Source: a virus (taxonomy: Duplodnaviria > Heunggongvirae > Uroviricota > Caudoviricetes). Taken from it: a stretch of 64,000 nt of DNA. Positions within the stretch are counted from its first letter, which is position 1, and the number at the start of each line of letters is the position of its first letter. A program made the translations under genes and the position numbers. The stretch covers positions 1 to 64,000 of the IMG/VR virus record IMGVR_UViG_2974549561_000001; one strand, given 5' to 3'. Below are positions 1-64,000 of the stretch, one piece after another. A model generated the notes under the pieces. That model saw nothing but the letters and a program-made list of their open reading frames with translations. It searched no databases and was not told where the DNA came from.

Positions 1-244
1 TTGAATAGCTCGCTGGATAACCGGCGGGGGAAGAATTTTTGTTTCGCGCTTTGCTTCAACAAGGATAAAACCATTTCCATGCATAGCGATAACTTCGGAA
101 TTATCACCAAATGGAGATACAAAACCGAACTTGGCCATATCCTGACTACCGCATGGCGTGAAAAGGATCATTTTCTTTTTATCTTCTAAGTCGGTCAGAT
201 CCGCCTCACGAGAAAGTTTATAAATAGTAATGTTTTTCCAGTGC

Positions 245-601
245 TTAAACATGTTGTAACCCTTGAATATCAACCACAGAAAGCTCGTCTTTGTAGAAAA
301 AGGCCAGGTTGTGGCACCCCCTCGTTTGAGCGTATGAGCTGGGACCAATTTCGTTCTTCCAGACAAATGGCTTCAAATCCGTACGGCGAAGCATAAAAAC
401 GCGATTTGTTCCGCTCTGATTCCCAATGAGGCAAAAGCCTTCTTTCACCTTGATCGCCTGCAAGTTGTCGAGTTCACCGCTGGTTACACGGCTATCGAAC
501 TCCTTGCGGCTTATTAGCTCCATCTGCATCTGACGACTCCAAACAAATGCCCATTGAAGGGCGATGGCTGAATGGTACCGAAAACACGACATAAAAAACA
601 A
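245..601 (-). CDS. hypothetical protein (start uncertain)
   Basis: 118-codon minus-strand ORF, no family recognised; 5' end abuts the C1-operator-like site at 601-617. Confidence 0.3.
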   Translation of the reverse strand: MFFMSCFRYHSAIALQWAFVWSRQMQMELISRKEFDSRVTSGELDNLQAIKVKEGFCLIGNQSGTNRVFMLRRTDLKPFVWKNEIGPSSYAQTRGCHNLAFFYKDELSVVDIQGLQHV

Positions 602-617
602 TATTTATTAGAGCAAT
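601..617. promoter_or_regulatory. C1 repressor operator-like site
   Basis: ATATTTATTAGAGCAAT matches 16/17 of the reverse complement of the P1 C1 operator consensus ATTGCTCTAATAAATTT (consensus from memory). Confidence 0.5.
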
Positions 618-698
618 TTTGCAATAAGTAAACGCCACACAGACCACAAATAACCTAAGTTAAAATAACGAAAATCAGAGCAAATCATTGGTGATGAC

Positions 699-983
699 GT
701 GGCAAGTATTGCAACAAAAGACAGCATTTGTTCGGGGCACGGAGGATTCCCATCCAGGCCTCCCGTAGAGAGCGAACCACTACTTAAAGTCAACGGAGTC
801 GAAATGTTAGTTGATGGTAAGCAATATGCACAGCATACCGATGGGAACAGCACGCACGGCGGGCAAGCTATATCAACCAGGGCATGGTTTACCGTCAACG
901 GGAAAGGGATCGTATGCGTTGGTGATCCTGTTTCATGCGGCTCTACCGTTGCAGCCGGAGACGGCCTGGTTCAGGTAAGTTAG
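699..983 (+). CDS. PAAR-like small Cys/Gly-rich protein, GTG start (P1 upfC position)
   Basis: 94 aa with ICSGHGG, VNGVEMLVDGK and VNGKGIVCVGDPVSCG motifs resembling PAAR/DUF4150 spike-tip repeats. Confidence 0.45.
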   Translation: MASIATKDSICSGHGGFPSRPPVESEPLLKVNGVEMLVDGKQYAQHTDGNSTHGGQAISTRAWFTVNGKGIVCVGDPVSCGSTVAAGDGLVQVS

Positions 984-991
984 GAGATATC

Positions 992-1780
992 ATGCTGGAA
1001 AAAGACTACCAGTTATCCGCATATAAAAAATTGGCCGCCGCCGGTGGGATGAAAACACCTGGTGCCATAACATCGGCACGAAACAGTGCTAACACAGCAA
1101 AACTGCTTGCAGAAGAATTGACCGGATTAATTCTGGATACAATTGTCTATCCCGACACTATTACCAGCTATGTTTCAACGATCAGAACAACCGCAACCGG
1201 TTTAACGAATATTGGAGGGCTGGCAACTCAGCACGCGGACCTGTTGGCTGGTTATGCTGATCTGTCAATGCTCCTTCAACTCGATATTGGTTGGGATGTT
1301 TACTGTCGTGCTAATGAGCGAGAAGTTTCAGAACTGCCGATCTCTATTGCCATTGGTGATGTGACTATTACTAAATCGCTTGAGGACGCTGTAAACGCGC
1401 TTAATACATCAAGTTTAGTCGCGGCTATGGGGGAGATTAACCAGACCCTTAACACTGGCTCAGGAAGCTCGTCAGGCTCTGGTTCAGGCGGCGGCACTGC
1501 CACTCCCCCACCAGCACTAACAGAAGAGCAAATTGAATCTCTGAAAGTAGCAACTGAACAGTTTGGGGTTGTTTTCAACCAGACAACAGCACCCACAACT
1601 GCGTTACAACAGCAGTATGAACGAGCGAATGAAAGCGCCAACGTAGCCATAACTGCTTATAACCATGCTATCGGTACCGCGCTTGCGGAAGCATCAGCAA
1701 ATAAGGCCAGCACAGCCAGCGCAATCGCCGCTTTGGTTCCTGATTCTGTTCTTGATGAATTAAACAAAGCGACACAGTAA
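992..1780 (+). CDS. hypothetical protein with Gly/Ser-rich linker (P1 upfB position)
   Basis: ORF 935..1780; internal ATG at 992 preceded by TAGGAGAT; product has a GSGSSSGSGSGGG linker. Confidence 0.5.
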   Translation: MLEKDYQLSAYKKLAAAGGMKTPGAITSARNSANTAKLLAEELTGLILDTIVYPDTITSYVSTIRTTATGLTNIGGLATQHADLLAGYADLSMLLQLDIGWDVYCRANEREVSELPISIAIGDVTITKSLEDAVNALNTSSLVAAMGEINQTLNTGSGSSSGSGSGGGTATPPPALTEEQIESLKVATEQFGVVFNQTTAPTTALQQQYERANESANVAITAYNHAIGTALAEASANKASTASAIAALVPDSVLDELNKATQ

Positions 1781-1819
1781 CAAAGGACTTCATTGATAAT
1801 TTTTCTTCAGGAGGAAGAC

Positions 1820-2242
1820 ATGTCATTCTTTTCTACATTAAAAACAGCTTTGTCTTTGAAGGAGAAACTTGCTGCTACTGGTGTTCTTGTTCTGATTTGC
1901 GCACTTGTTGGTGCTGGGTTTGCGTGGGAACGTCATCAGCTAAAGCAAGCCATGGAGAAAATTGGCAGTCTTGATCAGGCTGTTAAGGAACGTGATAAGT
2001 CAATAATGGATCTTAACCAGACCATTGAGACGATGAACAAAGCAGAGCAACATTTTCACAGCCAGGAAGTGAAAAATGAATCAGAACAAGCCAAGTATGC
2101 TGACAGGCAAATGGAACGAAAAGCTGAAGTTCAGAAACAACTTGTTGCGGCGGGTAATGTTCGCCAGCGTATTCCTGCTGACACTCAGCGGTTGCTCCGG
2201 GAGTCGATCAGCGAATTTAACGCCGACGCCGACAAAGGTTAA
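1820..2242 (+). CDS. ppfA: membrane-anchored coiled-coil protein, i-spanin-like (PpfA-like)
   Basis: ATG at 1820 after AGGAGG; one N-terminal TM helix (ATGVLVLICALVGAGFAW) then a charged helical region; next gene overlaps in another frame. Confidence 0.45.
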   Translation: MSFFSTLKTALSLKEKLAATGVLVLICALVGAGFAWERHQLKQAMEKIGSLDQAVKERDKSIMDLNQTIETMNKAEQHFHSQEVKNESEQAKYADRQMERKAEVQKQLVAAGNVRQRIPADTQRLLRESISEFNADADKG

Positions 2243-2408
2243 CCACCCTGCCCCAAAAAGTGCATTTATGTGCAGGATGCCAGAGTTTAGCAGTGAATAT
2301 TTTGATGATCTGCCAGCGTATATCCTCGATACAGAAACGATGCTGATGGGGATTAACAGGAAGAATCGCAACGTTAATGATTACAACCGCGCTATCAGCG
2401 GTAACTAA
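2142..2408 (+). CDS. mlp: small lipoprotein, o-spanin-like (Mlp-like), probable TTG start
   Basis: lipobox LLTLSG|C with RR n-region if started at TTG 2142; Pro-rich mature part with one Cys; overlaps ppfA 3' end; start codon uncertain (ATG options at 2076 and 2157). Confidence 0.4.
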   Translation: MLRRVMFASVFLLTLSGCSGSRSANLTPTPTKVNHPAPKSAFMCRMPEFSSEYFDDLPAYILDTETMLMGINRKNRNVNDYNRAISGN

Positions 2409-2419
2409 AAGGGATTTTT

Positions 2420-2812
2420 ATGTCTGATAAAGTAACAGTAAAGCAAACTATCAACAAAGCGACTTCAATCTACAAAATTGAGCACATCACTGTTGGCAAG
2501 CCAGGATCTGAACAATACCGTCATGCTTTCGAGCTTGCCGATCAGCTTGGTTTAAAACACCCGGATTGCATCGAGCATGTATTTCCGACCTATGCTGATG
2601 AGCAATGTACTCATGTTCTTACCGAAGAGGATTTTTTCAGCACTGAAGAACGAGAAGGCGTTGATCGCTGCATTGGTGTGATTTGTTCTTCGGTAAGTGA
2701 TGAGTTATTCCCTAATGTGCCTGAATATGGTGGTATTGGATACCAGTTCCTGTATGAAGGCGATGAGCTTAAATGCTATGAACATGGTCTTCTTATCGAA
2801 AGCGTAGAATAA
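2420..2812 (+). CDS. hypothetical protein (P1 upfA position)
   Basis: 130-aa ORF immediately upstream of oriR; no family recognised. Confidence 0.5.
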   Translation: MSDKVTVKQTINKATSIYKIEHITVGKPGSEQYRHAFELADQLGLKHPDCIEHVFPTYADEQCTHVLTEEDFFSTEEREGVDRCIGVICSSVSDELFPNVPEYGGIGYQFLYEGDELKCYEHGLLIESVE

Positions 2813-2863
2813 TACGGCTTCCTTCCAACCGGCTTTATTGGCCGGTTTATTCAACTTATCCAC

Positions 2864-2940
2864 AGCATAGATCCAATAAACAGATCCTAAAGAGAACCTA
2901 GGAAGATCCAAAGAAGATCCCGGATCGCTGTAAGCCGCGC
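2864..2940. other. oriR core: DnaA box and five GATC-containing heptamers
   Basis: TTATCCACA at 2864-2872 then AGATCCA/AGATCCT/AGATCCA/AGATCCC/GGATCGC spaced about 10 bp apart, the architecture of P1 oriR. Confidence 0.6.
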
Positions 2941-2964
2941 CATTTCTGGCCTGAAATGGGATCA

Positions 2965-3072
2965 ACATTGACTATACGCGATTTTATGTTGACTGTGCAC
3001 GATTTATTGTTGACTGCACGCGATTTATTGTTGACTATACGCGACAGAAACATTGACTGTACGCGATTTTAG
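2965..3072. repeat. five direct iterons upstream of repA (incC-equivalent)
   Basis: five copies of about 19 bp with core TTGACTRTRCGCGAYWT at about 21-bp spacing; differ from the P1 iteron sequence as I recall it. Confidence 0.7.
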
Positions 3073-3146
3073 AGCCTGACTATTCACAGTTGTTGATAAC
3101 TGCAATCCAGATGACGCCAGGCCGCGCCACATATGGAGAAACCACG

Positions 3147-4031
3147 ATGCCGGAAGAAAATAAAGGCTTCCTTAGCGTTGAAGAAGTTGCTGGAAATACA
3201 GGAGAAATCCACAGCCTGAAACCCAATAACAATAGCACTATACAACCCATCGCTTTGTTGCGCTTAGGTGTGTTTGTGCCAACCTTAAAATCTACCAATG
3301 TGGCACTACGTCGCGGATCGTCAGTTACTACAAACACAACGAACGCAACCGAAGAACTATCAAGCCTCAAAATTGTTGAGCAGGAAGGCTATGAGGGAAT
3401 TGAAATTCATGGTCCACGCCTGGATATGGATACTGATTTTAAGGTGTGGGTGGGCATAACCTCCGCGTTGTTTGACTACGCACCTGATGATGACGGTATA
3501 ATCACCCTGCCATTCTCCGAGTTTGCCGATCGATGCGGCTATCCACGTAAGCGCCTTTCAAAGGCGTTCCGTAAAAGTATTGATGATTCTCTGACACGCA
3601 TTCAGCAGACAGTTGTCAAATTCCGCTTCCCGGCGGCAAAAGGTCATCTCAATAACATTAACGTCAACTTGTTGGCATATAGCAGCCTGAATACCGAGCT
3701 TGATGTTATCGAGATCCAGCCGCAGAAACAGCTATCTGAACTTTACTATGTTGACTATAAGCGAATCCTGAAGCTGAAGATGCTGGATAAACTAGGGCGC
3801 AAAGAGACGGCCAAGGTACTGTATACATTCTTTGAGGCTCTACCCGCCAACCCGGCACCTGTCAGCATTGAGCGCCTTAGAGCGAGGCTTAATCTCAAAT
3901 CATCCGTTAGCGTGCAAAATAGCGTTATCAGAAAAGCCATGAAAGATTTGGAAGCTATTGAATATCTTAAATTTTCAGAGATAAAAAACGGCAGGAAAAT
4001 CGGCTTCCAGATCCATAAGCGCAATCCATAA
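3147..4031 (+). CDS. repA: RepA plasmid replication initiator (P1 RepA family, divergent)
   Basis: flanked by iteron arrays; GPRLDMDTDFKVW block resembles P1 RepA; ATG 3147 after GGAGAAACC chosen over the longer 3090 ORF. Confidence 0.8.
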   Translation: MPEENKGFLSVEEVAGNTGEIHSLKPNNNSTIQPIALLRLGVFVPTLKSTNVALRRGSSVTTNTTNATEELSSLKIVEQEGYEGIEIHGPRLDMDTDFKVWVGITSALFDYAPDDDGIITLPFSEFADRCGYPRKRLSKAFRKSIDDSLTRIQQTVVKFRFPAAKGHLNNINVNLLAYSSLNTELDVIEIQPQKQLSELYYVDYKRILKLKMLDKLGRKETAKVLYTFFEALPANPAPVSIERLRARLNLKSSVSVQNSVIRKAMKDLEAIEYLKFSEIKNGRKIGFQIHKRNP

Positions 4032-4033
4032 TA

Positions 4034-4291
4034 TTGACTATATGCGATAGCGAGAAGTTGACTATAGGCGACATTCGTTGACGCTGGTGGATTTTTGCTG
4101 GCGTCAATATTCTGCAAGTCGCTATTGAGATGGCTTTTAGGGGCATTTCATCGCGTATAGTCAACGTTTCTCCCGACAATATCTTACATAGTCGATCTTT
4201 GGTGGAGTTAAATCGACTACAGTCAACTTTTGACTGTAGTCACATCGCGCATAGTCAACTATTCACATTAACCTTCGCGCATAGTCAACAT
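4034..4291. repeat. iteron array downstream of repA (incA-equivalent)
   Basis: about eight copies of the same TTGACTATA(C/G)GCGA core in both orientations. Confidence 0.65.
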
Positions 4292-4323
4292 TTGCGCGGT
4301 TCTCATCAAGCAGTGGTATTGAT

Positions 4324-5007
4324 ATGCAAGAAGAGAAACAACACTACCTCTACGTTCTGGTGCCAGAGAACGGAGATACTTTTAAAATCGGCATTTCATG
4401 TGGTCCATTGGCACGGTTTAAAGGGCTACAAGTGAGTCCCGATTTTGCGCTTTCACGGGTCTATCGTGGTACGCGTTTGGCAATGGTTAATCTTGAGCGG
4501 GCTTTACACGCAACCTTTTTCCCCTGGAATGCGCCGTGGGAGAAAAGCGTCGGTGGCGGGCATACTGAATGGTTTACACGAGAGTGTCTTGATAAGGTTT
4601 TGGCTCATATCGAATATCTAAATGATATGTGGGGAGGGATTCTCGAGCGCATTAAGTCGAATGATTTACTTCAGCGTCCAGTAGATGCTGCTTGCTCTTT
4701 CGAAAAAGAGCTGGATGTTACTTCTATCGTGACTTTCAAAGATGACGCAGGAATGAGGGACGTGGCTTATGTCTCCATATCTGGCTATGAACCGGACGCG
4801 ATCCGCGCTCAATGTGAATTGCTGAAAGCAATGTTTATGCTTCGGACTAAATATCCCTGGGATACAGGGCGGGTGTGCTTCCCTATGGAAGAGTTAACCG
4901 CCACCATTGATTCCCAGCTTTACCACGATAATCCAGAGAAGTTTTTTAGCCTTTTAGCCGGTAATGGGCTTAACTGTGTGTCCGGGCTGGGGCGAAGTAG
5001 AATCTAA
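4324..5007 (+). CDS. T5orf172/GIY-YIG-like domain protein
   Basis: N-terminal YLYVLV...FKIGIS and HTEWF motifs typical of the T5orf172 domain; sits between incA and parA where I recall no gene in P1. Confidence 0.5.
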   Translation: MQEEKQHYLYVLVPENGDTFKIGISCGPLARFKGLQVSPDFALSRVYRGTRLAMVNLERALHATFFPWNAPWEKSVGGGHTEWFTRECLDKVLAHIEYLNDMWGGILERIKSNDLLQRPVDAACSFEKELDVTSIVTFKDDAGMRDVAYVSISGYEPDAIRAQCELLKAMFMLRTKYPWDTGRVCFPMEELTATIDSQLYHDNPEKFFSLLAGNGLNCVSGLGRSRI

Positions 5008-5140
5008 CATGCCTCGCTCTTCGGTCCCTTCTTTTACGATCGACACGGGTACTTTGAGGCTGAACTTCCGGCGCTTACGCGTGCTATAGATACTATCGAT
5101 TTCGAACGATTATTCGCTGCTCTTAGCAAATAACACTGAT

Positions 5141-5161
5141 GCCCCTGAACGGGGCTTTTTT
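5141..5161 (+). terminator. rho-independent terminator
   Basis: GCCCC-tgaac-GGGGC hairpin followed by TTTTTT. Confidence 0.6.
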
Positions 5162-5250
5162 GTGCCCTCCTTGTAACTCTCAATCGTGCAAAATGAACCA
5201 AACATGCAGAGAATGCTATGTACAAGCATCTACGCATACATTATTATTTT

Positions 5251-5286
5251 ATGCAGCATTTTTAATTAAATTCAAAAATACAGCAT
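5251..5286. promoter_or_regulatory. imperfect inverted repeat upstream of parA (candidate par promoter/operator)
   Basis: ATGCAGCATTTTT ... AAAAATACAGCAT arms in an AT-rich region 16 bp before parA. Confidence 0.3.
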
Positions 5287-5301
5287 AAAGGATGACTTTC
5301 G

Positions 5302-6498
5302 ATGAGTGATTCCAGCCAGCTTCACAAGGTTGCTCAAAGAGCAAATAGAATGCTCAATGTTCTGACTGAACAAGTACAGTTGCAAAAGGATGAGCTACAC
5401 GCGAACGAGTTTTACCAGGTCTATGCGAAAGCGGCACTGGCAAAATTGCCTCTACTGACTCGTGCGAACGTTGACTATGCCGTAAGTGAAATGGAAGAAA
5501 AGGGTTATGTTTTCGATAAACGCCCTGCTGGCTCTTCAATGAAATATGCGATGTCAATTCAGAACATCATTGACATATATGAACATCGCGGAGTGCCAAA
5601 ATACCGGGATCGCTACAGCGAAGCGTATGTGATTTTCATCTCTAATCTTAAAGGCGGTGTGTCAAAAACTGTATCGACGGTTTCTCTGGCGCATGCAATG
5701 CGTGCTCACCCTCATCTTCTGATGGAAGATTTAAGGATTCTGGTTATTGACCTTGATCCGCAATCTTCAGCAACGATGTTTTTAAGCCATAAACACTCTA
5801 TTGGTATCGTAAACGCAACATCTGCACAGGCTATGTTGCAGAATGTAAGCCGTGAAGAGCTGTTAGAGGAGTTTATTGTTCCTTCTGTTGTACCTGGGGT
5901 TGACGTTATGCCTGCGTCGATTGACGATGCCTTTATTGCATCCGATTGGAGAGAGCTGTGCAATGAGCATCTACCGGGTCAGAACATCCATGCAGTCCTG
6001 AAAGAAAATGTGATTGATAAGCTGAAGAGCGATTATGACTTTATCCTCGTTGATAGTGGTCCTCACCTTGACGCCTTCCTGAAAAATGCTTTGGCCTCGG
6101 CCAATATACTGTTTACACCTCTGCCGCCTGCAACGGTTGATTTCCACTCATCGCTTAAATACGTTGCCCGCCTTCCTGAGTTGGTGAAACTCATTTCGGA
6201 TGAAGGCTGCGAGTGTCAGCTTGCAACTAACATTGGTTTTATGTCCAAGTTGAGTAACAAGGCAGACCATAAGTATTGCCATAGCCTGGCTAAAGAAGTG
6301 TTCGGTGGGGATATGCTTGATGTTGTCCTCCCTCGCCTTGACGGTTTTGAACGCTGCGGCGAGTCTTTTGACACTGTTATTTCAGCTAACCCGGCAACGT
6401 ATGTTGGTAGTGCTGATGCATTGAAGAACGCGCGAATTGCTGCGGAAGATTTTGCTAAAGCAGTTTTTGACCGTATTGAATTTATCAGATCTAACTGA
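5302..6498 (+). CDS. parA: ParA partition ATPase (P1 ParA)
   Basis: 398 aa; N-terminus MSDSSQLHKVAQRANRMLNVLTEQ and deviant Walker A KGGVSKT match P1 ParA as I remember it. Confidence 0.95.
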   Translation: MSDSSQLHKVAQRANRMLNVLTEQVQLQKDELHANEFYQVYAKAALAKLPLLTRANVDYAVSEMEEKGYVFDKRPAGSSMKYAMSIQNIIDIYEHRGVPKYRDRYSEAYVIFISNLKGGVSKTVSTVSLAHAMRAHPHLLMEDLRILVIDLDPQSSATMFLSHKHSIGIVNATSAQAMLQNVSREELLEEFIVPSVVPGVDVMPASIDDAFIASDWRELCNEHLPGQNIHAVLKENVIDKLKSDYDFILVDSGPHLDAFLKNALASANILFTPLPPATVDFHSSLKYVARLPELVKLISDEGCECQLATNIGFMSKLSNKADHKYCHSLAKEVFGGDMLDVVLPRLDGFERCGESFDTVISANPATYVGSADALKNARIAAEDFAKAVFDRIEFIRSN

Positions 6499-6514
6499 GG
6501 AGTAAGAAACCCCC

Positions 6515-7516
6515 ATGTCAAAGAAAAACAGACCAACAATTGGGCGAACCCTTAATCCTTCAATATTAAGCGGATTTGATAGTTCTTCAGCCTCTGGCGA
6601 TCGAGTCGAGCAGGTATTCAAGTTATCAACTGGTCGCCAGGCCACATTTATTGAAGAGGTAATACCTCCGAACCAGGTAGAAAGCGATACCTTTGTTGAT
6701 CAGCATAACAACGGGCGTGACCAGGCATCTCTTACGCCAAAATCATTAAAAAGTATCCGAAGCACTATTAAGCATCAGCAATTTTACCCTGCAATAGGTG
6801 TTAGACGGGCTACAGGGAAAATTGAAATTTTGGATGGTTCCCGGCGTCGAGCTTCTGCCATCTTAGAGAACGTAGGGTTGCGGGTTTTAGTCACGGACCA
6901 GGAGATCAGCGTTCAGGAAGCGCAAAATTTAGCGAAAGACGTTCAGACAGCATTGCAGCACAGCATTCGAGAAATAGGTCTGCGTTTGATGCGAATGAAA
7001 AATGATGGGATGAGTCAGAAGGATATTGCAGCCAAAGAAGGGCTGTCTCAGGCGAAGGTCACGCGTGCTCTCCAGGCAGCGAGTGCTCCGGAAGAATTAG
7101 TCGCCCTTTTCCCTGTGCAGTCGGAATTAACCTTTTCGGACTACAAAACGCTTTGTGCTGTTGGCGACGAAATGGGGAACAAGAATTTAGAGTTTGATCA
7201 GCTTATTCAAAACATATCCCCGGAAATAAACGACATCTTATCCATTGAAGAAATGGCCGAAGATGAAGTTAAAAATAAAATCCTGCGCTTGATAACAAAG
7301 GAAGCCTCACTACTCACGGATAAAGATTCTAAAGATAAGTCCGTAGTTACTGAATTATGGAAATTTGAGGACAAGGATCGCTTTGCAAGGAAGCGCGTGA
7401 AAGGCCGTGCATTTTCTTATGAGTTTAATCGACTTTCAAAAGAGCTACAGGAAGAACTCGACAGGATGATTGGGCATATCCTTAGAAAGAGCCTCGATAA
7501 AAAGCCGAAGCCTTAA
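6515..7516 (+). CDS. parB: ParB partition protein (P1 ParB)
   Basis: 333 aa immediately after parA; sequence and position match P1 ParB. Confidence 0.95.
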   Translation: MSKKNRPTIGRTLNPSILSGFDSSSASGDRVEQVFKLSTGRQATFIEEVIPPNQVESDTFVDQHNNGRDQASLTPKSLKSIRSTIKHQQFYPAIGVRRATGKIEILDGSRRRASAILENVGLRVLVTDQEISVQEAQNLAKDVQTALQHSIREIGLRLMRMKNDGMSQKDIAAKEGLSQAKVTRALQAASAPEELVALFPVQSELTFSDYKTLCAVGDEMGNKNLEFDQLIQNISPEINDILSIEEMAEDEVKNKILRLITKEASLLTDKDSKDKSVVTELWKFEDKDRFARKRVKGRAFSYEFNRLSKELQEELDRMIGHILRKSLDKKPKP

Positions 7517-7517
7517 A

Positions 7518-7605
7518 CTTTCGCCATTCAAATTTCACTATTAACCTACTGTTTTTAAAGTAAATCCCTCTAAAATTTCAAGGTGAAATCGCCACGATTC
7601 CACCT
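7518..7605. other. parS partition site
   Basis: ATTTCAC heptamer and TCGCCA hexamer boxes flanking an AT-rich IHF-like core, directly after parB. Confidence 0.75.
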
Positions 7606-7663
7606 TGGATTTTACCTTCCTCCCCTACTCCCGAAAAAAATAAAAAAATTGCTTGTCACGAGA

Positions 7664-7690
7664 AAGTCAACAAGTGACTTTCAATAAAAT
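7664..7690 (+). promoter_or_regulatory. candidate late promoter
   Basis: AAGTCAACAAGTGACTTTCAATAAAAT; the ACAAGTGAYTT motif recurs upstream of lyz, R and prt. Confidence 0.35.
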
Positions 7691-7741
7691 CTCTTCCGAA
7701 AAGGGATTCACACAAGTGCCTTGTGTTTAAGGAAGAGTAAA

Positions 7742-9448
7742 TTGAGTAACTTACGCGAATACCAGAATCGTATTGCAGATATCGCAAAACGCTCTAAAGC
7801 TGTGCTTGGCTGGGCAAGCACTGCGCAGTTCGGTACTGATAACCAATTCATTAAAGATGATGCCGCGCGTGCCGCATCTATCCTTGAAGCTGCACGTAAA
7901 GACCCGGTTTTTGCGGGTATCTCTGATAATGCCACCGCTCAAATCGCTACAGCGTGGGCAAGTGCACTGGCTGACTACGCCGCAGCACATAAATCTATGC
8001 CGCGTCCGGAAATTCTGGCCTCCTGCCACCAGACGCTGGAAAACTGCCTGATTGAGTCCACCCGCAATAGCATGGATGCCACTAATAAAGCGATGCTGGA
8101 ATCCGTCGCAGCAGAGATGATGAGCGTTTCTGACGGTGTTATGCGTCTGCCTTTATTCCTCGCGATGATCCTGCCTGTTCAGTTGGGGGCAGCTACCGCT
8201 GATGCGTGTACCTTCATTCCGGTTACGCGTGACCAGTCCGACATCTATGAAGTCTTTAACGTGGCAGGTTCCTCTTTTGGTTCTTATGCTGCTGGTGATG
8301 TTCTGGACATGCAATCCGTCGGTGTGTACAGCCAGTTACGTCGCCGCTATGTGCTGGTGGCAAGCTCCGATGGCACCAGCAAAACCGCAACCTTCAAGAT
8401 GGAAGACTTCGAAGGCCAGAATGTACCAATCCGAAAAGGTCGCACTAACATCTACGTTAACCGTATTAAGTCTGTTGTTGATAACGGTTCCGGCAGCCTA
8501 CTTCACTCGTTTACTAATGCTGCTGGTGAGCAAATCACTGTTACCTGCTCTCTGAACTACAACATTGGTCAGATTGCCCTGTCGTTCTCCAAAGCGCCGG
8601 ATAAAGGCACTGAGATCGCAATTGAGACGGAAATCAATATTGAAGCCGCTCCTGAGCTGATCCCGCTGATCAACCACGAAATGAAGAAATACACCCTGTT
8701 CCCAAGTCAGTTCGTTATCGCGGCTGAGCACACGGTACAGGCGGCGTATGAAGCACAGCGTGAATTTGGTCTGGACCTGGGGTCCCTACAGTTCCGCACC
8801 CTGAAGGAATACCTGTCTCATGAACAGGATATGCTGCGTCTTCGCATCATGATCTGGCGCACTCTTGCGACCGACACCTTTGACATCGCTCTGCCGGTTA
8901 ACCAGTCCTTTGATGTATGGGCAACCATCATTCGTGGCAAATTCCAGACTGTATATCGCGACATTATTGAGCGCGTTAAATCTTCTGGTGCGATGGGGAT
9001 GTTTGCTGGTGCTGATGCAGCATCTTTCTTCAAACAGTTGCCGAAGGATTTCTTCCAGCCAGCCGAAGACTATATCCAGACTCCGTATGTTCACTACATC
9101 GGTACCCTGTTCGGTAACGTGAAAGTGTACGAAGTACCTGCTGGTATTTGTAAGAACTTAACGACAGAGAACATTCAGTTCAGCTCGATGGATGTGCTGT
9201 GCTACGTCCGTGATGAAAATCCGGGTAAAGCAGGCTTCGTGACTGGTGATGCTGTCCCGGCCATCCCGTTCCAGCATCCGACCACTCCGGCGCTGGTCAA
9301 TCGTACCACGCTGTGGGGTTCGGCTATCAATGATATGCACCCACGCAACGGCGCTGATTACTTCACTCGTGTAACGCTGACAATGGCCAAAAAAGGCGGG
9401 CTTAACTTCATTAGCGGCGACACGATTGATGCCGGTGACTCTGAGTAA
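7742..9448 (+). CDS. major head protein precursor (gp23-like), probable TTG start
   Basis: about 570 aa, first gene after parS as in P1; AAGGAAG SD six nt before TTG 7742; function assigned by synteny and size only. Confidence 0.5.
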   Translation: MSNLREYQNRIADIAKRSKAVLGWASTAQFGTDNQFIKDDAARAASILEAARKDPVFAGISDNATAQIATAWASALADYAAAHKSMPRPEILASCHQTLENCLIESTRNSMDATNKAMLESVAAEMMSVSDGVMRLPLFLAMILPVQLGAATADACTFIPVTRDQSDIYEVFNVAGSSFGSYAAGDVLDMQSVGVYSQLRRRYVLVASSDGTSKTATFKMEDFEGQNVPIRKGRTNIYVNRIKSVVDNGSGSLLHSFTNAAGEQITVTCSLNYNIGQIALSFSKAPDKGTEIAIETEINIEAAPELIPLINHEMKKYTLFPSQFVIAAEHTVQAAYEAQREFGLDLGSLQFRTLKEYLSHEQDMLRLRIMIWRTLATDTFDIALPVNQSFDVWATIIRGKFQTVYRDIIERVKSSGAMGMFAGADAASFFKQLPKDFFQPAEDYIQTPYVHYIGTLFGNVKVYEVPAGICKNLTTENIQFSSMDVLCYVRDENPGKAGFVTGDAVPAIPFQHPTTPALVNRTTLWGSAINDMHPRNGADYFTRVTLTMAKKGGLNFISGDTIDAGDSE

Positions 9449-9508
9449 TCAGGGGAAGTTCTCCGTTTAACATAGCGCCCCCGTGCGGGGCGCATAACAG
9501 GGAAAGTT

Positions 9509-11098
9509 ATGTCTCAATATTCAATTCAACAGTCATTAGGTAATGCATCCGGCGTCGCGGTTAGCCCGATCAATGCCGATGCGACGTTATCTACCGGTGT
9601 TGCATTAAATAGCAGCTTGTGGGCTGGTATTGGCGTATTTGCGCGTGGCAAGCCGTTTACTGTTCTTGCGGTTACTGAGTCCAATTACGAAGATGTTCTC
9701 GGCGAACCGCTGAAGCCGTCTTCCGGCTCACAGTTCGAACCAATTCGCCATGTATACGAAGCTATTCAGCAAACATCTGGTTATGTTGTTCGCGCTGTTC
9801 CGGATGATGCGAAGTTCCCGATTATTATGTTCGATGAATCAGGCGAACCGGCTTACAGTGCGTTGCCATACGGTTCTGAAATTGAACTTGATAGTGGCGA
9901 AGCCTTTGCTATCTACGTTGATGATGGTGATCCGTGTATTTCACCTACCCGTGAGTTAACCATCGAAACAGCAACAGCGGACAGCGCGGGTAATGAACGC
10001 TTCCTCTTAAAACTGACCCAGACGACTTCGCTCGGCGTGGTAACGACCCTGGAGACACACACTGTGTCTTTGGCGGAAGAAGCGAAAGATGACATGGGCC
10101 GCTTGTGTTATCTGCCTACGGCTCTGGAAGCCCGTTCTAAATATCTGCGCGCGGTTGTTAATGAAGAGCTGATTTCGACAGCGAAAGTAACAAACAAAAA
10201 ATCGTTGGCGTTCACTGGCGGTACCAACGGCGATCAGTCGAAAATCTCAACCGCTGCGTACCTGCGTGCGGTGAAAGTGCTGAACAATGCGCCGTACATG
10301 TACACCGCTGTTCTCGGCCTGGGGTGCTATGACAATGCGGCGATCACTGCGTTAGGTAATATCTGTTCTGATCGCCTGATTGATGGCTTCTTTGATGTCA
10401 AACCGACATTGACGTACACGGAAGCGATCTCTGCTGTTGAAGATACCGGTTTACTTGGTACCGATTATGTAAGCTGTTCTGTCTATCACTACCCGTTCTC
10501 CTGCAAAGACAAATGGACCCAATCCCGTGTGGTCTTCGGTCTGTCTGGCGCGGCGTATGCGGCGAAAGCTCGTGGCGTCAAGAAAAACTCTGATGTCGGC
10601 GGTTGGCATTACTCACCGGCTGGTGAAGAACGTGCCGTCATTGCTCGTGCGTCAATTCAACCGCTGTATCCGGAAGATACCCCGGACGAAGAAGCAATGG
10701 TCAAGGGCCGTCTCAATAAAGTATCTGTTGGCACCTCTGGCCAGATGATCATCGACGATGCTTTAACTTGCTGCACGCAGGATAACTATCTGCACTTCCA
10801 GCACGTCCCATCCCTGATGAATGCAATCAGTCGTTTCTTTGTCCAGTTAGCCCGACAGATGAAGCATAGCCCGGACGGTATTACTGCGGCTGGCCTGACT
10901 AAAGGGATGACCAAACTTTTAGATCGCTTTGTCGCCTCCGGCGCTCTGGTGGCTCCTCGTGATCCTGATGCTGACGGTACAGAACCGTATGTGCTGAAAG
11001 TTACGCAGGCGGAATTCGATAAATGGGAAGTAGTCTGGGCCTGCTGCCCGACTGGCGTAGCCCGTCGTATCCAGGGCGTACCGCTGCTTATTAAGTAA
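9509..11098 (+). CDS. contractile tail sheath protein (gp22-like)
   Basis: 529 aa, strong SD, follows head gene; size and position fit P1 sheath. Confidence 0.5.
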   Translation: MSQYSIQQSLGNASGVAVSPINADATLSTGVALNSSLWAGIGVFARGKPFTVLAVTESNYEDVLGEPLKPSSGSQFEPIRHVYEAIQQTSGYVVRAVPDDAKFPIIMFDESGEPAYSALPYGSEIELDSGEAFAIYVDDGDPCISPTRELTIETATADSAGNERFLLKLTQTTSLGVVTTLETHTVSLAEEAKDDMGRLCYLPTALEARSKYLRAVVNEELISTAKVTNKKSLAFTGGTNGDQSKISTAAYLRAVKVLNNAPYMYTAVLGLGCYDNAAITALGNICSDRLIDGFFDVKPTLTYTEAISAVEDTGLLGTDYVSCSVYHYPFSCKDKWTQSRVVFGLSGAAYAAKARGVKKNSDVGGWHYSPAGEERAVIARASIQPLYPEDTPDEEAMVKGRLNKVSVGTSGQMIIDDALTCCTQDNYLHFQHVPSLMNAISRFFVQLARQMKHSPDGITAAGLTKGMTKLLDRFVASGALVAPRDPDADGTEPYVLKVTQAEFDKWEVVWACCPTGVARRIQGVPLLIK

Positions 11099-11107
11099 GG
11101 GAATACA

Positions 11108-11923
11108 ATGAGCAAAAACTTTTTTCAATCCGGGGCATTTTTGGGGAATGGACTGTCTCGTTTCGCTTTGAACTCTGATCCTGTGCAGCTGATGGAGTCT
11201 GCCCGAGCAAGCGCCGAACCGCCAACAGATCCGGTTATTAATAATAATCCGGAACCGGCGGCACAGACTAACGATAACATTCCATCTGCCCCGGCTCCTG
11301 AGCAAATCCTGGAAGGGAAAGACGGTAAAGAATGGACCGTCGAACAGGCGCACCAGATGATTCTGGAAGCTGCAAATCGAAGTGCTATGCAGAATGCGTT
11401 GAGTGATGCGGCCGACGCCGTTTTCGCCTGGGCTGATAGCGGTGATCTGACTTTCGACTCCCTTGATGGTTTCGTTCAGGCTATCGCTGGTATCTCTGAT
11501 GACGACGACTCCGAAGTTACAGAAGAACAGGACGATGCCTATAACGAAGCATGGGCAAATGTTGCTGACTTCCTCGCAGCATGCGGTGTAGATGATGACC
11601 TGATCGAAGCACTGGCTGACGATGAAGACGACGACGCAGCTGCTGATGTTGGTGCCTCTATCGCTGGTTTAGATAGCGACGACCGCGACGAACTGGAAGC
11701 GGCGTTTGTTGTTGCTGGCACTTCTGATGAAATGCTGACTGAAGCATTTAAGAAGGTTGTTCGTAACGGTGAGATCAAACTCATCCGTAAACGCCTGCGT
11801 AAAAAACGTCTGACTGCGGCTCAAAAATCGGCGCTGAAAAAAGCGCGTCGAAAAGCCCAGACCGGCGCGGCAAAACTTGCCCGCAAAAAGTCAATGAAAC
11901 TGCGCCGTAAGCGCCTTGGCTAA
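11108..11923 (+). CDS. acidic hypothetical virion/morphogenesis protein with basic C-terminal tail
   Basis: Asp/Glu-rich body and KR-rich C-terminus (RKRLRKKRL...RKKSMKLRRKRLG). Confidence 0.5.
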   Translation: MSKNFFQSGAFLGNGLSRFALNSDPVQLMESARASAEPPTDPVINNNPEPAAQTNDNIPSAPAPEQILEGKDGKEWTVEQAHQMILEAANRSAMQNALSDAADAVFAWADSGDLTFDSLDGFVQAIAGISDDDDSEVTEEQDDAYNEAWANVADFLAACGVDDDLIEALADDEDDDAAADVGASIAGLDSDDRDELEAAFVVAGTSDEMLTEAFKKVVRNGEIKLIRKRLRKKRLTAAQKSALKKARRKAQTGAAKLARKKSMKLRRKRLG

Positions 11924-11930
11924 AGGAGGA

Positions 11931-11948
11931 GGCCGGGGAACTCCGGCC
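11931..11948 (+). other. GC hairpin between stop of the 271-aa gene and start of the next
   Basis: GGCCGG...CCGGCC stem lying between an AGGAGGAGG SD-like run and the ATG at 11959. Confidence 0.4.
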
Positions 11949-11958
11949 TTTAACTTGA

Positions 11959-12540
11959 ATGGCTCCTATAGCTTATGGGGTTTACAGCCAGGCTGACGGT
12001 GTATCGCCATATCTGAAAGTTACTTTAACGAACTCTCAGTACCAGGTTACCGGATATATCAGCCAGGGAGCGGCAATGAACATGGCCCAGAATTGGGAAG
12101 CGCCGTTTACCGGTATGTCCATGGGATCTGTTTCTGGTGCTCTGGGTGGTTTTGTGCAAGTAGGTACTGAAACAACGTCGGTTGCCCGTTGGAATAGCTT
12201 AATGGTTTGGGAAGGGGGGACACCGCCGACGTTCACGCTGCCCGTAATTTTCATTGCTTTGAACAATCCATTCATTGAAGTTTCAGGCGCTATCGCCGCG
12301 TTGACAGCCATGATTAGCCCGGAACTAAAAGCGGCCAATGTTGGTGGTCGAATCCCGGAGCGTGTGACGCTAAACATTGGTCGCCGGATCAACATCACCG
12401 ATGTCGCTATCCAGGACTTAAGTTTTGATCTCGATGCGCCAAGGGACAGTAATGGATATTTCCTGAAAAACACCGTCAACCTCCAGTTGACCGGTTCTTC
12501 GATATATAACAGCTCCGATATTGTTCGGGCGTTCCAGTAA
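11959..12540 (+). CDS. putative tail tube or structural protein
   Basis: 193 aa (about 21 kDa), in the sheath operon; assignment by context only. Confidence 0.4.
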   Translation: MAPIAYGVYSQADGVSPYLKVTLTNSQYQVTGYISQGAAMNMAQNWEAPFTGMSMGSVSGALGGFVQVGTETTSVARWNSLMVWEGGTPPTFTLPVIFIALNNPFIEVSGAIAALTAMISPELKAANVGGRIPERVTLNIGRRINITDVAIQDLSFDLDAPRDSNGYFLKNTVNLQLTGSSIYNSSDIVRAFQ

Positions 12541-12551
12541 AAGGATTTTAT

Positions 12552-13061
12552 ATGGGGCACAATAACACTAAGGGAAACCGTAAATTTATTAAGGGCCGCT
12601 ATACTGCCAACGCGGCCAAAGGCGAACGACTGGTATCTTCTGAATTCCAGCTCACTTTTGCAGGCCATGAAGATATCAGTGTACTGGTTCGTACGTCGCA
12701 AATCCCTGAAATGACTCGCGAGGATGTGGAGGACTATGGTCCGAATGGTGTGAAGTTCAACCAGCACGGACCAATTCGAAACTCTGGGGAAATCCAGGTC
12801 CAGTGCGTGGAGACTATCGAAGGCGATATTCTTCAGTTCATTAAGGATCGCATTGCGGCGAAGGACTATGTTGATATCACGATGGCTGCTACCCCTGAAT
12901 CCAAATCTTCCGGGGTTAACGCTGTGACAAAAGCTGCTACAACAATTGAAATGTTGGACTGCAAAATCTACAGTGATGCAATCGACTTTAGTACCGAAGA
13001 TGTGACTGCCGCTGTGCGCCCGTCACTTCGTATCGTCTACAACTGGATTGAGTGGGATTAA
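12552..13061 (+). CDS. hypothetical structural protein
   Basis: 169-aa ORF 12 bp after the previous gene; operon ends at the 13083 terminator. Confidence 0.45.
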   Translation: MGHNNTKGNRKFIKGRYTANAAKGERLVSSEFQLTFAGHEDISVLVRTSQIPEMTREDVEDYGPNGVKFNQHGPIRNSGEIQVQCVETIEGDILQFIKDRIAAKDYVDITMAATPESKSSGVNAVTKAATTIEMLDCKIYSDAIDFSTEDVTAAVRPSLRIVYNWIEWD

Positions 13062-13082
13062 GAGTCATCCCTTGTATTTTAA

Positions 13083-13106
13083 AGCTCCTTCGGGAGCTTT
13101 TTTTAT
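13083..13106 (+). terminator. rho-independent terminator
   Basis: AAAGCTCC-ttcg-GGAGCTTT hairpin plus T-run. Confidence 0.6.
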
Positions 13107-13232
13107 AACCTTTTTATATAAAAATGCATCGATAACATTGTCTGGAGTTTTATGTTAGATTATTAATGTTCTAATAAACTACAATTATTGAGGTAGATGT
13201 TTGTGCCTGTACTGTTAAAGGGGGACTCTAAA

Positions 13233-13829
13233 ATGGCTGTGATTCCAATGTCGTACTCCCCGGGTACTGTCGCTCGTCGATTTTCGATCCTGGACGGAGT
13301 TACCATCCAGGGTGTGCTTTACCAGGTTATATGGGATTCCAAAACCCCATTTGCTGCCGTAATAGAGGCTGCTCCTTCTGTTATCGATGGTGATATGCGC
13401 CATAAGGTTGTCGCTACTCTTGAACTTCAACGTCGCCCACAGCTTGAAGGCGTACTGGTGAGGAAGTTCTGGGAAGATAACGATGTTGCCCAGATTGAAG
13501 GTATCGTGGTTGATGGAATCGTCCGGGATGTCGGTTTAGCCACTTTTGTTTATGAAACCGTAGCTTCAAAAGCCGGAGTTGTTTTGCTAAGTGACAATGA
13601 GCAATACGAAGGCGGAAAGGCTCTTTGGCAGCACATCGCTCGTCGTTCTTCTGAACTAAAAGTTTTTATCCTGGACACCGATACTGCTCAGTATTACCCA
13701 TTTGATGGCGAACGTGTTTGCTATGACGGGAAAAGTATTCCTGAATCCGAGATATGGAGTGAACATCCGGATCGAAGTAAGCATGGGGTTGTTCTTGTCG
13801 CAGAATCCATAACTGGAAAGGCGGCATAG
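13233..13829 (+). CDS. hypothetical protein
   Basis: ATG 13233 after AAGGGGGA SD; preceded by AT-rich region with a weak operator-like 17-mer at 13166-13182. Confidence 0.45.
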   Translation: MAVIPMSYSPGTVARRFSILDGVTIQGVLYQVIWDSKTPFAAVIEAAPSVIDGDMRHKVVATLELQRRPQLEGVLVRKFWEDNDVAQIEGIVVDGIVRDVGLATFVYETVASKAGVVLLSDNEQYEGGKALWQHIARRSSELKVFILDTDTAQYYPFDGERVCYDGKSIPESEIWSEHPDRSKHGVVLVAESITGKAA

Positions 13830-14008
13830 CAGTAAAAAATTCCTTGCTCCTTGACAGAGGAGAGGATTAATCTAAGTACGCTAAGCATAGGTATGGCCCC
13901 GGTTAATGTTAAGCGTTGTGCGGGACGCATAATGTTTACTGGGGCTTTCTTTTATCTATTTTGGGATAATCCTGAATTCCGTAGTATTTGGCATCGGCTG
14001 CGGCTACA

Positions 14009-14239
14009 TCAGCGTTTGACTCTATTTCTATAGAAATCACCTGGAAGGGTGAATATCCACATCAGAAGAAACGTTGCAGCAAACATGATCCCTAATGGCC
14101 AGAATATGCCAAAAAAAATCATTATCCAAAAACGATCCCACCAGGCCATTTCTGCATTAGCTCGCAAAATATATCGACTTAATGCGTATATCAGTCCACC
14201 AATTAGTATATAGATGGGAATAGATACCAGGATAGTCAT
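14009..14239 (-). CDS. small hydrophobic membrane protein (doubtful)
   Basis: 76-87 codons, two to three predicted TM helices; lies directly downstream of the ail terminator with no room for its own promoter. Confidence 0.25.
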   Translation of the reverse strand: MTILVSIPIYILIGGLIYALSRYILRANAEMAWWDRFWIMIFFGIFWPLGIMFAATFLLMWIFTLPGDFYRNRVKR

Positions 14240-14280
14240 AGCGTTAGTCTCAATGAACATAACGAATATCACCAGAGCAA

Positions 14281-14310
14281 AGTATAAATCCCTCTGCGTA
14301 GGGCAGAGGG
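14281..14310 (-). terminator. rho-independent terminator of the ail-like gene
   Basis: CCCTCTGC...GCAGAGGG hairpin followed by a U-rich tract on the minus strand. Confidence 0.5.
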
Positions 14311-14319
14311 ACTAAATAG

Positions 14320-14835
14320 TTAAAATCGGTAACCGACACCAAGCATCCAAATGCTATTGCTTAGATCACCTGGTTTAGAACGTTCATACGAGAGATCAAC
14401 TGCAAACTGCGGAGATGGGTTAAATTGAAGCCCAAGTCCATAAGCAAAATCGGTTCCAAAGCCAGCATATGACTGTCCATTCAGTTTTGCTGTTGCATCC
14501 GCATGGCTTAAACCCACCAAGCCGTATGCACTCATTAATTCATTGAATCTGTATGACGGACCAAAAGTAAATGAGGCATACTCAACCTTGGCTTTGGCGG
14601 CATTCCATAGGTTTGTGTTTGACTTTTCGTAAGTGACCGAAGCTAATCCACCCCACGTAGAATCCATTTCGTAGCGATATTTAATATTCACGCCTTTTGG
14701 ATCTTTTATATCTCCGCCTTTAACCGTTGCGCTTCCTTGGGCAAAGTCTAAGGAGAGTGTGTGCTGATATGCGGAGGCAGTCCCAGCAACCCCCAAGGCA
14801 CATGCCAGAAGGGCCGTTAAAACTACTTTTTTCAT
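14320..14835 (-). CDS. Ail/Lom/PagC-family outer-membrane beta-barrel protein
   Basis: 171 aa; signal peptide MKKVVLTALLACALGVAGTASA, alternating beta-strand pattern, C-terminal LGVGYRF. Confidence 0.8.
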   Translation of the reverse strand: MKKVVLTALLACALGVAGTASAYQHTLSLDFAQGSATVKGGDIKDPKGVNIKYRYEMDSTWGGLASVTYEKSNTNLWNAAKAKVEYASFTFGPSYRFNELMSAYGLVGLSHADATAKLNGQSYAGFGTDFAYGLGLQFNPSPQFAVDLSYERSKPGDLSNSIWMLGVGYRF

Positions 14836-14930
14836 GGAAAAAGTTACCTATAAAAACGTTAAAAATAATACTGGTGACAAAATAGTGTGTATTGAGCGTT
14901 AAATACACGTAAAGATTCTATCATTCGCGA

Positions 14931-15773
14931 TCATCCGCGAAAACCAGTTGGAATATAAAATTCCTTTTCTTTTCTTGTAGATAGGACCATATCCAGAGCT
15001 TCGTTTACCGTCATGCAATGCGGCAGATTATCGAAGTTTGATATCCCGCCAATATCAGGAGAACGCTTGCTCTTCAGGTAAGCATATTTCCGGGCCGCTG
15101 CCTCAACTTTCTGCTGGAACTCATGTTTTTGAGCGCGTTTTTTGGATAACCGCAGATTGTCGGCCTTTGCTTTTGCACCAGCGATCCATGAAGTCAATTT
15201 TTTGAGTTTGGTCGTTCCGGCAGCGCCGGAAACTGATCTTTTTGTTTTTTTAACTTGTGACTTCTTATTCTTTATTGCCACGTCATCCTGACAGGGGGAG
15301 GGGGTATCATTTTGACATGGGGGTGTGGATAAAAAATTAAATAAAGTCAATGTCTTAGCGAGAACAGCTTTAACCTTGGTTGCCGCTGAAGAGATCTTTA
15401 ATTTGCTTTCAATCAGCGCATTTTTGGCTTGTTGTGCGAAGGCCAAAAAGGATGGTGTAAACCGGTACAGGTTAGCGCGACGTTCACGGTGATCGCCGAT
15501 AACAATCTCTACAGACAGGATTCCTTTGTTTACAGCTTCACGGAATGCACGAACGACGGTTGATTGGCTATAACCAGTTTCTGCCGCGATCAGGCGGTGA
15601 GGCTTGTGAATGAAGTATTCACTGGTTGTTGCCGCGAGATTTGCACATTGCGACAGGATATGCCCGGCGCTACGGGATAGACCGGAGTGTGTTACAAAGC
15701 AGGCCAATTCATAGCCAGAAAAAGTAAAATCGCTCATCGTTATACAGCTCAGGAAAGTGACTTTAGCCAGCAT
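14931..15773 (-). CDS. repL: lytic replicon initiator RepL
   Basis: 280 aa directly downstream of kilA; HTH-like ETGYSQSTVVRAFREAV; size and order match P1 kilA-repL. Confidence 0.6.
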   Translation of the reverse strand: MLAKVTFLSCITMSDFTFSGYELACFVTHSGLSRSAGHILSQCANLAATTSEYFIHKPHRLIAAETGYSQSTVVRAFREAVNKGILSVEIVIGDHRERRANLYRFTPSFLAFAQQAKNALIESKLKISSAATKVKAVLAKTLTLFNFLSTPPCQNDTPSPCQDDVAIKNKKSQVKKTKRSVSGAAGTTKLKKLTSWIAGAKAKADNLRLSKKRAQKHEFQQKVEAAARKYAYLKSKRSPDIGGISNFDNLPHCMTVNEALDMVLSTRKEKEFYIPTGFRG

Positions 15774-15802
15774 TACAATGCTGGTGGTTCTTACTACGTC
15801 TG

Positions 15803-16603
15803 TTAGCGCGTTGCCGCGACAGGTACCAGCACACCAGCATCAAGCAATCGCTTCATCAGCCACTGCTGACCTTTGCCGGTTATACGAGTCGTGAAAGAAA
15901 TCCTGCTTCCGTTGCTTGTGTCGATCACGGTTTCTTTGAGGGTGAAGTACCCACGGGATATGTATTCTTGTTTGGGGACGTTCCTGCGTTCACCGGTTGC
16001 GATCAGAATTCCGTTATCACGCAACCAGGTGAAGAGATAGTTTTGGCCCAGGCCGAGCACTTTGGCATAGTTGCCGATTAGAACCCCGCTGGCGGTAGCA
16101 ACGCGTTCGGCGAATTCGACTTTAGGTGCATCCATAAGCATTTTTTGCTCCAGCCGTTGCTTTTGCTCTGCCAGGTCGGCAGCCAAACGGAGAGCTTCAG
16201 GGAGACTCTGCGGAATAGCAGGTTGTAATCTTCCGGCTCGATAGTCGATAAATGTCTGGTTTACCTTCAGCCGAAATGCGGGAGAAATCCAGCCTGCGTA
16301 CTCCACAGCGAGCAATTCATGGGCAAAAGTGCCGCCGCCACGGCCTTCGAACGAAACTATGCAATTCTGCATAGTTTCTTTTTCAAGCTCTTCGATGAGC
16401 TGTTTGGCTGACAGCGTTCTTAGCCATTGAGCTGGCGCTTTATGGGCACCGAGTCCGCTCGCTCTGTGTAGAGCATTAAGGTTGTAACGGCCAGCGCGGT
16501 CGGTCGTAATTTCAACACCACAAATAACGGGCAGAGTGGTTGAAGGATCGACATTTTGATGAAGGTTTGATATATTCATATCCGCATTGAATGTTTGTTG
16601 CAT
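15803..16603 (-). CDS. kilA: KilA
   Basis: 266 aa; C-terminal half paralogous to Ant C-terminus (PAIPQSLPEALRLAADLAEQKQRLEQ vs PSIPQTLPEALRLAAELAEQKMQLEQ). Confidence 0.7.
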   Translation of the reverse strand: MQQTFNADMNISNLHQNVDPSTTLPVICGVEITTDRAGRYNLNALHRASGLGAHKAPAQWLRTLSAKQLIEELEKETMQNCIVSFEGRGGGTFAHELLAVEYAGWISPAFRLKVNQTFIDYRAGRLQPAIPQSLPEALRLAADLAEQKQRLEQKMLMDAPKVEFAERVATASGVLIGNYAKVLGLGQNYLFTWLRDNGILIATGERRNVPKQEYISRGYFTLKETVIDTSNGSRISFTTRITGKGQQWLMKRLLDAGVLVPVAATR

Positions 16604-16673
16604 TTTTTCTCCAAATTTGCATCAACCTTCAATCACCAGCTCGAAATGGTGATTCTTTGCACTTAGAAAACGA

Positions 16674-16690
16674 AATTTATTAGAGCAAAT
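16674..16690. promoter_or_regulatory. C1 operator (Op53-equivalent) between ant and kilA
   Basis: AAATTTATTAGAGCAAA, 16/17 to reverse complement of consensus. Confidence 0.6.
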
Positions 16691-16735
16691 TTTTCTGACT
16701 CGATCCAGATCGGGTTGGTCGATCTGCTCAGAAAC

Positions 16736-16762
16736 CTGCCAGTTTGCTGGCAGGTTTTTTTC
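16736..16762 (+). terminator. rho-independent terminator on plus strand at ant 3' end
   Basis: CCTGCCAG-tttg-CTGGCAGG followed by TTTTTTT. Confidence 0.5.
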
Positions 16763-16767
16763 TTTTG

Positions 16768-28067: not shown

Positions 28068-28502
28068 ATGTCTGACGTCTCAACAAACCTCTATAAGAGT
28101 CAGTTGTTGGACTATTACTATCAGCGGCGCGCTGAATCGTCCATTAACAAAGGCTCTCGATTTTTAATCAGCAAGGCCGTTTTCGGTACCAGTTCACTGG
28201 TTACTAAGAAAGGAGATGGCACTTATGAGATTGGAGAACTGCCAAAGGCTTTCGATCTGGCAGAACTGACCAGTCAATTTTGCACCATCAACCTCGTCCC
28301 AACCTACTCAGGCGGGATAATTACTGTCCGAATGGACCTTGATCAAAGTCAGTTGCAGGAAGGGAAAAACTACCCATTCAACACTCTGGTTGTTCTGGAT
28401 AACGAGAATAAGCCAATCGCCATTATTTGTGTCCAAGAAGACTCGCTGTATGTGGGCAAAACATATACCGCAGTTATGGCCATAAACACGACAACAGCAT
28501 AA
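28068..28502 (+). CDS. R: tail-fibre-associated protein (R position)
   Basis: 144 aa immediately upstream of S. Confidence 0.5.
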   Translation: MSDVSTNLYKSQLLDYYYQRRAESSINKGSRFLISKAVFGTSSLVTKKGDGTYEIGELPKAFDLAELTSQFCTINLVPTYSGGIITVRMDLDQSQLQEGKNYPFNTLVVLDNENKPIAIICVQEDSLYVGKTYTAVMAINTTTA

Positions 28503-28513
28503 GGATATGCTTG

Positions 28514-30856
28514 ATGAATGACGTTACAGTTGTTACATCAGTTACTTACCCATCACCCGAGTCGTTGGCTCTGGTGGCTGATGTGCAATACCACGAACCA
28601 TATCTGTCAGCCGCGCTAAACCGAAAATTCAGGGGGATTGTTGACCCGGGATTTTATGCCGGTTTCTTACCTAAGCCTGGCGGTGGGATGAACCTGTTAA
28701 TCACCTCAGTGGATGGTGATAAAACCGCAGGCGCGGCGTCGGTGGATATTGGTGAATTCTACCAGGTAACTATTCAGCAACGTAAGGATATTTCTCTTGC
28801 ACTTAGTGCAGGCAAGAAATATGCAATTGTGCTGAAGGGAAGATACCTCCTTGGAGAAGATACCTATCAGGTGAATACCGCGTCACATATTCATGCGGCT
28901 GAATTTGTTGCCAGAACCTATACCGATTCATATCAGTTAGGAGATGGAGAGCTGCTTGTTTGTACGGTGAATATCCCTGCTGGCGTATCAGCCATTACCC
29001 AGGAGATGATTGATACATCCGAGCGTATTAACCGCACGATCGGCATTGATATTTCAGACTCTGTAACCAGTAGCAGAAGTGATGTTGCTGCAAGTTCGCT
29101 GGCAGTTAAAAAAGCCTACGATCTGGCGAAAAGCAAGTATACGGCGCAGGATGCAAGCACAACGCAAAAGGGATTAGTTCAGCTCAGTAGCGAAACTAAC
29201 AGCGACAGCGAAACAATGGCGGCTACCCCTAAAGCCGTTAAGTCTGTAAAAGATCTTGCTGATACCAAAGCGCCAATAGAAAGCCCGAGTCTGACAGGAA
29301 CGCCAAGCGCGCCGACGGCAGCGCAAGGTACAAACAGCACGCAGATAGCAAATACAGCCTTTGTTAAGGCAGCTATAACTGCACTTATCAACGGTGCACC
29401 TGGCACACTGGATACACTTAAAGAAATAGCTGCTGCGATCAATAACGACCCGAATTTCAGCACAACTATCAACAATGCCCTGGCTCTCAAAGCGCCTTTG
29501 GCAAGCCCTGCATTAACGGGTGTCCCTACTGCGCCGACCGCCGCACAGGGCACAAATAATACGCAGATTGCTACGACCGCTTATGTAAGAGCTGCCATAT
29601 CCGCATTGGTTGGTTCATCACCAGAAGCTCTTGATACCCTGAATGAGCTTGCCGCAGCACTTGGCAATGACCCGAACTTTGCGACAACAATGACAAATGC
29701 GCTGGCAGGCAAACAGCCTCTGGATGCAACTTTAACCGCGCTCGCTGGCCTTGCGACTGGTGCAAACAAACTGCCTTATTTCACTGGTAAGGATACGGTA
29801 GCTCAGACTGATTTAACGTCAGTCGGTCGCGATATTCTGGCTAAAACAAGCACACTGGCCGTTATCCAATACCTTGGTTTAGGCGAAACGATAAATCTGG
29901 CTGCGGGCGCAGTCCAGAAAACTGGCGATGAGATGAACGGGAAGTTAACCCTGCCACAGACATCTTCCTTCGGCGTGAATACTAATAACACACTGGGCGG
30001 TAGTTCCATCGCTATCGGTGATAACGATACCGGGCTCAAAGGGAACGGCGACGGTAATCTGGCATTTATGGCTAACAACGTGCTGGCAGGATATTTTAAT
30101 GAAAATGAATTGCAGCACAGTAAAAAGATGCTGACTAAAAATTTTCAGGCTCTTGTTGATAATAACTGGCCGGAGGGGGCGGGGGGATTTTCTGGTCAGT
30201 TAAGCAGTGAAGCACCGTTTAGTGTACCAATGGTTCACCGTCAGAATAATGATAATAATTTTTTCCCGCTCCTGAAAGGAAAGGTCTCACTGGAGTCTGG
30301 CTATCCTGTAGCCGCCTCTTTCGGAATATTAACTAGTGGGAATACTAATTTCCCACAAATTGCAATTCACGCGAAAACAGACTTTGATGTTAACGATAAA
30401 ATATGGGTATTTGATGTTGCAACCGGAGAATTTCGCGCGCCGGGCAGGATTACAGCTACAGAAATTTTATTGAGCGGTAAAAGCCGTGTTGCTCCTGATG
30501 GTAATTTATATGGTGATGTGTGGGGTGGCTGGCTGAATGACTTCCTTAATAACAATTACAACCGCAAAAATACTGCCAGTCTGGGTGATTATGGATGGGT
30601 TCGTGACGAAAGCACCGGGTTTATAATGCAATGGGGGACACTTGGTAGCTCAAACGGAACCTACAATTTCCCGCGAGAGTTTCCGGCATCCTGCTTTGCT
30701 GTATTTGTCACCAACAATAATCAGCAGGGGGGGGCGGTGGATAACGCGTTTGGATATCCGGTGAGTAAAAGCCAGTTTTTTGCCGCTACAAAAGATTCAT
30801 CGAGCAGTAATCATATAAATAACTACCCTGTAGCCTGGTTTGCGATTGGGAGATAA
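28514..30856 (+). CDS. S: tail fibre protein S (constant part plus currently expressed variable part)
   Basis: N-terminal about 450 aa ([14 protein letters not shown]...) matches P1 S as I recall it; C-terminal part after cixL is a different variable domain. Confidence 0.9.
29282..29722 (+). repeat. tandem intragenic repeat in S
   Basis: two about 220-bp units encoding [26 protein letters not shown](F/Y)V and DTLxExAAAxxNDPNF(S/A)TT. Confidence 0.6.
29862..29887. other. cixL crossover site
   Basis: TTATCCAATACC-TT-GGTTTAGGCGAA, gix/cix-like 12-2-12 structure at the constant/variable boundary of S. Confidence 0.55.
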
Positions 30857-30857
30857 A

Positions 30858-31265
30858 ATGAGCGATTATTATTACAGCTTTAAAGAGAAAGGTTTTTTCT
30901 ACAAGCCGGATACCGAATCGGGAGATTGCCCGACTGATCTAATTCCTCTGACTGATGAACACTACCATGAACTTATGCAGGGTCAGGTGGACGGAAAATA
31001 TATTGAGCACAGGAAAGGAGGCCCAGTACTGGTTGAACATCGCGAATATACGCCTGAAGAACTGGTTGCACAGGCTGAATCCAGAAAAGCGGAACTCCTT
31101 GCCGGAGCAGAGTCAGTCATTGCGCCACTGGCACGGGCAGTAAAACTAAAAATTGCCACAGATGAAGAGATTAAACGGCTGGACGCCTGGGAGCTCTACA
31201 GTGTACTGGTAAACCGGGTGGATACCTCAAATCCTGACTGGCCGGATAAGCCAGCCAGCCAGTAG
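30858..31265 (+). CDS. U: tail fibre assembly protein U
   Basis: 135 aa after S, GGGAGA SD; Tfa-like. Confidence 0.65.
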
Positions 31266-31268
31266 TCG

Positions 31269-31856
31269 TTATTGTGGTAATTCAGGCCACCTGATTTCCG
31301 TGAAGGTGGCTGAGTCTTTCACGCCGCTCAAATCCAGCGTTTTAAGCGCCCTGATATACGCCATCCATTTAGTCAGGCTGGCCTTATCGTCGTCACTTAT
31401 TTCACCCAACGCCAGTTCGGTTCGCCAGTCGGCAATGGCGCTGTTAGCGGCATCCAGTAGTTTCTGTCGGGTGGTTTCGGCCTTAGCCTGATAATCCACC
31501 GGAACGGGTAAAACCTTACCATCCCTGTACAACCATGAGCCATCACCACGGCAATCATCAGGACAGTCAGCAGCGTCTATTTCCGCAACAGACATATTAA
31601 CCGGCCACAACATTGATACAGAATATGTGTTGCCACGTTGCGGGACTGGCTTATTAACAACACCCCAGATAACCCCTTCATGGTCGTACATTATTTTTGC
31701 AGTATCATCAGAAAATAATGACTGACACTCATACCAGTCCTGTCCGTCGTCTGACTTCAGAAAATATGCACCTATATTTATTTCGGCCTGAGTTTTCCCC
31801 CTGTTTACAGGCGCGTCAGTCAGTCTGAAATTTTTGATATTCTGATATTTTTTCAT
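31269..31856 (-). CDS. alternative tail fibre assembly protein U'
   Basis: convergent with U inside the invertible segment. Confidence 0.6.
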   Translation of the reverse strand: MKKYQNIKNFRLTDAPVNRGKTQAEINIGAYFLKSDDGQDWYECQSLFSDDTAKIMYDHEGVIWGVVNKPVPQRGNTYSVSMLWPVNMSVAEIDAADCPDDCRGDGSWLYRDGKVLPVPVDYQAKAETTRQKLLDAANSAIADWRTELALGEISDDDKASLTKWMAYIRALKTLDLSGVKDSATFTEIRWPELPQ

Positions 31857-33098
31857 TATACCGTTCCCCCTTGTACGGTATACCACTGATTCCCGACTCG
31901 TTTTTGCAAAGGCGCATAATTAATACCATCAATATTTTCGCCCTGATAATCTTTCCAGACGGAGGTAACTACATATCCGGGAGTGTTAGGCCATGACCCT
32001 GCATTGTTCCAGGTAGTCACTGATGTGCCGGCCCCTAACTGAACATCTAAGACGAGATTATTATTAATCCAGGTACTTAACCAGCCATTTCCCCATAGCG
32101 AACCAAAGATATCACCGTTATTCTGATAGATGGCCCCGCCTGCACGCAGTACGTTAGCGGTGATATCGCCATTGACCGTAAACAGGACTGAACCATCAGG
32201 GTTTCGCTGGCTGTATAACTGCCATCCCTGATCATCATCCAGTTCAATTACAGTGGGCCTGTTTGCGTCGCCCCATAATTTAAACGTGGCTGTCATTGTC
32301 GAATTATTATTACTCGTTAGTGACAGTTTTTTTTCTTTGCCTGCGCGAATAGCTCCCAGAACCATCATTTCACCGGGAGCGACACGAACGGTGTGCTGGT
32401 TGTTCGCGTATGTATCCAGTATCCCGTCACCGTTCTGTTTAAAACCGGTATCGTTATCACCGAGTACAATTGAATTACCGCCCAGTGCATTGTCAGTACC
32501 AATGCTTAACGGACCGTTTAGCTGTCCCCCTGTAATCGGCAATGCACCCACATCACCGGCTGTTGGTTTCATCAGACTACTGTAAATTGTATATGTCTGA
32601 CCGCTGGTTGAGTTTCCCGGCTGTACTGATGAATATTCAGGCGTACTGTGCAACGTGACATTTGCATTACCGGTGTAGTCATATTGCGCAATTAACCAGT
32701 ACGCATACTGGCCGATATTAATATAAATATCGTAGGTGTCGCCTGATGTATTAACCCATGCGACCTCGTTAGCCGCAGCAGGCGAGCGTCTCCACAACGT
32801 GGCAGTTATTCCAACAGGTGAGCCATTACCGGCACGCAATACCAGTTCGCTGATTGCCGCCTGTTCAGGTGAACCAGCGTTAAACCCCGCCCCACCGTAC
32901 AGTTTAATCACCGCTGTTGATGTAGCCTGCGGCATTACAACCGTGGCGATTTTGAACCAGCCTGATTCACCAAGTGTAATGGTAGTCGATGTTACCGCGC
33001 CGATAGTTCTCGCAAATTGTTTTTTGTCCGGAATATCGCCGCCATTCTGCGATTTTTGCAGTGCACCCGCAGCGAGATTTATCGTTTCTCCTAAACCA
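31856..33098 (-). other. silent alternative tail-fibre variable segment Sv'
   Basis: lacks its own N-terminus; encodes ALGGNSIVLGDNDTGFKQNGDGILD... resembling the P1 S C-terminal part; would fuse to Sc after inversion. Confidence 0.7.
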
Positions 33099-33111
33099 AG
33101 GTTTTTGCGAA
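33086..33111. other. cixR crossover site
   Basis: reverse complement TTCGCAAAAACC-TT-GGTTTAGGAGAA. Confidence 0.55.
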
Positions 33112-33175
33112 TTGCCTCCGTGTCGTCTGAACGATATTTTTTCCCGCTTTTAGCAACAATCGCTGGTGATAAAGT

Positions 33176-33757
33176 ATGCAATATGGTTATGCGAGAGTGT
33201 CAACTTTTGACCAAAATTTAGAATTACAACTGGAGGCGCTCAGGAGTTCAGGATGTGACCGGATTTTTGAAGATAAAATATCCGGTGCGAAGTCAAAACG
33301 ACCAGGGCTTGATAAGCTGATAAAAGTGTTGCGGCCTGGCGATACGGTTGTTGTCTGGAAACTGGACCGAATGGGACGTTCTCTGATTCATCTTGTTGAG
33401 TTACTGAACTTTTTTTTATCAAACAACATTGAGTTTATTTCGGTTACAGAAGGGATAAAAATTAGCACATCAATTGGCCGCTTTGCTTACACGATGCTGA
33501 GTGCGGCTGCAGAGCTGGAGCGGGAAAATATTATTGAAAGAACGCGTGCAGGATTGGCTGTGGCAAGGGCTAACGGCAGGATAGGAGGACGCCGTTCAAA
33601 ACTGACACCAGAGCAATGGGAGCAGGCCGGACGTTTATTAGCGCAAGGAGTCCCCCGCAAGCAGGTCGCATTGATCTACGATGTGGCTCTGTCAACTTTG
33701 TATAAAAAACACCCCGCCAAACGAACGTGCATAGAAAGTAACGCTCAAACCAATTGA
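33176..33757 (+). CDS. serine DNA invertase (Hin/Gin/Cin/Pin family)
   Basis: 193 aa; catalytic YARVST N-terminus; C-terminus RLLAQGVPRKQVALIYDVALSTLYKKHPAKR resembles Gin/Pin; 65 bp from cixR. Confidence 0.85.
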   Translation: MQYGYARVSTFDQNLELQLEALRSSGCDRIFEDKISGAKSKRPGLDKLIKVLRPGDTVVVWKLDRMGRSLIHLVELLNFFLSNNIEFISVTEGIKISTSIGRFAYTMLSAAAELERENIIERTRAGLAVARANGRIGGRRSKLTPEQWEQAGRLLAQGVPRKQVALIYDVALSTLYKKHPAKRTCIESNAQTN

Positions 33758-33888
33758 ATCGGTCGGCAACACAGATTGATTGTGCCCCAATAGCCACACT
33801 CAACCCACGATGTTTTTTTCGATAGTGGCGAATTGATGTAAAGGAGGTGAGATGAAATCAATTCGCTGTAAGACCTCATTTTCCAACA

Positions 33889-34113
33889 TCACAACCAAGT
33901 AACGCTGCTGCCCGCAAAATGATCTAACGCCCATACGACCAGGGTGTCACCTCTGGAAAGCATACGCAAAACCTTTTTTAGCCCTGGGCGTTCAGCCTTT
34001 TTGCCGCTCGCCTTGTCCTCAAAAATCAGCTCACATCCTGCGCTTTCAAGGGCATTTCGTTGCAAAGCAGTGTTTTGTTCATTTGTTGATACGCGTACAT
34101 AGCCTATTAGCAT
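33889..34113 (-). pseudogene. cin: truncated cin invertase remnant
   Basis: first about 60 codons (MLIGYVRVSTNEQNTALQRNALESAGCELIFEDKASGKKAERPGLKKVLRMLSRGDTLVVW) match P1 Cin from memory, then diverge to a stop after 74 codons. Confidence 0.7.
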
Positions 34114-34177
34114 ATTTTCTGCTCACTATCGTTATTTATAGCAAGCTGCGGATTTTAATTAACAAAAACCAGTATGT

Positions 34178-34522
34178 ATGGAAATCACAAAGTACATACC
34201 GTTCCCCAATGACGAACAACTCAAAATTGGCAAGGTTTTTATGTCTGACTTAACAATTTTATTTTTATCTATCTTTGGCGGAGTGCATTCGTTTCTGAAT
34301 GGGGTTCGTGAAAAACGTTACGAAGCGTCATGCAGGCAATTGCTGGCCGAGTGTATTGCTGCCGTACTTGCAGGCTTTATTGGCATGTATTTCGCGGAAT
34401 ATAAGGGCATGGATGAAAGCCTTCAGCATTGCGTGACTATTATTTGCAGCATCAATAACAGGCTCATTCTTGAAAAGTCACAAAGGATTATCGATTCGTA
34501 CATCAATAGAAATGCCTCTTAA
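34178..34522 (+). CDS. small membrane protein, holin-like
   Basis: 114 aa with two hydrophobic segments; upstream of lydA. Confidence 0.4.
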   Translation: MEITKYIPFPNDEQLKIGKVFMSDLTILFLSIFGGVHSFLNGVREKRYEASCRQLLAECIAAVLAGFIGMYFAEYKGMDESLQHCVTIICSINNRLILEKSQRIIDSYINRNAS

Positions 34523-34589
34523 GCAACAAATGACCGGTTGAGAAGTTACTTTGCATACCATTACCTCCTGACAACGTAGGAGGGAACTT

Positions 34590-34919
34590 ATGCTTGACAC
34601 ACAGGAATTAGCTCCAGTTGCTATTGCGCTCCTGCTTTCAGTAATTGGTGGGATAGGCACGTTCCTGATGGATGTCCGAGACGGTCGCCAGTCTGGCAAT
34701 TTGTTGGGATTGGTTACGGAGATCTTTGTTGCAGTGACAGCTGGCGCGGTGGCGTACCTATTGGGGCAACACGAGGGCTGGGAGTTATCAATTACGTACT
34801 TAATGGTAACGATAGCCAGCAATAACGGTCATGAGGTGATTTCAGGGATGAAACGAGTGAATATCGATAGCATTCTGAATGTTCTTACAAGTTTGGTGAA
34901 AAAGGGAGGCGGGAAATGA
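34590..34919 (+). CDS. lydA: holin LydA-like
   Basis: 109 aa, TM segments, strong GGAGGGA SD; first gene of lydA-lydB-hdf-darA order. Confidence 0.55.
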   Translation: MLDTQELAPVAIALLLSVIGGIGTFLMDVRDGRQSGNLLGLVTEIFVAVTAGAVAYLLGQHEGWELSITYLMVTIASNNGHEVISGMKRVNIDSILNVLTSLVKKGGGK

Positions 34920-35359
34920 TTGGCTGGGGTGTATGCGTTCTTGCGTTAGCCTTAGCCGATCGCTATTTGCTAAAACGCAAGGACATCACGCATTTAGAAC
35001 TTGGTGATGTGGAAATTAAACCGGGTTTCATCCGGGTGCCGTTCAAATACCGGTCTAAATTCCCGTTTTTGCGCGGCGCAACGGTCAGATATTGGATCCG
35101 CGATGTTCAGAAGCCGACGACAGTGATTGAAGGCGAACAACGTTGTTTGACGTCGGCTGAACAGGGCGAAAACAGTGAATGGTTGTACATACCCACTGAA
35201 TATATGGGTAAAGGAGAGCGACTGTGGCATTTCAACGTCATGGTTACGCATGGCGACTCGTTCATTAACCCGTTGTATCGGATTTTCCCTGTTACTCAGC
35301 AAATCCGCAGAAGTTACGTAATAAATCTCGCACAGGATGTGTCAGATGACGAAAAATAA
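34916..35359 (+). CDS. lydB: LydB-like lysis regulator
   Basis: 147 aa, ATGA overlap with lydA. Confidence 0.5.
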   Translation: MIGWGVCVLALALADRYLLKRKDITHLELGDVEIKPGFIRVPFKYRSKFPFLRGATVRYWIRDVQKPTTVIEGEQRCLTSAEQGENSEWLYIPTEYMGKGERLWHFNVMVTHGDSFINPLYRIFPVTQQIRRSYVINLAQDVSDDEK

Positions 35360-35948
35360 GTATGCAACGGTCGATTTTGACCAGGTTAATGAAAAGGGGC
35401 TGAAATCCCTTATCGCGGCGATCAATAAAACCGGTGTTACGGTAATTGAGGTTGACTCCAGCAACCGCGCAACAACGAAAGATGGCGTTAAAGTTAAAAC
35501 CGCAAAGCTGGTTCTTAACGACGGACAAATTCTTGCCATACAGGTAAACGATACTGGCGATATATCGTCTGTGAGGCTGAATGGAAAAGCTATTCCTAAC
35601 GCTCAGTCGCCGGATATCAAGACGCTTGGTACCGTCATGGGGCAAGCGGCCCGCAAAAACTCCGCAAAATTCCAGAAATCACTGATCGCCAAAGCGAAGC
35701 GTGTTGCCAATCCGGTAGACAAGAAACCGGCAGTTAAATCCAACTTTCAGCGTCTGCAAGAAGCAAAACTGCGGAATGCTCAGGTGGTTGCCGCTTATAA
35801 GTCCGCGCAGAATTCGGTGTCTTTCAATCAACAGCAGATCACTGATTTGCGGGCGAAGCTGGATAAGGAGACAGGCCGACTCAATAACGAAAAGGCCCGA
35901 AATGGCGAACTCAAACGCCGTCTTAAGCAACTGAAAGCAGGAAATTAA
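35346..35948 (+). CDS. hdf: Hdf (DarA-fragment homologue)
   Basis: 200 aa; AKFQKSLIAKAKR block similar to DarA AKFQRAQKKKKAL. Confidence 0.55.
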   Translation: MTKNKYATVDFDQVNEKGLKSLIAAINKTGVTVIEVDSSNRATTKDGVKVKTAKLVLNDGQILAIQVNDTGDISSVRLNGKAIPNAQSPDIKTLGTVMGQAARKNSAKFQKSLIAKAKRVANPVDKKPAVKSNFQRLQEAKLRNAQVVAAYKSAQNSVSFNQQQITDLRAKLDKETGRLNNEKARNGELKRRLKQLKAGN

Positions 35949-35949
35949 C

Positions 35950-37869
35950 ATGGAACAGTTCAATATCAATAAAGGGGTGACGATCAAGCCTGGGCTTGAC
36001 GTGCTTCCCCCGCCAGTGACTGATGATGAATATCGCGCATTAATGGCCGGTGAGGACCGCTATCTGATGACGGAATCCAACACCCTGGAGGAAATCGAGG
36101 CTACGTTCTTCTATGACACGCCGATCCACTGGTGTGCTACGGATTTACTGGAGGCGATTAGTTCTACTCGTTTGCAGTTACACCGGACCATGCAGGCATT
36201 TGTCCGGGCATTGAACCAGAAGCTGAATGGTACCGGAATCTCTGCGGGGAGTGATAAAACGGGGGATGTGGCCCAGAGCGGCGCGCGCGCGATCGGCGGC
36301 GCTGAAATTGGCCGGGCACGTAACGTTAACGGGCTGCCGGTCTTGCCAGCCATTATTCCGCTCAGTGATGGTCAGACTATCAGCATTCTGTTTCATAGCC
36401 CGACAGCGGAAAACCGGATCACCAATAGCGATACGCTGGTTGCTTTCCAGTTCTTACTGAATAAAAAAGACGTTACTCACACCGTTGCTCCGATGAGTGG
36501 ACGTGATATGACGCTGGCGCAGGTCACCATGAAACTTGCCAACCTTGCAGAGAAAAACTCGGCAAAATTCCAGCGTGCGCAGAAGAAGAAAAAAGCCCTT
36601 GTTGATGAAATAACCCAACTACAGGCTGACAGTGACCAGAAAGAGGATGCCATGAGCGACCTCGCGGATCAGGTGGCAGCGGTAGAAGGGCAGAAGGCAG
36701 ATCTGGAGCAGAAAATTAACGCTGTTGCATCGGAAGCGGATTCTCTTTATGAAGAGAATGAGCGTTTGCAGACGGAGATTGATCAGCTCAATCGCACTGG
36801 TGGGCGCGATACCATTGCTCCAGCGGGGATGACTGGTGGGCACTCTCGCGCGCTGACGGATCGCCTTGCCAGTATCAAAAATCGTATGCATATGAACGGG
36901 GAAGTGACGCTCAGTAATGGTGCATCAATGAAGCAATTCATTGAGGACGGCGAAGGGTATATCCAGTTAAGCGATTCGGATGGCAGCGTGTACATGATCA
37001 AGGCTAAATCCATACAGGGTGTGGACATGGCAGATGCGATCGGCAAGCTGTTTAAAGCCTATAAAGCGGGTAATGTATCGGAATACCTGGTCCAACCAGA
37101 AGAACATAAACCGGAAAACGTCGAACCTGAACCAGCGGAGGATACCGGTAGCTCTTCGCCTGAACCAGAAGTCTCTGTAGGTGCATATCGATATGCCCTG
37201 CAAATGCGTCCGGCGGCCCCTGGCGCAATACCTGAAGGTAACAAAGCAATTCTGCCGCGCCCTGATGAAGGTGACCCGTATTATGAATATGCACGCTACG
37301 GCATTGCTACTTACGATACCCCGCTTTCTGATCAGCAAATGAGTGAGTACGACCTGAAGTTATTGCCTCACGAGGATTCTTTCGACTTCCTGGCGAAGAC
37401 ACTTACTAATGGTCCGTTTGGCAAATATGCACAAAAAGCTCTGGAGCTGGCCACCAGCTCACCAGACGAGTTCCGCGTAATGCTGAAAACTCAGTTTCAA
37501 AAAACTTTCCCCAATATTGCGTTTCCGGGGGGCGCTGGCACCGAGAAAATGGTGCAGAGCATGATCAATGCATTGCAGGCCGAAGTCGGTGAGATTACTC
37601 AGCCAGAACCTGCCCCGGCACAGCCTGATGAAACGGTTAGCGAAGCAGATGCAGCGGCTAATAAAGCCATTGAATATCTCAATAACGTGATGGATATGCA
37701 AAGCACTGACATGGCGGAGATCCGTAACGCCCGGGGTAATGTCCGGGAAGCGATTGCAGCCCTTCAGGCTGCCGGGCGTTTTGAGGAAAACGAAGAGCTA
37801 GTTAATGGCGCTGCTCGCCACCTGGCTGATCTGCTGGTAGCAATCCAGAAAGCGGGGGTAGCGGCATGA
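35950..37869 (+). CDS. darA: DarA antirestriction head protein precursor
   Basis: 639 aa, matching P1 DarA length; position in Dar operon. Confidence 0.7.
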   Translation: MEQFNINKGVTIKPGLDVLPPPVTDDEYRALMAGEDRYLMTESNTLEEIEATFFYDTPIHWCATDLLEAISSTRLQLHRTMQAFVRALNQKLNGTGISAGSDKTGDVAQSGARAIGGAEIGRARNVNGLPVLPAIIPLSDGQTISILFHSPTAENRITNSDTLVAFQFLLNKKDVTHTVAPMSGRDMTLAQVTMKLANLAEKNSAKFQRAQKKKKALVDEITQLQADSDQKEDAMSDLADQVAAVEGQKADLEQKINAVASEADSLYEENERLQTEIDQLNRTGGRDTIAPAGMTGGHSRALTDRLASIKNRMHMNGEVTLSNGASMKQFIEDGEGYIQLSDSDGSVYMIKAKSIQGVDMADAIGKLFKAYKAGNVSEYLVQPEEHKPENVEPEPAEDTGSSSPEPEVSVGAYRYALQMRPAAPGAIPEGNKAILPRPDEGDPYYEYARYGIATYDTPLSDQQMSEYDLKLLPHEDSFDFLAKTLTNGPFGKYAQKALELATSSPDEFRVMLKTQFQKTFPNIAFPGGAGTEKMVQSMINALQAEVGEITQPEPAPAQPDETVSEADAAANKAIEYLNNVMDMQSTDMAEIRNARGNVREAIAALQAAGRFEENEELVNGAARHLADLLVAIQKAGVAA

Positions 37870-38231
37870 CACTATCAGCTATTGAGTTAATGGATCTCAG
37901 CGATAAGTTGGATGCTCTGATGTCCAAAGCGGCTACCGCGCGTGGCATGGAGTTGCTGGATATCAGCGATGAAATTGACCAGATCATGCAACAGATGGGG
38001 TACGGTGTGTCCGGCGGCAGTAGTGGCGAGGAAAAACAACCTTCGGTACATGATGGCGTGCCAAAACTGGTTGCTGATTTCCTGGCTGATAAATTCGTCG
38101 ATCAGAGCACCGATGCATTTATCGGTACCTTGCAGGATTTGAGTCAATATGTTGGCACATACATCGACCTGGACCAGGTTAAACAGCACACGGCGGCATG
38201 GATAGCCGCCAACATTAAAGAGGCAGCGTGA
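37866..38231 (+). CDS. ddrA: DdrA
   Basis: 121 aa, ATGA overlap with darA. Confidence 0.55.
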   Translation: MTLSAIELMDLSDKLDALMSKAATARGMELLDISDEIDQIMQQMGYGVSGGSSGEEKQPSVHDGVPKLVADFLADKFVDQSTDAFIGTLQDLSQYVGTYIDLDQVKQHTAAWIAANIKEAA

Positions 38232-39569
38232 CATCCTCCACGCCCTTCGGGGTGTGGATTCCTGCTATGTTCAGGCTGTCGCCTGAATCATTTCGGAGGG
38301 TTCCTGCTTCAACGGGCGGTCTGACTGCACCATCCCTCCACAGGCAAGCACGGCGTGCCCCGCCGCTAAAATGTTACGAGCGCCGTTTACATCGGCGTTC
38401 GCTGTATATCCACAATCCCGACACACGAATTTACTTTGTGACAGGCGGTTTTCTTTCGCTGTATGGCCACAGCACGCGCAACGCTGGCTTGTGTACGCTG
38501 GCGGCACTGCCAGTACCTGACCGCCACGCCAGAGCTGCTTGTACTCAAGCTGGCGGCGCATTTCATACCAGCCCTGATCCAGTATCGAACGGTTTAAACC
38601 TGATTTTGCCCGGACATTGCGCCCCGGCTGACTTATCGTACCCGCCGCTGACTTTGACATGTATTTAACCTTCAAATCCTCAATGACAATCATTGCGTGG
38701 TTTTTGCTGATGATCGTTGTGATTTTATGAAGGTAGTCTCTGCGGATGTTTGCGATACGAAAATGCAGTCGCTGTATTTTGCGTTTCTGCATCTGCCAGT
38801 TGTTGCTGAATCTGACCTTGCGGCTTAACTGTCGCTGAAGTCTCGCCAGCTTCTTCTGGTTTTTCTGAAAACTATTTACAGGTTCAAAGACTGTGCCATC
38901 TGACAGCGTGGCGAGTTTAGCCACGCCAGCATCCAGTCCGACCATTGATGCTGAAGGGTGAACAGGAGTGGATACCTCTCTTTCTGTCTGAATACTGATG
39001 TACCACTTACCGCAGGACTGGCTGACAGTGACATTTTTCACAACACCCGTGACCTGACGGCTATTCCGGTAGCGCATCCAGCCAAGTTTCGGCAGAAAAA
39101 TACGGCTGTATTCCTGATCGAGCTTAACGCCCTGCGGGTAGCGGAATGCATCATTCTGTCCCCGCTTTTTGAATCGGGGAAAAGCAGCCCGATTCTGGAA
39201 GAAGTTTTTGTAAGCCCGCTCAAGGTCTTTCAGTGACTGTTGCAATGGCTGTGAGGGAGAATCTTTAAGCCATTCGGTTTCAGTGTCTTTTTTCCACTCA
39301 ACCAACCAGGAAGCCATTTTCGTGTAAGGGATGTATTTTTTACCGGCCTCATGATTCTCATTCTGAAGCGCCAGAGCACGATTGAAAACGAAACGACATG
39401 CGCCTGCGAAGCGCCTCATTTCACGCTCCTGTTGACCATCTGGTCTTAATCGGAATTTGAATGACACCTGTTGTTTCATGTCACTATTTTAAGCAAAAAT
39501 AGCCGGGAGGAAAACTGTGCCTTATATCCCCACTATGAGGCGCGTGGGGAGCGGCACATTGGATAAGGC
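38232..39569 (-). mobile_element. IS200/IS605-family tnpB-only insertion element
   Basis: single TnpB ORF, no tnpA; subterminal hairpins at both ends; TTAC next to the left end (minus-strand reading); occupies the ddrA-ddrB junction. Confidence 0.7.
38271..39479 (-). CDS. tnpB: TnpB (OrfB) RNA-guided nuclease family
   Basis: 402 aa; N-terminal OrfB_IS605 region and C-terminal zinc finger CACCGH...CRDCG with RuvC-like segment. Confidence 0.85.
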
Positions 39570-39578
39570 GTAACAGGG

Positions 39579-42566
39579 ATGAGCTTAAGCGATCAGGTGG
39601 TTATGGCCACCAGCATAGAAACGCTGATCGAGCTGCTAAAGAACCTGCCCGATTACGGGCGGGTTTCGTATGTGGTGACAGCGAAGGGAGACGAGGTAAA
39701 AACGGCGTTTGATATCGTCGATGCCTCAGCTCTTTTGGTATCCAATACTCTGGATGGGAAAATTAATCCAGACTATCCCCAGGAACTTCAGCCGCGCGAC
39801 CGGACCCGCGCATCCAGCCTTCTTCAGGTCAACCAGATATCCAAGGATTTGCGTCCTGCCCAGCTTACCGATTCCGGTTTATCCAGCCATGGCGCGCCGA
39901 TAATTGGTGAGGACAATGCCGTTGAGTCAGGTAATGGGCGGACCATGGGGATCATCAAAGCCTATCAGGACGGCAATGCGGATCGGTATCGTGAGTACCT
40001 GATTGAACATGCGACCGAATTCGGCATACGACCTGAAAAGGTTGAATCAATGACGGCTCCGGTACTGGTGCGCCGCCGGTTAACTAAGGTTGACCGCGTT
40101 CAGTTTGCCAAGGACTCAAATATTTCTGATCTTCAGGAAATGGCAGCCAGTGAAAAGGCTTTTGTTGATGCCGACAGCATAACACCGGCGATGATGGCGC
40201 TTTTTAACCCGTCAGAAAGCGGAGATCTGCTTAGCCGCAGTAATGACGCGTTTATTCGCGGATTTATGACGCAAGTTGGTGCCACACAGGCGGCTGGCCT
40301 TGTAACTGAAGATGGGCGACCAACACGGCAACTTGTAGACCGTATACAAAACGCGATCTTTGCCAAGGCATATAAGGATGCGCGCCTGGTAAGAATGGTT
40401 GCAGAAGAACCTGATCCGGATATGCGTAATGTTCTGACGGCGCTTAATGCGGCAGCCAATGATTTTGTCCAGATGCAGGCTTTATCAGGAGAAGCGCACA
40501 AGCAGGCTGTGACAACTATTGTTGATGGTATTGAGACAGCGGATAGTCTCGATAAAAAGGCGCTGGCGGCATTGAAAGATGCGGTAGACCTGGTAAGGCA
40601 ATCGAAGGAGTCAGGCCAACATATTACCGATGTTATTGCTCAGGGGGATATGTTCAGCGAAACAGCCCCGGAAGTGAAAGCTCTCGCGTTGTTCATCGTC
40701 GCGAATAACCGTAGCGCGAAGCGTATGGCCACCGCCTTTAAATTGATGGCTCAACGTATCAATGATGAGTTACAGCACCAGGGCCAGGCGCTGGGGGATA
40801 TGTTTGGCGGTGGTGATGTGTCGTTACAGGATATCCTTCGCCAGGTGTCTCAGGAACTGGAAAACGAAGGCATGCAAGGGATATCCGGCGGTCTTTTCGA
40901 GTCCGTTTCCGGCGGTAGTTACAACGGTGTTGCTCCATATACCAGTTTGCTATTACATCGGGCATCCGGCATCAAAGACATTATTCATCTGATCAGGCTG
41001 CTTTCCCGTACAGATCCCCAGGATGAACAGCTTGTACAAGTGCTTGCGCATTTTGTTCGAATGCCTGTTGCCGACGTGAATAAATGGTGCCGATTATTCG
41101 GTATCAGCAATTCGTTACTTCGCGGATTGTTAAATCACGCATCCTCCCTTGGGCGCGACGGCTTTGATGAGATAGCGCAGGCGATAAAAAACGGAGATAT
41201 GCCACCAGCTATTGACTGGTTTTCCATTCGCCCAACCAGGGTGAAAGCATTCCTTAGCGCGGCGCATTCGGCATCACCATTGGCAGAAATGATTCAGAGG
41301 TTGTCGCTCATATTCACAGACCATACCGCGTTGGGTGATCTGACTCTGGACGAGATGAAAGAAGCCTCCATTCAGTGGGCCGATCAACAAAATGAGGTTA
41401 ACTCAGACTTCTTGCCAGCATTCAGGAAGGCCGTTAGTAAAGCGGATGATGCCCGTGGAATTCTGAAGGCATTTAAGGCATTGCAAAGTCGGGTTAATAA
41501 ACATGTCGGTGATATCGATGGGGTAACGGCGGAAGGCAGGGATATCCTTAAAGAGCACGGCATAACGCCAGAGTTTATTGATGAGATCAGGACGGATATG
41601 CAGCGTGAGGTCGTATCGTCCCTGCAAATCGTAGCCAGAGCGTTGGCGGATGCTAATCCGAAGAGTGCGGCCATTGTTAACCGGGTTATTGGTGATATTG
41701 AAGCATCGGAGGGCATGGGGGCGCTGAAACTCTTCCTTTCGCGAGCGTTTAATCCTAACGGCAATATTCTCCCTGGCATTATTGGTGAGGCTAAAAAGTA
41801 TGTCAGTGAAGAAGAACTTGAGCAGCTTGACCAACTACTTAAGCGATTCTCATATAACCCGCAGATACGCTGGCAAATGAATCAGCGAAGTATGGGTTCG
41901 GTCCACGAGAAAGTGTTATCTGCCATGAACAGTGCGATCGCAAACTCATCCGTATCTGAAGAAAAAGCTCTTGAGTGGGCCGACTCTTTTATCACAGAAG
42001 AAGTGGAAGAAGCCCGCGCTGGACAGAATGGTGGGATAGACCTGCGCAAGGAACTTGCTGATATTTATCGCCTGACCGGCGGGAAAATATCGACCTTATC
42101 AAAGGTAGTTCACCACCAGGGAAGGGCATATGCAAATCTTAATGGTGTTGTTGCTGTCAATTTGAACGATGAAAATGCAAGTGCACTGTGGCACGAGCTG
42201 GGTCATCATCTTGAGTACAGTAACCCTGGTTTGTTAGAGAAAGCCCGGTCATTCCTGAAGGCCAATGTTGAAGGGGATAAGCCATCTTTCGTCAATATCG
42301 GTGGGCGTGGCAAGCCTGAATGGTGCTTCAGATCTCGATTGAGTAATATTTATATGGCGAAGGTATACCCGCCAGCCTCAGTAAGTAACACCGGGAAAAT
42401 TCGGCAGAAATCACCGACTATTTCCAAAACGTCAGCAACGGAAGTATTCTCTATGGCTCTTCAGTTGTATCATGACAAAGAGGCCGCTGCCGCATCACTG
42501 ATGAATGGTGACGGATTGCTGGAACTGTTATTAGGTGTGGCAAAGGAGCTAAATAATGCAGATTAA
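39579..42566 (+). CDS. ddrB: DdrB
   Basis: 995 aa following ddrA; assignment by synteny and size. Confidence 0.6.
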   Translation: MSLSDQVVMATSIETLIELLKNLPDYGRVSYVVTAKGDEVKTAFDIVDASALLVSNTLDGKINPDYPQELQPRDRTRASSLLQVNQISKDLRPAQLTDSGLSSHGAPIIGEDNAVESGNGRTMGIIKAYQDGNADRYREYLIEHATEFGIRPEKVESMTAPVLVRRRLTKVDRVQFAKDSNISDLQEMAASEKAFVDADSITPAMMALFNPSESGDLLSRSNDAFIRGFMTQVGATQAAGLVTEDGRPTRQLVDRIQNAIFAKAYKDARLVRMVAEEPDPDMRNVLTALNAAANDFVQMQALSGEAHKQAVTTIVDGIETADSLDKKALAALKDAVDLVRQSKESGQHITDVIAQGDMFSETAPEVKALALFIVANNRSAKRMATAFKLMAQRINDELQHQGQALGDMFGGGDVSLQDILRQVSQELENEGMQGISGGLFESVSGGSYNGVAPYTSLLLHRASGIKDIIHLIRLLSRTDPQDEQLVQVLAHFVRMPVADVNKWCRLFGISNSLLRGLLNHASSLGRDGFDEIAQAIKNGDMPPAIDWFSIRPTRVKAFLSAAHSASPLAEMIQRLSLIFTDHTALGDLTLDEMKEASIQWADQQNEVNSDFLPAFRKAVSKADDARGILKAFKALQSRVNKHVGDIDGVTAEGRDILKEHGITPEFIDEIRTDMQREVVSSLQIVARALADANPKSAAIVNRVIGDIEASEGMGALKLFLSRAFNPNGNILPGIIGEAKKYVSEEELEQLDQLLKRFSYNPQIRWQMNQRSMGSVHEKVLSAMNSAIANSSVSEEKALEWADSFITEEVEEARAGQNGGIDLRKELADIYRLTGGKISTLSKVVHHQGRAYANLNGVVAVNLNDENASALWHELGHHLEYSNPGLLEKARSFLKANVEGDKPSFVNIGGRGKPEWCFRSRLSNIYMAKVYPPASVSNTGKIRQKSPTISKTSATEVFSMALQLYHDKEAAAASLMNGDGLLELLLGVAKELNNAD

Positions 42567-42867
42567 AATCGCAGCGCCATTAGGTGGAGATGCCATTATC
42601 GAATTTGATGATAATGAAGAAGTTTCCGGGCGTTTAAGCATTATCTCCGGTGACATTACCGAGGACATGATCGCTGAAGCCATAGCTGGGGCAAATCCCA
42701 ATAGCTATATGGGATTCGTTAACACCCTTGATGCTCCCGCAAGTGATGTTCTCCGAACGCTGCATCTTTACGCTGGCTGGTTTGTTGATTGGCCAGCAGT
42801 AGATGGTGGCGATGAGGACGACGACGACGATGATTTTGGTGATCATGTAGACCAGATCGTATATTGA
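42556..42867 (+). CDS. small acidic protein ending the Dar operon
   Basis: 103 aa, AAGGAG SD; very acidic C-terminus DGGDEDDDDDDFGDHVD. Confidence 0.5.
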   Translation: MQIKIAAPLGGDAIIEFDDNEEVSGRLSIISGDITEDMIAEAIAGANPNSYMGFVNTLDAPASDVLRTLHLYAGWFVDWPAVDGGDEDDDDDDFGDHVDQIVY

Positions 42868-42871
42868 AGAA

Positions 42872-42898
42872 ATCCCGCCAGTCGGCGGGATTTTTTTT
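42872..42898. terminator. bidirectional rho-independent terminator
   Basis: CCCGCC-agtc-GGCGGG hairpin with TTTTTTTT; also ends the convergent minus-strand gene. Confidence 0.7.
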
Positions 42899-43679
42899 AA
42901 TCGCTTTCCACTTCTTCCGTGGTGTTTTCTTGCAGTTCTGTTAATGCAGCACGACATAGGTTCCGGGCATTGGCTATAGCCACACTTTTGACTTCATCCG
43001 TCATCGTGCAGGTAATGTACTGATCGAGTTCTTCAGCGCGGATGATGCTTTTGCCAATCAGAAACTGTATTTGCCAGAGCAGATCGGCATCCATAATCAG
43101 AATTTCTGCCGGGCCTTCAGGGCCAGCCGGGAAGGAAACATAAGACTGTTTGCCCAGGCCGACAACTCGACAACTTGCTTCAAGAATTGCGCGCTTGAGG
43201 TCTGACTTTATAACGGAAACAGGTTGATTTTCACCAGTGATTACGCCGTTGACATGGAAAGGCATGTAGCTTGAAATACGCTCCACTTTCCACACGCCAG
43301 CAAGCGATCCTTCATGCAGCACAATGGGGGTAACCGCGAGTTTCATCTCACCATATAGCTGCTGGCAGATAGCTGGATTGCTGAATACATCTAAAGGCTC
43401 ACATTCAAACAGCGGCGCAATCTGCATGAGGTCCATCATGGTCATCCCTGGGGTACGAGCAGTAATGAATCTGCGCATACCAGTATCCATTGCGCTCCAG
43501 ATTGCTACACCATGCTTTTTGCTCACTTCTTCAGTAAAGCCAAGGTGGCACATGATGGTTTTTTCGATAGCCAGATCAGAGATCGAAACCTTTTCGCCAG
43601 GCACACCATCATTATTGATGGTCACTTCGACACTCTGACCATTACGCAGGCGGTATTGAATTGCTTTAGTATTTTCCAT
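42897..43679 (-). CDS. hypothetical protein (last gene of ssb operon)
   Basis: 260-aa ORF with GGAG SD; no family recognised. Confidence 0.5.
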   Translation of the reverse strand: MENTKAIQYRLRNGQSVEVTINNDGVPGEKVSISDLAIEKTIMCHLGFTEEVSKKHGVAIWSAMDTGMRRFITARTPGMTMMDLMQIAPLFECEPLDVFSNPAICQQLYGEMKLAVTPIVLHEGSLAGVWKVERISSYMPFHVNGVITGENQPVSVIKSDLKRAILEASCRVVGLGKQSYVSFPAGPEGPAEILIMDADLLWQIQFLIGKSIIRAEELDQYITCTMTDEVKSVAIANARNLCRAALTELQENTTEEVESD

Positions 43680-43685
43680 GTTAAA

Positions 43686-44363
43686 TCACTCCACTACAAA
43701 CCAGTCACATGCCAGTAAGTCGCCTACAGAAGGAACCCACGGAACAACTACACCTTGTGCATTTTTTAAGGCGAAATAAGCACCATACGGAACGAGGTCG
43801 CCGGGGAAATATCCCTTAATGGCTTCCATTCGTGCCGGGTACTGTCCTTCAGGAACCAGCCAGCAGAATTGGTTTTCGCCGTTCCACCCGCGTCGGGCAA
43901 CTTTCTTGCCATCCTTCAGCCACATCAGCGCGTCAGAAAAGTCGGCTGCTTCAAGGTCGATTTCTTCTTGTAGAGTAGCGATACCGCCAGCAGAAATAGT
44001 TACGTCCCTGGCTGTAATGAATGTCACCCCATTGTGACCTTCAATGCTGAGCGATACCCCATTTTCGAAGAAGTCGTTAGTCCGACTAAAGCCTTCTTCA
44101 AATGTTTTTTCTGGTGAATAGGACAGAGAACCGTCCTCATAAGCGACCAGATATCCGCCAATTTCTGGTCGGTGTTTTTGCAAAAATATTTTATCAACAT
44201 GGACTTTTACCCCTTCTGGCTCAACGACTTCGATGTTGCAAAAAAGGACCACATCCATTAGGGCGATAATTTCGATATCTTTGATTTTTGAGGCGCGAAC
44301 TGTTTTATGGCTTTTGTATTTTGGAAGTGCCGTAAAAAGCTCTTTCGTTGTCATGTTATTCAT
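43686..44363 (-). CDS. DUF2829 (Tad2-like) domain protein
   Basis: C-terminal ALMWLKDGKKVARRGWNGENQF...PWVPSVGDLLACDWFVVE matches DUF2829 pattern from memory; ATG 44363 after GAGGAA chosen over 44531. Confidence 0.55.
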   Translation of the reverse strand: MNNMTTKELFTALPKYKSHKTVRASKIKDIEIIALMDVVLFCNIEVVEPEGVKVHVDKIFLQKHRPEIGGYLVAYEDGSLSYSPEKTFEEGFSRTNDFFENGVSLSIEGHNGVTFITARDVTISAGGIATLQEEIDLEAADFSDALMWLKDGKKVARRGWNGENQFCWLVPEGQYPARMEAIKGYFPGDLVPYGAYFALKNAQGVVVPWVPSVGDLLACDWFVVE

Positions 44364-44560
44364 AGTCTTTCCTCTGCTTAAAACCTGATGTATTGCGCCT
44401 TCAGGTGGGTCAGGAATGTTTTCCCACCAGCGAACGCAATATCTCGGGGTGTTCTTTTCGTGAAAAGCGCGTGCCATTGCCAACTTTGGCGTTTGTTTGC
44501 GAGTTCGTGCTTTTGTCGGCGTCTGGACCATCGCTTTTCTTTCAGTCGTTTTTTACACAT

Positions 44561-45049
44561 TCAAAACGGAATATCGTCGTCAAAGTCCATTGGAGGTTCG
44601 TTATTGGCGTTGCTCTGAGGTTTACCGCCACCACTGTATTGCTGGTGGTTTTGAGGTTGGTTTGATTGCCCCCAGCCATTTGAGGACTGTGAATCGTCAC
44701 GGCGAGCGCCGATCATTTGCATGGTGCCGCCCTGGCTGACGATAATTTCCGTCGTGTAACGTTCTACACCGGCGTCATCTGTCCACTTACGGGTTTTAAG
44801 TTTCCCTTCGATGTAGACCTGAGAACCTTTTCGTAAATACTCACTCGCAATTTCAGCAAGTTTTCCGAACAAAACGACTTTATGCCATTCTGTTTGCTCT
44901 TTCTGTTGGCCCGTTTGCTTGTCGCGCCATGATTCATTCGTTGCGATGCTGAGTCTTCCGACCGCTCCGCCATTTGGTATATACCTGATCTCCGGGTCTT
45001 GCCCCAGGGTACCAATCAGGATGACTTTGTTTACACCGCGTTGTGCCAT
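44561..45049 (-). CDS. ssb: single-stranded DNA-binding protein
   Basis: 162 aa; OB-fold N-terminus, Gly/Gln-rich tail ending acidic DFDDDIPF. Confidence 0.9.
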
Positions 45050-45068
45050 TTATCTTACCTAATAAAAT

Positions 45069-45085
45069 AAATTAATTAGAGCAAT
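45069..45085. promoter_or_regulatory. C1 operator-like site between ssb and lyz
   Basis: AAATTAATTAGAGCAAT, 16/17 to reverse complement of consensus. Confidence 0.55.
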
Positions 45086-45104
45086 AATGTATATCTTTGA
45101 AACG

Positions 45105-45135
45105 TAGCTAACAAGTGATTTGCATTATCCTATGC
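45105..45135 (+). promoter_or_regulatory. candidate late promoter upstream of lyz
   Basis: TAACAAGTGATTTGCATTAT, shared late motif. Confidence 0.35.
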
Positions 45136-45218
45136 CTTCTAAAGGGATCGAGTCAGTCGGTATTGGCTGTGAATGGGTGTTTGTCCTGGAGCGTAAAAAA
45201 TTCGCTTATGAGGTCTTT

Positions 45219-45776
45219 ATGAAGGGAAAAACAGCCGCAGGAGGCGGTGCAATTTGCGCTATCGCGGTGATGATTACCATCGTGATGGGTAATGGCAATG
45301 TGCGAACCAACCAGGCGGGGCTTGAGCTGATTGGTAACGCTGAAGGTTGCCGACGTGATCCATACATGTGCCCGGCAGGGGTATGGACTGACGGGATCGG
45401 TAATACACACGGGGTAACGCCGGGTGTGCGAAAAACAGACCAGCAAATCGCCGCTGATTGGGAAAAGAATATCCTGATCGCTGAACGCTGTATTAATCAG
45501 CACTTCCGGGGCAAAGACATGCCCGATAATGCCTTCAGTGCAATGACAAGCGCGGCATTCAATATGGGATGCAATAGTTTACGGACCTACTACAGCAAAG
45601 CGCGAGGCATGCGAGTCGAAACGTCCATCCACAAGTGGGCGCAGAAAGGGGAATGGGTGAATATGTGTAACCATCTCCCTGATTTCGTGAACAGTAACGG
45701 CGTGCCCTTGCGAGGTTTAAAGATTCGCCGTGAAAAAGAACGCCAGCTTTGCCTGACGGGGCTGGTCAATGAATAA
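45219..45776 (+). CDS. lyz: SAR endolysin Lyz
   Basis: 185 aa; Gly/Ala-rich signal-anchor-release segment AAGGGAICAIAVMITIVMG followed by lysozyme-like domain. Confidence 0.85.
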   Translation: MKGKTAAGGGAICAIAVMITIVMGNGNVRTNQAGLELIGNAEGCRRDPYMCPAGVWTDGIGNTHGVTPGVRKTDQQIAADWEKNILIAERCINQHFRGKDMPDNAFSAMTSAAFNMGCNSLRTYYSKARGMRVETSIHKWAQKGEWVNMCNHLPDFVNSNGVPLRGLKIRREKERQLCLTGLVNE

Positions 45777-46020
45777 ACTCAGGCTGCTCCGCCGACTTTC
45801 GACAATGAAGTTATCGCTGGCGGCGATAGTTTTCGACTCGATTTTCATGGCGGTATATGTGCTCAATGAGACGTGGCCACTGGAACCGCTATTGTATGCC
45901 GGGCTTCGGCTGTGCCTGACATTTTTGAGCATGGCTGCAAGATTGATGCAGCAGAAAGAAACAGCTTCAGATTGTCCAGGCCGCGCGGTGCGCAAATATA
46001 TGGCACGCAGGCGAAGGTGA
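45769..46020 (+). CDS. small membrane protein overlapping lyz 3' end
   Basis: 83 aa with hydrophobic segment and Arg-rich C-terminus; start overlaps lyz stop. Confidence 0.35.
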   Translation: MNKLRLLRRLSTMKLSLAAIVFDSIFMAVYVLNETWPLEPLLYAGLRLCLTFLSMAARLMQQKETASDCPGRAVRKYMARRRR

Positions 46021-46034
46021 TAATAGTTAACGAG

Positions 46035-46062
46035 AACCCCGGCAGCTGCCGGGGTTATTTTT
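46035..46062. terminator. bidirectional rho-independent terminator
   Basis: perfect palindrome CCCCGGCAGCTGCCGGGG then TTATTTTT. Confidence 0.65.
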
Positions 46063-46067
46063 GGTGG

Positions 46068-48798
<2,731 letters not shown>

Positions 48799-48836
48799 TT
48801 AATTAGAATAATTCGCATCGTGTTTGAACGGAATTT

Positions 48837-48858
48837 AACACTAGTCACTTGTTAAGGA
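48837..48858 (-). promoter_or_regulatory. candidate late promoter for prt-pro
   Basis: minus-strand TTAACAAGTGACTAGTGTT, shared late motif. Confidence 0.35.
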
Positions 48859-48864
48859 TTACCA

Positions 48865-51800
48865 ATGAACAAGCTATCTATGGGTGTGTTTCGCTGTTCA
48901 AGTGTCAGCGAAATATTGAAATACATTAGGACAATAACATCTCACCGAGCGCCGATTAAATACGGCGTGGAAAAGGTGGAAGGCAAAAGCTATGACCGAC
49001 TGCGCCGGGAGGCGAATCAGAAGGCGATAGATTTGCTTAATTCGCTGGTGGACGGCGCGACACTGACAGATGAACAGCGCCAGATCCTGGCCGGGTACAC
49101 TGGTGAAGGCGGCATTGGCGGGTCCGTCTCCGAATATTACACACCAAAGCCTATCGCTGAAGGTGTCTGGGAGATCATGAAGCTCTACGGCGCGGACGTA
49201 GGTAACACTCTGGAACCATCGGCGGGAACCGGCGTTTTTAATGAGACAAAACCGGTTGGTACGGTGATGACCGCGACTGAGATCAGCAGTGTTTCCGGTC
49301 GTATAAACCAGTTGTTACACCCGGAAGACAGCGTACAGATTTCCCCGTTCGAACAGCTGGCTGTAAGCACGCCTAACGATTCATTCGACCATGTTGTGGG
49401 TAACGTTCCGTTCGGCGGTCGTGATAACACACGCAACATCGATAAGCCTTACGCAGAAGAAACGGACATGGGTTCTTACTTCATGCTCCGCATGCTGGAC
49501 AAGATAAAGCCTGGCGGATTCATGTGTGTGATTGTGCCGCCGTCCATTGTTTCAGGTTCAAACATGAAGCGGTTACGCCTGCGCCTATCACGGAAAGCTG
49601 AATTTCTTGGCGCTCACCGCTTGCCTACCGGTACTTTTGACGCAAACGGGACCAGTACAGTCGTTGATGTGGTGCTGATGCGCAAACATCCGGCAGAGAT
49701 GGCTGAGAAAATCCCCTTGGTGGATGAAAGCACTCTTGAATCGGCAAATGTGCTTTGGCCAACGTTTATTTATGGCAAGTGGTTTGAAAAGGATGGCCGC
49801 CGGTTTGTTCATGGTACCCAGGAAAAGGGCTTCCAGGGGCGTATTGAGGTTCGTGCCGACGGGCAGATTGATAACCAGGCTCTTAAAGCGAAGCTGATTC
49901 ATCGTTTCGAAAGTCGTATCGACTGGTCTTTGCTCAATATGGCTGAACCGTCACCGACCGCAGACGTTGTTGATGAAGGGGAAATGCGCCTGATTAATGG
50001 CGTATGGCAAAAATATGCTGGTGGTCGCTGGATTGAATCTGATGCAGGGAAGGAGCTGAAGATTGATGTTGCCAGTTATGGCGCGGACAGCTGGGAGGCT
50101 CTTCAGCGTAACCTGACTACAACAGAAGGCCGTCTCGGTATGACATTTACCCAGATGGCAAATGTCCGCGATAAATACACCACATCAATCAGCGACGATA
50201 TGGTGCAGCTGGTGGACTGGATTAACAGCCAGCCTGAAAAATACCGTGAACGCTTGTATCGCGGGGCGATGATTGGCCGGATGTTAATTGAATATCAGGA
50301 CATGAAGGCCGCCGGGCATAGTGCTGAACAAATCGAACAGCAGCGCCTTTCTCTGGTATCCCGTTTGCAGGCAGAGATTGACCGTTTTGGTAACCCCGGT
50401 CGCGGTCCGATAGCGAAATTATCGGGGAGCGGTGCGCGCGCCTGGTTTGCTTTCCGTGGTGCAATTAAGCTGGATGGCACTATTTCTGACGAGCTGACAG
50501 GAAAACTGGTTACGCATGATTCCAGCGCCAGTTATGACTCCACCAGCTATCAGGACACCCTGCGTTATCTCTACAGTGATCTCACTCGCGATCCAATCCA
50601 GCTCGATGATTTCCGCCTTGCGTTTACCGGCGAACTGCCAGCCAGTGATGACGAGTTGCTTAATTTATTGGCCAGCACCCCTGGCATTGCGGTTTCACCG
50701 TATGGCGGGATTGTTCCGTTCGCCCGCGCCACCAGCGGCGACATTAACGAGATAGTGGCACCAAAACAGGAATTCCTTGCCACACTCCCCGACGGTCCAG
50801 TAAAGAACAACGTCCTTAATCAGCTGGCAGCGATCGAAGAGAAGCGCATCAAGACGCCAGCAGAGAATATCCGCTTTAAGCTCAATAGCCGTTGGTTCGA
50901 CCGTTCCGTCATTCTGGAATTTTTGCAGGAAAACGGCTATCCGGATCTTCGCTATGTGCAGTCAGTGCAGCTGGAAGGCGACGAAATGGTTTCTGACACC
51001 TATCACGGTGGTGATGGTCTGTTCGTCGGGCACCGATACGGTGTCGTCCAGCGCAAGGATAAAGAAACAGGCGAGATCCGCTACGAGTGGGACCGTAAAT
51101 CAGGTGAAAACGCGACCGGGTTCCCGGCACAGCTGGAAAAGTATCTCAATGGTGCGCGTATCGGTGGCAAAGATAGCGCGACGGCGAACGGCTACCGCGA
51201 GCAGATGGCACTGCTTGAGGACCAGTTCAATAAGTGGATCAAGACGCACGATCGCTACGATGAGCTGGTTGCCAAATACAACGATGTGTTCAATAGCAAT
51301 ATCCCGTATGAACACTCTGGCGATCCGCTTGGGTTGAAGGGATTAAGCGGTAAGCGCCAGCCATTTGATTACCAGAATAGCGAGGTGCGCCGACTGTCCG
51401 AAGATGGGCGCGGCATCCTGGGCTTCGGCACCGGGCTGGGTAAAACCACGACCGCGCTGGCGCTTGAGGCGTTCAACTATGAGAACGGTCGCTCCACCCG
51501 TACTGCGTATGTAGTGCCTAAATCAGTGCTGGAAAACTGGTATTACGAAGCAAAAGAATTCCTGAGTGAAGAGGCATTCAGTAACTACCTGTTCGTCGGT
51601 CTTGATGTGCTGATGGATGGCGATCAGATTCGCCAGGTGCAGGTGCTCGATGAGAACGGTAAACCTGTTCTTGGTACTGATGGCACTCCAGTTATGCGCG
51701 ATGCTCTTAAGCTGGCAGATGAAGCCACTATCACGGCGCGGATGAACGCGATCCCGCACTCAAATTACCGTGCAGTCGTGTTTACCAAAGAACAATACGC

Positions 51801-54800
51801 CCGCATTCCGCTACGTGATGACACCGTAGATGAGCATGCACAGGATATGCTTTATGACTTCGTTGCCGCCGGACGCGTAGCCAGCGCAATGGACTCCGAC
51901 TCCCACCGCAAAGAGGCCGCGCGTCGCCGGGTATTGTCGGAGTATTCAGATACCGGCACCGAAAAAGCAGAGAAGTATCCGTACTTTGAGGATATGGGCT
52001 TCGATAGTGTGATCGCTGACGAAGGTCACAACTACCGCAATAGCTATAAAAATGGTCGCGAAGCGTCACAACTGGCCTATCTGCCCACCAGCGCGGTGGC
52101 GCAATCGGCGCGAGATATGGCAATTAAAAACGCGTACCTGATGAAAAAGAATGGTGGGCGCGGGCCGGTTCTCCTGACTGCAACGCCAGTCGTTAACACC
52201 CCGATCGATGCATACAACATGCTTTCTCATGTTCTGCCGAAGGAATACTGGCAGAACATGGGGATCTACGGTCCTGATGACTTCGTTAAATTCTTCGGCA
52301 AGACCAGGCTGGAAACGGTACAGAAAATTAGCGGTGAAGTTGAAGAAAAAATGGCGCTGGTGGGCTTTGAAAACCTTGATGCGCTGCGCGGTATATTCCA
52401 TCGCTGGGTAACGCTTAAAACGGCGGAAGACGTTAAGGATACCGTGGAGATCCCGGAGCTGGACGAACACCAGCAGGATGCACCACTTACTGAAGAACAA
52501 CTGGCGGCGTATGAAGAATTGCGTCAGCAGGCGGAAGCGGCGGCCAAAGCCAACAATGGCGTAACGACCTCGGTCAATGAAGACGGCGTGATTGAGCACG
52601 AGAAAGCCCGTCCGATCTTCTCAATAATCAGGGATATGGACCGCGTATGTACTGACATGGACCTGTACTATCGCCGGATCACCTATCGTTTCCTGCCGGA
52701 GTACGCCGATGCGGTGCAGCAGCTGGCGGACAGTTTGCCTAAACAAGCCACCAGCGAAGACGACGACAGTGATGATTCAATCACGCAGCAATCGCAATAC
52801 TCCCTGATAGATAAGGGCGAGTTTATTCAGTTGCAGGTTCCGGAAGCGTTCGAGCAGGAAGTGAATAAGCGCCTGGCCAGGTTTGGCATTGACGAACAGA
52901 CCGTAACTCACCCCGTTACGCCCAAATACGCGAAGCTGATTGCCACGCTGAAGGAGTTTTTCCCGGAAGGTAAGCAAATCATCTTCACCGATGAAAAAAC
53001 GCAGCACCAGAAGCTCAAGCGCATTATCTGCAATGCTCTTAACCTTGAACCTTCAAAGGTGGGGATACTGAATGCTCAGACGGTTGCCGAGGCAGGTAAA
53101 ACCGGTAAGAAACTGAAAGCGGTTAAACCGCCGAAAGAGTTACCGGATGAACCAACAGATGCACAGATAGCGAAATACAACGAGCAAATGGCTCTGTATG
53201 ACGCCTATATCGCGCAGCAAAATGAAATGTCGCTGGGCGGGCTGGAAAAGATTGCTGCCGACTTCCAGGAGGGACGGACTCCGATCATCATCTGCAACAA
53301 AAAGGCAGAGGTGGGTATCAACCTGCATCGAGGAACGACTGACATCCATCATCTGACGTAGCCATGGACACCAGCCAGTATCGCACAGCGTAACGGTCGC
53401 GGTGCCCGAGTTGGCTCCAACCGTGCAAGCGTTCGCGTTCACTACTACTGCGGCAAGGGTTCTTTCGATGAATACCGACTGAAGACGCTGAAGCGTAAAG
53501 CAGGCTGGATCTCCGATATCCTCCGTTCAGATAAGTCAGAAATGGAGAACGCCGACGCCAACGATATGATCGAAATGCAGATGTATACCGCTAAGGATGA
53601 TGGCGAACGTCTGGCAATGATGCAGGTTCAAATGGATAAGGCGAAAGCCGCGCAACGCGCTCGCCAGAAAGAACAGGCTACTATCGACCTTCAGAACTAC
53701 ATCAAGGCGCAGCACGCAGCTGGCGAGGATGTGGAGGTACTTACCGCTGAATTAGAGCGAAGCAAAGCGGAACTTGAAAAGACCACCGCCGAGGTAGCTA
53801 AATTCAAACAGGCGGTAATGGCCAAAGCAGCTGATAACGCAGACTGGAAAGCCCGCTGGGGTAGCGTCCATCACACAGACCGTATGTTGTTAGCACAGTA
53901 TCGCGCGTCGTTGAAAAGCGCCATTCAACGCAAGGCTAATATCTCTCAAGCCATCTCCCGCTATGAGAAATTATTGAACCGTACTCAGAAGGCCGCGACG
54001 GATATCAAACGCCTGCGCCCGCTGGTGGAGGATGCAATAAATAAAGGCATTCTGGATGTAGATCCTGACCTGGTTAACCATGCGAGTGAGTTCCTTGTTA
54101 TCGGCGATCGCTCATGGCGTGTAGGCCAATACTACGATTGTGCCGGTGATATCGTTCGCATTAAGTCGCTGGACTTCGACAGCCAGCGCGCAGACGTGGA
54201 GATTATCTTTACCTTCAAAGGTACCAAATCGGGTAACTGGGATGTGAAGACGCTGGATAAACAGGTTGATGTAACTCCCGATGAAGATGCTGTTATGCAG
54301 AAAATCAGTGGCGGCGTCTCCATCGCCGGGATTAACGACATCATTTCCTGTGACGATTTCTACCGTTTCCAGCAGCGCGGCATGATCAAAATCACTGACT
54401 CATACGGCGTTCAGACTACAGAGTCAGGCTATAGCATTGATTTTGTTGGTACCTATACGGACCCACTGAAGCATGCGGTTTACCCGGATCGCCGTGACGG
54501 CGCGCTGAAGTCGTCAATTGCAAAATGGGTGCTTGGTATGATGTCGGAAGGGAATAACCGCCAGATCCGTTCGGCAGAAACATTCCTGGTTGAATTGTTT
54601 GGCTCCAATTATGGCGATGTAATCGCGTCATACGGAGATACGCTATCCCCTGAAGCAATTCAGGAGAAAATAGCGGATGCGATCGCCAGAATGCCGGAAA
54701 AAACAAGCCAGGGGGCTACTCGTAACGGGGATTCTGAACTTGAAGTCACCAATGCCATTTTCGGTACCAATGAGTTCCGGGCGTCAGATTATGAGATCAC

Positions 54801-55632
54801 CACAGCACAGTTTGGCACCATTGGCATTTACAGCAATAAAGCCGAGATCAAGCAGGCAATGGACTCAGCAAGCGCGCGCATCGCAGCAGAACGGGAAGCC
54901 AATCTGAATCATGCAGTCGCCGCGCTGACTCAATCGTGGGTAACAGCAATCAGGGAGGCCGCCACCACAGGGAAAATCACACCTGCAATAGCGGATGTCG
55001 TAAACGACGGCTCTAAATTTATGGATGCCTATCAAATGGATGCGGTGAAGTTGCCATCAGCCTATGGTCAACTCAGCTATCGCATGACCTACAACCTGGT
55101 ATCAATGTTTTCCGACCTTGCCATCCTTGGGCTGGTGGATCTTAACGAGGTTACGCCGGAATTGCTCAGCATGCGCAAGAATCATGTGGAGATATTGCAG
55201 AGAATTAACACGGTTCTTGCTGGGCGCACCGATGAAGAGAAACAGGCCGACGCTGATCGGATAAACCTAGCCCTTGGCAACATCACGGAGGAAGAGATTG
55301 CCGCCAGAAACGAGAAACAAGAAGAGTTATCATCAATACAGGGTGATGCCACCAGCATAGCTCAGTCTCTTGGTCTGAATTATCGCGTATCCACCGCCGA
55401 CCTGAAGATGATGTACGCACCAAAATTCGCCGCTGGCGAGGTATTTGGGCTTCAGGAAGCCTCAGGCATGAAAGGCGTTCTTTTCCGTGCGAAAGACGCA
55501 ATCAAGGCGAAATTCGGCGCTCGCTGGCTGCCAGCGAAGGCGAAGAACAGCGATTTCCCGGGTAACTGGTGGATTATCGAGACAAAACACAACGTGGCGG
55601 ACGTTCTGGCCGTCATCCAACAATACGCATAA
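48865..55632 (+). pseudogene. darB: darB (methyltransferase-helicase antirestriction protein) with one in-frame TAG at 53359-53361
   Basis: ORFs 48865..53361 and 53542..55632 are in the same frame; total 2255 codons equals P1 DarB length; N-terminal MTase motif VVGNVPFGG, helicase motif HHLT*PWTPASIAQRNGRGAR spans the stop. Confidence 0.8.
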
Positions 55633-55665
55633 CAGGAGCGCCCGGTTCGCCGGGCGTCGCATAAT

Positions 55666-56106
55666 ATGGCCACACTATCTGATACAATAAAACCGAATAA
55701 AACATATCTTGAGGCGGTACTCCGTACAGCGTTGTTAGGAAAGACAGAAGACGAATACGTTGATTTCTTCCTGTCAGGGCTACGCGGGCGATTACTGAAA
55801 AATCCCCGCCTGTACCGCAGCTATGGTCCATACTGGCCGGAAATTAAAAAATTATTACTGGAGCGCGGTTATGGTAATTTCGGTCGTCTCGTTGACCGTG
55901 ACGTTCGCAAAATTTACCGTTATGACCGCCCGGCGCTAACACTCATAGCCGCGACGCTCTACAGCCAGGAGCGTTTTGATAATGGTCAGATATACTCAGC
56001 CTGGCATTTACTGCCAGTGCCTGAAGAAGTTGACGACCAGGACTATGAGTTTGAGTCTTACGATTTGGAAGTTGAAGCCTTGGCACAGGCTGGAGAGAAA
56101 ACTTGA
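55666..56106 (+). CDS. ulx: Ulx-like hypothetical protein
   Basis: 146 aa after darB; synteny only. Confidence 0.45.
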   Translation: MATLSDTIKPNKTYLEAVLRTALLGKTEDEYVDFFLSGLRGRLLKNPRLYRSYGPYWPEIKKLLLERGYGNFGRLVDRDVRKIYRYDRPALTLIAATLYSQERFDNGQIYSAWHLLPVPEEVDDQDYEFESYDLEVEALAQAGEKT

Positions 56107-56351
56107 AAAAGCGATACTACACAGTAAAGCATGGGACGCTACGAGCATTACAAGAGTTTGCTGATAAGCATAACGTTGAGGTGCGCAGGGAAGGGGGAAG
56201 TAAAGCTCTGCGCATGTACCGTCCGGACGGGAAATGGCGTACGGTCGTCGATTTCAAAACTAACAGCGTTCCCCAGGGCGTCCGCGACCGGGCATTCGAA
56301 GAATGGGAGCAGATCATCATAGATAACGCATTGCTCCTGAATGCTGATTAA
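56103..56351 (+). CDS. lxc: Lxc/Bof-like C1 co-repressor modulator, TTG start
   Basis: 82 codons with GGAGAG SD; size, TTG start and position match P1 lxc as I recall. Confidence 0.5.
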   Translation: MKKRYYTVKHGTLRALQEFADKHNVEVRREGGSKALRMYRPDGKWRTVVDFKTNSVPQGVRDRAFEEWEQIIIDNALLLNAD

Positions 56352-56388
56352 ATCTTTGGCTATGCCTGGCTAAGCCAGGCATAGGAAT

Positions 56389-57519
56389 TTACACAGTATC
56401 AATGTGTCTGCTAAGGAATCTCCCGAACTGATTTGTTGACCCAAAATAGTTAGGATAAGCCTTTTTAAGAGATTTAATGTTGTTAGTGGCAAGCAGCACC
56501 GCAATTAATACTTCAGGATCCGCATCATCCTTATTAAGTTCCTGGAGGGCTTGTTCCGATTCTTTTTTCCTAAAAGGTTTCACAGAAACAAGAAACTTTC
56601 CAGTATCCTTGCCATTTTTTGTTATGGCGTTTCTCATCCTCACCAAAAAGAATCCATTATGGTTTTTGGGCAGGCTTTTCTTTAGGTTTGCATCTGATGT
56701 CAGCTTCATTGCAAATGTATATGTACTTAATTTTGAGCGAACAGATAAAGCCTCCTCCAATGTTTTAAGCTCTGTTTGATAATTTTTGATGGTTTCATCA
56801 TCAAGAATACAGGCACCTTCATCATGAGCAACTAGGCATCCAGAAAGATAAAAAAATCTTCTCCACTCAGGGTGACCTTCATTAGAAGTTTTCAGCTTAA
56901 TATTTTCAAGTGTATCTATTATCTCCAGACTTGTTGCCCAAGCATGTTGGAGTTCTGTTCTTAGTTGTACTTCGATTTTAGTTTTACTCCACGGATTGTT
57001 ACCGTTTTCTTCATCAAAACAACTATATGCAAGGTGAATGCCACTATATCCGCTTGGCTTTGGAGTTAAATAGTCATATTCCTTTAAGATTTTATGCTTG
57101 GAGCGACTTTTAACTAGTCGGTCTTTTAGTTTCTTTAGTTGTTCGATGTTTCTAACTATAGCTCTACATCCGCCAATATCCTGCATTCTAGTAAGGGCTA
57201 TTGCATTATTTGTTGCGCCGCCGTCAAGACTTGGACGCTCCAGTTTATCAATTATTGTGCTAAGTCTTTTTAGGCGTCTTGCAACAATAATCTTATTCTC
57301 TTTATCAACTTTTTTTGCAGCCCTATCAAGATGATTTTTCATTAGCATCAATGGATATAAATGAAGCTCGCGGAAATTTTGAATCATTTTAATTGCTTCT
57401 TCTCGCTCTGCGCCCTCACAACCATGTCTAATTTTTCTGGCTGCTTTTTCTATTTGAGATTTCGAATATTTAAGCTCGCATTTTTGGCTTTGATATACTT
57501 CACTGCCCATTACTAACAT
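56389..57519 (-). CDS. CapRel-like fused toxin-antitoxin (RelA/SpoT toxSAS domain plus C-terminal regulatory domain)
   Basis: DIGGCRAIV, YSGIHLAY and EVQLRTELQHAWA motifs of the RelA/SpoT synthetase fold in the N-terminal two-thirds; about 130-aa C-terminal extension; start codon ambiguous (TTG 57528, ATG 57519/57510). Confidence 0.6.
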   Translation of the reverse strand: MLVMGSEVYQSQKCELKYSKSQIEKAARKIRHGCEGAEREEAIKMIQNFRELHLYPLMLMKNHLDRAAKKVDKENKIIVARRLKRLSTIIDKLERPSLDGGATNNAIALTRMQDIGGCRAIVRNIEQLKKLKDRLVKSRSKHKILKEYDYLTPKPSGYSGIHLAYSCFDEENGNNPWSKTKIEVQLRTELQHAWATSLEIIDTLENIKLKTSNEGHPEWRRFFYLSGCLVAHDEGACILDDETIKNYQTELKTLEEALSVRSKLSTYTFAMKLTSDANLKKSLPKNHNGFFLVRMRNAITKNGKDTGKFLVSVKPFRKKESEQALQELNKDDADPEVLIAVLLATNNIKSLKKAYPNYFGSTNQFGRFLSRHIDTV

Positions 57520-57622
57520 CCAGTTCAAATGATTAATGTGTTGTTACATATAATAACAAATCAAGCTAGAAATCAATGGGTATGAAAATGAAACATACCC
57601 ATAATGTTACCTAACGTAACTA

Positions 57623-58264
57623 TTATAAATAGTTCTGTTTACCTGTTAATTCTCCTTGCGGCACTTGTTTTTGCGTTAGTGTTTGAGTTCCGCGAATTAT
57701 GTTAATCAGGGGACTTAGTAATGATGGTTCCTGATGGGCCTCAACTTCTCCAGCCATTGCCCTGATGTAGTCGGCGCTGGCAACGTTGTTGTATTCCGTC
57801 GCAAAGCAACATAGTAACGTCAGAACATGTTCTGTCGTTATTTCGCTCCAGTTGATGTTGAAAAATTCATCGCCTTTTTTATCGTGTTCGGAATCGAAGA
57901 TGCTTTGGTGAAGGATGTATTTGCCGGATTCCTTGCGCGGTAACTTGATCGCTTTCTGGCGTTCCAATTCCTTGTAAATCTGCATTGCTTCAATCAGTAC
58001 CGGTCTGCCGTTCATGAAGGGATCACGCAACCTTACACGCTGGCCAACTCGACCGGTAATAAAGCTGTTTTCCTCTTCCACCAGCACGATAAAACCCTTT
58101 TCCTCTTTTTCTCGCAATTCGCGCAGCAGCTGGAGTTCCATATCGCGGCGGCGTTCAGGGTAGCTGGTCCGCTCAGCCATTATCAGCTCATTGTTGATCC
58201 ATGCAGCAGTCATTGACGCCGGTTTGCCGACGCTCATTGAAACAACGCATATTTTCTTATCCAT
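57623..58264 (-). CDS. ref: Ref-like protein (recombination enhancement function position)
   Basis: 213 aa from ATG 58264 (185 aa from a later ATG); charged N-terminus, His-rich HQSIFDSEHD...NINWSEITTEH segment; operator-like site upstream. Confidence 0.4.
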   Translation of the reverse strand: MDKKICVVSMSVGKPASMTAAWINNELIMAERTSYPERRRDMELQLLRELREKEEKGFIVLVEEENSFITGRVGQRVRLRDPFMNGRPVLIEAMQIYKELERQKAIKLPRKESGKYILHQSIFDSEHDKKGDEFFNINWSEITTEHVLTLLCCFATEYNNVASADYIRAMAGEVEAHQEPSLLSPLINIIRGTQTLTQKQVPQGELTGKQNYL

Positions 58265-58445
58265 AGCGCCCCTACAAAAAAGAAAAGCCACCAGCGGCGG
58301 CTTAGCAATACAACTGAAGGTAGCGCCCGGTACTCAGACTGTGCCGTCCATGGAATATTTGAAAAGGGATCCATCCGTACCGGGCGTGTGATGATTCTGA
58401 CTCAAGTCACTTGTCAGTTGTCAATCATTTAAGATTAAAAATAAT

Positions 58446-58462
58446 ATATTTATTAGTGCATG
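58446..58462. promoter_or_regulatory. weak C1 operator-like site (Op2 position)
   Basis: ATATTTATTAGTGCATG, 13/17 to reverse complement of consensus. Confidence 0.35.
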
Positions 58463-58479
58463 ATGTTTGCCATTTCATA

Positions 58480-58517
58480 GGGGAGCCCGCAGAATTCGGA
58501 AAAAATCGTACGCTAAG
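58480..58517. repeat. Tn1721-type 38-bp terminal inverted repeat
   Basis: GGGGAGCCCGCAGAATTCGGAAAAAATCGTACGCTAAG read directly; tnpA stop lies inside it. Confidence 0.85.
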
Positions 58518-61479
58518 GTTTTCCGGGCATCCGTAAGGGCCGAAACTTCCCGTCTTCCAGTCTGCGGCTCTGCCGCCAGACGTAATCGCCGGTTAGGTTG
58601 ATGTGCTCCCAGCCCAGCGGCGACAGGAATTGCAGCAGCTCGCCGTCCACCGGCTTGCCGGCCTCGACCAACCCCTGGGTGGCGCGTTCCAGGTACACCG
58701 TGTTCCACAGCACGATAGCCGCCGTCACCAGGTTGAGGCCGCTGGCCCGGTAGCGCTGCTGCTCGAAGCTCCGATCCCTGATTTCCCCAAGGCGGTTGAA
58801 GAACACCGCCCTGGCCAGCGAGTTGCGCGCCTCACCTTTGTTCAGGCCGGCATGCACGCGGCGGCGCAGTTCAACACTTTGCAGCCAGTCCAGGATGAAC
58901 AGCGTGCGCTCGATCCGGCCCAGCTCGCGCAGGGCCACGGCCAGTCCGTTCTGGCGCGGGTAGCTGCCGAGCTTGCGCAGCATCAGCGAGGCGGTGACGG
59001 TGCCCTGCTTGATCGAGCTGGCCAGGCGCAGGATGTCGTCCCAGTGGGCACGCACGTGCTTGATGTTCAGGGTGCCGCCGATCAGCGGGCGCAACGTCGG
59101 GTAGGCTTGCACGCCCTGCGGCACGTACAGCTTGGTTTCGCCGAGGTCGCGGATGCGCGGCGCGAAGCGGAAGCCTAGCAGGTGCATCAGGGCAAAGACG
59201 TGATCGGTGAAGCCGGCCGTGTCGGTGTAGTGCTCCTCGATCCGCAGGTCGGACTCGTGGTACAGCAGGCCGTCGAGCACATAGGTGGAATCGCGGACGC
59301 CGACATTCACCACGCGGGTGCTGAACGGCGCGTACTGGTCGGAGATATGGGTATAGAACAGCCGTCCCGGCTCGCTACCGTACTTCGGGTTGACGTGCCC
59401 GGTGCTCTCGCCCCGGCCACCCGCGCGGAAGCGCTGGCCATCGGAGGATGAGGTCGTGCCGTCGCCCCAGTGGGCGGCAAAGGCGTGGCGATACTGGTGG
59501 TTGACCAGCTCGGCCAAGGCCGCCGAATAGGTTTCGTCGCGGATGTGCCAGGCTTGCAGCCAGGACAGCTTGGCGTAGGTCAGGCCGGGGCTCGACTCGG
59601 CCATCTTGGTCAGCCCGAGGTTGATCGCATCACCGAGGATTGCGGACAGCAGCAACGTCCTGTCTTTGGCCTCGGCCCCGTCCTTCAAGTGGGTGAAGTG
59701 GCGGCTGAAGCCCGTCCAGTCGTCCACGTCCATCAGCAGTTCGGTGATCTTGATGCGCGGCAGTAACTGGCTGGTTTGGTCGATCAGCGCCTGCGCCCGA
59801 TCCGGCACCGCCGCATCCAGCGGGGTGATTTTCAGCCCTGACTCGGTGAGGATGGCATCGGGCAGCTCGTTGTCCTTGGCCAGGCGGGTGACGGTGGCCA
59901 ACTGCTCGTCCAGCAGCTGCAAACGCTCTTCCAGGTACTGGTCGCTGTTCGGGTTGATCGCCAGGGGCAGGGCCTGCTCGCGCTTGAGTGCGGCGAACTT
60001 CTCGGCCGGCAGCAGGTAGTCGTCGAAGTCGCGGAACTGCCGCGAGCCCTTGACCCAGATGTCGCCGGAGCGCAGGGCGTTCTTCAGCTCGGACAGGGCG
60101 CAGATTTCGTAGAATTTCCGGTCGAGGCCTTCCGGGGTGATCACCAGCGGCTTCCAGCGCGGCTTGATGAAGGCCGTGGGTGCATCGGCCGGCACCTTGC
60201 GCAGGTTGTCGGCGTTCATCTCACGCAGGGTCTGCACGGCTGCCAGCACGCCTTGCGCGGCCGGCGCGGCGCGCAGTTCCAGCACCTCCAGCAAGGCCGG
60301 CGTGTAACGGCGCAGGGTGGCGAAGTTCTCGCCGACCAGGTGCAGGTGGTCGAAGCCTTCCGGCCGGGCCAGCAGCTCGGCCTCGCTGACGCTCTCGGTG
60401 AACTCGTCCCAGGGAATCACCGCCTCGATGGCGGCATAGGGGTCGCTGCCGCTTTCCTTCGCTTCCAGCAGCGCCTGGCCGATCCTGGAGTACAGGCGCA
60501 CCTTGTCGTTGATCGCCTTGCCCTGCTTCTGGAACTGCTGCTGATGCTTGTGCTTCGCGCCGCTGAACAGCTTGACCAGGATGCGGTCATGCAGATCGAC
60601 CAGCTCATCGATCACGGTCGCGGTGCTCTCCAGCACCACGGCGGCCAGGGTCGCGTAGCGGCGCTGCGGCTCGAACTTACCGAGGTCTTTGGGCGTCATC
60701 TGCCCACCCTCGCGGGCCAGCTTGAGCAGGCGGTTCTGGTGGATGTGCCGGCCCAGGCCTTCGGGCAAGTCCACCAACTGAAATGTCTTCAGCCGCTCGA
60801 TGTGTTCCAGCATGTGCCGAGAGTTGGGTTTCAGCGGTGCCTGGCGCAGCCAGGTCAACCAGGTGATGCTGCTGCCGGCCTTGAGCTTCAACAGCTCGTC
60901 CAGCTTGGCCCGATGCGAGTCCGTGAGTGGTTCGACCAGGGCGCGGTAGACCCGCCGATTGGCTCGCGCAATGGCTTCCGAGCAGGCCCGGTCAATCACG
61001 CTCAGCGCCGGCAGGATGCGTCGTTTCTGCCGTAGGCTCTCCAGGGCCTGACCGGCCAGCAGCAAGCCTTTGTCGGTCTGCTGGGCCAGCTCGGTTAGCT
61101 CGCGCACCAGGGCGCGGAAGTCGGACAGGCCGAACGGGGCCAGTTGCAGGTAGGTGCGCAGTTCCTGGGCATGCTCGCGACGGGTCACGTCGCGCTCGCC
61201 GTACTTTGCCCAGCTCGCCGGCTCGGCCTGGACTTGCTTCGCCACCCACAGGATGACCGGCTCGGGCAGCTCGCTGTCGGTTCCCAGCGCGTAACCGGGG
61301 TAGCGCAGCAGGCAGAGCTGCACGGCGAAGCCGAGGCGGTTGGCGTCGCCGCGTCGCTGGCGGATCAGCGACAGGTCGGAGTCGTTGAAGGTGTAGTAGC
61401 GGATCAGGTCATCCTGGCTTTCCGGCAGCGCAAGCAGGGTGTCCCGCTCCGTGGCCGAGAGGATCAAGCGACGCGGCAT
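58513..61479 (-). CDS. tnpA: Tn3-family transposase TnpA
   Basis: 988 aa; closely resembles Tn21/Tn1721 TnpA from memory. Confidence 0.95.
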
Positions 61480-61482
61480 GTG

Positions 61483-62043
61483 TCAGTCGTCCGTGCGGAG
61501 GTACTGGTAGAGGGTTTCCCGGCTGATGTTGAACTCGCGGGCAAGCTGCGCCTTGGGCTCGCCGGCCGTCGCTCGCTGCCGCAGGGTAGCAGCCTGCTCA
61601 TCGGACAGGGCTTTCTTGCGGCCCCGGTACGCGCCACGCTGCTTGGCCAAGGCGATGCCCTCACGCTGCCGCTCGCGGATCAGGGCGCGCTCGAACTCAG
61701 CGAAGGCCCCCATCACCGACAGCATCAGGTTGGCCATCGGCGAGTCCTCGCCAGTGAACACCAGGCCCTCCTTCAGGAACTCGATGCGCACGCCGCGCTG
61801 AGTCAGCTTCTGTACCAAGCGACGCAGGTCATCGAGGTTGCGGGCCAGCCGATCCATGCTATGCACCACCACTGTATCGCCTTCGCGGACGAAGCTCAGC
61901 AGCGCTTCGAGCTGGGGGCGCTGGGTGTCCTTGCCCGATGCCTTGTCGGTGAACACCTTGCTCACCTGGGTTTGTTCCAGCTGGCGTTCCGGGTTCTGGT
62001 CAAAGCTGCTGACCCGGACGTAGCCGATGCGGTGCCCCTGCAC
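61483..62043 (-). CDS. tnpR: serine resolvase TnpR
   Basis: 186 aa; MQGHRIGYVRVSSFDQNPERQ N-terminus typical of Tn1721/Tn21 resolvases. Confidence 0.95.
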   Translation of the reverse strand: MQGHRIGYVRVSSFDQNPERQLEQTQVSKVFTDKASGKDTQRPQLEALLSFVREGDTVVVHSMDRLARNLDDLRRLVQKLTQRGVRIEFLKEGLVFTGEDSPMANLMLSVMGAFAEFERALIRERQREGIALAKQRGAYRGRKKALSDEQAATLRQRATAGEPKAQLAREFNISRETLYQYLRTDD

Positions 62044-62200
62044 GATGTCTCCTTGGTTGAAGGCGGCTTAAGTGCACTTTCTGTTCCGTTGTGCCTCAAA
62101 GCCCATTTCTGTCAGGCTGAAATCTATAACCTTCGCGGGCATGTGTCAAAAAATGGGAAAGCAGACTCTATTCTGACGAAGCGGCGCGGCCCTGCCTGAC
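62044..62200. other. res (resolution) site region
   Basis: intergenic region between divergent tnpR and mcp, where res lies in Tn21-subgroup elements; subsites not mapped. Confidence 0.45.
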
Positions 62201-62352
62201 ATCAAGTTAGGGTATAGCCTAGATTGACATGCGCGATGCAACCCTTAACTTGCTTGCACCTATCGTTTCCATGCTAGCTTTATCGTAACGCTCAAGAAAT
62301 TGGGCTTAATGCCGAAAACAATAAAATAAAACAGCCAACCCTTGAGGTTCTT

Positions 62353-62982
62353 ATGCGCCAGAATTTACCAGTGACGGGTCGAAACTTAGAACTCCCAAAA
62401 GATGCCAATATTCTTTCGACTACCTCCCCTCAAAGCCATATCACGTACGTTAATCCTGACTTCATTAAAATCAGTGGTTTCACTGAGGAAGAACTATTAG
62501 GCCAGCCTCACAACATCGTAAGACACCCAGATATGCCGCCTGCTGCATTTGAGCATATGTGGAGTACATTAAAATCTGGCCGCTCATGGATGGGGCTAGT
62601 AAAAAATCGCTGTAAAAATGGCGACCACTATTGGGTAAGTGCTTATGTAACGCCAATAGCTAAGAATGGTTCGATTGTTGAATACCAGTCTGTAAGGACC
62701 AAGCCTGAACCTGAGCAGGTTTTGGCTGCGGAAAAATTATATGCTCAATTGAGAAGCGGGAAGGCCGCGAGGCCGAAATTGGCTGCTAGCTTTTCCGTGA
62801 AAATACTCTTGCTCATGTGGGGTAGTATTATATCAAGCGCAATGGCTGCCGGCATGCTTACTGATACATCAATAAGCAGCTTATTGTTACCAGGAATCAA
62901 CGCCTTTACCCGCTGCCGGAGCCTCACCTCAATAGCACTCTCCGGCAGCCGTATTGTTACAGCGAATCAAACTGATAGCTGA
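62353..62982 (+). pseudogene. 5' fragment of the Tn1721 methyl-accepting chemotaxis protein gene
   Basis: PAS-like N-terminal domain; ORF stops after 209 codons where composition changes and a convergent receptor gene begins. Confidence 0.65.

Positions 62983-64000: not shown

Follow-up and report, generated by a model that had tools for sequence, protein, structure and literature searches.

The C1 operators of the phage-plasmid P1 have been described with the consensus ATTGCTCTAATAAATTT and as a set of 22 dispersed sites (PMC8546580), and RT-qPCR has shown that ssb, dmt and kilA are induced upon C1 inactivation (PMC4713147). A related element, SJ46/P1-CTX, is a Salmonella P1-like phage-plasmid whose blaCTX-M-27 lies in Tn1721, between mat and ref (PMC5241659, PMC11117986). 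The P1-CTX of Salmonella J46 is reported to be mitomycin C-inducible and to form plaques (PMC11117986). The terms "operator", "repressor" and "immunity" are absent from these two SJ46/P1-CTX papers (PMC5241659 and PMC11117986). Judged by its sequence matches, the window analyzed here is a 64-kb stretch of an SJ46/P1-CTX-type P1-like phage-plasmid (P1/P7-like; Salmonella). Its last 10 kb (54000-64000) and a 2-kb internal block (13050-15000) are 100% identical to the Salmonella Indiana plasmid NZ_CP031191.1, with no differences detected in the compared segments, and both window ends join one locus of that plasmid (L009), giving a circle of ~103.4 kb. The window is collinear with P1 and P7, in reverse orientation relative to both records. 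It shares the Tn1721 position and a CapRel gene matching PDB 7ZTB with SJ46/P1-CTX and NZ_CP031191.1, and an immI-kilA region of 98.9% identity with P7.

Operators were defined as in the GenBank features of AF234172/NC_005856 (P1) and AF503408 (P7). The scoring matrix was trained on 12 P1 operators, all lying outside the segment homologous to the window, and chance expectations were obtained by Markov simulation and local composition-preserving block shuffles. Allowing up to three mismatches, the consensus ATTGCTCTAATAAATTT matches the window at four places (601-617, 16673-16689, 18345-18361 and 45069-45085), all on the minus strand and with one mismatch each, against 0.39 expected by chance; none of 100 shuffles reached four. 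At a matrix score of at least 19 bits there are five sites (19.4-25.6 bits), compared with 0.03 expected in block shuffles. The core TGCWCTAAT occurs five times (1.19 expected; 0/100 shuffles reach this count), only at these five operator sites. All five are asymmetric 17-bp sequences with one to four mismatches to the consensus and the core TGC(T/A)CTAAT. At 12 bits or more, ~1.6-1.9 chance sites are expected per window and two are observed beyond the five. The sequence-only reading had taken six dispersed near-consensus 17-mers for C1 operators and had called for a matrix scan for matches above random frequency. Five orthologous sites (19-26 bits) bear this out, one of them after a shift by one nucleotide (from 16674-16690 to 16673-16689). 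The weak site placed at 13166-13182, which is in register at 13165-13181, cannot be distinguished from chance (13.7 bits; 0.7 expected).

It is also evident from flank alignments that the five sites correspond to protein_bind features annotated "phage repressor C1" in P1 and P7. They are identical to their P1/P7 orthologs or differ by 1-2 nt, within promoter contexts that are 97-99% identical. Each is found at or next to a sigma-70 promoter and is oriented with transcription, the -35 and -10 elements annotated in P1 are conserved at all five, and sites and operons are all on the minus strand. P1 and the window share the same 17-bp motif, genomic positions, promoters and downstream genes; three sites are identical between them, and so is Omat. 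The five 17-mers are very probably orthologs of the known P1 operators Odmt, OrepL, Oc4, Ossb and Omat (see the table) and would act as they do in P1. The basis in hand is sequence identity, positional orthology, statistical excess, selection on the core, a near-identical C1 and an identical Lxc; C1 binding and repression at the five sites would follow by analogy with P1 biology. The operators themselves are already known as described C1 sites, and their presence here adds nothing on how C1 works. Only three points, all of them bookkeeping, are mildly new: Op55 is missing, Omat adjoins Tn1721, and annotation of the sixth site as an operator is unwarranted.

Table. Operators, operator-like sites and associated features in the 64-kb window.
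Feature	Positions	Strand	Sequence	Score (bits)	Remarks
uhr	245-529	minus			intact 94-aa ORF (translation); aligns to P1 uhr, start 65233
Odmt (former Op68)	601-617	minus	ATTGCTCTAATAAATAT	25.6	
Operator-like site	13165-13181	plus	AATGTTCTAATAAACTA	13.7	4 mismatches; upstream of cargo ORF 13233-13829
repL	14931-15773	minus			lytic replication operon 3' of OrepL; ORF, P1/P7 homology
kilA	15803-16603	minus			same operon; ORF, P1/P7 homology
OrepL (former Op53)	16673-16689	minus	TTTGCTCTAATAAATTT	22.7	overlaps -10 of PkilA (P53); controls kilA-repL
immI operon	16768-18284	minus			ORFs icd 17811-18032, ant1/ant2 16768-17814; 98.9% identical to P7
C4 antisense RNA; a1/b1 targets	18079-18164; 18232-18284	minus			Rfam RF01695 70.8 bits, RF03163 56.2 bits
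Oc4 (former Op51)	18345-18361	minus	ACTGCTCTAATAAATTT	22.8	overlaps -35 of P2c4 (P51a)
ssb	44561-45049	minus			162 aa; ORF aligned to P1 ssb
Ossb (former Op21)	45069-45085	minus	ATTGCTCTAATTAATTT	25.3	19 nt before ssb start
Ortholog of P7 "hypothetical Op(pro)"	48919-48935	minus	ATTGTCCTAATGTATTT	12.5	doubtful
lxc (bof)	56103-56351	plus			C1 co-repressor; translation 100% identical to P1 Lxc
mat	57623-58374	minus			1-nt deletion in G run vs P1
Omat (former Op2b)	58446-58462	minus	CATGCACTAATAAATAT	19.4	4 mismatches to consensus
Tn1721-family transposon (annotated TnAs1-family)	58481-64000				inverted repeat starts at 58481

Odmt abuts and overlaps the -35 element of Pdmt (TTGTTT, 596-601), whose -10 element is TACCAT (572-577). 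It is identical to P1 65145-65161 and to P7 Op(dam), and 140 of the 141 nt of its context are identical to P1. The first gene of the uhr-hrdC-dmt operon is uhr, and the operon continues beyond the left end of the window. The earlier placement of these left-end genes under C1, via Odmt/Op68, agrees with the P1/P7 annotation, as does that of ssb via Ossb/Op21, and both fit the RT-qPCR results on ssb and dmt (PMC4713147). Ossb is located between the P2ssb -10 and the P1ssb -35 and is identical to P1 21015-21031 and P7 Op(ssb) (context 118/121 identical), while OrepL is identical to P1 49810-49826 and P7 Op(rep) (context 159/161 nt identical). Oc4 controls c4-icd-ant1/2 (immI), and its downstream promoters are identical to P1 at 113 of 115 positions. 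Its orthologs are P1 48140-48156 (AATGC...) and P7 50853-50869 (TCTGC...). The first two bases are AC in the window, AA in P1 and TC in P7, a difference explained by a recombination boundary at the 5' edge of Oc4. Within the operon, the b' specificity element of C4 differs from that of P7, and the C4 RNA and both of its targets show compensatory co-variation.

Among IMG/VR relatives, an operator of at least 14 bits is found at -36 in 74 of the 80 ssb loci, and the remaining six have best scores below 3 bits. At the uhr loci the operator is kept at about -88 in all 79. Across 29 (ssb) and 45 (uhr) distinct IMG/VR sequences, deviations occur in 0.6-0.8% of the cells of the 11-nt core, as against 4-5% in the flanks. 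These results point to purifying selection on the operator core at the ssb and uhr sites, a contrast that is clear but is drawn on modest divergence. The flanks are also highly conserved among close relatives. The six ssb loci without an operator equal in number the distant loci whose Ssb has 64-69% identity, although the two sets were not matched locus by locus. One could argue that all the 17-mers are merely chance matches without common function, since the motif is AT-rich and weak matches (12 bits or more) do occur at chance frequency. Such an account has a negligible probability in view of the excess at 19 bits or more, the failure of any shuffle to reach the observed counts, the orthology to annotated operators with conserved promoters, and a core conserved above its flanks across ~80 relatives. 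It is refuted for the five strong sites and stands only for 13165-13181 and 48919-48935.

Omat is base-for-base identical to P1 2628-2644 and to P7 Op(mat) at 7584-7600, in a context with 128 of 132 positions identical. It covers what used to be the stop codon of ref, and the Pmat/LPmat -35 follows 21 nt downstream, as in P1. The earlier reading had assigned this site to ref; it is a real C1 operator at 19.4 bits, but it is annotated for mat and is not the ref operator. Since Omat does not lie over the promoter, its mode of repression is less obvious. Its neighboring sequence, inspected by eye for an inverted second half-site of the Op72ab kind, is unlike the consensus. Tn1721 truncates ref at its 3' end, 18 nt from Omat, so that Oref/Op2a lies beyond the transposon and outside the window; the transposon thus separates Omat from ref, Oref and c1. 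Its assignment is based on ORFs for a 988-aa TnpA and a 186-aa resolvase, the inverted repeat, the plasmid annotation with a 100% match, and the SJ46/P1-CTX papers. Tn1721 abuts Omat in the window, unlike in P1, while in P7, too, a Tn3-family transposon is inserted within the 3' end of ref, adjacent to Op(mat). With tnpA reading toward Omat from 18 nt away, regulation of mat could be altered. In mat itself, codons 1-35 are frameshifted relative to P1, leaving a long ORF at 57623-58291.

In some respects the regulon departs from that of P1. Orlf/Op55 is absent because the repL-distal module has been replaced, with loss of rlfA/rlfB, and no matrix match of 5 bits or more was found in its place downstream of repL (14836-14930). 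We considered whether 13165-13181 is a genuine weak C1 operator that controls the swapped-in cargo ORF and replaces the lost Op55, which appears unlikely. The site has the same orientation as the ORF, lies 52-68 nt before its ATG, and overlaps a possible -10 box, TACAAT (13180-13185), that is kept as TATAAT in diverged homologs. Yet nothing resembling an operator is present at this position upstream of the ORF's diverged homologs in other contexts, and a promoter scan of 13040-13260 found no consensus promoter. All 15 distinct P1-like upstream sequences carry the site unchanged, but the entire 90-nt leader is almost invariant too, so this is not informative. Some annotated P1 operators are themselves weak, down to 16 bits (e.g., Op55); 13165-13181, however, scores below every annotated monovalent P1 operator, and the probability of at least one such site in the window is ~0.5. 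It lies in the swapped-in cargo module, lacks the TGCWCTAAT core and has T at position 5, which is C in all of the 20 annotated P1 operators but one, the degenerate half-site Op99b. The cargo ORF (ORF198) has no Pfam or PADLOC match.

The ortholog of the P7 hypothetical Op(pro), which is ATTGCCCTAATGTATTT in P7, is located within the 5' part of the darB coding sequence and upstream of prt/pro. It lacks the core and scores 12.5 bits, compared with 18.1 bits in P1/P7; its C5-to-T change is the only substitution in 177 aligned nt. Both this ortholog and 13165-13181 are most likely chance or decayed matches without function. The predicted P7 Op(lydC) has no operator-like counterpart here, the window having TTCTGCTCACTATCGTTA at 34117-34134. 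A broader proposal is that the C1 regulon of SJ46-type elements has been rewired relative to P1, with Op55 lost, Op(pro) inactivated and a new weak operator gained at 13165-13181. We regard this as quite improbable; if true, the cargo gene would have been captured by C1 at 13165-13181 and would be on only at induction.

The earlier claim that the P1-type C1 circuitry is intact is unreadable from the window, as c1, coi and the Op99 cluster (like Oref/Op2a, a difference from the P1 set) lie outside it, and it holds only through NZ_CP031191.1, which matches the tested window segments at 100%. The C1 of that plasmid is identical to P1 C1.100 at 282 of 283 positions, and c1 would be on the same replicon as the window, provided that the window belongs to NZ_CP031191.1. 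Together with Lxc, the repressor and co-repressor are the same as in P1 (99-100% identity). In the whole-replicon matrix scan, listed down to 11 bits, orthologs of all annotated monovalent P1 operators are recovered apart from that of Op55; the degenerate half-site Op99b falls below this cut-off in both genomes. By the mechanism described for P1, C1 encoded elsewhere on the replicon would bind each asymmetric 17-bp site and, in the lysogen, silence uhr-hrdC-dmt, kilA-repL (lytic replication), c4-icd-ant (immI), ssb and mat. Lxc, encoded in the window, would strengthen C1 binding, and the antirepressors Ant1/2 (restrained by C4 RNA) and Coi would release C1.

The operators might instead be relics on a defective plasmid, its C1 circuit non-functional and its sites kept by recent common descent, as the ref truncation by Tn1721, the mat frameshift, the loss of Op55 and the degenerate Op(pro) could indicate. 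This is very unlikely given that C1 and Lxc are essentially those of P1 and that the operator set is whole except for Op55. Moreover, the co-variation between C4 RNA and both targets indicates that the immunity system is still under selection, and P1-CTX is reported to be inducible and plaque-forming. Standard P1 immunity wiring, as favored here, is useful for annotating the many P1-like phage-plasmids that spread ESBL genes. From the operator map one can read which operons would be kept silent in a lysogen and which cargo genes would escape C1 control (Ail/Lom, CapRel and the Tn1721 load).

The published operator consensus of C1, the master repressor of phage P1, is ATTGCTCTAATAAATTT (PMC8546580), and at up to three mismatches it finds four matches in the window (Odmt, OrepL, Oc4 and Ossb in the table), each of them a minus-strand match with a single mismatch. 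Only 0.39 matches are expected, and no shuffle reached four. To avoid circularity, the weight matrix with which we then scored the window was built from 12 P1 operators (Op72a/b, 82, 83, 86a/b, 88, 94 and 99a/c/d/e), none of them located in P1 sequence that has homology to the window. Shuffling that kept local composition, repeated 1000 times, gives expected counts of 0.03 at ≥19 bits, 0.2 at 16, 0.7 at 13.69 and 1.6 at 12; the figures from a first-order Markov null are similar. Judged against these expectations, five strong sites are far above chance and two weak sites are at chance level. The TGCWCTAAT core occurs five times in the window (1.19 expected), only at the five strong sites. Thus, among the six 17-mers flagged in the sequence-only reading, five are real (19.4-25.6 bits, 0.03 expected), whereas that at 13165-13181 is not distinguishable from chance.

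Features of the window, with matrix scores; operators are compared with their P1/P7 orthologs
Feature	Position	Strand	Bits	Remark
Odmt/Op68	601-617	-	25.6	sequence identical; context 140/141 identical
OrepL/Op53	16673-16689	-	22.7	sequence identical; overlaps -10 of PkilA
Oc4/Op51	18345-18361	-	22.8	upstream of two c4 promoters, a1/b1 targets, C4 RNA, icd, ant1/2
Ossb/Op21	45069-45085	-	25.3	sequence identical; 19 nt ahead of ssb
Omat/Op2b	58446-58462	-	19.4	CATGCACTAATAAATAT; identical to P1 2628-2644 and P7 7584-7600
Weak site	13165-13181	+	13.7
Weak site	48919-48935	-	12.5
repL	14931-15773
kilA	15803-16603
ssb	44561-45049
lxc	56103-56351
mat	57623-58374	-
198-aa ORF	13233-13829	+		no Pfam or PADLOC match
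Small membrane ORF	14009-14272	-		87 aa
Ail/Lom outer-membrane protein	14320-14835	-		directly downstream of repL
b2 target	about 17990-18060	-
C4 RNA	18079-18164	-
a1/b1 targets	18232-18284	-
RelA/SpoT-domain gene	56389-57528	-
Tn1721-type transposon (annotated TnAs1-family)	58481-64000			inverted repeat starts at 58481
TnpA	58513-61479	-
Resolvase	61483-62043	-
Blocks without P1 or P7 match	2950-5203; 13103-14995; about 29887-33881; 38227-39563; 42865-44360; 56356-57668; 58481-64000

Flank alignments place the five strong sites exactly on operators annotated as "phage repressor C1" binding sites in the P1 and P7 GenBank records, and each reads along the transcription of the operon behind it. 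Odmt adjoins the -35 of Pdmt, with uhr starting at 529 and the uhr-hrdC-dmt operon running out of the window at the left; kilA and repL lie downstream of OrepL. The first two bases of Oc4 are AC in the window, AA in P1 and TC in P7, and the C4 RNA and the a1/b1 targets were detected via Rfam. Omat covers what used to be the ref stop codon and precedes the -35 of Pmat/LPmat by 21 nt. This five-operator reading is essentially textbook P1 biology, already annotated in both phages. The C1 mechanism is established in P1, in part by the work of Schuster and Sternberg; what we observe directly here are sequence features. By analogy, C1 would bind the asymmetric operators and occlude the adjacent sigma-70 promoters, a ternary complex with the co-repressor Lxc would tighten binding, Coi and Ant1/2 would inactivate C1, and C4 RNA would block icd/ant translation. 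Loss of C1 activity would then derepress dmt, kilA-repL, ssb, mat and the remaining regulon.

The window keeps the order of P1 and P7 in reverse orientation, broken by the blocks without a match to either phage that are listed in the table. By megablast, positions 16000-19500 match P7 along their whole length at 98.9% and P1 along two thirds at 94.9%, in each case on the minus strand. Positions 54000-64000 and 13050-15000 are 100% identical to the Salmonella Indiana plasmid NZ_CP031191.1 (103,441 bp), the remaining segment of which joins the window at both ends to give a circle of about 103.4 kb. The window is of the SJ46/P1-CTX type of P1-like phage-plasmid, in which blaCTX-M-27 is carried in Tn1721 with mat on one side and ref on the other (PMC5241659, PMC11117986). 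The plasmid type in PLSDB is IncHI1B, and the replication region (2950-5203) has no P1 or P7 match at megablast level. A 1.3-kb insertion absent from P1 and P7 (38227-39563) separates the ddrA and ddrB homologs.

A matrix scan of this joined replicon, the check proposed in the sequence-only reading, yields 19 sites at ≥17 bits, which are the orthologs of all annotated monovalent P1 operators but Orlf/Op55, plus one unannotated site. The degenerate half-site Op99b falls below the 11-bit cut-off in the replicon and in P1, where the same scan recovers every other annotated operator. The replicon C1 is identical to P1 C1.100 at 282/283 residues, and Lxc is identical to P1 Lxc. Induction of P1-CTX by mitomycin C and plaque formation have been reported (PMC11117986). 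Taken together, the operator set, C1, Lxc and these reports support a working C1 circuit in this replicon. The claim of intact P1-type circuitry is supported through the replicon, but it is not derivable from the window alone; c1, coi and the Op99 operators lie outside it. The unannotated site of the scan also falls outside the window, in the interval from cre to c8 (68228-68244 in joined numbering; P1 1485-1501). This operator-like sequence is ATTGCTCTAATTCTTTG in the Salmonella replicon, at 18.8 bits, and ATTGCTATAATTATTTG in P1, at 16.2 bits. It could be an additional C1 site ahead of c8.

The weak site at 13165-13181 falls inside a block (13103-14995) that takes the place of a P1 segment comprising the repL 3′ end, Orlf/Op55, rlfA, rlfB and pmgF. 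No C1 operator lies between repL and the Ail/Lom gene. The block is common in P1-like plasmids of Salmonella, E. coli and E. albertii. At position 5 the weak site carries T (C in 19 of 20 P1 operators); it has no TGCWCTAAT core and scores below all annotated monovalent P1 operators, the lowest being Op55 (16.1 bits); a promoter scan found no consensus promoter around it. It is unchanged in 15 distinct P1-like upstream sequences, as is nearly the whole leader. Diverged homologs of the 198-aa ORF in this block (85-89% amino acid identity, other contexts) keep the -10-like TATAAT but not the operator-like part. Given its score, position 5, the core, the promoter scan and the diverged homologs, we regard it as a match by chance and consider a weak real operator quite improbable. 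The second weak site (48919-48935) is the ortholog of the P7-annotated "hypothetical Op(pro)". Op(pro) is ATTGCCCTAATGTATTT (18.1 bits) in both P7 and P1, whereas in the window C5 has changed to T, the sole difference in 177 aligned nucleotides, which lowers the score. The P7 prediction Op(lydC), which itself scores just 7 bits, corresponds to no operator-like sequence in the window.

Among IMG/VR loci encoding Ssb relatives, an operator of ≥14 bits is retained at -36 in 74 of 80; the other six score below 3 bits at best. These six equal in number the distant loci (64-69% Ssb identity), in lists not paired locus by locus. For uhr, the operator is retained at about -88 in all 79 IMG/VR loci. 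When distinct upstream sequences are aligned, 0.6-0.8% of cells in the 11-nt core are off the majority versus 4-5% in flanking non-coding DNA, and the six 3′ bases of Ossb are more variable (8.6%). These alignments fit selection acting mainly on ATTGCTCTAAT.

The operator at 58446, attributed to ref in the sequence-only reading, is instead Omat; Oref/Op2a lies past the transposon at 67751-67767 in joined numbering, outside the window. P1 homology ends at P1 2609 (window 58481), exactly where the Tn1721-type transposon begins, so that ref is cut. The transposon sits in the ref 3′ end, 18 nt from Omat, and P7 has a Tn3 no more than about 10 bp from that position. Transcription of tnpA runs toward Omat and mat, which makes read-through into the latter conceivable. 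In its right part, the transposon block contains a PAS/MCP gene that is truncated, along with a fragment of an outer-membrane receptor (62957-63982). Compared with the P1 gene, mat lacks one nucleotide of a G run, so that the first 35 P1 codons are not in frame; the long ORF begins at 58291, closely followed by an internal ATG (MDKK...).

The b′ recognition loop of the C4 antisense RNA is CGTAAGT, as against CACTAAC in P1 and CACAATC in P7, and ACTTACG, which compensates for this, is present in both the b1 and b2 mRNA targets; the a element is of the P7 type. The new loop and the matching target changes suggest a putative third immI (heteroimmunity) specificity. We further noticed a RelA/SpoT-domain gene in place of the type III res-mod genes of P1 and P7. 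Residues 7-379 of its product match PDB 7ZTB/9ERV over the full length (E = 1.6e-250), and PADLOC classes the gene as PDC-S33. From this match and the SJ46 background, the product is CapRel(SJ46), a fused toxin-antitoxin defence protein.

What the first reader, a model, noticed from the sequence alone, without database searches (positions are those of the whole stretch)
1820..2408. Overlapping membrane-protein/lipoprotein gene pair resembling a spanin pair
A TM-anchored coiled-coil protein gene is overlapped in another frame by a gene for a short Pro-containing lipoprotein with one Cys. This is the Rz/Rz1-type arrangement, here far from the holin and endolysin genes, consistent with P1's scattered lysis genes. 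The lipoprotein start is probably a TTG giving an MLRRV...LSG|C signal.
Basis: inference. Interest (0 to 1): 0.4.

Follow-up and report, generated by a model that had tools for sequence, protein, structure and literature searches.

The report
Phage P1 spanin genes ppfA/mlp
This is the already catalogued ppfA/mlp gene pair of phage P1, two overlapping genes predicted to bridge and then fuse the inner and outer membranes at the last step of host lysis; the reading is sound, not new, and still untested at the bench.

Summary
The window is a P1-like phage (96.6-99% identical to P1 records). 1820-2242 is ppfA (140 aa: N-terminal membrane anchor plus charged helical periplasmic domain). 2076-2408 is mlp (110 aa, +1 frame, 167-nt overlap, lipobox LSG|C, Ser at +2, one further conserved Cys).

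The spanin reading is supported but already published. SpaninDB (Kongari 2018) lists P1 gp064/gp063 as an overlapped i-spanin/o-spanin pair, and RefSeq calls mlp an "Rz-like spanin". [quoted passage not shown] A CRISPRi screen scored both genes non-essential for plaque formation.

- Mlp is a distant homologue of P2 LysC (37% identity, E 1e-7). PpfA and P2 LysB share PHROG 89.
- The overlapped pair, lipobox and Cys are kept in P1-like lineages down to 33% PpfA identity.
- mlp is under purifying selection (21 synonymous : 7 non-synonymous).

The proposed TTG start is only partly supported. TTG-2142 is a minor allele (TGG in P1). The neighbouring TTG-2145 is conserved as a start-capable codon, but it lacks a ribosome-binding site. 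The annotated ATG-2076 has a conserved one.

The holin and endolysin genes lie 32 and 43 kb away. No Lpa late promoter precedes the operon.

The parts
1820..2242 (+). ppfA (P1 gp064), the i-spanin candidate, 140 aa. Conserved cytoplasmic tail at aa 1-16, TMD at aa 17-35 (1868-1924), periplasmic helical domain at aa 36-140. AGGAGG Shine-Dalgarno at 1810-1815.
   Evidence: ORF and translation. 96.6-99% identical to P1 records, where it is annotated ppfA or 'Rz'. PHROG 89 'Rz-like spanin' E 1.2e-25, the same family as P2 LysB. Listed in SpaninDB. Heptad periodicity. AF2 secondary structure H13-110 and H120-139, at low confidence.
2076..2408 (+). mlp (P1 gp063), the o-spanin candidate, 110 aa as annotated, in the +1 frame relative to ppfA.
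   Evidence: PHROG 30284 E 2.6e-77 and PHROG 456 (the P2 LysC family) E 2.8e-5. BLASTP to P2 LysC 37% identity, E 1e-7. 21 synonymous: 7 non-synonymous changes in the non-overlapped part.
2076..2242 (+). The 167-nt dual-coding overlap: ppfA codons 86-140 and mlp codons 1-56.
   Evidence: The substitution pattern switches along it. At 2076-2144, 8 of 10 changes are ppfA-synonymous. At 2196-2242 substitution density is lowest (0.064) and two of three changes are mlp-synonymous.
2064..2078 (+). AGGAAG Shine-Dalgarno (2064-2069) and the annotated ATG start of mlp (2076-2078). A TGA in the mlp frame at 2070-2072 closes the frame just upstream.
   Evidence: SD-ATG is kept in five lineages, with duplex energies of -4.3 to -11.6 kcal/mol. 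Both are invariant in 55 haplotypes.
2145..2147 (+). Alternative mlp start, TTG at codon 24, 16 codons before the lipobox Cys. It would give MRRVMFASVFLLTLSG|C.
Evidence: Aligns with Met-1 of P2 LysC. ATG in L004, L005 and L006, TTG in L007. Invariant in 55 haplotypes. SD is weak, -0.1 kcal/mol.
2184..2195 (+). Lipobox L-S-G-C. Cys-40 (2193-2195) is the predicted lipidation and cleavage site, and the +2 residue is Ser.
   Evidence: LNGC, LVAC or LSAC sit at the same place in divergent lineages. SpaninDB records LipoP cleavage at position 39.
2193..2405 (+). Mature Mlp, 71 aa. A Pro/Thr-rich linker is followed by a conserved C-terminal domain (EYFDDLPAYILDTETML.GINRKNRNVN.YNR). Cys-66 (2271-2273) is invariant.
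   Evidence: Alignment A2 has invariant columns C40, C66, M68, P69, D78, L79 and L90, with P2 LysC included. Alignment A5.
699..1780 (+). Upstream genes on the same strand: upfC (699-983, PAAR motif) and upfB (935-1780).
   Evidence: Synteny is kept in L004-L009.
2420..2812 (+). upfA, the downstream gene of the same unit (Phage_gp49_66 family in relatives).
601..619 (-). C1 repressor operator (Op68/Odmt) in the divergent dmt / upfC intergenic region.
   Evidence: P1 annotation. Sequence. A similar motif is present in L004-L007.
34268..35359 (+). lydC, lydA (holin) and lydB (antiholin), with late promoter LPdar at 34543-34561. About 32 kb from ppfA/mlp.
45113..46088 (+). Late promoter LPlyz (45113-45131), lyz (SAR endolysin, 45219-45776), lydD and lydE. 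About 43 kb from ppfA/mlp.

Best explanation
ppfA and mlp are the two-component spanin of a P1-type phage, in the 'overlapped' gene architecture.

Shown here or in the cited sources:
- PpfA has one N-terminal transmembrane segment and a charged, helical, heptad-periodic C-terminal domain.
- Mlp has a signal-peptidase-II lipobox with Ser at +2, a Pro/Thr-rich linker and a conserved C-terminal domain with one conserved Cys.
- mlp is read in the +1 frame across the last 55 codons of ppfA.
- Both genes are retained and mlp is under purifying selection.
- Mlp is a distant homologue of P2 LysC.

Inferred from the lambda Rz/Rz1 and P2 LysB/LysC paradigm:
- PpfA sits in the inner membrane, N-in and C-out.
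- Mlp is lipidated, sorted by Lol to the inner leaflet of the outer membrane, and probably forms a disulfide-linked homodimer through Cys-66.
- The two periplasmic domains bind each other through the peptidoglycan mesh.
- When LydA triggers and Lyz degrades the murein, the complexes are freed to move, oligomerise and collapse. This fuses the inner and outer membranes and removes the last barrier to virion release.

Translation of mlp most likely starts at the SD-preceded ATG-2076, giving an unusually long 39-aa signal. Use of the conserved TTG-2145 (a 16-aa signal) is possible. Both starts give the same mature protein.
For: - Identity with P1 ppfA/mlp.
- Curated listing as an overlapped i-/o-spanin pair with LipoP cleavage at residue 39. 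Statement in Bednarek 2022.
- TMD, charged periplasmic domain and lipobox.
- Mlp versus P2 LysC: 37% identity, E 1e-7, including the conserved C-x-M-P motif. Reciprocal PHROG links: Mlp to phrog_456 at 2.8e-5, LysC to phrog_30284 at 5.4e-4, and PpfA and LysB both to phrog_89.
- P2 lysB/lysC has the same sizes (141 and 96 aa) and overlap type, sits in a holin-endolysin cassette, and is an experimentally tested spanin (Kongari 2018 text).
- The pair, lipobox and Cys are kept in lineages with 60% and 33% PpfA identity.
- Purifying selection on mlp.
- ppfA and mlp are among 21 'extremely conserved' genes in 77 P1-like phage-plasmids.
Against: - There is no experimental test of function.
- CRISPRi knock-down of mlp (EOP 0.24 and 0.19) and ppfA (1.3 and 1.2) scored non-essential. 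Lambda Rz scored essential in the same study.
- The pair is not in a lysis cassette. No Lpa late-promoter box precedes it in P1 or in four divergent lineages. P1's annotators predicted only sigma-70 promoters.
- PpfA's link to LysB is weak outside PHROG clustering: BLASTP is not significant, TIGR03495 scores 19 bits against a cut-off of 92.75, and hhalign gives about 1% probability.
- PpfA has no periplasmic Cys and carries a conserved 16-aa cytoplasmic tail that Rz and LysB lack.
- AF2 gave no confident model of a PpfA-Mlp contact.
Confidence: 0.8

Rival explanations
1. ppfA/mlp form an envelope protein pair that works outside terminal lysis. For example, it could be a prophage- or early-expressed lipoprotein complex serving exclusion, envelope modification or plasmid-prophage fitness, and only resemble a spanin.
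For: No Lpa late promoter precedes the unit, only predicted sigma-70 promoters and a C1 operator in the divergent region. The pair sits next to the plasmid replication and partition module. CRISPRi shows no plating defect. PpfA has a conserved cytoplasmic tail not seen in Rz or LysB.
Against: Mlp is homologous to the tested spanin LysC, and the overlapped architecture and sizes match P2. The operon also carries a PAAR protein related to T4 gp5.4, which is a virion part and so a lytic-phase product. Spanins are harmless before murein degradation, so early expression is compatible with spanin function. CRISPRi knock-down is partial, and plaque assays are a weak read-out for spanins.
Confidence: 0.1
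2. The pair only modulates lysis timing, which was the original description of P2 lysB/lysC and the wording of P1's mlp note ('regulation of lysis'). It does not disrupt the outer membrane.
For: The P1 and P2 annotations read 'possibly involved in regulation of lysis' and 'nonessential; affects timing of lysis'. The P1 phenotype is non-essential.
Against: P2 lysB/lysC were later reclassified and tested as spanins. A delay in shaken cultures is the known mild phenotype of spanin loss.
Confidence: 0.06
3. mlp is not a real gene, or the pair is a decaying remnant. On this view the +1 ORF is open by chance in a Lys/Glu/Gln-rich coding region.
For: Given the PpfA amino-acid sequence, the +1 frame over mlp codons 1-23 is expected to be open by chance (P = 0.22-0.93). 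Frameshifted PpfA-Mlp fusions occur in databases.
Against: The non-overlapped 166 nt show 21 synonymous: 7 non-synonymous changes in the mlp frame. The lipobox, Cys-66 and C-terminal motif are conserved down to 33% PpfA identity. In L007 the whole overlap is open with P = 0.035 by chance. None of 83 gap-free loci from genome and viral-contig collections carries the fusion frameshifts.
Confidence: 0.03

Closest known systems
P2 LysB / LysC (overlapped two-component spanin)
   Same: Same architecture: the o-spanin is in the +1 frame, starts in the last third of the i-spanin gene and runs past its stop. Sizes are nearly identical (141/96 aa against 140/110 aa). Mlp and LysC are 37% identical over 68 residues, including the signal, the Pro-rich linker and the C-x-M-P motif. 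They share PHROG families 89 and 456.
   Different: The P1 proteins fall below the curated NCBIfam cut-offs: TIGR03495 scores 19 bits against 92.75, and NF038368 scores 14.7 against 27. PpfA versus LysB is not significant pairwise or by hhalign. LysB has two periplasmic Cys and PpfA has none. The P2 pair lies in the Y-K-lysA cassette, whereas the P1 pair is 32-43 kb from its holin and endolysin. The annotated P1 mlp start gives a 39-aa signal against about 20 aa in LysC.
Lambda Rz / Rz1 (embedded two-component spanin, the mechanistic paradigm)
   Same: A type II inner-membrane protein with a helical, heptad-periodic periplasmic domain, plus a Pro-rich outer-membrane lipoprotein read in the +1 frame. 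One Cys sits in the mature lipoprotein at a similar distance from the lipidated Cys (mature position 27 in Mlp; Cys-29 in Rz1, from my own knowledge).
   Different: No detectable sequence homology: no Pfam hit to any Rz or Rz1 family at E <= 1, BLASTP E 0.26 and 0.005, hhalign about 1%. Rz1 is wholly embedded in Rz, and mlp is not. Mature Mlp is 71 aa with a conserved, probably helical C-terminal domain, against 40 aa for Rz1. Lambda Rz scored essential in CRISPRi and P1 ppfA/mlp did not.
SpaninDB family 'P1' (Kongari et al. 2018; first proposed by Summer et al. 2007)
   Same: This is the same gene pair. P1 gp064 is listed as the overlapped i-spanin and gp063 as the overlapped o-spanin, with lipobox TLSG|C, 0 and 1 periplasmic Cys respectively.
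   Different: Nothing is different in kind. The window is a P1 variant (96.6% identical to the reference over this stretch) with L23 where the reference has W23 in Mlp and M45 where it has I45 in PpfA.

Membership tests
Two-component spanin (functional class, criteria of Summer 2007 / Kongari 2018) | The i-spanin is a type II inner-membrane protein with a single N-terminal TMD and a periplasmic C-terminal domain. | tested here: met
   Hydropathy maximum at residues 17-35 (KD 2.35). The following 104-105 aa are 35% charged and heptad-periodic. Topology itself is inferred.
Two-component spanin (functional class, criteria of Summer 2007 / Kongari 2018) | The o-spanin has a signal-peptidase-II signal with a lipobox and no inner-membrane retention residue (Asp) at +2. 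| tested here: met
   LSG|C with Ser at +2. It is one of only two such signals in the six-frame scan. LipoP cleavage at residue 39 is recorded in SpaninDB. Actual lipidation was not tested.
Two-component spanin (functional class, criteria of Summer 2007 / Kongari 2018) | The o-spanin gene is embedded in, overlaps, or lies directly after the i-spanin gene. | tested here: met
   +1 frame, 167-nt overlap, extends 166 nt past the ppfA stop, so it belongs to the overlapped class.
Two-component spanin (functional class, criteria of Summer 2007 / Kongari 2018) | The i- and o-spanin form a periplasm-spanning complex. | tested here: inconclusive
   AF2 of a natural PpfA-Mlp fusion (P0031) gave pLDDT 53 and pTM 0.21, with no usable contact. 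Biochemistry is needed.
Two-component spanin (functional class, criteria of Summer 2007 / Kongari 2018) | The pair is required for outer-membrane disruption at lysis. | not testable with these tools
   The literature says this is unverified. CRISPRi scored both genes non-essential for plaques.
Two-component spanin (functional class, criteria of Summer 2007 / Kongari 2018) | Periplasmic Cys is available for intermolecular disulfides. | tested here: met
   Mlp Cys-66 is invariant in all lineages and in LysC. PpfA has none.
P2 LysB family (NCBIfam TIGR03495, equivalog) | Score at or above the curated cut-off of 92.75 bits. | tested here: not met
   19 bits, E 0.0013, residues 23-97 only. P2 LysB itself scores 174.5 bits.
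P2 LysC family (NCBIfam NF038368 P2_Rz1, equivalog) | Score at or above the curated cut-off of 27 bits. | tested here: not met
   14.7 bits, E 0.025. Pairwise BLASTP to LysC is nevertheless E 1e-7, so Mlp is a distant relative outside the equivalog.
Lambda Rz (Pfam Phage_lysis) / Rz1 (Pfam Rz1) | A Pfam match above the gathering score. | tested here: not met
   No such family is listed even at E <= 1. Pairwise comparisons are not significant.
Punavirus P1 ppfA/mlp orthologues | Near-identity and conserved synteny: dmt-hrdC-uhr divergent from upfC-upfB-ppfA-mlp-upfA, followed by the replicon. | tested here: met
   96.6-99% nucleotide identity and the same gene order.

The most novel reading that the evidence does not exclude
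The P1-type pair may be a regulatory variant of a spanin rather than a plain late-lysis one. It lies outside the Lpa late regulon, in a unit whose divergent intergenic region carries a conserved C1 operator. Its o-spanin keeps two start sites in every lineage examined: an SD-ATG that gives a 39-aa signal with an unconstrained, strongly basic n-region, and a start-capable codon 16 residues before the lipobox. A dual-start design could set the amount or timing of outer-membrane lipoprotein. Alternatively, the pair could have a role other than terminal lysis, which would fit the absence of a plating defect on knock-down.
Probability: 0.1. Interest if true: 0.45.

Novelty: already known. Interest (0 to 1): 0.12.

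Why it matters
It matters little for discovery. The pair is annotated in RefSeq, listed in SpaninDB and discussed in the P1 lysis literature.

Its remaining value is practical.
- P1 is a workhorse phage whose spanin has never been tested at the bench.
- The knock-down data hint that P1 plaque formation tolerates its loss.
- The curators' flag 'too long signal sequence' can now be examined against comparative evidence for two candidate starts. Two single-base changes, each silent in ppfA, would settle which start is used.

Tried and rejected
- Pfam gave no significant family for either protein.
- The PDB sequence search found nothing.
- hhalign of the PpfA family profile against single LysB or Rz sequences was not significant. 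The PpfA-LysB link therefore rests on PHROG clustering and a marginal TIGR03495 hit.
- phmmer of PpfA against 1.84 billion representatives found only P1-like relatives, plus one 33%-identical lineage that turned out to be another P1-like element. No bridge to other spanin families appeared.
- A genome-contig scan returned only 3 loci. The viral-contig scan returned 80 loci, all at least 96% identical. These were useful for polymorphism analysis but not for depth.
- AF2 on the naturally fused PpfA-Mlp protein P0031 was tried as a stand-in for a complex prediction. Confidence was low (pLDDT 53) and I drew no conclusion.
- An alignment combining PpfA and Mlp homologues for that job was mis-aligned by MAFFT and discarded.
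- I tested whether an open +1 frame over mlp codons 1-23 argues for the long form. It does not, because openness is expected from the PpfA amino-acid sequence.
- The search for an Lpa late-promoter box upstream found only a 2-mismatch match at 648-666. Such matches are common by chance and this one is absent from divergent lineages.
- Lobocka 2004 and Summer 2007 are not in the paper library. A search on 'ppfA' alone returned unrelated acronyms. The P1vir RNA-seq paper does not mention these genes.

Full report
**What is there.** Bases 900-2900 of the window are 96.6% identical to reference phage P1 (NC_005856, opposite orientation) and 99% identical to other Punavirus P1 records. In the P1 annotation the two ORFs of the finding are ppfA ('possible periplasmic function', gp064) and mlp ('membrane lipoprotein precursor', gp063; RefSeq product 'Rz-like spanin'). 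Other records call them Rz and Rz1.

In window coordinates, ppfA is 1820-2242 (140 aa, AGGAGG Shine-Dalgarno at 1810-1815). mlp is 2076-2408 (110 aa), in the +1 frame, overlapping ppfA by 167 nt and running 166 nt beyond its stop.

**Anatomy.**
- PpfA has a 16-residue N-terminal tail, a hydrophobic segment at residues 17-35 (mean Kyte-Doolittle 2.35) and a periplasmic part of 104-105 residues. That part is 35% charged, has one Pro and no Cys.
- A crude heptad test gives a shuffle p of 0.012 for residues 46-73. Lambda Rz (0.04) and P2 LysB (0.05), run as positive controls, score similarly.
- A low-confidence AlphaFold model shows one long helix (13-110), a break at 111-119 and a second helix (120-139).
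- Mlp has a single lipobox, L-S-G-C, with Cys at codon 40 and Ser at +2. By the established +2 rule this predicts sorting to the outer membrane.
- Mature Mlp is 71 aa. It has a Pro/Thr-rich stretch, one further Cys (Cys-66) and a conserved C-terminal domain.
- A six-frame scan of the whole 64-kb window for lipoprotein-type signals found only this site and one other at 18709. The coincidence of such a signal with the 3' end of a gene for a TM-anchored helical protein is therefore not a chance pattern.

**Is mlp a real gene?** I collected 83 gap-free copies of the 589-nt region (55 haplotypes) from viral and genome contigs.
- In the part that codes for Mlp only (2243-2408) there are 21 synonymous and 7 non-synonymous changes in the mlp frame.
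- In the ppfA-only part there are 17 synonymous, 19 non-synonymous and one stop.
- Within the overlap the constraint switches. Over mlp codons 1-23, 8 of 10 changes are silent in ppfA and replace residues in Mlp, some radically (P6R, L9Q, G11D, L17Q, L23W).
- Over the segment encoding the start of mature Mlp, substitution density is lowest (0.064 per site). Two of the three changes there are silent in mlp and replace residues in PpfA.

Four more divergent P1-like lineages keep the arrangement. L004, L005 and L006 have about 47-63% PpfA identity. L007 has 31-33% and was found through the only distant hit, P0106, in a search of 1.84 billion representatives. All four keep the same synteny, the +1 ORF, a lipobox (LNGC, LVAC or LSAC), Cys-66 and the C-terminal motif. 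A survey of 77 P1-like phage-plasmids lists mlp and ppfA among 21 'extremely conserved' genes (PMC9603915).

**What it is related to.**
- Mlp aligns with P2 LysC at 37% identity over 68 residues, E 1e-7. The alignment starts at Mlp residue 24 and LysC residue 1, and includes a conserved C-x-M-P motif.
- Mlp hits PHROG 456 at 2.8e-5, the family LysC hits at 1.7e-31. LysC hits Mlp's own PHROG 30284 at 5.4e-4.
- PpfA hits PHROG 89 at 1.2e-25 and P2 LysB hits the same family at 5.8e-61.
- Outside PHROG the PpfA-LysB link is weak. BLASTP is not significant, TIGR03495 scores 19 bits against a cut-off of 92.75, and hhalign gives about 1% probability. I cannot see whether PHROG 89 already contains P1-type members, so that hit is not fully independent evidence.
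- P2 lysB (141 aa) and lysC (96 aa) have the same overlapped layout and lie directly after the holin and endolysin genes. Kongari et al. 2018 name P2 as the experimentally tested overlapped spanin.
- There is no detectable similarity to lambda Rz/Rz1 beyond general design.

**What is already published.**
- The SpaninDB table of Kongari et al. 2018 has a row for P1 (NC_005856). gp064 is the overlapped i-spanin with no periplasmic Cys. gp063 is the overlapped o-spanin, 110 aa, mature 71 aa, signal 39 aa, flagged 'Too long signal sequence'. LipoP cleavage is at residue 39, and the pair is its own family, 'P1'.
- Bednarek et al. [quoted passage not shown] 2007. Their text swaps the o- and i- labels.
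- In a genome-wide CRISPRi screen of P1vir, mlp (EOP 0.24 and 0.19) and ppfA (1.3 and 1.2) scored non-essential. Lambda Rz scored essential in the same study.

The finding is therefore a correct rediscovery.

That codon is TGG in reference P1 and in 47 of 55 haplotypes, so it cannot be the conserved start.
- The next codon, TTG-2145, lies 16 codons before the lipobox Cys. It is invariant in the 55 haplotypes, ATG in L004, L005 and L006, and TTG in L007, although the overlapping PpfA residues differ (Val, His, Leu-Gly). It also aligns with Met-1 of LysC. The lack of mlp-frame constraint on codons 1-23 fits a start there.
- Against it, the site has essentially no Shine-Dalgarno. Duplex energy with the 16S 3' end is -0.1 kcal/mol in the window and -2.7 to -2.9 in three lineages, though -5.2 in L007.
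- The annotated ATG-2076 is preceded by AGGAAG or AGGAGG in all five lineages (-4.3 to -11.6 kcal/mol). For comparison, P2 lysC scores -6.6 and lambda Rz1 -8.3. That motif coincides with the invariant Gln-82/Glu-83 of PpfA.
- Openness of the frame over codons 1-23 carries no information, because it is expected from the PpfA amino-acid sequence.

I therefore favour ATG-2076 as the main start, with TTG-2145 possibly also used. Either gives the same mature lipoprotein. Two single-base changes that are silent in ppfA (T2077C and T2146C) would decide this.

**Context and regulation.**
- The other lysis genes are far away on the same strand. lydC, lydA and lydB are at 34268-35359. lyz, lydD and lydE are at 45219-46088.
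- Both of those groups are preceded by the Lpa late-promoter box (AAGTNACTT-N4-TANNNT): a perfect match at 34543 and a one-mismatch match at 45113.
- Upstream of upfC-upfB-ppfA-mlp-upfA there is only a 2-mismatch match at 648-666. About 14 matches to this pattern (at up to two mismatches) are expected by chance in the window, and none was found upstream of the operon in any of the four divergent lineages.
- P1's annotators predicted two sigma-70 promoters inside upfB. The divergent intergenic region carries the C1 operator Op68, and a similar motif is present in the other lineages.
- The timing of expression is thus unknown. Early or C1-controlled expression would still be compatible with a spanin, because in the lambda model spanins are inert until the murein is degraded. 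That last point rests on established knowledge of the family and was not tested here.

**Mechanism proposed.**
- Shown: sequence features, overlap, conservation, homology to LysC.
- Inferred: PpfA is anchored N-in in the inner membrane. Mlp is lipidated, sorted to the outer membrane and dimerised through Cys-66. The conserved C-terminal parts of both proteins (PpfA 112-137, Mlp 74-105) bind across the periplasm. After LydA-triggered release or activation of Lyz, the complexes are freed and fuse the two membranes.

My confidence that this is the function is 0.8. The main rival (0.1) is a non-lysis envelope role, suggested by the missing late promoter, the position next to the replicon and the lack of a knock-down phenotype.

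**Verdict.** Novelty: already known. Interest: low.

Noticed in passing
window 2071-2075 (A5 run) and 2234-2238 (AAAGG): The protein database holds 193-195-aa PpfA-Mlp fusion proteins. One type (P0066, P0002) joins PpfA residues 1-85 to full-length Mlp, which a 1-nt deletion in the A5 run just before ATG-2076 would explain. The other (P0031) joins PpfA residues 1-139 to Mlp residues 55-110, which a 1-nt deletion near the ppfA stop would explain. Most come from Logan read assemblies. None of 83 gap-free loci from genome and viral-contig collections has them, so they are probably homopolymer sequencing errors, but real pseudogenisation is not excluded.
   Followed up: partly
window 2864-4031: Similarity to reference P1 stops at about 2864. 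The RepA-like protein (3090-4031 as the ORF list gives it) is only 41% identical to P1 RepA, and repeated iteron-like sequence flanks it. So this P1-like element carries a different plasmid replicon while its neighbours are 96-99% P1. This fits the 'repA and upfA' variable region described for P1-like phage-plasmids.
   Followed up: partly
window 18643-19707 (+): This holds the only other lipoprotein signal in the window. A 173-aa lipoprotein (MSKKYTLCALVVSAILLSG|C, glycine-zipper, weak TraT-like match) is followed 4 nt later by a 179-aa protein with an N-terminal signal or anchor and a very charged helical body (DUF5384). It superficially resembles a lipoprotein plus periplasmic coiled-coil pair, but the order is reversed and the genes do not overlap. 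PHROG labels the first 'DNA methyltransferase', which looks like a mis-annotation.
   Followed up: partly
window 1820-1867 (PpfA residues 1-16): The cytoplasmic N-terminal tail of PpfA (MSFFSTLKTALSLKEK) is one of the best conserved parts of the family. M1, S2, S5, T6, L7, S12, K14, K16 and L17 are invariant down to 31-33% overall identity. Lambda Rz and P2 LysB start their TMD at about residue 4 and have no such tail. Its role is unknown.
   Followed up: no
window 2063-2069 (PpfA Gln-82/Glu-83): The invariant Gln-Glu pair of PpfA (CAG GAA/GAG) is also the Shine-Dalgarno motif of mlp. Its invariance may reflect a translation signal for the overlapping gene rather than a need of PpfA itself.
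   Followed up: partly
window 601-619 and 648-666: The C1 operator (AATTGCTCTAATAAATATT on the minus strand) lies in the divergent dmt / upfC intergenic region, and a similar motif is kept in divergent P1-like lineages. A degenerate Lpa-box-like sequence with a TAAAAT -10 element (AAATAACCTAAGTTAAAAT) lies 33 nt before upfC, but it is not conserved.
   Followed up: partly
window 699-983 and 935-1780: upfC encodes a PAAR-motif protein. Pfam scores it 25.6 bits, just under the 27-bit cut-off, and the P1 note says it is 31% identical to T4 gp5.4. It overlaps upfB by 49 nt in another frame. A likely virion spike-tip protein therefore shares a transcription unit with the spanin genes.
   Followed up: no
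literature (PMC9025707): Bednarek et al. 2022 label ppfA as the o-spanin and mlp as the i-spanin. The sequences show the reverse: ppfA has the TMD and mlp has the lipobox.
   Followed up: yes

What the first reader, a model, noticed from the sequence alone, without database searches (positions are those of the whole stretch)
2864..4291. P1-type origin architecture with a different iteron sequence
The DnaA box, five GATC heptamers, five upstream iterons, repA and a downstream control array reproduce the P1 oriR/incC/repA/incA layout. The iteron core (TTGACTATACGCGATTT) and much of RepA differ from P1 as I recall it, while ParA/ParB look P1-identical. That points to a mosaic of replication and partition modules, which would change incompatibility with true P1.
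Basis: partly seen in the sequence, partly recalled or inferred. Interest (0 to 1): 0.45.

Follow-up and report, generated by a model that had tools for sequence, protein, structure and literature searches.

The report
Known p0111 replicon in P1-like plasmid
This is the plasmid replication origin of a P1-like phage-plasmid in which the P1 initiator gene and its binding repeats are replaced by the already documented "p0111" version, next to unchanged P1 partition genes; it is real but ordinary.

Summary
One exact DnaA box (2856-2864) and five GATC heptamers (2869-2928) precede five direct iterons (2966-3071, spaced 21/21/21/22 bp). Then come repA (3147-4031) and a two-orientation iteron array (4032-4290).

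The iteron is TTGACTRTRCGCGA. All 12 close copies in the 64 kb lie in this locus, and no P1-type iteron is present. RepA is about 40% identical to P1/P7 RepA. ParA and ParB are 99.7% identical to P1, and parS is P1-type.

The swapped block is about 2847-5202. Its DnaA/GATC half is 86.5% identical to a relative in a non-P1 phage-plasmid but 72% to P1, so it belongs to the incoming block. The block also carries a GIY-YIG/T5orf172 gene (4324-5007, here cut short by a stop codon).

The block is 98.8% identical to pO111_2, the PlasmidFinder "p0111" reference (RepA 293/294). About 400 PLSDB plasmids and 415 of 5426 complete E. coli genomes carry it. Published work already describes IncY versus p0111 replicon types in P1-like phage-plasmids.

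Replicon-based incompatibility with P1 should be lost, but partition-based incompatibility should remain. Only 2 genomes carry both types, against about 28 expected. Verdict: already known; low interest.

The parts
2847..2855 (+). Left junction of the swapped block, and a degenerate DnaA box (TTATTCAAC) in tandem with the exact box
   Evidence: Upstream of 2846 the window is 93.9% identical to P1. From 2847 to 2950 it is 72% identical to P1 and 86.5% to the non-P1 relative L004.
2856..2864 (+). Exact DnaA box TTATCCACA
   Evidence: One of two exact TTATNCACA sites in 64 kb. It aligns with the second of P1's two annotated tandem DnaA boxes.
2869..2928 (+). Five GATC heptamers (AGATCCA 2869, AGATCCT 2882, AGATCCA 2904, AGATCCC 2915, GGATCGC 2922), plus a degenerate AGAACCT at 2893
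   Evidence: Densest GATC cluster in the window. Homologous to the five annotated Dam sites of P1 oriR.
2966..3071 (+). Five direct origin iterons (incC-like) with cores at 2968, 2989, 3010, 3031 and 3053, spaced 21/21/21/22 bp
   Evidence: P1 incC iterons have the same spacing (5838, 5859, 5880, 5901, 5923 in L001).
3076..3099 (.). Degenerate sixth iteron-like copy (CTGACTATTCACAG), and two one-mismatch DnaA boxes (3080-3088 on +, 3091-3099 on -)
   Evidence: and direct reading. The position matches the right-hand DnaA-box-like sequences (TTATCACCA, CTATCCACA) read in the P1 oriR sequence; they are not annotated in the record. Weak matches, so functional status is inferred.
3147..4031 (+). 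repA, 294-aa iteron-binding initiator (p0111 type)
   Evidence: ORF. RepA is 100% identical to JL22 and 99.7% to RCS47, and 293/294 to pO111_2. It is 41% identical to P1 RepA, E 2e-71. Pfam Rep3_C passes its cutoff and Rep3_N falls 0.4 bit short. The AF2 model matches RctB, RepE, pi, pPS10 RepA and TrfA.
3749..3769 (+). Iteron copy inside the repA coding sequence (TTGACTATAAGCGA, codons V-D-Y-K-R)
   Evidence: One mismatch to the pattern; 22.6 bits in a matrix that includes this copy. The same sequence sits at the same offset (602 nt from the ATG) in the 85%-identical RepA relative L004. Function unknown.
4032..4290 (.). incA-like control array. + copies at 4032-4052 and 4056-4076, with a weak one at 4076-4096. 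- copies at 4146-4166, weak 4177-4197, 4208-4228, 4240-4260 and 4270-4290 (spacing 31/31/32/30 bp)
   Evidence: The array starts at the repA stop codon, as P1 incA copy 9 does. P1 and P7 incA have 3 + copies and 6 - copies, the latter about 31 bp apart (strand column of the P7 table; P1 iteron sequences). The two weak copies are called by phasing only.
4078..4107 (.). Inverted repeat TTGACGC...GCGTCAA inside the array
   Evidence: Direct reading. A TTGACGCTGG copy is also present in L004. Role unknown.
4324..5007 (+). GIY-YIG/T5orf172 gene that travels with the replicon block; here 227 aa because of a premature stop (full length 269 aa, frame runs to 5133)
   Evidence: Pfam T5orf172 and phrog_2876. 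Stop at codon 228 relative to RCS47; pO111_2 has an independent stop at codon 112. The segment is in 401 PLSDB records against 399 for the replicon, with nearly the same genus counts.
5141..5165 (+). Terminator-like hairpin GCCCCTGAACGGGGC followed by a T run, just after the full-length GIY-YIG frame
5200..5203 (.). Right junction of the swapped block; from 5203 the par promoter/operator region is identical to P1
5302..7516 (+). parA (5302-6498) and parB (6515-7516), P1 type
   Evidence: ParA is 99.7% identical to P1 and 57% to P7. ParB is 99.7% to P1 and 40% to P7. Pfam domains.
7521..7603 (+). parS (incB determinant), P1 type with three small differences, including boxA4 ATTTCAC to ATTCCAC
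   Evidence: One search compared with the P1 annotation. Both TCGCCA boxB hexamers are kept.

Best explanation
The locus is the plasmid-prophage replicon of a P1-like phage-plasmid, in its p0111 form. It consists of a P1-family origin (DnaA box, five Dam/GATC heptamers, five iterons), a RepA initiator of the Rep_3 (WH1-WH2) fold, and a downstream iteron array.

The likely mechanism is taken by analogy with P1 and is inferred, not shown. RepA monomers bind the five origin iterons. Together with DnaA they open the adjacent GATC-heptamer region, whose full Dam methylation is required and whose hemimethylated state is sequestered by SeqA. RepA bound to the iterons represses its own promoter. The downstream array titrates RepA and pairs with the origin ('handcuffing') to hold copy number near one.

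A block of about 2.36 kb (2847-5202) replaces the 1.6-kb P1/IncY block between the upfA terminator and the par promoter. It holds the origin, repA, the control array and a GIY-YIG/T5orf172 gene. The P1 parABS system is left intact. Because iterons and RepA differ completely from P1, replicon-based (incA/incC) incompatibility with P1 should be lost, while partition-based (incB) incompatibility should persist.
For: Anatomy and statistics.

Iteron spacing in the origin (21/21/21/22 bp) is the same as in P1, and the minus-strand downstream copies have the same phasing of about 31 bp.

RepA is homologous to P1 RepA (41%, E 2e-71). Its predicted fold matches solved iteron initiators: RctB, RepE, pi, pPS10 RepA and TrfA.

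Block boundaries: flanks are 94-99% identical to P1, and blastn aligns nothing to P1 between 2951 and 5199. A RepA relative (85% aa) in a different phage-plasmid (NZ_CP085065) sits among tail genes without par. It carries the same DnaA/GATC/5-iteron/repA/array unit with a variant iteron, TTGACTATGTGCGA.

Identity with p0111: 98.84% over 2501 bp to pO111_2, and RepA 293/294.

The replicon is evidently in use. It is found in 399 PLSDB plasmids and 10 phage records at over 95% identity, and in 415 of 5426 complete E. coli genomes, 460 of 468 places being on plasmids. JL22, with an identical RepA, is reported to lysogenise (PMC9603915).
Against: No experiment on this replicon was found; every mechanistic step is transferred from P1. 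No convincing sigma-70 promoter for repA was found within or after the iterons (and manual inspection). Rep3_N falls just below the Pfam cutoff (22.0 against 22.4 bits). The RepA model is of only moderate confidence (mean pLDDT 69.5, residues 1-71 poor). Two of the eight proposed downstream copies are no better than background by score. Only 64 kb of the element was seen, so a second replicon outside the window cannot be excluded.
Confidence: 0.88

Rival explanations
1. The swap does not make the element compatible with P1 in practice. The shared P1 parS/ParAB (incB), and probably shared immunity, still exclude co-residence, so the change of replicon has little effect on coexistence.
For: ParA and ParB are 99.7% identical to P1 and parS keeps both boxB hexamers. 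By inclusion-exclusion, 415 genomes carry p0111, 361 carry IncY and 774 carry either. So only 2 genomes carry both, against about 27.6 expected if independent, and no single record carries both.
Against: Two genomes do carry both types, so co-residence is possible. Genome collections are not independent samples, and lineage structure could produce the deficit. PMC11165635 suggests the two types could in theory be compatible. The immunity regions were not compared.
Confidence: 0.55
2. The region diverged in place from a P1-type replicon by ordinary mutation, rather than being exchanged as a block.
For: The architecture is the same, and the DnaA/GATC half is still 72% identical to P1.
Against: Divergence is sharply bounded. 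Flanks are 94-99% identical, against about 40% amino-acid identity for RepA and unrelated iterons. The same unit occurs in a non-P1 context. About 17 switches of type were inferred on the Salmonella P1-like tree (PMC11165635).
Confidence: 0.02
3. The locus is a non-functional relic, and plasmid maintenance depends on another replicon elsewhere on the element.
For: Only 64 kb of the element is visible. A Tn3-family transposon sits at the window end.
Against: repA is intact and 99-100% conserved across hundreds of plasmids of about 90-100 kb. All 12 iterons are conserved. No IncY iterons are present in the window.
Confidence: 0.03

Closest known systems
p0111 replicon type of P1-like phage-plasmids (pO111_2 NC_013370/AP010962; RCS47; JL22; phi456)
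   Same: The same block: 98.8% DNA identity over 2501 bp to pO111_2, RepA 293/294; 99.9% to JL22 and 97.3% to RCS47. Same position between upfA and parA, with the same GIY-YIG/T5orf172 gene.
   Different: Only point differences. The GIY-YIG gene has a stop at codon 228 here, is intact in RCS47, and has a stop at codon 112 in pO111_2.
P1/P7 plasmid replicon (IncY): oriR-incC-repA-incA
   Same: The order of parts, five GATC sites, five origin iterons at 21/21/21/22 bp, a control array starting at the repA stop with minus-strand copies about 31 bp apart, and a homologous RepA.
   Different: The iteron sequence is unrelated (TTGACTRTRCGCGA against GATGTGTGCTGGAGGGAAA). RepA is only about 40% identical. 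There is one exact DnaA box instead of two. The window has 6 strong downstream copies (8 with weak ones) against 9, and its plus-strand copies are spaced 24/20 bp against 31/41. It has an extra iteron inside repA and an extra gene before parA.
Phage P7
   Same: P7 is the classic precedent for rep and par being separate modules. It has the P1 (IncY) replicon but a different par system (RepA hit rows for P1 and P7 are equivalent).
   Different: The window is the converse case: P1 par (99.7%) with a non-P1 replicon. P7 ParA and ParB are only 57% and 40% identical to the window's.
RepFIB-type / SSU5-type RepB-family initiators of enterobacterial plasmids
   Same: The same protein family. They are the nearest relatives outside the window's own cluster, at 44-49% identity, which is closer than P1 RepA.
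   Different: There are few intermediates. The RepA cluster is isolated: 394 PLSDB records at 99% or more, 4 records between 80 and 99%, and then below 60%. Their iterons were not compared here, except for a Proteus relative (53%) whose repeats differ.

Membership tests
P1-family iteron replicon (oriR/incC-repA-incA architecture) | DnaA box(es) at the outer edge of the origin | tested here: met
   Exact TTATCCACA at 2856-2864 with a degenerate tandem copy; it aligns with the annotated P1 DnaA site.
P1-family iteron replicon (oriR/incC-repA-incA architecture) | Cluster of five GATC-containing heptamers between the DnaA box and the iterons | tested here: met
   Five GATC in 2870-2926, unique in the window; homologous to P1 Dam sites 1-5.
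P1-family iteron replicon (oriR/incC-repA-incA architecture) | Five direct iterons on two-helical-turn spacing immediately upstream of repA | tested here: met
   Spacing 21/21/21/22 bp, the same as P1.
P1-family iteron replicon (oriR/incC-repA-incA architecture) | Initiator homologous to P1 RepA with the WH1-WH2 (Rep_3) fold | tested here: met
   BLASTP 41%, E 2e-71. Rep3_C is above its cutoff and Rep3_N is 0.4 bit below. Foldseek matches RctB, RepE, pi, pPS10 RepA and TrfA with probability 1.0.
P1-family iteron replicon (oriR/incC-repA-incA architecture) | Second iteron array after repA, in both orientations, starting at the stop codon | tested here: met
   2 (+1 weak) plus-strand and 4 (+1 weak) minus-strand copies in 4032-4290. 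P1/P7 have 3 plus and 6 minus.
P1-family iteron replicon (oriR/incC-repA-incA architecture) | repA promoter embedded in the origin iterons (autoregulation) | tested here: inconclusive
   No hit with 9 or more of 12 matches on the + strand. Every iteron starts with TTGACT, and the best candidate is TTGACT at 3010 plus GACTAT at 3033 (8 of 12), found by eye.
P1-family iteron replicon (oriR/incC-repA-incA architecture) | Replication dependent on RepA, DnaA, Dam and DnaK/J; copy control by handcuffing | not testable with these tools
   Needs experiments.
IncY (P1/P7) replicon type | P1 19-bp iteron GATGTGTGCTGGAGGGAAA | tested here: not met
   0 matches with up to 3 mismatches in 64 kb.
IncY (P1/P7) replicon type | repA near-identical to P1 K02380 repA | tested here: not met
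   39.9-41% amino-acid identity. There is no megablast hit to reference P1 or P7 (NC_005856, AF234172/3, NC_050152); the three hit records labelled 'P1' carry this p0111-type RepA.
p0111 replicon type (PlasmidFinder reference AP010962 = pO111_2) | Rep gene at high nucleotide identity over its full length to the pO111_2 rep gene | tested here: met
   98.98% over 885 nt, RepA 293/294. The role of AP010962 as reference is taken from PMC11165635.
P1-type partition system (incB specificity) | ParA/ParB of P1 rather than P7 type, and parS with P1 boxB TCGCCA | tested here: met
   99.7% and 99.7% to P1, against 57% and 40% to P7. parS differs at three small sites, none in boxB.

The most novel reading that the evidence does not exclude
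The GIY-YIG/T5orf172 gene that almost always accompanies the p0111 replicon block may be, or have been, a homing-type nuclease. By cutting the IncY allele between upfA and parA, it could drive repeated replacement of the P1 replicon by the p0111 block. The independent premature stops seen here and in pO111_2 would then be the decay expected after such a gene becomes fixed.
Probability: 0.06. Interest if true: 0.6.

Novelty: already known. Interest (0 to 1): 0.15.

Why it matters
P1-like phage-plasmids spread resistance and virulence genes, and their replicon type (IncY or p0111) is used to detect and classify them. This window is one more p0111-type member, which adds nothing categorical.

Three small points go beyond what I found in the searchable literature:
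- a base-level map of the p0111 origin (iteron consensus, spacing, control array, block junctions);
- the observation that the host-factor half of the origin (DnaA box and GATC heptamers) stays recognisably conserved while the RepA/iteron specificity half is unrelated;
- a count showing that IncY and p0111 types almost never share an E. coli genome, although their replicons differ.

Tried and rejected
- The first blastn placed the left breakpoint at 2950/2951, inside the origin. I rejected this after a six-way alignment showed that 2847-2950 groups with the non-P1 relative (86.5%) rather than with P1 (72%).
- NCBIfam gave no hit for RepA, P1 RepA or the GIY-YIG protein.
- A sequence search of the PDB gave nothing meaningful for RepA, so I used a structure prediction and Foldseek instead.
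- The promoter scan found no convincing repA promoter.
- Accession AP010962 is not in the collections; the RefSeq twin NC_013370 was used.
- PADLOC gave no hit for the GIY-YIG protein.
- Literature searches for an iteron description of p0111 found none.
- The weak iteron copies at 4076 and 4177 cannot be told from background by score; I keep them only because of their phasing.

Full report
**What is in the sequence.**
- An exact DnaA box, TTATCCACA, lies at 2856-2864. It is one of only two exact TTATNCACA sites in the 64 kb. A degenerate tandem copy precedes it.
- Five GATC heptamers follow at 2869, 2882, 2904, 2915 and 2922. This is the only place in the window with four or more GATC in 60 bp.
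- Five direct repeats have cores at 2968, 2989, 3010, 3031 and 3053.
- A 294-aa ORF follows, with a GGAG ribosome-binding site (3147-4031).
- Directly after its stop codon comes a second repeat array. It has two strong plus-strand copies and four strong minus-strand copies (4032-4290).

The pattern TTGACTRTRCGCGA with up to two mismatches occurs 12 times, and all 12 lie within 2968-4288. Shuffles give 1.4 in the whole window. A weight matrix built from these 12 copies scores them at 21.6-28.2 bits. Nothing else in the window exceeds 10.4. One of the 12 lies inside repA (3751-3764).

**Comparison with P1.**
I fetched the annotated P1 and P7 records.
- P1 incC iterons start at 5838, 5859, 5880, 5901 and 5923 of locus L001. 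That is spacing 21/21/21/22 bp, the same as here.
- P1 incA begins at the last base of repA. It has three plus-strand and six minus-strand copies, the latter about 31 bp apart.
- In the window the minus-strand copies sit at 4146, (4177, weak), 4208, 4240 and 4270, which is 31/31/32/30 bp.
- The plus-strand copies are closer together (24 and 20 bp) than in P1 (31 and 41 bp).

The iteron sequences are unrelated. No P1 iteron occurs within three mismatches. RepA is 39.9-41% identical to P1/P7 RepA. ParA and ParB match P1 at 397/398 and 332/333 residues, but match P7 at only 57% and 40%. parS keeps both TCGCCA boxB hexamers.

**Where the block begins and ends.**
blastn first suggested 2950/2951 and 5199/5200. 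Aligning the window with P1, P7, RCS47 and two relatives moves the left junction to about 2847, just after the upfA terminator hairpin. Upstream of that point the window is 93.9% identical to P1. The DnaA/GATC stretch 2847-2950 is 72% identical to P1 but 86.5% identical to L004.

L004 carries a RepA that is 85% identical. It lies in a different phage-plasmid, NZ_CP085065, among tail genes and without an adjacent par system. It has the same unit: a DnaA box, GATC heptamers, five iterons at 21/21/21/22 bp, repA with the internal iteron at the same offset, and a two-orientation array. Its iteron is a variant, TTGACTATGTGCGA.

So the whole origin belongs to the exchanged block, not only the iterons. 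The host-factor half of the origin is conserved across both replicon types, while the RepA/iteron half is not. The right junction is at about 5200-5203. From there the par promoter/operator region is identical to P1.

The block also carries a GIY-YIG/T5orf172 gene (4324-5007) and a terminator-like hairpin (5141-5155).

**What RepA is.**
Pfam gives Rep3_C above its cutoff and Rep3_N just below it. PHROGs places the protein in phrog_775. An AlphaFold model built from a 30-sequence alignment has mean pLDDT 69.5. The core (residues 90-290) is good and the N-terminal 70 residues are poor. Its top Foldseek matches in the PDB are iteron-binding initiators: RctB domains 2-3, RepE, pi, the pPS10 RepA WH1 domain and TrfA.

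Outside its own tight cluster, the nearest proteins are RepFIB/SSU5-type RepB-family initiators at 44-53% identity.

**It is the known p0111 replicon.**
- The 1.5-kb locus is over 95% identical in 10 phage records, including JL22 (99.9%), phi456 and RCS47. It is also found in 399 PLSDB plasmids, mostly non-mobilizable Escherichia and Salmonella plasmids. Reference P1 and P7 are absent from these hits.
- Against pO111_2 (NC_013370 = AP010962), window 2800-5300 is 98.84% identical, the rep gene is 98.98% identical, and RepA matches at 293/294 residues. PMC11165635 uses AP010962 as the p0111 rep-gene reference.
- PMC9603915 states that in JL22 'repA' (p0111) and an unknown gene gp57' replace repA (IncY). 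It also reports that 24 of 55 P1-like phage-plasmids are of the p0111 type.
- PMC11165635 reports 132 p0111 and 94 IncY P1-like elements in Salmonella, and infers about 17 switches of type along the tree.
- A 2025 preprint (10.1101/2025.09.12.675607) screens for both types routinely.

I found no paper in the searchable library that describes the p0111 iterons. Subscription journals are not covered, so this absence is weak evidence.

**Mechanism.**
Nothing here is experimental. By homology of every part with P1, the likely mechanism is as follows.
- RepA monomers bind the five origin iterons.
- DnaA binds the flanking box or boxes.
- The GATC-heptamer region opens. It must be fully Dam-methylated, and SeqA sequesters it when it is hemimethylated.
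- RepA represses its own promoter.
- The downstream array titrates RepA and handcuffs the origin.

This picture rests on established knowledge of P1 (work of Abeles, Austin, Chattoraj, Wickner and Lobocka), which I recall from memory, and on the P1 annotation. I could not locate a convincing repA promoter. Each iteron begins with the near-consensus -35 hexamer TTGACT, and the best -10 candidate is weak.

**Consequence for incompatibility.**
The replicon determinants (the incA/incC equivalents) differ completely. Replicon-based incompatibility with P1 should therefore be absent.

The incB determinant, parS with P1-type ParAB, is retained. Partition-mediated incompatibility is therefore expected to persist; this is inference from established P1 biology.

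As an in-silico check I counted complete E. coli genomes. 415 of 5426 carry the p0111 locus, 361 carry the P1/IncY locus, and 774 carry either. Two genomes therefore carry both, against about 27.6 expected under independence (Poisson P about 4e-10). No single record carries both (415 + 362 = 777 records). Population structure was not corrected for, so this is suggestive only. It fits continued mutual exclusion through par, immunity or both, with rare exceptions.

**The accompanying GIY-YIG gene.**
The 900-bp segment that holds it is present in 401 PLSDB records, with nearly the same genus counts as the replicon. The protein family is tiny: one 269-aa cluster, its fragments, and a single 44% relative. 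It has no PADLOC match.

The window allele has a stop at codon 228, and pO111_2 has an independent stop at codon 112. The relative in NZ_CP085065 lacks the gene, so replication does not require it. A homing or exclusion role is possible but unsupported.

**Verdict.**
The feature is a routine member of a replicon type that is already described and very common. Interest is low.

Noticed in passing
window 4324-5007 (frame continues to 5133): The GIY-YIG/T5orf172 gene linked to the replicon has a premature stop (227 aa against 269 aa in RCS47). pO111_2 has a different premature stop at codon 112. The family is almost confined to this block.
   Followed up: partly
window 3749-3769: A near-perfect iteron lies inside the repA coding sequence (codons VDYKR). 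It is conserved at the same offset in the 85%-identical relative L004. Whether it binds RepA is unknown.
   Followed up: partly
window 4078-4107: Inverted repeat TTGACGC...GCGTCAA, built from half-iterons, lies between the plus- and minus-strand groups of the control array. A similar copy is present in L004.
   Followed up: no
window 56389-57528 (-): A RelA/SpoT-domain protein (378 aa) occupies the place where P1 has res-mod. It matches the PADLOC candidate defence family PDC-S33 at E 8e-87.
   Followed up: partly
window 38228-39562: An IS200/IS605-type TnpB gene (38271-39479, minus strand; OrfB_IS605 plus Cas12f1-like TNB domains) is inserted at the P1 27545/27546 junction.
   Followed up: partly
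window 58482-64000: A non-P1 segment holds a Tn3-family transposase (58513-61479) and resolvase (61483-62043), then a PAS-domain ORF (62353-62982) and a TonB-dependent-receptor fragment (62957-63982).
   Followed up: partly
window 18360-19735 and 29888-33880: Two further stretches have no megablast match to P1, at the positions of the sim region and the tail-fibre/C-segment region.
   Followed up: no
window 7521-7603: parS differs from P1 at three small sites, including boxA4 ATTTCAC to ATTCCAC and two changes in the IHF/spacer part.
   Followed up: no
L006 3300-5950 (Proteus contig; RepA 53% identical): This relative has eleven tandem 43-bp repeats directly after its rep gene, and a 353-bp duplication of the region upstream of it. 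Its repeat sequence is different.
   Followed up: no

What the first reader, a model, noticed from the sequence alone, without database searches (positions are those of the whole stretch)
4324..5007. T5orf172/GIY-YIG-like gene wedged between incA iterons and parA
P1 has, to my recollection, no gene between incA and the par promoter. Here a 227-aa protein with T5orf172 hallmarks (YLYVLV, KIGIS, HTEWF) sits there with its own terminator at 5141-5161. Proteins with this domain appear as nucleases, homing-endonuclease relatives or defence components, so this is a moron in the maintenance region.
Basis: partly seen in the sequence, partly recalled or inferred. Interest (0 to 1): 0.5.

Follow-up and report, generated by a model that had tools for sequence, protein, structure and literature searches.

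The report
Truncated nuclease gene in P1-like replicon cassette
The flagged gene is a real T5orf172/GIY-YIG nuclease gene, cut short here by a stop mutation, that belongs to an alternative plasmid-replication cassette of P1-like phage-plasmids; it is dispensable and fast-evolving, so it is probably a selfish or conflict nuclease rather than a replication factor.

Summary
The ORF at 4324-5007 exists and has a T5orf172 domain above Pfam's threshold. Its predicted fold matches Slx1-type GIY-YIG nucleases, and the catalytic residues are conserved. Three corrections apply.

1. It is a truncated allele. A CAA>TAA change at 5005-5007 cuts a 269-codon gene that otherwise runs to 5133, eight bases before the terminator.
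2. It is not inserted into P1's incA-par spacer. The whole stretch 2951-5199 is a different replicon cassette, the "p0111" type: iterons, a Rep_3 repA, control iterons, the nuclease gene, a terminator. It replaces P1's IncY iterons/repA/incA.
3. Homologues sit in the same slot in three other cassette types of P1-like elements, one of them P1-like (IncY-like). Canonical P1 is therefore the version without the gene.

The gene is non-essential. About one copy in six is null, and its pN/pS is 0.28 against 0.002-0.025 for repA and parAB. Its C-terminal region has no sequence family, is acidic, and is modelled as a winged helix weakly resembling Rep WH1 domains.

The best reading is a homing-endonuclease-like conflict nuclease linked to the cassette. 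The mechanism is inferred, not shown. The gene is already annotated in about 400 plasmids, so interest is moderate.

The parts
2951..5199 (.). Replicon cassette that differs from canonical P1 (p0111 type replacing the IncY type)
   Evidence: blastn against P1 gives window 1-2950 = P1 locus 1552-4506 (96.6%) and 5200-9000 = 5998-9798 (99.3%). Only a 59-nt weak match lies in between. The JL22 paper describes the same replacement (PMC9603915).
2966..3066 (+). Five origin-side iterons (TTGACTATACGCGA core, 21-22 bp spacing)
   Evidence: the repeat finder family D1. Pattern search finds 10 copies against 0.26 expected by chance.
3147..4031 (+). repA, a Rep_3/RepB-family initiator of the p0111 type (294 aa)
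   Evidence: Pfam Rep3_C E = 5e-6, Rep3_N E = 3e-4. RefSeq WP_001113742.1, 'RepB family plasmid replication initiator'. 41% identical to P1 RepA and about 44-49% to RepFIB-type initiators.
4032..4293 (.). Downstream control iterons in the incA-equivalent position: 2 forward (4032-4071) and 4 inverted (4151-4293)
   Evidence: the repeat finder D1/D5 and inverted pairs; pattern search. The last iteron ends 30 nt before the ATG.
4324..5007 (+). The flagged ORF: truncated allele (227 aa, Q228*) of the T5orf172 nuclease gene
   Evidence: The exact protein is P0154, 'MULTISPECIES: GIY-YIG nuclease family protein', seen on 167 contigs.
4345..4578 (+). T5orf172 / GIY-YIG nuclease domain (residues 8-85; fold extends to about residue 102)
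5005..5007 (+). Premature stop codon TAA (CAA = Gln228 in the other alleles examined)
   Evidence: Alignment with RCS47 and 673R5. Six other alleles have Q at 228. Ten PLSDB plasmids and phage JL22 share the T.
5008..5133 (+). In-frame 42-codon remainder of the ancestral 269-codon gene, now untranslated
   Evidence: Same frame, identical to intact alleles, ends at TAA 5131-5133. Carries I258-D259, invariant among the four homologues.
5141..5161 (+). Intrinsic terminator closing the cassette, upstream of Ppar
   Evidence: Terminator scan; fold -11.9 kcal/mol, z = -2.6. Lies inside the replaced segment.
5219..5247 (+). Ppar promoter (P1-homologous; outside the cassette)
   Evidence: Promoter scan. 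Corresponds to annotated P1 Ppar at locus 6017-6045.
5302..6498 (+). parA (99.7% identical to P1 ParA)
   Evidence: Pfam HTH_54 and AAA_31; identity matrix.

Best explanation
What it is (shown). The ORF is the first 227 codons of a 269-codon gene, cut short by a CAA>TAA mutation.
- The full protein has an N-terminal T5orf172/GIY-YIG nuclease domain with the catalytic Tyr/Arg/Glu set intact.
- Its roughly 170-residue C-terminal region is acidic, has no sequence family, and is modelled as a winged-helix-like domain.
- The gene is the last gene of the p0111-type plasmid-replicon cassette: origin iterons, repA, control iterons, nuclease gene, terminator. In this P1-like phage-plasmid that cassette replaces P1's IncY iterons/repA/incA, between the shared DnaA-box/GATC half of oriR and Ppar.
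- Homologous genes fill the same slot in three other cassette lineages of P1-like elements. Canonical P1 lacks one.
- The gene is not needed for plasmid maintenance. Null alleles are common and its constraint is more than ten times weaker than on repA and parAB.
- Its C-terminal region is the fastest-evolving part.
- Its tree disagrees with the RepA tree.

How it most likely works (inferred). It behaves like a free-standing homing-endonuclease-type gene. I infer expression from the plasmid prophage, probably by read-through from the RepA-controlled repA promoter, because no terminator separates the two genes. The nuclease would cut DNA of related competitors that lack it or carry another cassette, such as superinfecting or co-resident P1-like elements. 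That would favour retention or spread of its own cassette and place the gene at the edge of recombination tracts. The copy in this window has lost a conserved part of the C-terminal domain and is probably crippled.
For: Domain and fold:
- Pfam PF10544 above threshold.
- AF2 model mean pLDDT 77; the N-terminal domain blocks are above 90 apart from residues 71-80.
- BFVD hits to T5orf172, CapR-homology and Hef-like homing endonuclease proteins.
- Invariant Y10, K21, G23, R31, E58, E82 in 63 homologues.

Truncation.

Cassette replacement; literature PMC9603915.

The same unit swapped in a second backbone: L006 and L007 flanks are 94-99% identical, and the cassette including the nuclease gene is replaced, with the right boundary 63-84 nt after the gene.

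Same slot in four lineages.

Extreme restriction of the family:
- Only four full-length types among 5.8 and 1.8 billion proteins.
- All sit between repA and parA of P1-like elements.
- None of 79 other plasmids with a P1-type ParA has it.

Dispensability and relaxed constraint:
- Of 43 unselected IMG/VR loci, 35 are intact, 6 have premature stops, 1 has a 1.76-kb insertion and 1 is cut off.
- The 227-aa allele is on 167 contigs and a fragment lacking the N-terminal domain is on 139 contigs.
- pN/pS is 0.28 with 20 protein variants, against 0.023 for repA, 0.002 for parA and 0.025 for parB with 2-4 variants each.

Incongruence: the nuclease domains of L007 and L009 are 61.5% identical although their RepAs are 41% identical. 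For the window and L006 the figures are 63% and 83%.

Precedents: T5orf172 genes are homing endonucleases that sit at boundaries of genetic exchange between phages (PMC10448857). Some were domesticated against rival replicons, as with Odn (PMC8263062).
Against: - No cleavage site, target or activity is known. Everything about the mechanism is analogy.
- The C-terminal region is acidic in all four homologues (pI about 5.0). That is unusual for a sequence-specific DNA-binding domain and unlike typical homing endonucleases.
- Synonymous diversity of the cassette (repA pS 0.046, nuclease gene 0.025) is not lower than that of the flanks (parB 0.018). There is therefore no sign of a recent drive-like sweep.
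- Occupying one conserved slot across old cassette lineages also fits vertical inheritance of an accessory gene.
- pN/pS of 0.28 shows some purifying selection, so a host- or plasmid-level benefit such as defence is equally possible.
- No promoter was identified.
- The tree incongruence rests on one pair.
Confidence: 0.45

Rival explanations
1. Odn-like origin-directed nuclease. The C-terminal winged-helix domain derives from, or mimics, an iteron-binding Rep WH domain. It would guide the T5orf172 nuclease to the iterons or origin of rival replicons such as IncY. That would destroy incompatible or competing plasmids and select for cassette swapping.
For: - Foldseek PDB top hits for the region outside the nuclease domain are almost all iteron initiators: RctB domains 2-3, RepE54, MSBI1.176 WH1 and pPS10 RepA WH1 (E 0.02-0.3, probability 0.5-0.77).
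- The gene is physically linked to iterons and repA and travels with them.
- Experimental precedent exists: Odn is T5orf172 plus RepA_N and cuts PLE iterons. Such origin-directed nucleases evolved repeatedly (PMC8263062; PMC10448857).
Against: - No sequence similarity to any of five RepA types (BLASTP E > 1; hhalign probability 0.2). Pfam and PDB sequence searches of the C-terminal region found nothing.
- The structural scores are modest, and other winged-helix proteins score alike (Cdt1, TcpK, JetB, ORC/Cdc6).
- The model is only moderately confident there (pLDDT 50-86). An independent model of the homologue P0009 failed in this region (pLDDT below 50).
- The domain is acidic.
Confidence: 0.15
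2. Single-gene anti-phage or anti-plasmid defence nuclease carried as cargo by the plasmid prophage. The C-terminal domain would act as a sensor or regulatory module rather than a DNA-targeting one.
For: - Fast evolution with residual purifying selection (pN/pS 0.28).
- An acidic, family-less C-terminal domain.
- More distant relatives of the N-terminal domain lie in a chromosomal island next to Mrr_cat and WYL genes, and on a mobilizable plasmid.
- The position after repA, with no terminator in between, fits expression in the lysogenic state; this is inferred, since no promoter was identified.
Against: - No PADLOC family matches, and NCBIfam has none.
- The fixed slot inside the replicon cassette and confinement to P1-like elements are unlike typical defence cargo, which moves between hotspots and hosts.
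- About one copy in six is null.
Confidence: 0.15
3. Replication or copy-control accessory. The WH1-like domain would bind the cognate RepA or the adjacent control iterons, and the protein would modulate handcuffing or initiation. The nuclease domain would be used for nicking, or be vestigial.
For: - The gene lies immediately downstream of the control iterons in all four lineages, about 25-35 nt from the last iteron.
- It is probably co-transcribed with repA.
- It shows WH1-like structural matches; WH1 is also the Rep dimerisation domain.
Against: - Canonical P1 and all IncY plasmids replicate without it.
- Null alleles are frequent and widespread, including in the p0111 reference plasmid pO111_2.
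- The window and L006 share the same iterons and 83%-identical RepA, yet their C-terminal regions are only 33% identical.
- The catalytic residues are strictly conserved, which argues against a vestigial nuclease.
Confidence: 0.1
4. One reading: a recent, independent moron insertion into the incA-parA spacer of an otherwise P1-type replicon.
For: Canonical P1 has only about 190 bp and no gene there. The gene has a terminator of its own.
Against: - The iterons and repA upstream are not P1's.
- The gene is exchanged together with repA and the iterons.
- Homologues at 25-44% identity occupy the same slot in other cassette types.
- GC content (0.47) is similar to the neighbouring genes.
Confidence: 0.03

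Closest known systems
Free-standing T5orf172 (GIY-YIG superfamily) homing endonuclease genes of phages (ICP1, T5-like and others; Barth, Dunham & Seed 2023, PMC10448857)
   Same: - N-terminal T5orf172 nuclease domain with conserved catalytic residues.
- A free-standing gene between conserved essential genes.
- Presence/absence polymorphism between close relatives.
- Sits at the edge of a recombination tract.
- Frequent inactivated alleles.
- A rapidly diverging non-nuclease part.
   Different: [quoted passage not shown] It is an acidic, family-less, winged-helix-like region.
- The gene lies in a plasmid-replicon cassette of a temperate phage-plasmid, not in a lytic phage genome.
- Homing has not been shown.
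Odn (ICP1 gp88), the origin-directed nuclease (Barth et al. 2021, PMC8263062)
   Same: - T5orf172 nuclease fused to a second domain related, here only structurally and weakly, to a replication-initiator DNA-binding domain.
- Modular replicons (initiator plus iterons) swapped as units in the affected elements.
   Different: - Odn's RepA_N domain has clear sequence similarity to its target's initiator. Here none is detectable.
- Domain order differs: in Odn the catalytic Glu is residue 180, whereas here the nuclease is N-terminal.
- Odn is carried by the attacker, a phage. This gene rides inside a replicon cassette itself.
Slx1 / HIGLE structure-specific GIY-YIG endonucleases
   Different: Only 11-17% identity. 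Slx1 has a C-terminal RING/PHD domain and needs Slx4. There is no evidence that this protein recognises branched DNA.
Canonical P1 plasmid maintenance region (oriR-incC-repA-incA-parA-parB-parS)
   Same: - Same gene order and the same flanks.
- The DnaA-box/GATC half of oriR, Ppar, parA (99.7% identical) and parB (99.7% identical) are P1's.
- Iterons lie on both sides of repA.
   Different: - Different iteron sequence.
- RepA is only 41% identical, closer to RepFIB-type initiators (44-49%).
- 2 + 4 downstream iterons instead of 9.
- An extra 810-bp nuclease gene plus a terminator.

Membership tests
T5orf172 domain family (Pfam PF10544; GIY-YIG clan) | Profile match above the curated gathering score | tested here: met
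   27.3 bits against a cut-off of 20, E = 5.2e-6, residues 8-85, profile positions 2-87 of 101. Public annotation as a GIY-YIG nuclease family protein.
T5orf172 domain family (Pfam PF10544; GIY-YIG clan) | GIY-YIG alpha/beta fold | tested here: met
T5orf172 domain family (Pfam PF10544; GIY-YIG clan) | Catalytic residues (Tyr of the first motif, Arg on helix 1, metal-binding Glu of 'EWF') | tested here: met
   Y10, K21, G23, R31, E58 and E82 are invariant, and H62, G79, T81 and F84 are at least 90% conserved, in a 63-sequence alignment. All lie within the retained 227 residues.
T5orf172 domain family (Pfam PF10544; GIY-YIG clan) | Endonuclease activity | not testable with these tools
   Needs purified protein and DNA substrates.
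Homing endonuclease gene (free-standing) | Presence/absence polymorphism at a conserved locus between close relatives | tested here: met
   P1 and the window have 96.6% and 99.3% identical flanks; the gene is absent from P1 and present here. However, the whole cassette differs, not the gene alone.
Homing endonuclease gene (free-standing) | Separate sequence-specific DNA-binding domain | tested here: inconclusive
Homing endonuclease gene (free-standing) | Cleaves the gene-less allele and is copied into it by repair | not testable with these tools
   Indirect only. The gene lies 63-84 nt inside the right boundary of two independent cassette exchanges, and its tree disagrees with the RepA tree. 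There is no sweep signature in synonymous diversity.
Origin-directed nuclease (Odn-like chimera) | DNA-binding domain homologous in sequence to a replication initiator | tested here: not met
   BLASTP of four C-terminal regions against five RepA types gives E > 1. hhalign probability is 0.2.
Origin-directed nuclease (Odn-like chimera) | Structural resemblance of the second domain to initiator winged-helix domains | tested here: inconclusive
Origin-directed nuclease (Odn-like chimera) | Iteron-dependent cleavage of a replication origin | not testable with these tools
   Requires nuclease assays on IncY and p0111 origins.
Known anti-phage defence systems (PADLOC-DB v2) | Match to a defence-system protein model | tested here: not met
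   No PADLOC family at E <= 1.
P1 IncY replicon (incC-repA-incA) | P1-type 19-bp iterons and P1 RepA | tested here: not met
   No P1 iterons at up to 3 mismatches in 64 kb. RepA is 40.8% identical to P1 RepA. The literature types this replicon as p0111 (PMC9603915).

The most novel reading that the evidence does not exclude
The nuclease is a cassette-linked weapon or gene drive of P1-family phage-plasmids. Guided by a Rep-like winged-helix domain, or by binding RepA itself, it would cut the origin or iterons of rival replicon cassettes in co-resident or superinfecting relatives. That would eliminate them or convert them by recombination in the conserved flanks. This would explain the IncY/p0111 dimorphism and repeated cassette swapping in P1-like plasmids, and would be a plasmid-borne counterpart of ICP1's Odn.
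Probability: 0.15. Interest if true: 0.7.

Novelty: new variant of a known kind. Interest (0 to 1): 0.4.

Why it matters
P1-like phage-plasmids are common carriers of ESBL and mcr genes in E. coli and Salmonella. They fall into two replicon types, IncY and p0111, whose origin is unexplained.

This work shows that the p0111 cassette, and three rarer cassettes, carry a conserved-position nuclease gene that the textbook phage P1 lacks. That turns an "unknown gp57" into a testable candidate for inter-element competition, incompatibility escape or cassette exchange.

It also warns that the copy in this window, and in at least 167 other contigs, is a truncated allele. Annotation as an intact "GIY-YIG nuclease" is therefore misleading. 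If the gene turns out to be only a decaying selfish endonuclease, the finding is ordinary.

Tried and rejected
- Sequence homology of the C-terminal region to RepA, ParA or ParB: BLASTP and hhalign gave nothing. Pfam and PDB sequence searches gave nothing.
- PADLOC and NCBIfam: no family. PHROGs returned only a function-unknown family built from these same proteins, plus an N-terminal endonuclease match.
- Remnant of the gene in canonical P1: tblastn with three homologues at E <= 10 found nothing in the incA-Ppar spacer.
- Second structure model, of homologue P0009, to confirm the winged-helix fold independently: the C-terminal pLDDT was below 50, so it was unusable.
- AFDB50 fold search: the library was not available.
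- Is a nuclease gene upstream of parA a general feature of plasmids with a P1-type ParA? In 80 GTDB loci, only the one Escherichia P1-like element has it. The long Pantoea rep-parA gap has no convincing ORF.
- Other allelic types in PLSDB: the P0009 and P0011 types are absent. Only the p0111-type gene is hit, through the N-terminal domain.
- Own promoter: the consensus scan found none upstream of the ATG.
- Rfam: no RNA family in 2800-5400.
- pSvP1 (MN510446), reported as having '2 orfs inserted between repA and parA', could not be fetched.

Full report
**1. The observation**

The ORF listing gives an ATG ORF at 4324-5007 (+), 227 aa. Its translation contains YLYVLV, KIGIS and HTEWF. Pfam T5orf172 (PF10544) matches residues 8-85 at 27.3 bits against a gathering score of 20 (E = 5.2e-6). 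MUG113 and Tox-URI2, relatives from the same clan, match only below threshold.

Upstream lies a Rep_3-type initiator gene. Downstream lie a ParA with the P1-type HTH_54 domain and a ParB. A GC-rich hairpin followed by U6 sits at 5141-5161 and folds at -11.9 kcal/mol, z = -2.6.

**2. This copy is truncated**

In phage RCS47 the homologous CDS is 810 nt, or 269 aa. A three-way DNA alignment shows that the window has TAA where RCS47 and 673R5 have CAA (window 5005-5007). Beyond that codon the frame is intact and identical, ending at TAA 5131-5133, eight bases before the terminator.

Six further alleles have Gln at 228. The 227-aa product is a catalogued protein seen on 167 contigs. Ten PLSDB plasmids and phage JL22 are 100% identical to the window across the 810 nt. 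The lost 42 residues include I258-D259, invariant among all four homologues, and several modelled strands and helices.

**3. It is not an insertion into P1's incA-par spacer**

Canonical P1 records match only window 5203-5320 of a 4000-5320 query. blastn of window 1-9000 against the P1 locus gives:
- window 1-2950 = P1 locus 1552-4506 (96.6% identity);
- window 5200-9000 = P1 locus 5998-9798 (99.3% identity);
- nothing but a 59-nt weak match in between.

By the P1 annotation, the left break lies inside oriR, after the DnaA box and GATC sites and before the first incC iteron. The right break lies 19 nt upstream of the Ppar -35 hexamer.

The replaced 2.25 kb holds:
- five iterons with core TTGACTATACGCGA (2966-3066);
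- repA (3147-4031);
- two forward and four inverted iterons (4032-4293);
- the nuclease gene and the terminator.

No P1-type iteron occurs anywhere in the window. RepA here is 40.8% identical to P1 RepA and about 44-49% identical to RepFIB-family initiators.

The literature calls this replicon type p0111. [quoted passage not shown] Venturini et al. list "2 orfs inserted between repA and parA" in pSvP1 (PMC6906374).

**4. Distribution**

The gene occurs in 401 PLSDB plasmids and 10 phage records, always at more than 93% protein identity. In every record examined it lies between repA and parA of a P1-like element, including large cointegrates.

Searches of 5.8 billion and 1.8 billion proteins found only three other full-length types:
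- P0004, 44% identical;
- P0009, from Salmonella enterica;
- P0011, from a faecal metagenome.

The other roughly 150 hits share only the N-terminal domain. All three full-length relatives lie in the same slot, after the downstream iterons and before parA, in P1-like contigs.

Their RepAs define three types:
- L006 is the window type (83% identical, same iterons);
- L007/L008 is the P1 type (83% identical to P1 RepA, with P1-type iterons GATGTGTGCTGGAGGGA);
- L009 is a third type (41-48% identical).

L006 and L007 have 94-99% identical backbones but swapped cassettes (L007 6656-8944, L006 6831-9019). The nuclease gene is included, and the right boundary lies 63-84 nt after its stop. This repeats the relation between the window and P1.

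P1 has no remnant of the gene. IncY plasmids in PLSDB have no homologue of any type. Among 80 GTDB loci with a P1-type ParA (Pantoea, Erwinia, Kosakonia, Yersinia and others), only one Escherichia P1-like element has the gene.

**5. The protein**

The AF2 model (63-sequence alignment, mean pLDDT 77) has a confident N-terminal domain. Its pLDDT is above 90 apart from residues 71-80. The C-terminal region is moderately confident, with pLDDT 71-86 over residues 151-210 and lower elsewhere.

For the N-terminal domain:
- BFVD gives T5orf172, CapR-homology and Hef-like homing-endonuclease proteins.
- Y10, K21, G23, R31, E58 and E82 are invariant in 63 homologues, so a nuclease active site is retained.

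For the rest of the protein:
- Foldseek's best PDB hits are iteron initiators: RctB domains 2-3, RepE54, MSBI1.176 WH1 and pPS10 RepA WH1 (E 0.02-0.3).
- No sequence-level link to RepA exists.
- A second model, of P0009, failed in this region.
- The region is acidic in all four homologues, with pI about 5.0.

I therefore call it winged-helix-like, possibly Rep-WH1-like, with its DNA-binding role unproven.

**6. Evolutionary behaviour**

In an unselected IMG/VR sample of 43 loci:
- 35 genes are intact;
- five have a stop at codon 112;
- one has a stop at codon 68;
- one has a 1.76-kb insertion;
- one is cut by a contig end.

A fragment lacking the N-terminal domain is on 139 contigs. The p0111 reference plasmid pO111_2 carries only a 134-aa fragment.

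Over 37 loci, pN/pS values are:

| Gene | pN/pS | Distinct proteins |
|---|---|---|
| nuclease gene | 0.28 | 20 |
| repA | 0.023 | 4 |
| parA | 0.002 | 2 |
| parB | 0.025 | 4 |

A smaller set chosen for divergence gave the same picture.

Between the window and L006:

| Protein or region | Identity |
|---|---|
| RepA | 83% |
| ParA | 89% |
| nuclease N-terminal domain | 63% |
| nuclease C-terminal region | 33% |

. Conversely, the nuclease domains of L007 and L009 are 61.5% identical while their RepAs are 41% identical. The gene's history is thus not simply that of its cassette. Synonymous diversity in the cassette is not lower than in the flanks, so there is no sign of a recent sweep.

**7. 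Mechanism**

Shown: the domain content, the cassette membership, the conserved slot, dispensability and fast evolution.

Inferred: the gene behaves like the free-standing T5orf172 homing-endonuclease genes described in phages. Those sit next to essential genes and at boundaries of exchanged segments (PMC10448857). I infer that it acts on DNA of competing relatives.

The more specific Odn-like reading is attractive but only weakly supported. In Odn a T5orf172 nuclease is guided by an initiator-derived domain to a rival's iterons, which selects for replicon-module swapping (PMC8263062). Defence and replication-accessory roles remain rivals. The replication role is the least likely, given the null alleles and the 33% identity of the C-terminal region between cassettes that share the same iterons.

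No promoter was found. With no terminator between repA and the gene, and a strong one after it, co-transcription with repA is the simplest assumption. It is untested.

**8. Verdict**

The gene is already annotated in hundreds of records and noted in passing in the literature. New here are its status as a conserved-slot component of several P1-family replicon cassettes, its two-domain model and its decay pattern. It is a new variant of a known kind, of moderate interest.

Noticed in passing
window 3751-3764: An iteron-like copy (TTGACTATAAGCGA, 1 mismatch) lies inside the repA coding sequence. The same motif is present in the 83%-identical repA of L006. It may be a conserved intragenic RepA-binding site.
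   Followed up: partly
window 2950 / P1 locus L001 4506: The left boundary of the cassette exchange falls inside oriR. The DnaA-box/GATC half of the origin is shared with P1, while the iteron half is replaced. Two initiator types therefore use the same origin-opening region.
   Followed up: partly
window 4130-4435; P0004 residues 1-41: The 101-aa ORF over the downstream iterons, and the called N-terminal extension of P0004, are artefacts of reading through iterons (repeated 'AYSQH' peptides).
   Followed up: yes
public records OR339795.1, NC_005856.1, NC_042128.1: Likely mis-annotations. Phage phi456 labels the T5orf172 gene 'terminase small subunit'. The RefSeq records for P1 and RCS47 label RepA 'replication helicase'.
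   Followed up: no
L056 4295-6057 (IMG/VR UViG_2645727563_000002): A 1.76-kb insertion replaces window-equivalent 4618-4846 inside the nuclease gene. It is probably an insertion sequence; its content was not examined.
   Followed up: no
L003 (phage vB_EcoM-673R5), columns 222 and 259 of alignment A1: Two single-base deletions split the gene into two annotated CDSs. These could be real frameshifts or homopolymer sequencing errors.
   Followed up: no
L007 8065-8295 vs L009 5157-5387: The nuclease-domain DNA of these two elements is 76% identical, while their repA genes have no nucleotide match and their parA genes are 65% identical. This hints at lateral exchange of the nuclease gene or domain between cassettes.
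   Followed up: partly
L060-L139: P1-type ParA (56-81% identical) is widespread on Pantoea, Erwinia, Kosakonia, Buttiauxella, Vibrionaceae and Yersinia plasmids. In many Pantoea megaplasmids a Rep_3 gene lies 1.4-2.8 kb upstream, and in the one gap examined (L073) there was no convincing ORF.
   Followed up: partly
L015/L016: A distant relative of the N-terminal domain (P0012, 212 aa) lies in a phage contig beside two HNH_3 endonuclease genes. That setting is typical of homing endonucleases.
   Followed up: no

Follow-up and report, generated by a model that had tools for sequence, protein, structure and literature searches.

Ail-family outer-membrane proteins carry determinants of serum resistance and invasion in their extracellular loops 2 and 3. 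Among related barrels, lambda Lom and metagenomic OmpX-like proteins (OMPTell) keep phages from adsorbing when overexpressed; Lom levels climb steeply towards the end of infection, and a role at that stage serving the phage's own kin has been proposed (PMC12366544). Interest in P1-like phage-plasmids now centres on their carriage of ESBL and other resistance genes in Salmonella and E. coli; among food-chain Salmonella, blaCTX-M-27 is spread by the SJ46 type. The rlfA-rlfB-pmgF slot of P1 represents variable region 5, one of the eight hypervariable regions of P1-like phage-plasmids (PMC9603915).

The window analysed here, the whole stretch of 64,000 nucleotides, is a P1-like phage-plasmid, and it encodes an outer-membrane barrel protein of the Ail/OmpX/Lom family. 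The barrel gene belongs to a minority lineage of these elements, the SJ46 type, and the stretch around it matches Salmonella plasmids of 103,441-103,445 bp at 100% identity. With an Ail/Rck/Lom-family surface protein, such an element could also confer virulence or phage resistance, a trait missed by typing that relies on AMR and toxin lists. Overall, the barrel gene is a real, correctly identified and unsurprising cargo gene in a known variable slot. Its one point of interest is the operon-like coupling to the lytic replicon.

A barrel protein of the Ail/Lom/OmpX family

The protein encoded by the barrel gene is identical to RefSeq WP_025210472.1, which PGAP labels as 'Ail/Lom family outer membrane beta-barrel protein'. 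The gene is thus already named at the family level in RefSeq. Two Pfam families matched well above their cut-offs, namely Ail_Lom PF06316 (81 bits, cut-off 23) and OMP_b-brl PF13505 (87 bits, cut-off 28.7), and PHROG 108, 'Lom outer membrane protein', matched at 2.6e-47. The best relative of solved structure was Y. pestis Ail (phmmer 1.6e-29, 41% identity), followed by OmpX (~1e-21) and lambda Lom (4e-13). An AlphaFold (AF2) model built with 32 homologues (pLDDT 86.5, pTM 0.79) displayed eight long strands and four short outer loops, and its top Foldseek matches were Ail 3QRA (TM 0.80/0.90) and OmpX 1QJ9 (0.76/0.87). Pfam, the PDB relatives, the AF2 model and Foldseek therefore agree with the original prediction of an 8-stranded barrel of this family.

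Targeting signals were read by eye at both ends of the protein. The N-terminus, MKKVVLTALLACALGVAGTASA followed by YQ, contains MKK, a hydrophobic core and A-S-A, and the C-terminus carries the aromatic beta-signal G-V-G-Y-R-F. In the AF2 model, residues 2-18 formed a low-confidence helix lying apart from the barrel. A lipoprotein reading of the LLAC at residues 9-12 was rejected: Cys12 is not a lipobox cysteine, because it is replaced by Val in other alleles. Taken together, the profile matches, the predicted fold and the predicted targeting signals all fit the Ail/Lom/OmpX family. Among NCBIfam models, the OmpX equivalog NF006917 scored best (116.4 bits, cut-off 176), and the Rck equivalog NF011777 reached 79.4 bits against a cut-off of 258. 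Since both scores fall below the equivalog cut-offs, the protein is neither an OmpX orthologue nor an Rck orthologue.

The barrel gene shares its strand with repL and lies 95 nt past the stop codon of that gene (14931; Table 1); the kilA and repL genes upstream are 96-98% identical to those of P1. The feature had been outlined as 14281-14835; it is real, but the start of that span takes in the terminator, and the ORF itself covers 14320-14835. The terminator itself, also part of the original prediction, was well supported. Its hairpin begins seven bases past the stop codon of the barrel gene and comprises 11 pairs (6 G-C) followed by a T-rich tail, with a folding energy of -18.5 kcal/mol (z = -4.4) that none of 200 shuffled sequences equalled. 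Across 10 alleles the stem was invariant, only the loop being variable.

Table 1. Features of the window around the barrel gene, ordered by position.
Feature	Position	Strand	Evidence or remark
bplB	12552-13061	(+)	
198/210-aa ORF	13197/13233-13829	(+)	phrog_7522; in the place of P1 pmgF after bplB
83-aa predicted multi-pass membrane-protein gene	14009..14260	(-)	phrog_3772 (PHROG 2.3e-41); annotated as SJ46 gp017
840-bp lineage-specific block	14121..14960		blastn breakpoints against RCS47 and pKBN10P04869B
Predicted intrinsic-terminator hairpin ending the barrel-gene transcript	14287..14313	(-)	terminator scans, folding energy, conserved stem
Barrel gene, Ail/OmpX/Lom family	14320..14835	(-)	ORF of 171 aa, ATG start, ends GVGYRF
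Predicted Sec signal peptide of the barrel protein	14770..14835	(-)	residues 1-22, MKKVVLTALLACALGVAGTASA, cleavage after A-S-A
repL-barrel spacer, 95 nt	14836..14930	(-)	no C1 operator, late-promoter box or terminator
repL	14931-15773	(-)	lytic replicon, C1-controlled operon, directly upstream of the barrel gene
kilA	15803-16603	(-)	KilA-N/ANT domains
C1 operator upstream of kilA	16673..16689	(-)	consensus search, 1 mismatch; equivalent to P1 OrepL/Op53, in agreement with the position annotated in P1
ant	16768-17814	(-)	

A lineage-specific block in variable region 5

The region next to repL was compared among P1-like genomes, as the original prediction had proposed, and its claim that the gene is absent from P1 held. 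In reference P1 (NC_005856), the interval between repL and bplB contains the C1 operator Orlf, rlfA, rlfB and pmgF, and no barrel gene. P7 carries rapA/rapB in the post-repL slot, and the sister elements RCS47 and pKBN10P04869B carry an IS605-family TnpB gene in the slot of the barrel block. In other P1-like elements no such occupant is present, and repL is followed after 50 nt by a small membrane-protein gene and then hok. The barrel gene and its terminator separate repL from the small membrane-protein gene, so that two genes adjoining elsewhere now flank it; for this reason its placement is that of a moron. The G+C content of the barrel gene (0.43-0.45) is not distinct from that of its flanks (0.39-0.49), and hence the description as a lysogenic-conversion moron finds partial support: placement and terminator are those of a moron, composition is not, and a promoter of its own is at most a candidate.

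Pairwise blastn against RCS47 and pKBN10P04869B placed the homology breaks at 14120/14121 and 14960/14961, both inside neighbouring genes. The right breakpoint lies within repL (14931-14960 (-)), whose last ten codons read ...EKEFYIPTGFRG here versus ...NEQWGIPAGFRG in P1. These codons differ from P1 and RCS47 yet remain recognisably related, and the C-terminus stays ...IPxGFRG. The left breakpoint lies within the 83-aa membrane-protein gene, which is chimeric: mainstream P1-like elements share its C-terminal half but not its divergent N-terminal half. Versions of this protein with 44% identity are encoded directly after repL and before hok in many P1-like elements, and the ORF was intact in 10 alleles with a dN/dS of 0.28. 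Judged from these breakpoints, the block was probably acquired by recombination, its source being a P1 relative of greater divergence in which the barrel gene was already present. The original prediction of an insertion beside the lytic replicon on the minus strand is correct as to position, but what lies there is a probably recombined block that includes a divergent 3' end of repL and a divergent 5' half of the 83-aa gene. A search for the donor revealed no plasmid DNA relative below 93.6% identity and no close copy in a collection of one genome per species. At the DNA level, the barrel gene had no match in a phage collection of 50,697 records, from which SJ46 is apparently absent, and the best protein match in that collection was a Lom-like protein of Fels-1 with 36% identity.

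Several observations concern the neighbouring sequence. The 198/210-aa ORF had no Pfam, NCBIfam or PADLOC match and is common to RCS47 and many plasmids; other P1-like lineages have hokD in its place. A hok/sok-type leader without a toxin was found at 13868-14120; it has ~81% identity to the sequence immediately ahead of hok in other P1-like elements and matches segments annotated as mok and sokW in Rac and 933W. The window as a whole contains no Hok ORF. In place of the hok toxin gene lies the 3' end of the convergent 198-aa gene, apparently as its replacement, and the stretch may be an orphan antisense-RNA remnant. Rfam families gave only sub-threshold matches around the barrel gene. One of them, to the 3' part of the enterobacterial sRNA STnc130, fell in the spacer downstream of bplB at 13081-13118 (-); it scored 33.9 bits (E 0.013), where the gathering score is 55, and may be merely a terminator-like hairpin.

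The distribution of the barrel gene was narrow. It occurred in 36 of ~515 repL-positive PLSDB plasmids (7%) at an identity of at least 93.6%, and in 9 of 5,426 complete E. coli genomes. The 36 plasmids came from Escherichia albertii (24, many from wild birds), E. coli (7) and Salmonella (5, including plasmids of 103,445 bp). The region was collinear in all 36 and, over 4.2 kb, in five IMG/VR contigs. Recent spread is indicated by an identical allele shared between Salmonella and E. coli. The nearest proteins outside P1-like elements, with 42-46% identity, were from Arsenophonus, Photorhabdus and Xenorhabdus, and the Arsenophonus relatives (~46%) are extra genes in the tail clusters of lambda-like prophages. 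In the papers searched, neither a phenotype linked to the barrel gene nor any mention of it was found.

All 10 alleles compared retained an intact ORF of 171 codons, and the mean dN/dS was 0.23 (0.20 for the mature part). A 168-kb conjugative IncF plasmid (NZ_OZ039654.1, 88846-92940) also keeps the gene, within a short stretch derived from P1. The intact alleles, the low dN/dS and this retention argue that the gene has a function. As read from its alleles, it is a real, selectively maintained accessory gene under purifying selection. None of the ~15 amino-acid differences among alleles fell in the predicted extracellular loops, where ~2 would be expected, a difference that is not significant. 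Two further settings were noted. The fragment in NZ_OZ039654.1 extends from a partial bplB to the barrel gene with IS elements on both sides, which places the gene off the phage-plasmid backbone. On the chromosome of E. coli ST2747 (NZ_CP007393.1), a P1-like segment containing the barrel gene, repL, kilA and icd adjoins a truncated lambda-type gpJ pseudogene; this reflects either the integration or rearrangement of a P1-like element or a join made during assembly.

Candidate transcription signals

The spacer between repL and the barrel gene contains a Shine-Dalgarno-like TAGGT (14850-14846) and an AT-rich hairpin, and it folded no better than shuffled sequences (z -0.67), giving no sign of a terminator or structured element. 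A scan for consensus sigma-70 promoters gave no match inside these 95 nt. The sole consensus-type match near the barrel gene (9/12) lies inside repL, and such matches occur in the scan at chance frequency. By eye, TGATAGAAT (14923-14915) was recognised as a candidate extended -10 that overlaps the stop codon of repL. In alleles from which 10 nt are deleted, TGATAAACT, a TGATA-type motif, is retained at an unchanged distance from the start codon. As a promoter of its own for the barrel gene, TGATAGAAT is suggestive and no more.

Direct control of the barrel gene by C1 or by a late promoter was examined and rejected. The spacer lacks the Orlf operator of P1, and a consensus search allowing up to three mismatches placed the nearest C1 site upstream of kilA. 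With a pattern combining the -22 box and -10 of the annotated P1 LP23, no late (Lpa-dependent) promoter site was found upstream of the barrel gene on the minus strand in the window. The same searches yielded perfect late-promoter sites on the plus strand at 7672-7690, which has the sequence of P1 LP23, 28019-28037 and 34543-34561, and further C1 operators with one mismatch on the minus strand at 601-617, 18345-18361 and 45069-45085. These sites can serve as landmarks for annotating the element. In addition, a palindrome at the start of repL (15745-15773, AAGTCACTT/AAGTGACTT) has the same form as the -22 box of P1 late promoters, with no matching -10 on either strand.

From the C1-controlled kilA promoter as far as the barrel gene, terminator scans and folding of the minus strand revealed no terminator; the first strong one on this strand downstream of that promoter is the hairpin behind the barrel gene. 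Because no terminator intervenes, the barrel gene may, after induction, be transcribed as the last gene in the operon of the lytic replicon. It may accordingly be switched on together with lytic replication, with or without a low constitutive level. Such operon-like continuity fits a role in the phage phase better than one in the lysogen phase.

Possible roles and relation to known systems

Our leading explanation, held tentatively and at somewhat less than an even chance, is that the gene encodes an accessory surface barrel in a hypervariable slot with a family-typical role benefiting the lysogen, namely complement resistance or adhesion. Its pre-protein would be exported via Sec with cleavage of the signal after Ala22, and the mature chain of 149 residues would be inserted by BAM as an OmpX-sized 8-stranded barrel, whose four short extracellular loops would alter the surface of cells carrying the element. 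In P1 a C1 operator guards the slot; the barrel gene has lost it. Low expression would start from the weak extended -10 promoter overlapping the repL stop, stronger expression would follow by read-through from kilA-repL once C1 repression is lifted, and transcription would stop at the gene's own hairpin. The outcome would be an Ail/Rck/OmpX-like phenotype, a changed interaction between the cell surface and host factors, for example complement resistance or adhesion, that aids the lysogen. Compared with Ail, loops 2 and 3 of the barrel protein are shorter (alignment gaps of 4 and 1 residues). These shorter loops, and the scores below the OmpX and Rck cut-offs, make the transfer of serum-resistance and invasion phenotypes weak.

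The operon-like arrangement could instead point to a role serving the phage, an explanation that we consider possible but unlikely. As the last gene of a kilA-repL-barrel unit induced when C1 repression is lifted, the barrel would flood the outer membrane and block the adsorption of P1-like or competing phages, thereby protecting the producer cell and saving progeny from loss to infected cells or debris. The adsorption blocking by Lom and OmpX-like barrels offers a recent experimental precedent (PMC12366544). The uninterrupted stretch from the C1-controlled kilA promoter to behind the barrel gene, the C1 control of the P1 slot through Orlf, and the phage-borne nature of the whole clade, the 46%-identical relatives included, all point in this direction. 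However, the loss of the local C1 operator argues against strict lytic-only control, and read-through is deduced from the absent terminator alone. PADLOC defence models matched neither the barrel protein nor the 83-aa membrane protein nor the 198-aa neighbour. P1 adsorbs to the LPS core and is not known to use a protein receptor, and a masking mechanism would therefore need to differ from any mechanism that acts on a Lom receptor. It appears slightly more doubtful still that the barrel gene is not a lysogenic-conversion gene at all but a terminal lytic-operon gene that remodels the outer membrane to block adsorption of P1-like or competing phages. If this were true, Lom-type self-exclusion would extend to a myovirus phage-plasmid that binds LPS, and the Ail/Lom proteins carried by phages might generally serve the phage and not bacterial virulence. 

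Two other explanations carry less weight. An extra OmpX/Ail barrel might support the envelope by stabilising its lipid and LPS organisation or by altering permeability, and it could also change beta-lactam susceptibility in carriers of this CTX-M-27 phage-plasmid. This is improbable. It agrees with the OmpX-like size and short loops of the protein, with the requirement of Y. pestis Ail for outer-membrane lipid homeostasis at 37 C described in PMC8508112, and with a Salmonella Ail/OmpX-like protein linked to ceftriaxone resistance in a study cited in PMC8085198. Nevertheless, it depends on analogy alone, the hosts already encode OmpX, and most carriers (E. albertii from wild birds) come from outside resistance-selected settings. 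More improbable again is that the gene is neutral cargo that hitchhiked from a divergent P1 relative and is now functionless. The rarity of the gene and the arrival of its block by recombination, with breakpoints inside neighbouring genes, would suit such passive carriage, but the ORFs intact in 10 of 10 alleles, the low dN/dS, the conserved terminator stem and the retention of the gene in a degraded P1 fragment on the IncF plasmid all speak against it. A surface barrel benefiting the lysogen stays the leading explanation. Because the barrel gene lies directly behind the lytic replicon, it provides a usable test case for the question of whether phage-encoded Ail/Lom barrels serve the bacterium, through complement resistance or adhesion, or the phage, through adsorption blocking.

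In comparison with known systems, Ail of Y. pestis and Y. enterocolitica is the closest match in sequence and structure, sharing the 8-stranded barrel, the signal peptide and the C-terminal ...GYRF; it differs in being a chromosomal, proven virulence factor with longer loops 2 and 3. E. coli OmpX has a precursor of 171 aa like the barrel protein and 34-39% identity to it. In contrast, the barrel gene is borne on a phage-plasmid whose hosts have their own ompX, and its product scores below the OmpX equivalog cut-off. The proteins of Arsenophonus and Photorhabdus are the closest outside P1-like elements, and the Arsenophonus copies are likewise prophage-borne extra genes. These copies, however, sit between tape-measure and minor-tail genes in another phage type, position and host family, and the Arsenophonus and Photorhabdus proteins are larger (178-186 aa) with longer loops.

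With lambda Lom and the Lom-like proteins of lambdoid, Gifsy and Fels phages, the barrel protein shares PHROG 108, and both are temperate-phage cargo with their own terminators. Lom is expressed weakly in the lysogen and strongly during lytic growth (PMC12366544), a behaviour that the barrel gene may share. Identity to these proteins is only 31-36%, and Lom differs in its length of ~200 aa, its longer loops and its position at the tail-fibre end of a lambdoid late operon, whereas the barrel gene comes after the lytic replication gene in a plasmid prophage of the P1 myovirus type. Finally, P1 rlfA/rlfB and P7 rapA/rapB occupy the same position and orientation directly downstream of repL in region 5. 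The P1 slot nonetheless encodes unrelated proteins, RlfA being a cytoplasmic DUF3800 protein, and has the C1 operator Orlf ahead of it.

What the first reader, a model, noticed from the sequence alone, without database searches (positions are those of the whole stretch)
29282..29722. Tandem duplicated module inside tail fibre S
Two units of about 220 bp encode near-identical peptide blocks. Such repeats are recombination substrates that change fibre length.
Basis: seen in the sequence. Interest (0 to 1): 0.2.

Follow-up and report, generated by a model that had tools for sequence, protein, structure and literature searches.

The report
Known b1/b2 repeat, P1 tail fibre
The two ~220-bp units are real, but they are the long-annotated "b1/b2 repeated elements" of the phage P1 tail-fibre gene S: an old, diverged pair of 74-amino-acid shaft modules whose copy number ranges from one to four in related plasmids and phages.

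Summary
Window 29270-29491 and 29492-29713 are two gap-free 222-nt (74-codon) units inside tail-fibre gene S (28514-30856). They are 62% identical in DNA and 68% in protein, far above chance (z = 11.6 and 20.5).

They are not "near-identical". Synonymous sites are saturated, codon sharing at conserved residues is at chance level, and the longest identical run is 8 nt.

The units coincide exactly with "repeated element b1" and "b2" annotated in P1 GenBank records M81956 and NC_005856, so the feature is already known. Each unit is a Pfam Phage_fiber_2 motif followed by a helical segment. This module type occurs in more than 44,000 protein clusters, with up to about 9-11 full copies per protein.

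Among P1-like plasmids in PLSDB, 32 records have one chimeric unit (b1 head + b2 tail), 15 have three units and 9 have four or more. The extra units are b2 head + b1 tail. Phage phi456 carries three units. Where resolved, the crossovers map to 5-10-nt identities in the conserved [16 protein letters not shown] core.

In this window the pair is a poor recombination substrate. The finding is ordinary, with a modest add-on from the copy-number survey.

The parts
28514..30856 (+). Tail-fibre gene S (780 aa). The constant part Sc runs up to the cix site and is followed by a Fels-2 gpH-like variable part.
   Evidence: The ORF is. Query nt 1-1461 of the 28427-30856 ORF (window 28427-29887: the R-S junction plus Sc up to the cix site) is 95-97% identical to P1/P7/RCS47, and the remainder is 95% identical to Fels-2 gpH-like. 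Pfam gives PF03406 twice plus a C-terminal PF21882.
29102..29137 (+). Repeated element a0: a 12-codon partial copy of the 3' end of a1.
   Evidence: Mapped from the M81956.1 feature at 1615-1650. A weak diagonal at offset 44 aa is seen.
29138..29269 (+). Repeated element a1 (44 codons).
   Evidence: Mapped from the M81956.1 feature at 1651-1782. It is homologous to Mu tail-fibre protein S residues ~102-168 (PDB 5yvq and 8ju3).
29270..29491 (+). Unit b1 (S residues 253-326): a Phage_fiber_2 motif followed by a helical segment of the b1 type.
   Evidence: It corresponds to M81956.1 'repeated element b1' at 1783-2004.
29492..29713 (+). Unit b2 (S residues 327-400): the same module, with a b2-type tail. 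This is the type found as a single copy in P2 gpH and lambda Stf.
   Evidence: It corresponds to M81956.1 'repeated element b2' at 2005-2226.
29309..29313 (+). GCGCC, unit nt 40-44 in b1 (the partner in b2 is 29531-29535). This is the crossover interval of the one-unit chimeras.
   Evidence: The L009 unit equals P1-type b1 for nt 1-44 and P1-type b2 from nt 40 onward. L008 and L010 have the same junction.
29339..29346 (+). ACGCAGAT, unit nt 70-77 in b1 (the partner in b2 is 29561-29568). This is the crossover interval of the extra b2-head::b1-tail unit in the L011/phi456-type three-unit arrays.
   Evidence: The middle unit of L011 and phi456 matches its own b2 up to nt 77 and its own b1 from nt 68.
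29869..29887 (+). cixR-type inversion crossover site, 156 nt downstream of b2. It marks the end of the constant part. The repeat lies outside the invertible segment.
   Evidence: Two inverted sites were found against 0.06 expected by chance. Sibling plasmids carry the segment in both orientations.

Best explanation
The feature is the known pair of 'repeated elements b1 and b2' in the constant part (Sc) of the P1-type tail-fibre gene S.

Each 74-residue unit is one structural module of the trimeric fibre shaft. Its first ~30 residues are a Phage_fiber_2 motif (SPxLTGxPTAPTAxxGTNxTQIATTAFV). The remaining ~45 residues are helical (...AP..LDTL.E.A.A...DPNF.TT..NALA.K).

b1 and b2 are old, distinct paralogue types, and only selection on the protein keeps them similar. 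At DNA level they share runs of at most 8 nt in this window, so this gene is stable against ordinary homologous recombination.

Rare in-register exchanges at the very short identities within the conserved [16 protein letters not shown] core have nevertheless occurred in the P1/D6 family. They produced one-unit genes (b1 head + b2 tail) and three-unit genes (b1, then b2 head + b1 tail, then b2). Once an extra unit exists, neighbouring units share identical runs of 58-209 nt. Ordinary homologous recombination can then expand or contract the array, and four-unit forms are seen.

The net effect is that the constant shaft of the fibre protein varies in 74-residue steps, independently of the Cin-type inversion that swaps the receptor-binding tip.

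Shown here: the anatomy of the repeat, its age, its prior annotation, the copy-number variants and their chimeric junctions. Inferred: the exchange mechanism, and the idea that physical fibre length or reach changes.
For: The units coincide exactly with the GenBank features 'repeated element b1/b2' of P1, and the DNA is 95-97% identical to P1/P7/RCS47 Sc.

Pfam PF03406 matches twice, at 101.8 bits against a cut-off of 22.

The ordered b1-type then b2-type pair is also present in the gpH of Klebsiella P2-like phage 4LV2017. P2 gpH and lambda Stf carry one b2-type unit.

One-unit forms: the matched span is exactly 222 nt shorter, the junction is chimeric, the ORFs are intact at 740, 781 and 853 aa, and 32 PLSDB records fall into three allele groups.

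Forms with three or more units: P0136; 24 PLSDB records with a single-piece 666-nt match, 9 of which give an 888-nt match; DNA-level chimeras and identical runs of up to 209 nt between neighbouring units; and phage isolate phi456 with an intact three-unit S of 818 aa.

The module is generic and variable in copy number. The profile hits 44,172 cluster representatives. Proteins carry up to 9 full units in a strict 74-aa tandem (11 dispersed in one giant protein), and 74 aa is the commonest spacing between units.
Against: No experiment shows that unit number changes the physical fibre length, adsorption or host range.

For the L008-type one-unit allele, no close two-unit parent exists in PLSDB; the next-best match to its b2-to-cix segment is 88% identical. 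That lineage could have arisen by exchange with a foreign single-unit fibre gene rather than by an event within the gene.

The one-unit and three-unit junctions lie at different points (unit nt 40-44 and 68-77), so they are not the two products of a single event.

PLSDB counts are records, not independent events. Twelve of the 17 identical one-unit records are the same 100.9-kb Salmonella plasmid.

Arrays with near-identical units could be mis-sized in some assemblies.

The monomer structure model is of low confidence (pLDDT 64), so the helical/non-helical split within a unit is only indicative.
Confidence: 0.85

Rival explanations
1. This is the reader's literal reading: a recent tandem duplication whose near-identical copies currently act as an efficient substrate for homologous recombination in this genome.
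For: The units are adjacent, in frame and of equal length. Relatives do vary in copy number.
Against: DNA identity is 62%. Third codon positions are 27% identical. The proportion of synonymous differences is 0.85, which is saturated. Codon sharing at conserved residues equals the chance expectation (16 against 16.2). The longest identical run is 8 nt, far below the ~25 nt usually taken as the minimum for efficient RecA-dependent exchange in E. coli (that figure is from my own knowledge). The same b1-type/b2-type pair exists in a Klebsiella P2-like phage, so the pair predates P1-like phages. In the phage collection, 15 of the 16 P1-like records that carry b1, and most plasmids, have exactly two units.
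Confidence: 0.05
2. The pair did not arise by duplication in place. Two already distinct modules (a b1-type and a b2-type) were instead brought together by horizontal mosaic exchange between fibre genes. Some copy-number variants also reflect exchange with foreign fibre genes rather than unequal exchange within the gene.
For: b2 is closer to the single unit of P2 gpH (85% aa) and lambda Stf (77-78% aa) than to its neighbour b1 (68%). Mosaic breakpoints cluster at unit borders: D6 homology starts at the a1/b1 border, and other lineages diverge at window ~29203. In one-unit genes, divergence jumps from ~98% identity upstream of the junction to 85-93% downstream. The L008-type allele has no close two-unit parent.
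Against: The L009 one-unit gene is a clean join of P1-type b1 to P1-type b2. The extra unit in L011 and phi456 matches its own neighbours on either side of the crossover. The two accounts are not mutually exclusive, and both leave the same present-day anatomy.
Confidence: 0.25
3. The similarity is due to chance or low complexity (Ala/Thr-rich sequence), and the copy-number variants are assembly artefacts.
For: The units are rich in A, T, P and N residues. TRF and the seed-based finder report nothing.
Against: The z-scores are 11.6 (DNA) and 20.5 (protein) against same-ORF background. Pfam matches with E = 1.4e-29. The chimeric one-unit junction is found in 32 complete plasmid records from E. 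coli, E. fergusonii and Salmonella, in three allele groups. The three-unit arrays in L011 and phi456 have clearly different units (at most 60 identical nt), which assemblers do not miscount.
Confidence: 0.02

Closest known systems
Repeated elements b1/b2 (and a0/a1) of the constant segment Sc of bacteriophage P1 gene S: GenBank M81956.1 and NC_005856.1. From memory, described by Sandmeier, Iida & Arber 1992, J Bacteriol 174:3936, and re-annotated by Lobocka et al. 2004. Neither paper could be opened here.
   Same: The gene, the position (between a1 and cixR), the 222-bp unit length and the register are all the same. DNA identity across Sc is 95-97%.
   Different: Only allelic differences (for example Ser instead of Thr at b1 residue 13). 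The variable part downstream is Fels-2 gpH-like rather than the Mu-like Sv of P1.
Pfam PF03406 Phage_fiber_2 (phage tail fibre repeat)
   Same: The first ~40 residues of each unit match the model end to end (positions 1-40 of 42). Two stretches are found, E = 1.4e-29.
   Different: The Pfam repeat covers only about half of the 74-residue unit. The helical [17 protein letters not shown] half is a separate, widely shared motif: actinophage minor tail proteins, 9d93 gp4 collar fibre and 6v8i gp68.
Single b2-type unit in P2 gpH and lambda side tail fibre Stf
   Same: The unit is 85% (P2) and 77-78% (lambda) identical to b2 over all 74 residues. In the Ur-lambda model (PMC12617516), Stf residues 394-422 are called a hinge and 423-525 a distal coiled coil. 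By my coordinate mapping, the lambda unit is at about residues 395-468. The motif half would then fall on the hinge and the helical half on the start of the coiled coil.
   Different: These proteins have one copy rather than two, no b1-type partner, and different N-terminal attachment domains. The residue mapping is an inference from locus coordinates and was not checked against the deposited model.
Fibre shafts built from variable numbers of repeats (for example the adenovirus fibre shaft or T4 long-fibre repeats; from my own knowledge)
   Same: A modular trimeric shaft whose length is set by repeat number.
   Different: The repeat fold and sequence are unrelated. For P1 no measurement links unit number to fibre length.
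Cin/Gin/Min/Pin invertible tail-fibre switches
   Same: They act on the same gene and also vary the fibre. The cix site lies 156 nt downstream of b2.
   Different: Site-specific inversion swaps the C-terminal receptor-binding part. The b repeat lies in the constant part, outside the invertible segment, and varies by rare unequal exchange rather than by a dedicated recombinase.

Membership tests
P1 gene S repeated elements b1/b2 | Located in the constant part Sc of a P1-type S gene, between element a1 and cixR | tested here: met
   The M81956.1 features at 1783-2004 and 2005-2226 map to window 29270-29491 and 29492-29713. The cix site is at 29869-29887.
P1 gene S repeated elements b1/b2 | Two tandem 222-bp units in frame, homologous to P1 b1 and b2 respectively | tested here: met
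   The window's b1 is 96% nt identical to P1 b1, and its b2 is 91% nt identical to P1 b2. Both align without gaps.
Pfam PF03406 Phage_fiber_2 | Score above the curated gathering threshold | tested here: met
   101.8 bits against a cut-off of 22, with two stretches, one in each unit.
Recombinogenic (contingency-type) tandem repeat | Long stretches of DNA identity between copies, enough for efficient homologous recombination | tested here: not met
   The longest identical run is 8 nt in this window and 11 nt in the P1 reference. Synonymous sites are saturated.
Recombinogenic (contingency-type) tandem repeat | Copy-number polymorphism among close relatives, with chimeric junction units | tested here: met
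   PLSDB holds 32 one-unit, 15 three-unit and 9 four-or-more-unit records. Phage phi456 has three units. Junctions are b1-head::b2-tail or b2-head::b1-tail.
Recombinogenic (contingency-type) tandem repeat | Measurable switching rate and a phenotypic consequence | not testable with these tools
   This needs fluctuation assays, electron microscopy and adsorption measurements.
Cin-type invertible segment | Lies between inverted cix crossover sites | tested here: not met
   The units end at 29713. The invertible segment spans about 29869-33104.

The most novel reading that the evidence does not exclude
The b-array may be a second, slower axis of fibre variation in P1-like plasmid prophages. On this reading, unit number (1 to 4 or more) tunes the length or hinge geometry of the constant shaft to the thickness of the host surface layer (LPS O-antigen or capsule). 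This would act independently of the tip swap made by the invertase, with expanded arrays behaving as true length-switching repeats. The same Fels-2-like invertible tip cassette is found behind both a two-unit shaft (this window) and a one-unit shaft (the Salmonella plasmids of the NZ_CP1491xx series), which offers a natural comparison.
Probability: 0.25. Interest if true: 0.45.

Novelty: already known. Interest (0 to 1): 0.2.

Why it matters
For this window it matters little. The repeat is a textbook part of the P1 tail-fibre gene and has been annotated since the early 1990s.

The useful by-product is a clear natural series of S genes with one, two, three and four units. Their crossover points can be mapped to 5-10-nt identities in the most conserved part of the module. 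This shows how a diverged and apparently inert repeat can still seed copy-number change, and then become truly recombinogenic once a near-identical extra unit exists.

That has two practical uses. For engineering P1-based delivery vehicles, shaft length could be a tunable parameter with naturally validated designs. For annotation, S genes that differ by multiples of 222 nt are genuine variants, not errors.

Tried and rejected
- **Repeat finders.** Tandem Repeats Finder and the exact-seed repeat finder found no repeat at the site. This reflects divergence, not absence.
- **Selection against homology.** I tested whether codon choice at conserved residues is more different than chance, which would suggest selection against recombination. 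It is not: 16 shared codons against 16.2 expected, P = 0.54.
- **Primary literature.** I tried to open Sandmeier et al. 1992 and Lobocka et al. 2004; neither is held. Prior knowledge therefore rests on the GenBank feature tables. The full-text searches found no paper describing the b elements or their copy number. One search found only a loosely analogous tailocin study with fibre-length haplotypes.
- **Parent of the L008-type allele.** I looked for a two-unit parent of the L008-type one-unit allele. None exists in PLSDB, and the next-best match is 88% identical.
- **Structure.** The AlphaFold2 monomer model of window 29102-29890 had low confidence (pLDDT 63.7, pTM 0.23). A Foldseek search against the PDB gave no significant match. 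No 3-D claim is made beyond secondary structure.
- **One-unit forms in phage isolates.** None were found among the 16 P1-like records in the phage collection.
- **First protein search.** It returned only short fragments, which were of no use for counting units. The representative-library profile search was used instead.

Full report
**1. The observation**

The stretch lies inside a 780-codon ORF, 28514-30856 on the + strand, whose product starts [10 protein letters not shown]. Splitting the region at 29270/29492/29713 gives two 222-nt units that align without a gap. They share 137/222 nt (61.7%) and 50/74 residues (67.6%).

In-frame ungapped pairs of 222-nt segments from the same ORF average 26.8% identity (sd 3.0, maximum 43%). 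Pairs of 74-residue segments average 6.8% (sd 3.0, maximum 31%). The repeat therefore stands at z = 11.6 for DNA and z = 20.5 for protein. In a protein self-comparison, offset 74 is the only strong diagonal.

Tandem Repeats Finder and the seed-based finder both miss it, which already shows that the copies are not near-identical.

**2. How old is the pair?**

Identity by codon position is 78%, 80% and 27%. The proportion of synonymous differences is 0.85, which is beyond saturation, and dN is 0.25. At the 50 conserved residues the two units use the same codon 16 times, against 16.2 expected from local codon usage.

All of the DNA similarity is therefore a by-product of protein conservation. There is no trace of recent duplication or gene conversion, and no sign of selection for extra divergence. 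The longest identical run between the units is 8 nt: GCGCCGAC at unit nt 40-47, with ACGCAGAT at nt 70-77 equally long.

**3. Identity of the feature**

Query nt 1-1461 of the 28427-30856 ORF (window 28427-29887, which takes in the R-S junction and Sc up to the cix site) is 95-97% identical to the constant part of gene S in P1, P7, RCS47 and other punaviruses. The remainder is 95% identical to a Fels-2 gpH-like gene.

P1 GenBank record M81956.1 annotates 'repeated element a0' (1615-1650), 'a1' (1651-1782), 'b1' (1783-2004) and 'b2' (2005-2226). The P1 reference genome NC_005856.1 repeats these features. Mapped through the alignment, b1 is window 29270-29491 and b2 is 29492-29713, exactly the register found independently above. 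The feature is therefore already described.

From memory, the source is Sandmeier, Iida & Arber 1992 (J Bacteriol 174:3936), which spoke of sequence amplifications giving mosaics of partially related repeated elements. I could not open that paper or Lobocka et al. 2004.

**4. What a unit is**

Pfam PF03406 (Phage_fiber_2, 'phage tail fibre repeat') matches twice, at 101.8 bits against a cut-off of 22. Each match covers the first ~40 residues of a unit. The second half (...[19 protein letters not shown]...) is a separate, widely shared helical motif. On its own it matches actinophage minor tail proteins and three solved chains: 9d93 gp4 (tail collar fibre), 6v8i gp68 (upper fibre) and, for the first half, 9k09 (tail fibre).

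An AlphaFold2 monomer model of window 29102-29890 has low confidence (pLDDT 63.7). It gives the same pattern in both units: about 28 residues without regular structure, followed by about 45 helical residues. Foldseek against the PDB found nothing significant.

Lambda Stf carries one unit that is 77-78% identical to b2. By locus coordinates it corresponds to about Stf residues 395-468. The Ur-lambda study calls residues 394-422 a hinge and 423-525 a distal coiled coil (PMC12617516). The motif half may therefore form a knot or hinge and the helical half a trimeric bundle. That mapping is my inference.

**5. Two unit types and an old ordered pair**

Clustering units by their tail halves (residues 28-74) gives two groups. 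The b1 type contains the first unit of P1, D6 and the gpH of Klebsiella phage 4LV2017. The b2 type contains the second unit of those three, together with the single units of P2 gpH and lambda Stf.

b2 is closer to the P2 unit (85%) than to its own neighbour b1 (68%). The b1-then-b2 pair is therefore an old cassette shared between P1-like and some P2-like fibres. Whether it began as a duplication in place or as a fusion of two modules cannot be decided from these data.

More broadly, a profile built from the two units hits 44,172 cluster representatives at E <= 0.001. Among the top 150 proteins the number of matched stretches ranges from 2 to 23. Up to 9 full units occur in a strict 74-residue tandem (P0121), and 11 are dispersed in one giant protein. 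The commonest spacing between units is 74 residues. The module is a generic fibre-shaft building block with variable copy number.

**6. Testing 'recombination substrates that change fibre length'**

I used window 29138-29890 to query 72,556 plasmids, and 556 records matched. Three of the 60 sampled rows matched end to end, but over a span exactly 222 nt shorter.

*One-unit forms.* Alignment of those three loci (L008, L009, L010) shows a single chimeric unit: b1 through nt 36-44, then b2-type sequence. The L009 unit is identical to P1-type b1 for nt 1-44 and nearly identical to P1-type b2 from nt 40 onward. This places the exchange within the shared GCGCC at unit nt 40-44. L008 and L010 have the same junction, but their b2 part is a diverged allele.

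All three genes are intact ORFs of 740, 781 and 853 aa. A 120-nt junction probe finds 32 full-length matches in three allele groups (17 at 100%, 6 at about 95% and 9 at 93.3%). These come from E. coli, E. fergusonii and Salmonella. Twelve of the 17 identical records are one 100.9-kb Salmonella plasmid sampled repeatedly. No one-unit form is present among the 16 P1-like records in the phage collection.

*Expanded forms.* The representative search turned up P0136, a P1-type S protein with three units: b1, then a chimera of b2 head and b1 tail, then b2. This is the kind of product expected on the other side of an unequal exchange.

tblastn with those three units finds 24 plasmid records with a single 666-nt match. 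Nine of these also give a single 888-nt match to a four-unit query. That leaves 15 three-unit records and 9 with four or more units.

At DNA level, the middle unit of L011 follows its own b2 up to nt 77 and its own b1 from nt 68, so the crossover lies in ACGCAGATCG. L012 and L014 have four units.

In these expanded arrays, neighbouring units share identical runs of 58-209 nt, against 8-12 nt between b1 and b2. Phage phi456, a Punavirus P1 isolate with host E. coli MC1061, has an intact three-unit S of 818 aa.

**7. Interpretation**

In this window the two-unit gene is the common, stable form, and it is a poor substrate for homologous recombination. Across the family, rare in-register exchanges at very short identities within the conserved [16 protein letters not shown] core have removed a unit or added one. 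Once an extra near-identical unit is present, ordinary homologous recombination can change the number further.

Several caveats apply:
- The one-unit and three-unit junctions lie at different points, so they are not the two products of one event.
- The L008-type allele has no close two-unit parent in PLSDB, and divergence jumps at its junction. Exchange with a foreign fibre gene is therefore a live alternative for that lineage.
- Counts are database records, not independent events.
- No data link unit number to physical fibre length or host range.

**8. Context**

The repeat lies in the constant part, 156 nt upstream of a cix-type site at 29869-29887. The inverted partner site is at 33086-33104. 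Sibling Salmonella plasmids carry the intervening segment in both orientations.

The segment encodes two alternative fibre tips and two tail-fibre assembly proteins (Caudo_TAP). It is followed by a serine invertase that is 60% identical to P1 Cin. The same tip cassette (99.8-100% identical) sits behind a two-unit shaft in this window and a one-unit shaft in the NZ_CP1491xx plasmids.

**9. Verdict**

The feature is already known and annotated, so it is ordinary for a P1-like element. The survey of one- to four-unit variants with mapped chimeric junctions is a modest addition that I did not find described in the searchable literature. Interest is low.

Noticed in passing
window 29869-29887 (+) and 33086-33104 (-); segment ~29864-33117: The invertible tail-fibre segment is bounded by inverted cix-type sites. 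Sibling 100.9-kb Salmonella plasmids from single-cell isolates carry it in both orientations, so inversion is active in that population.
   Followed up: partly
window 33176-33757 (+): The serine invertase (Resolvase + HTH_7 domains) is only 60% identical to P1 Cin. It lies on the same strand as S, whereas cin in the P1 reference lies on the opposite strand. The inversion module is therefore not the classical P1 one.
   Followed up: partly
window 29888-30856: The expressed variable part of S is 95% identical in DNA to a Fels-2 (P2-like Salmonella prophage) gpH-like gene. It ends in a Gp53-like_C domain, unlike the Mu-like Sv of P1.
   Followed up: no
window 29327-29476 (inside b1): The 254-kb Aeromonas phage AP1 (MT713136.1) has a 150-nt stretch that is 93% identical to part of b1. 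That is surprisingly close for such a distant phage and suggests a recent transfer of a fibre-module fragment (H24).
   Followed up: no
window 29102-29269: The upstream elements a0 and a1 are also annotated in P1. a1 is homologous to Mu tail-fibre protein S residues ~102-168, for which solved structures exist (5yvq, 8ju3).
   Followed up: partly
window ~29203, ~29260-29290 and ~29738-29771: Homology breakpoints between P1-like plasmids recur at these positions. About a quarter of the sampled records share only window 29138-29203 and then diverge. D6-type genes join at the a1/b1 border. The mosaic joints therefore cluster at repeat-element borders.
   Followed up: partly
window 29980-30062 and 32416-32498: This 83-nt inverted repeat is 77% complementary. 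It is probably the conserved proximal part shared by the two alternative variable ends, Sv and Sv'.
   Followed up: no
L012 (CP057763.1) 1201-1644 and L014 (NZ_CP021729.1) 1201-1644: In four-unit arrays, adjacent units are 219/222 and 214/222 nt identical, with identical runs of 209 and 144 nt. These look like very recent duplications and should be unstable.
   Followed up: yes
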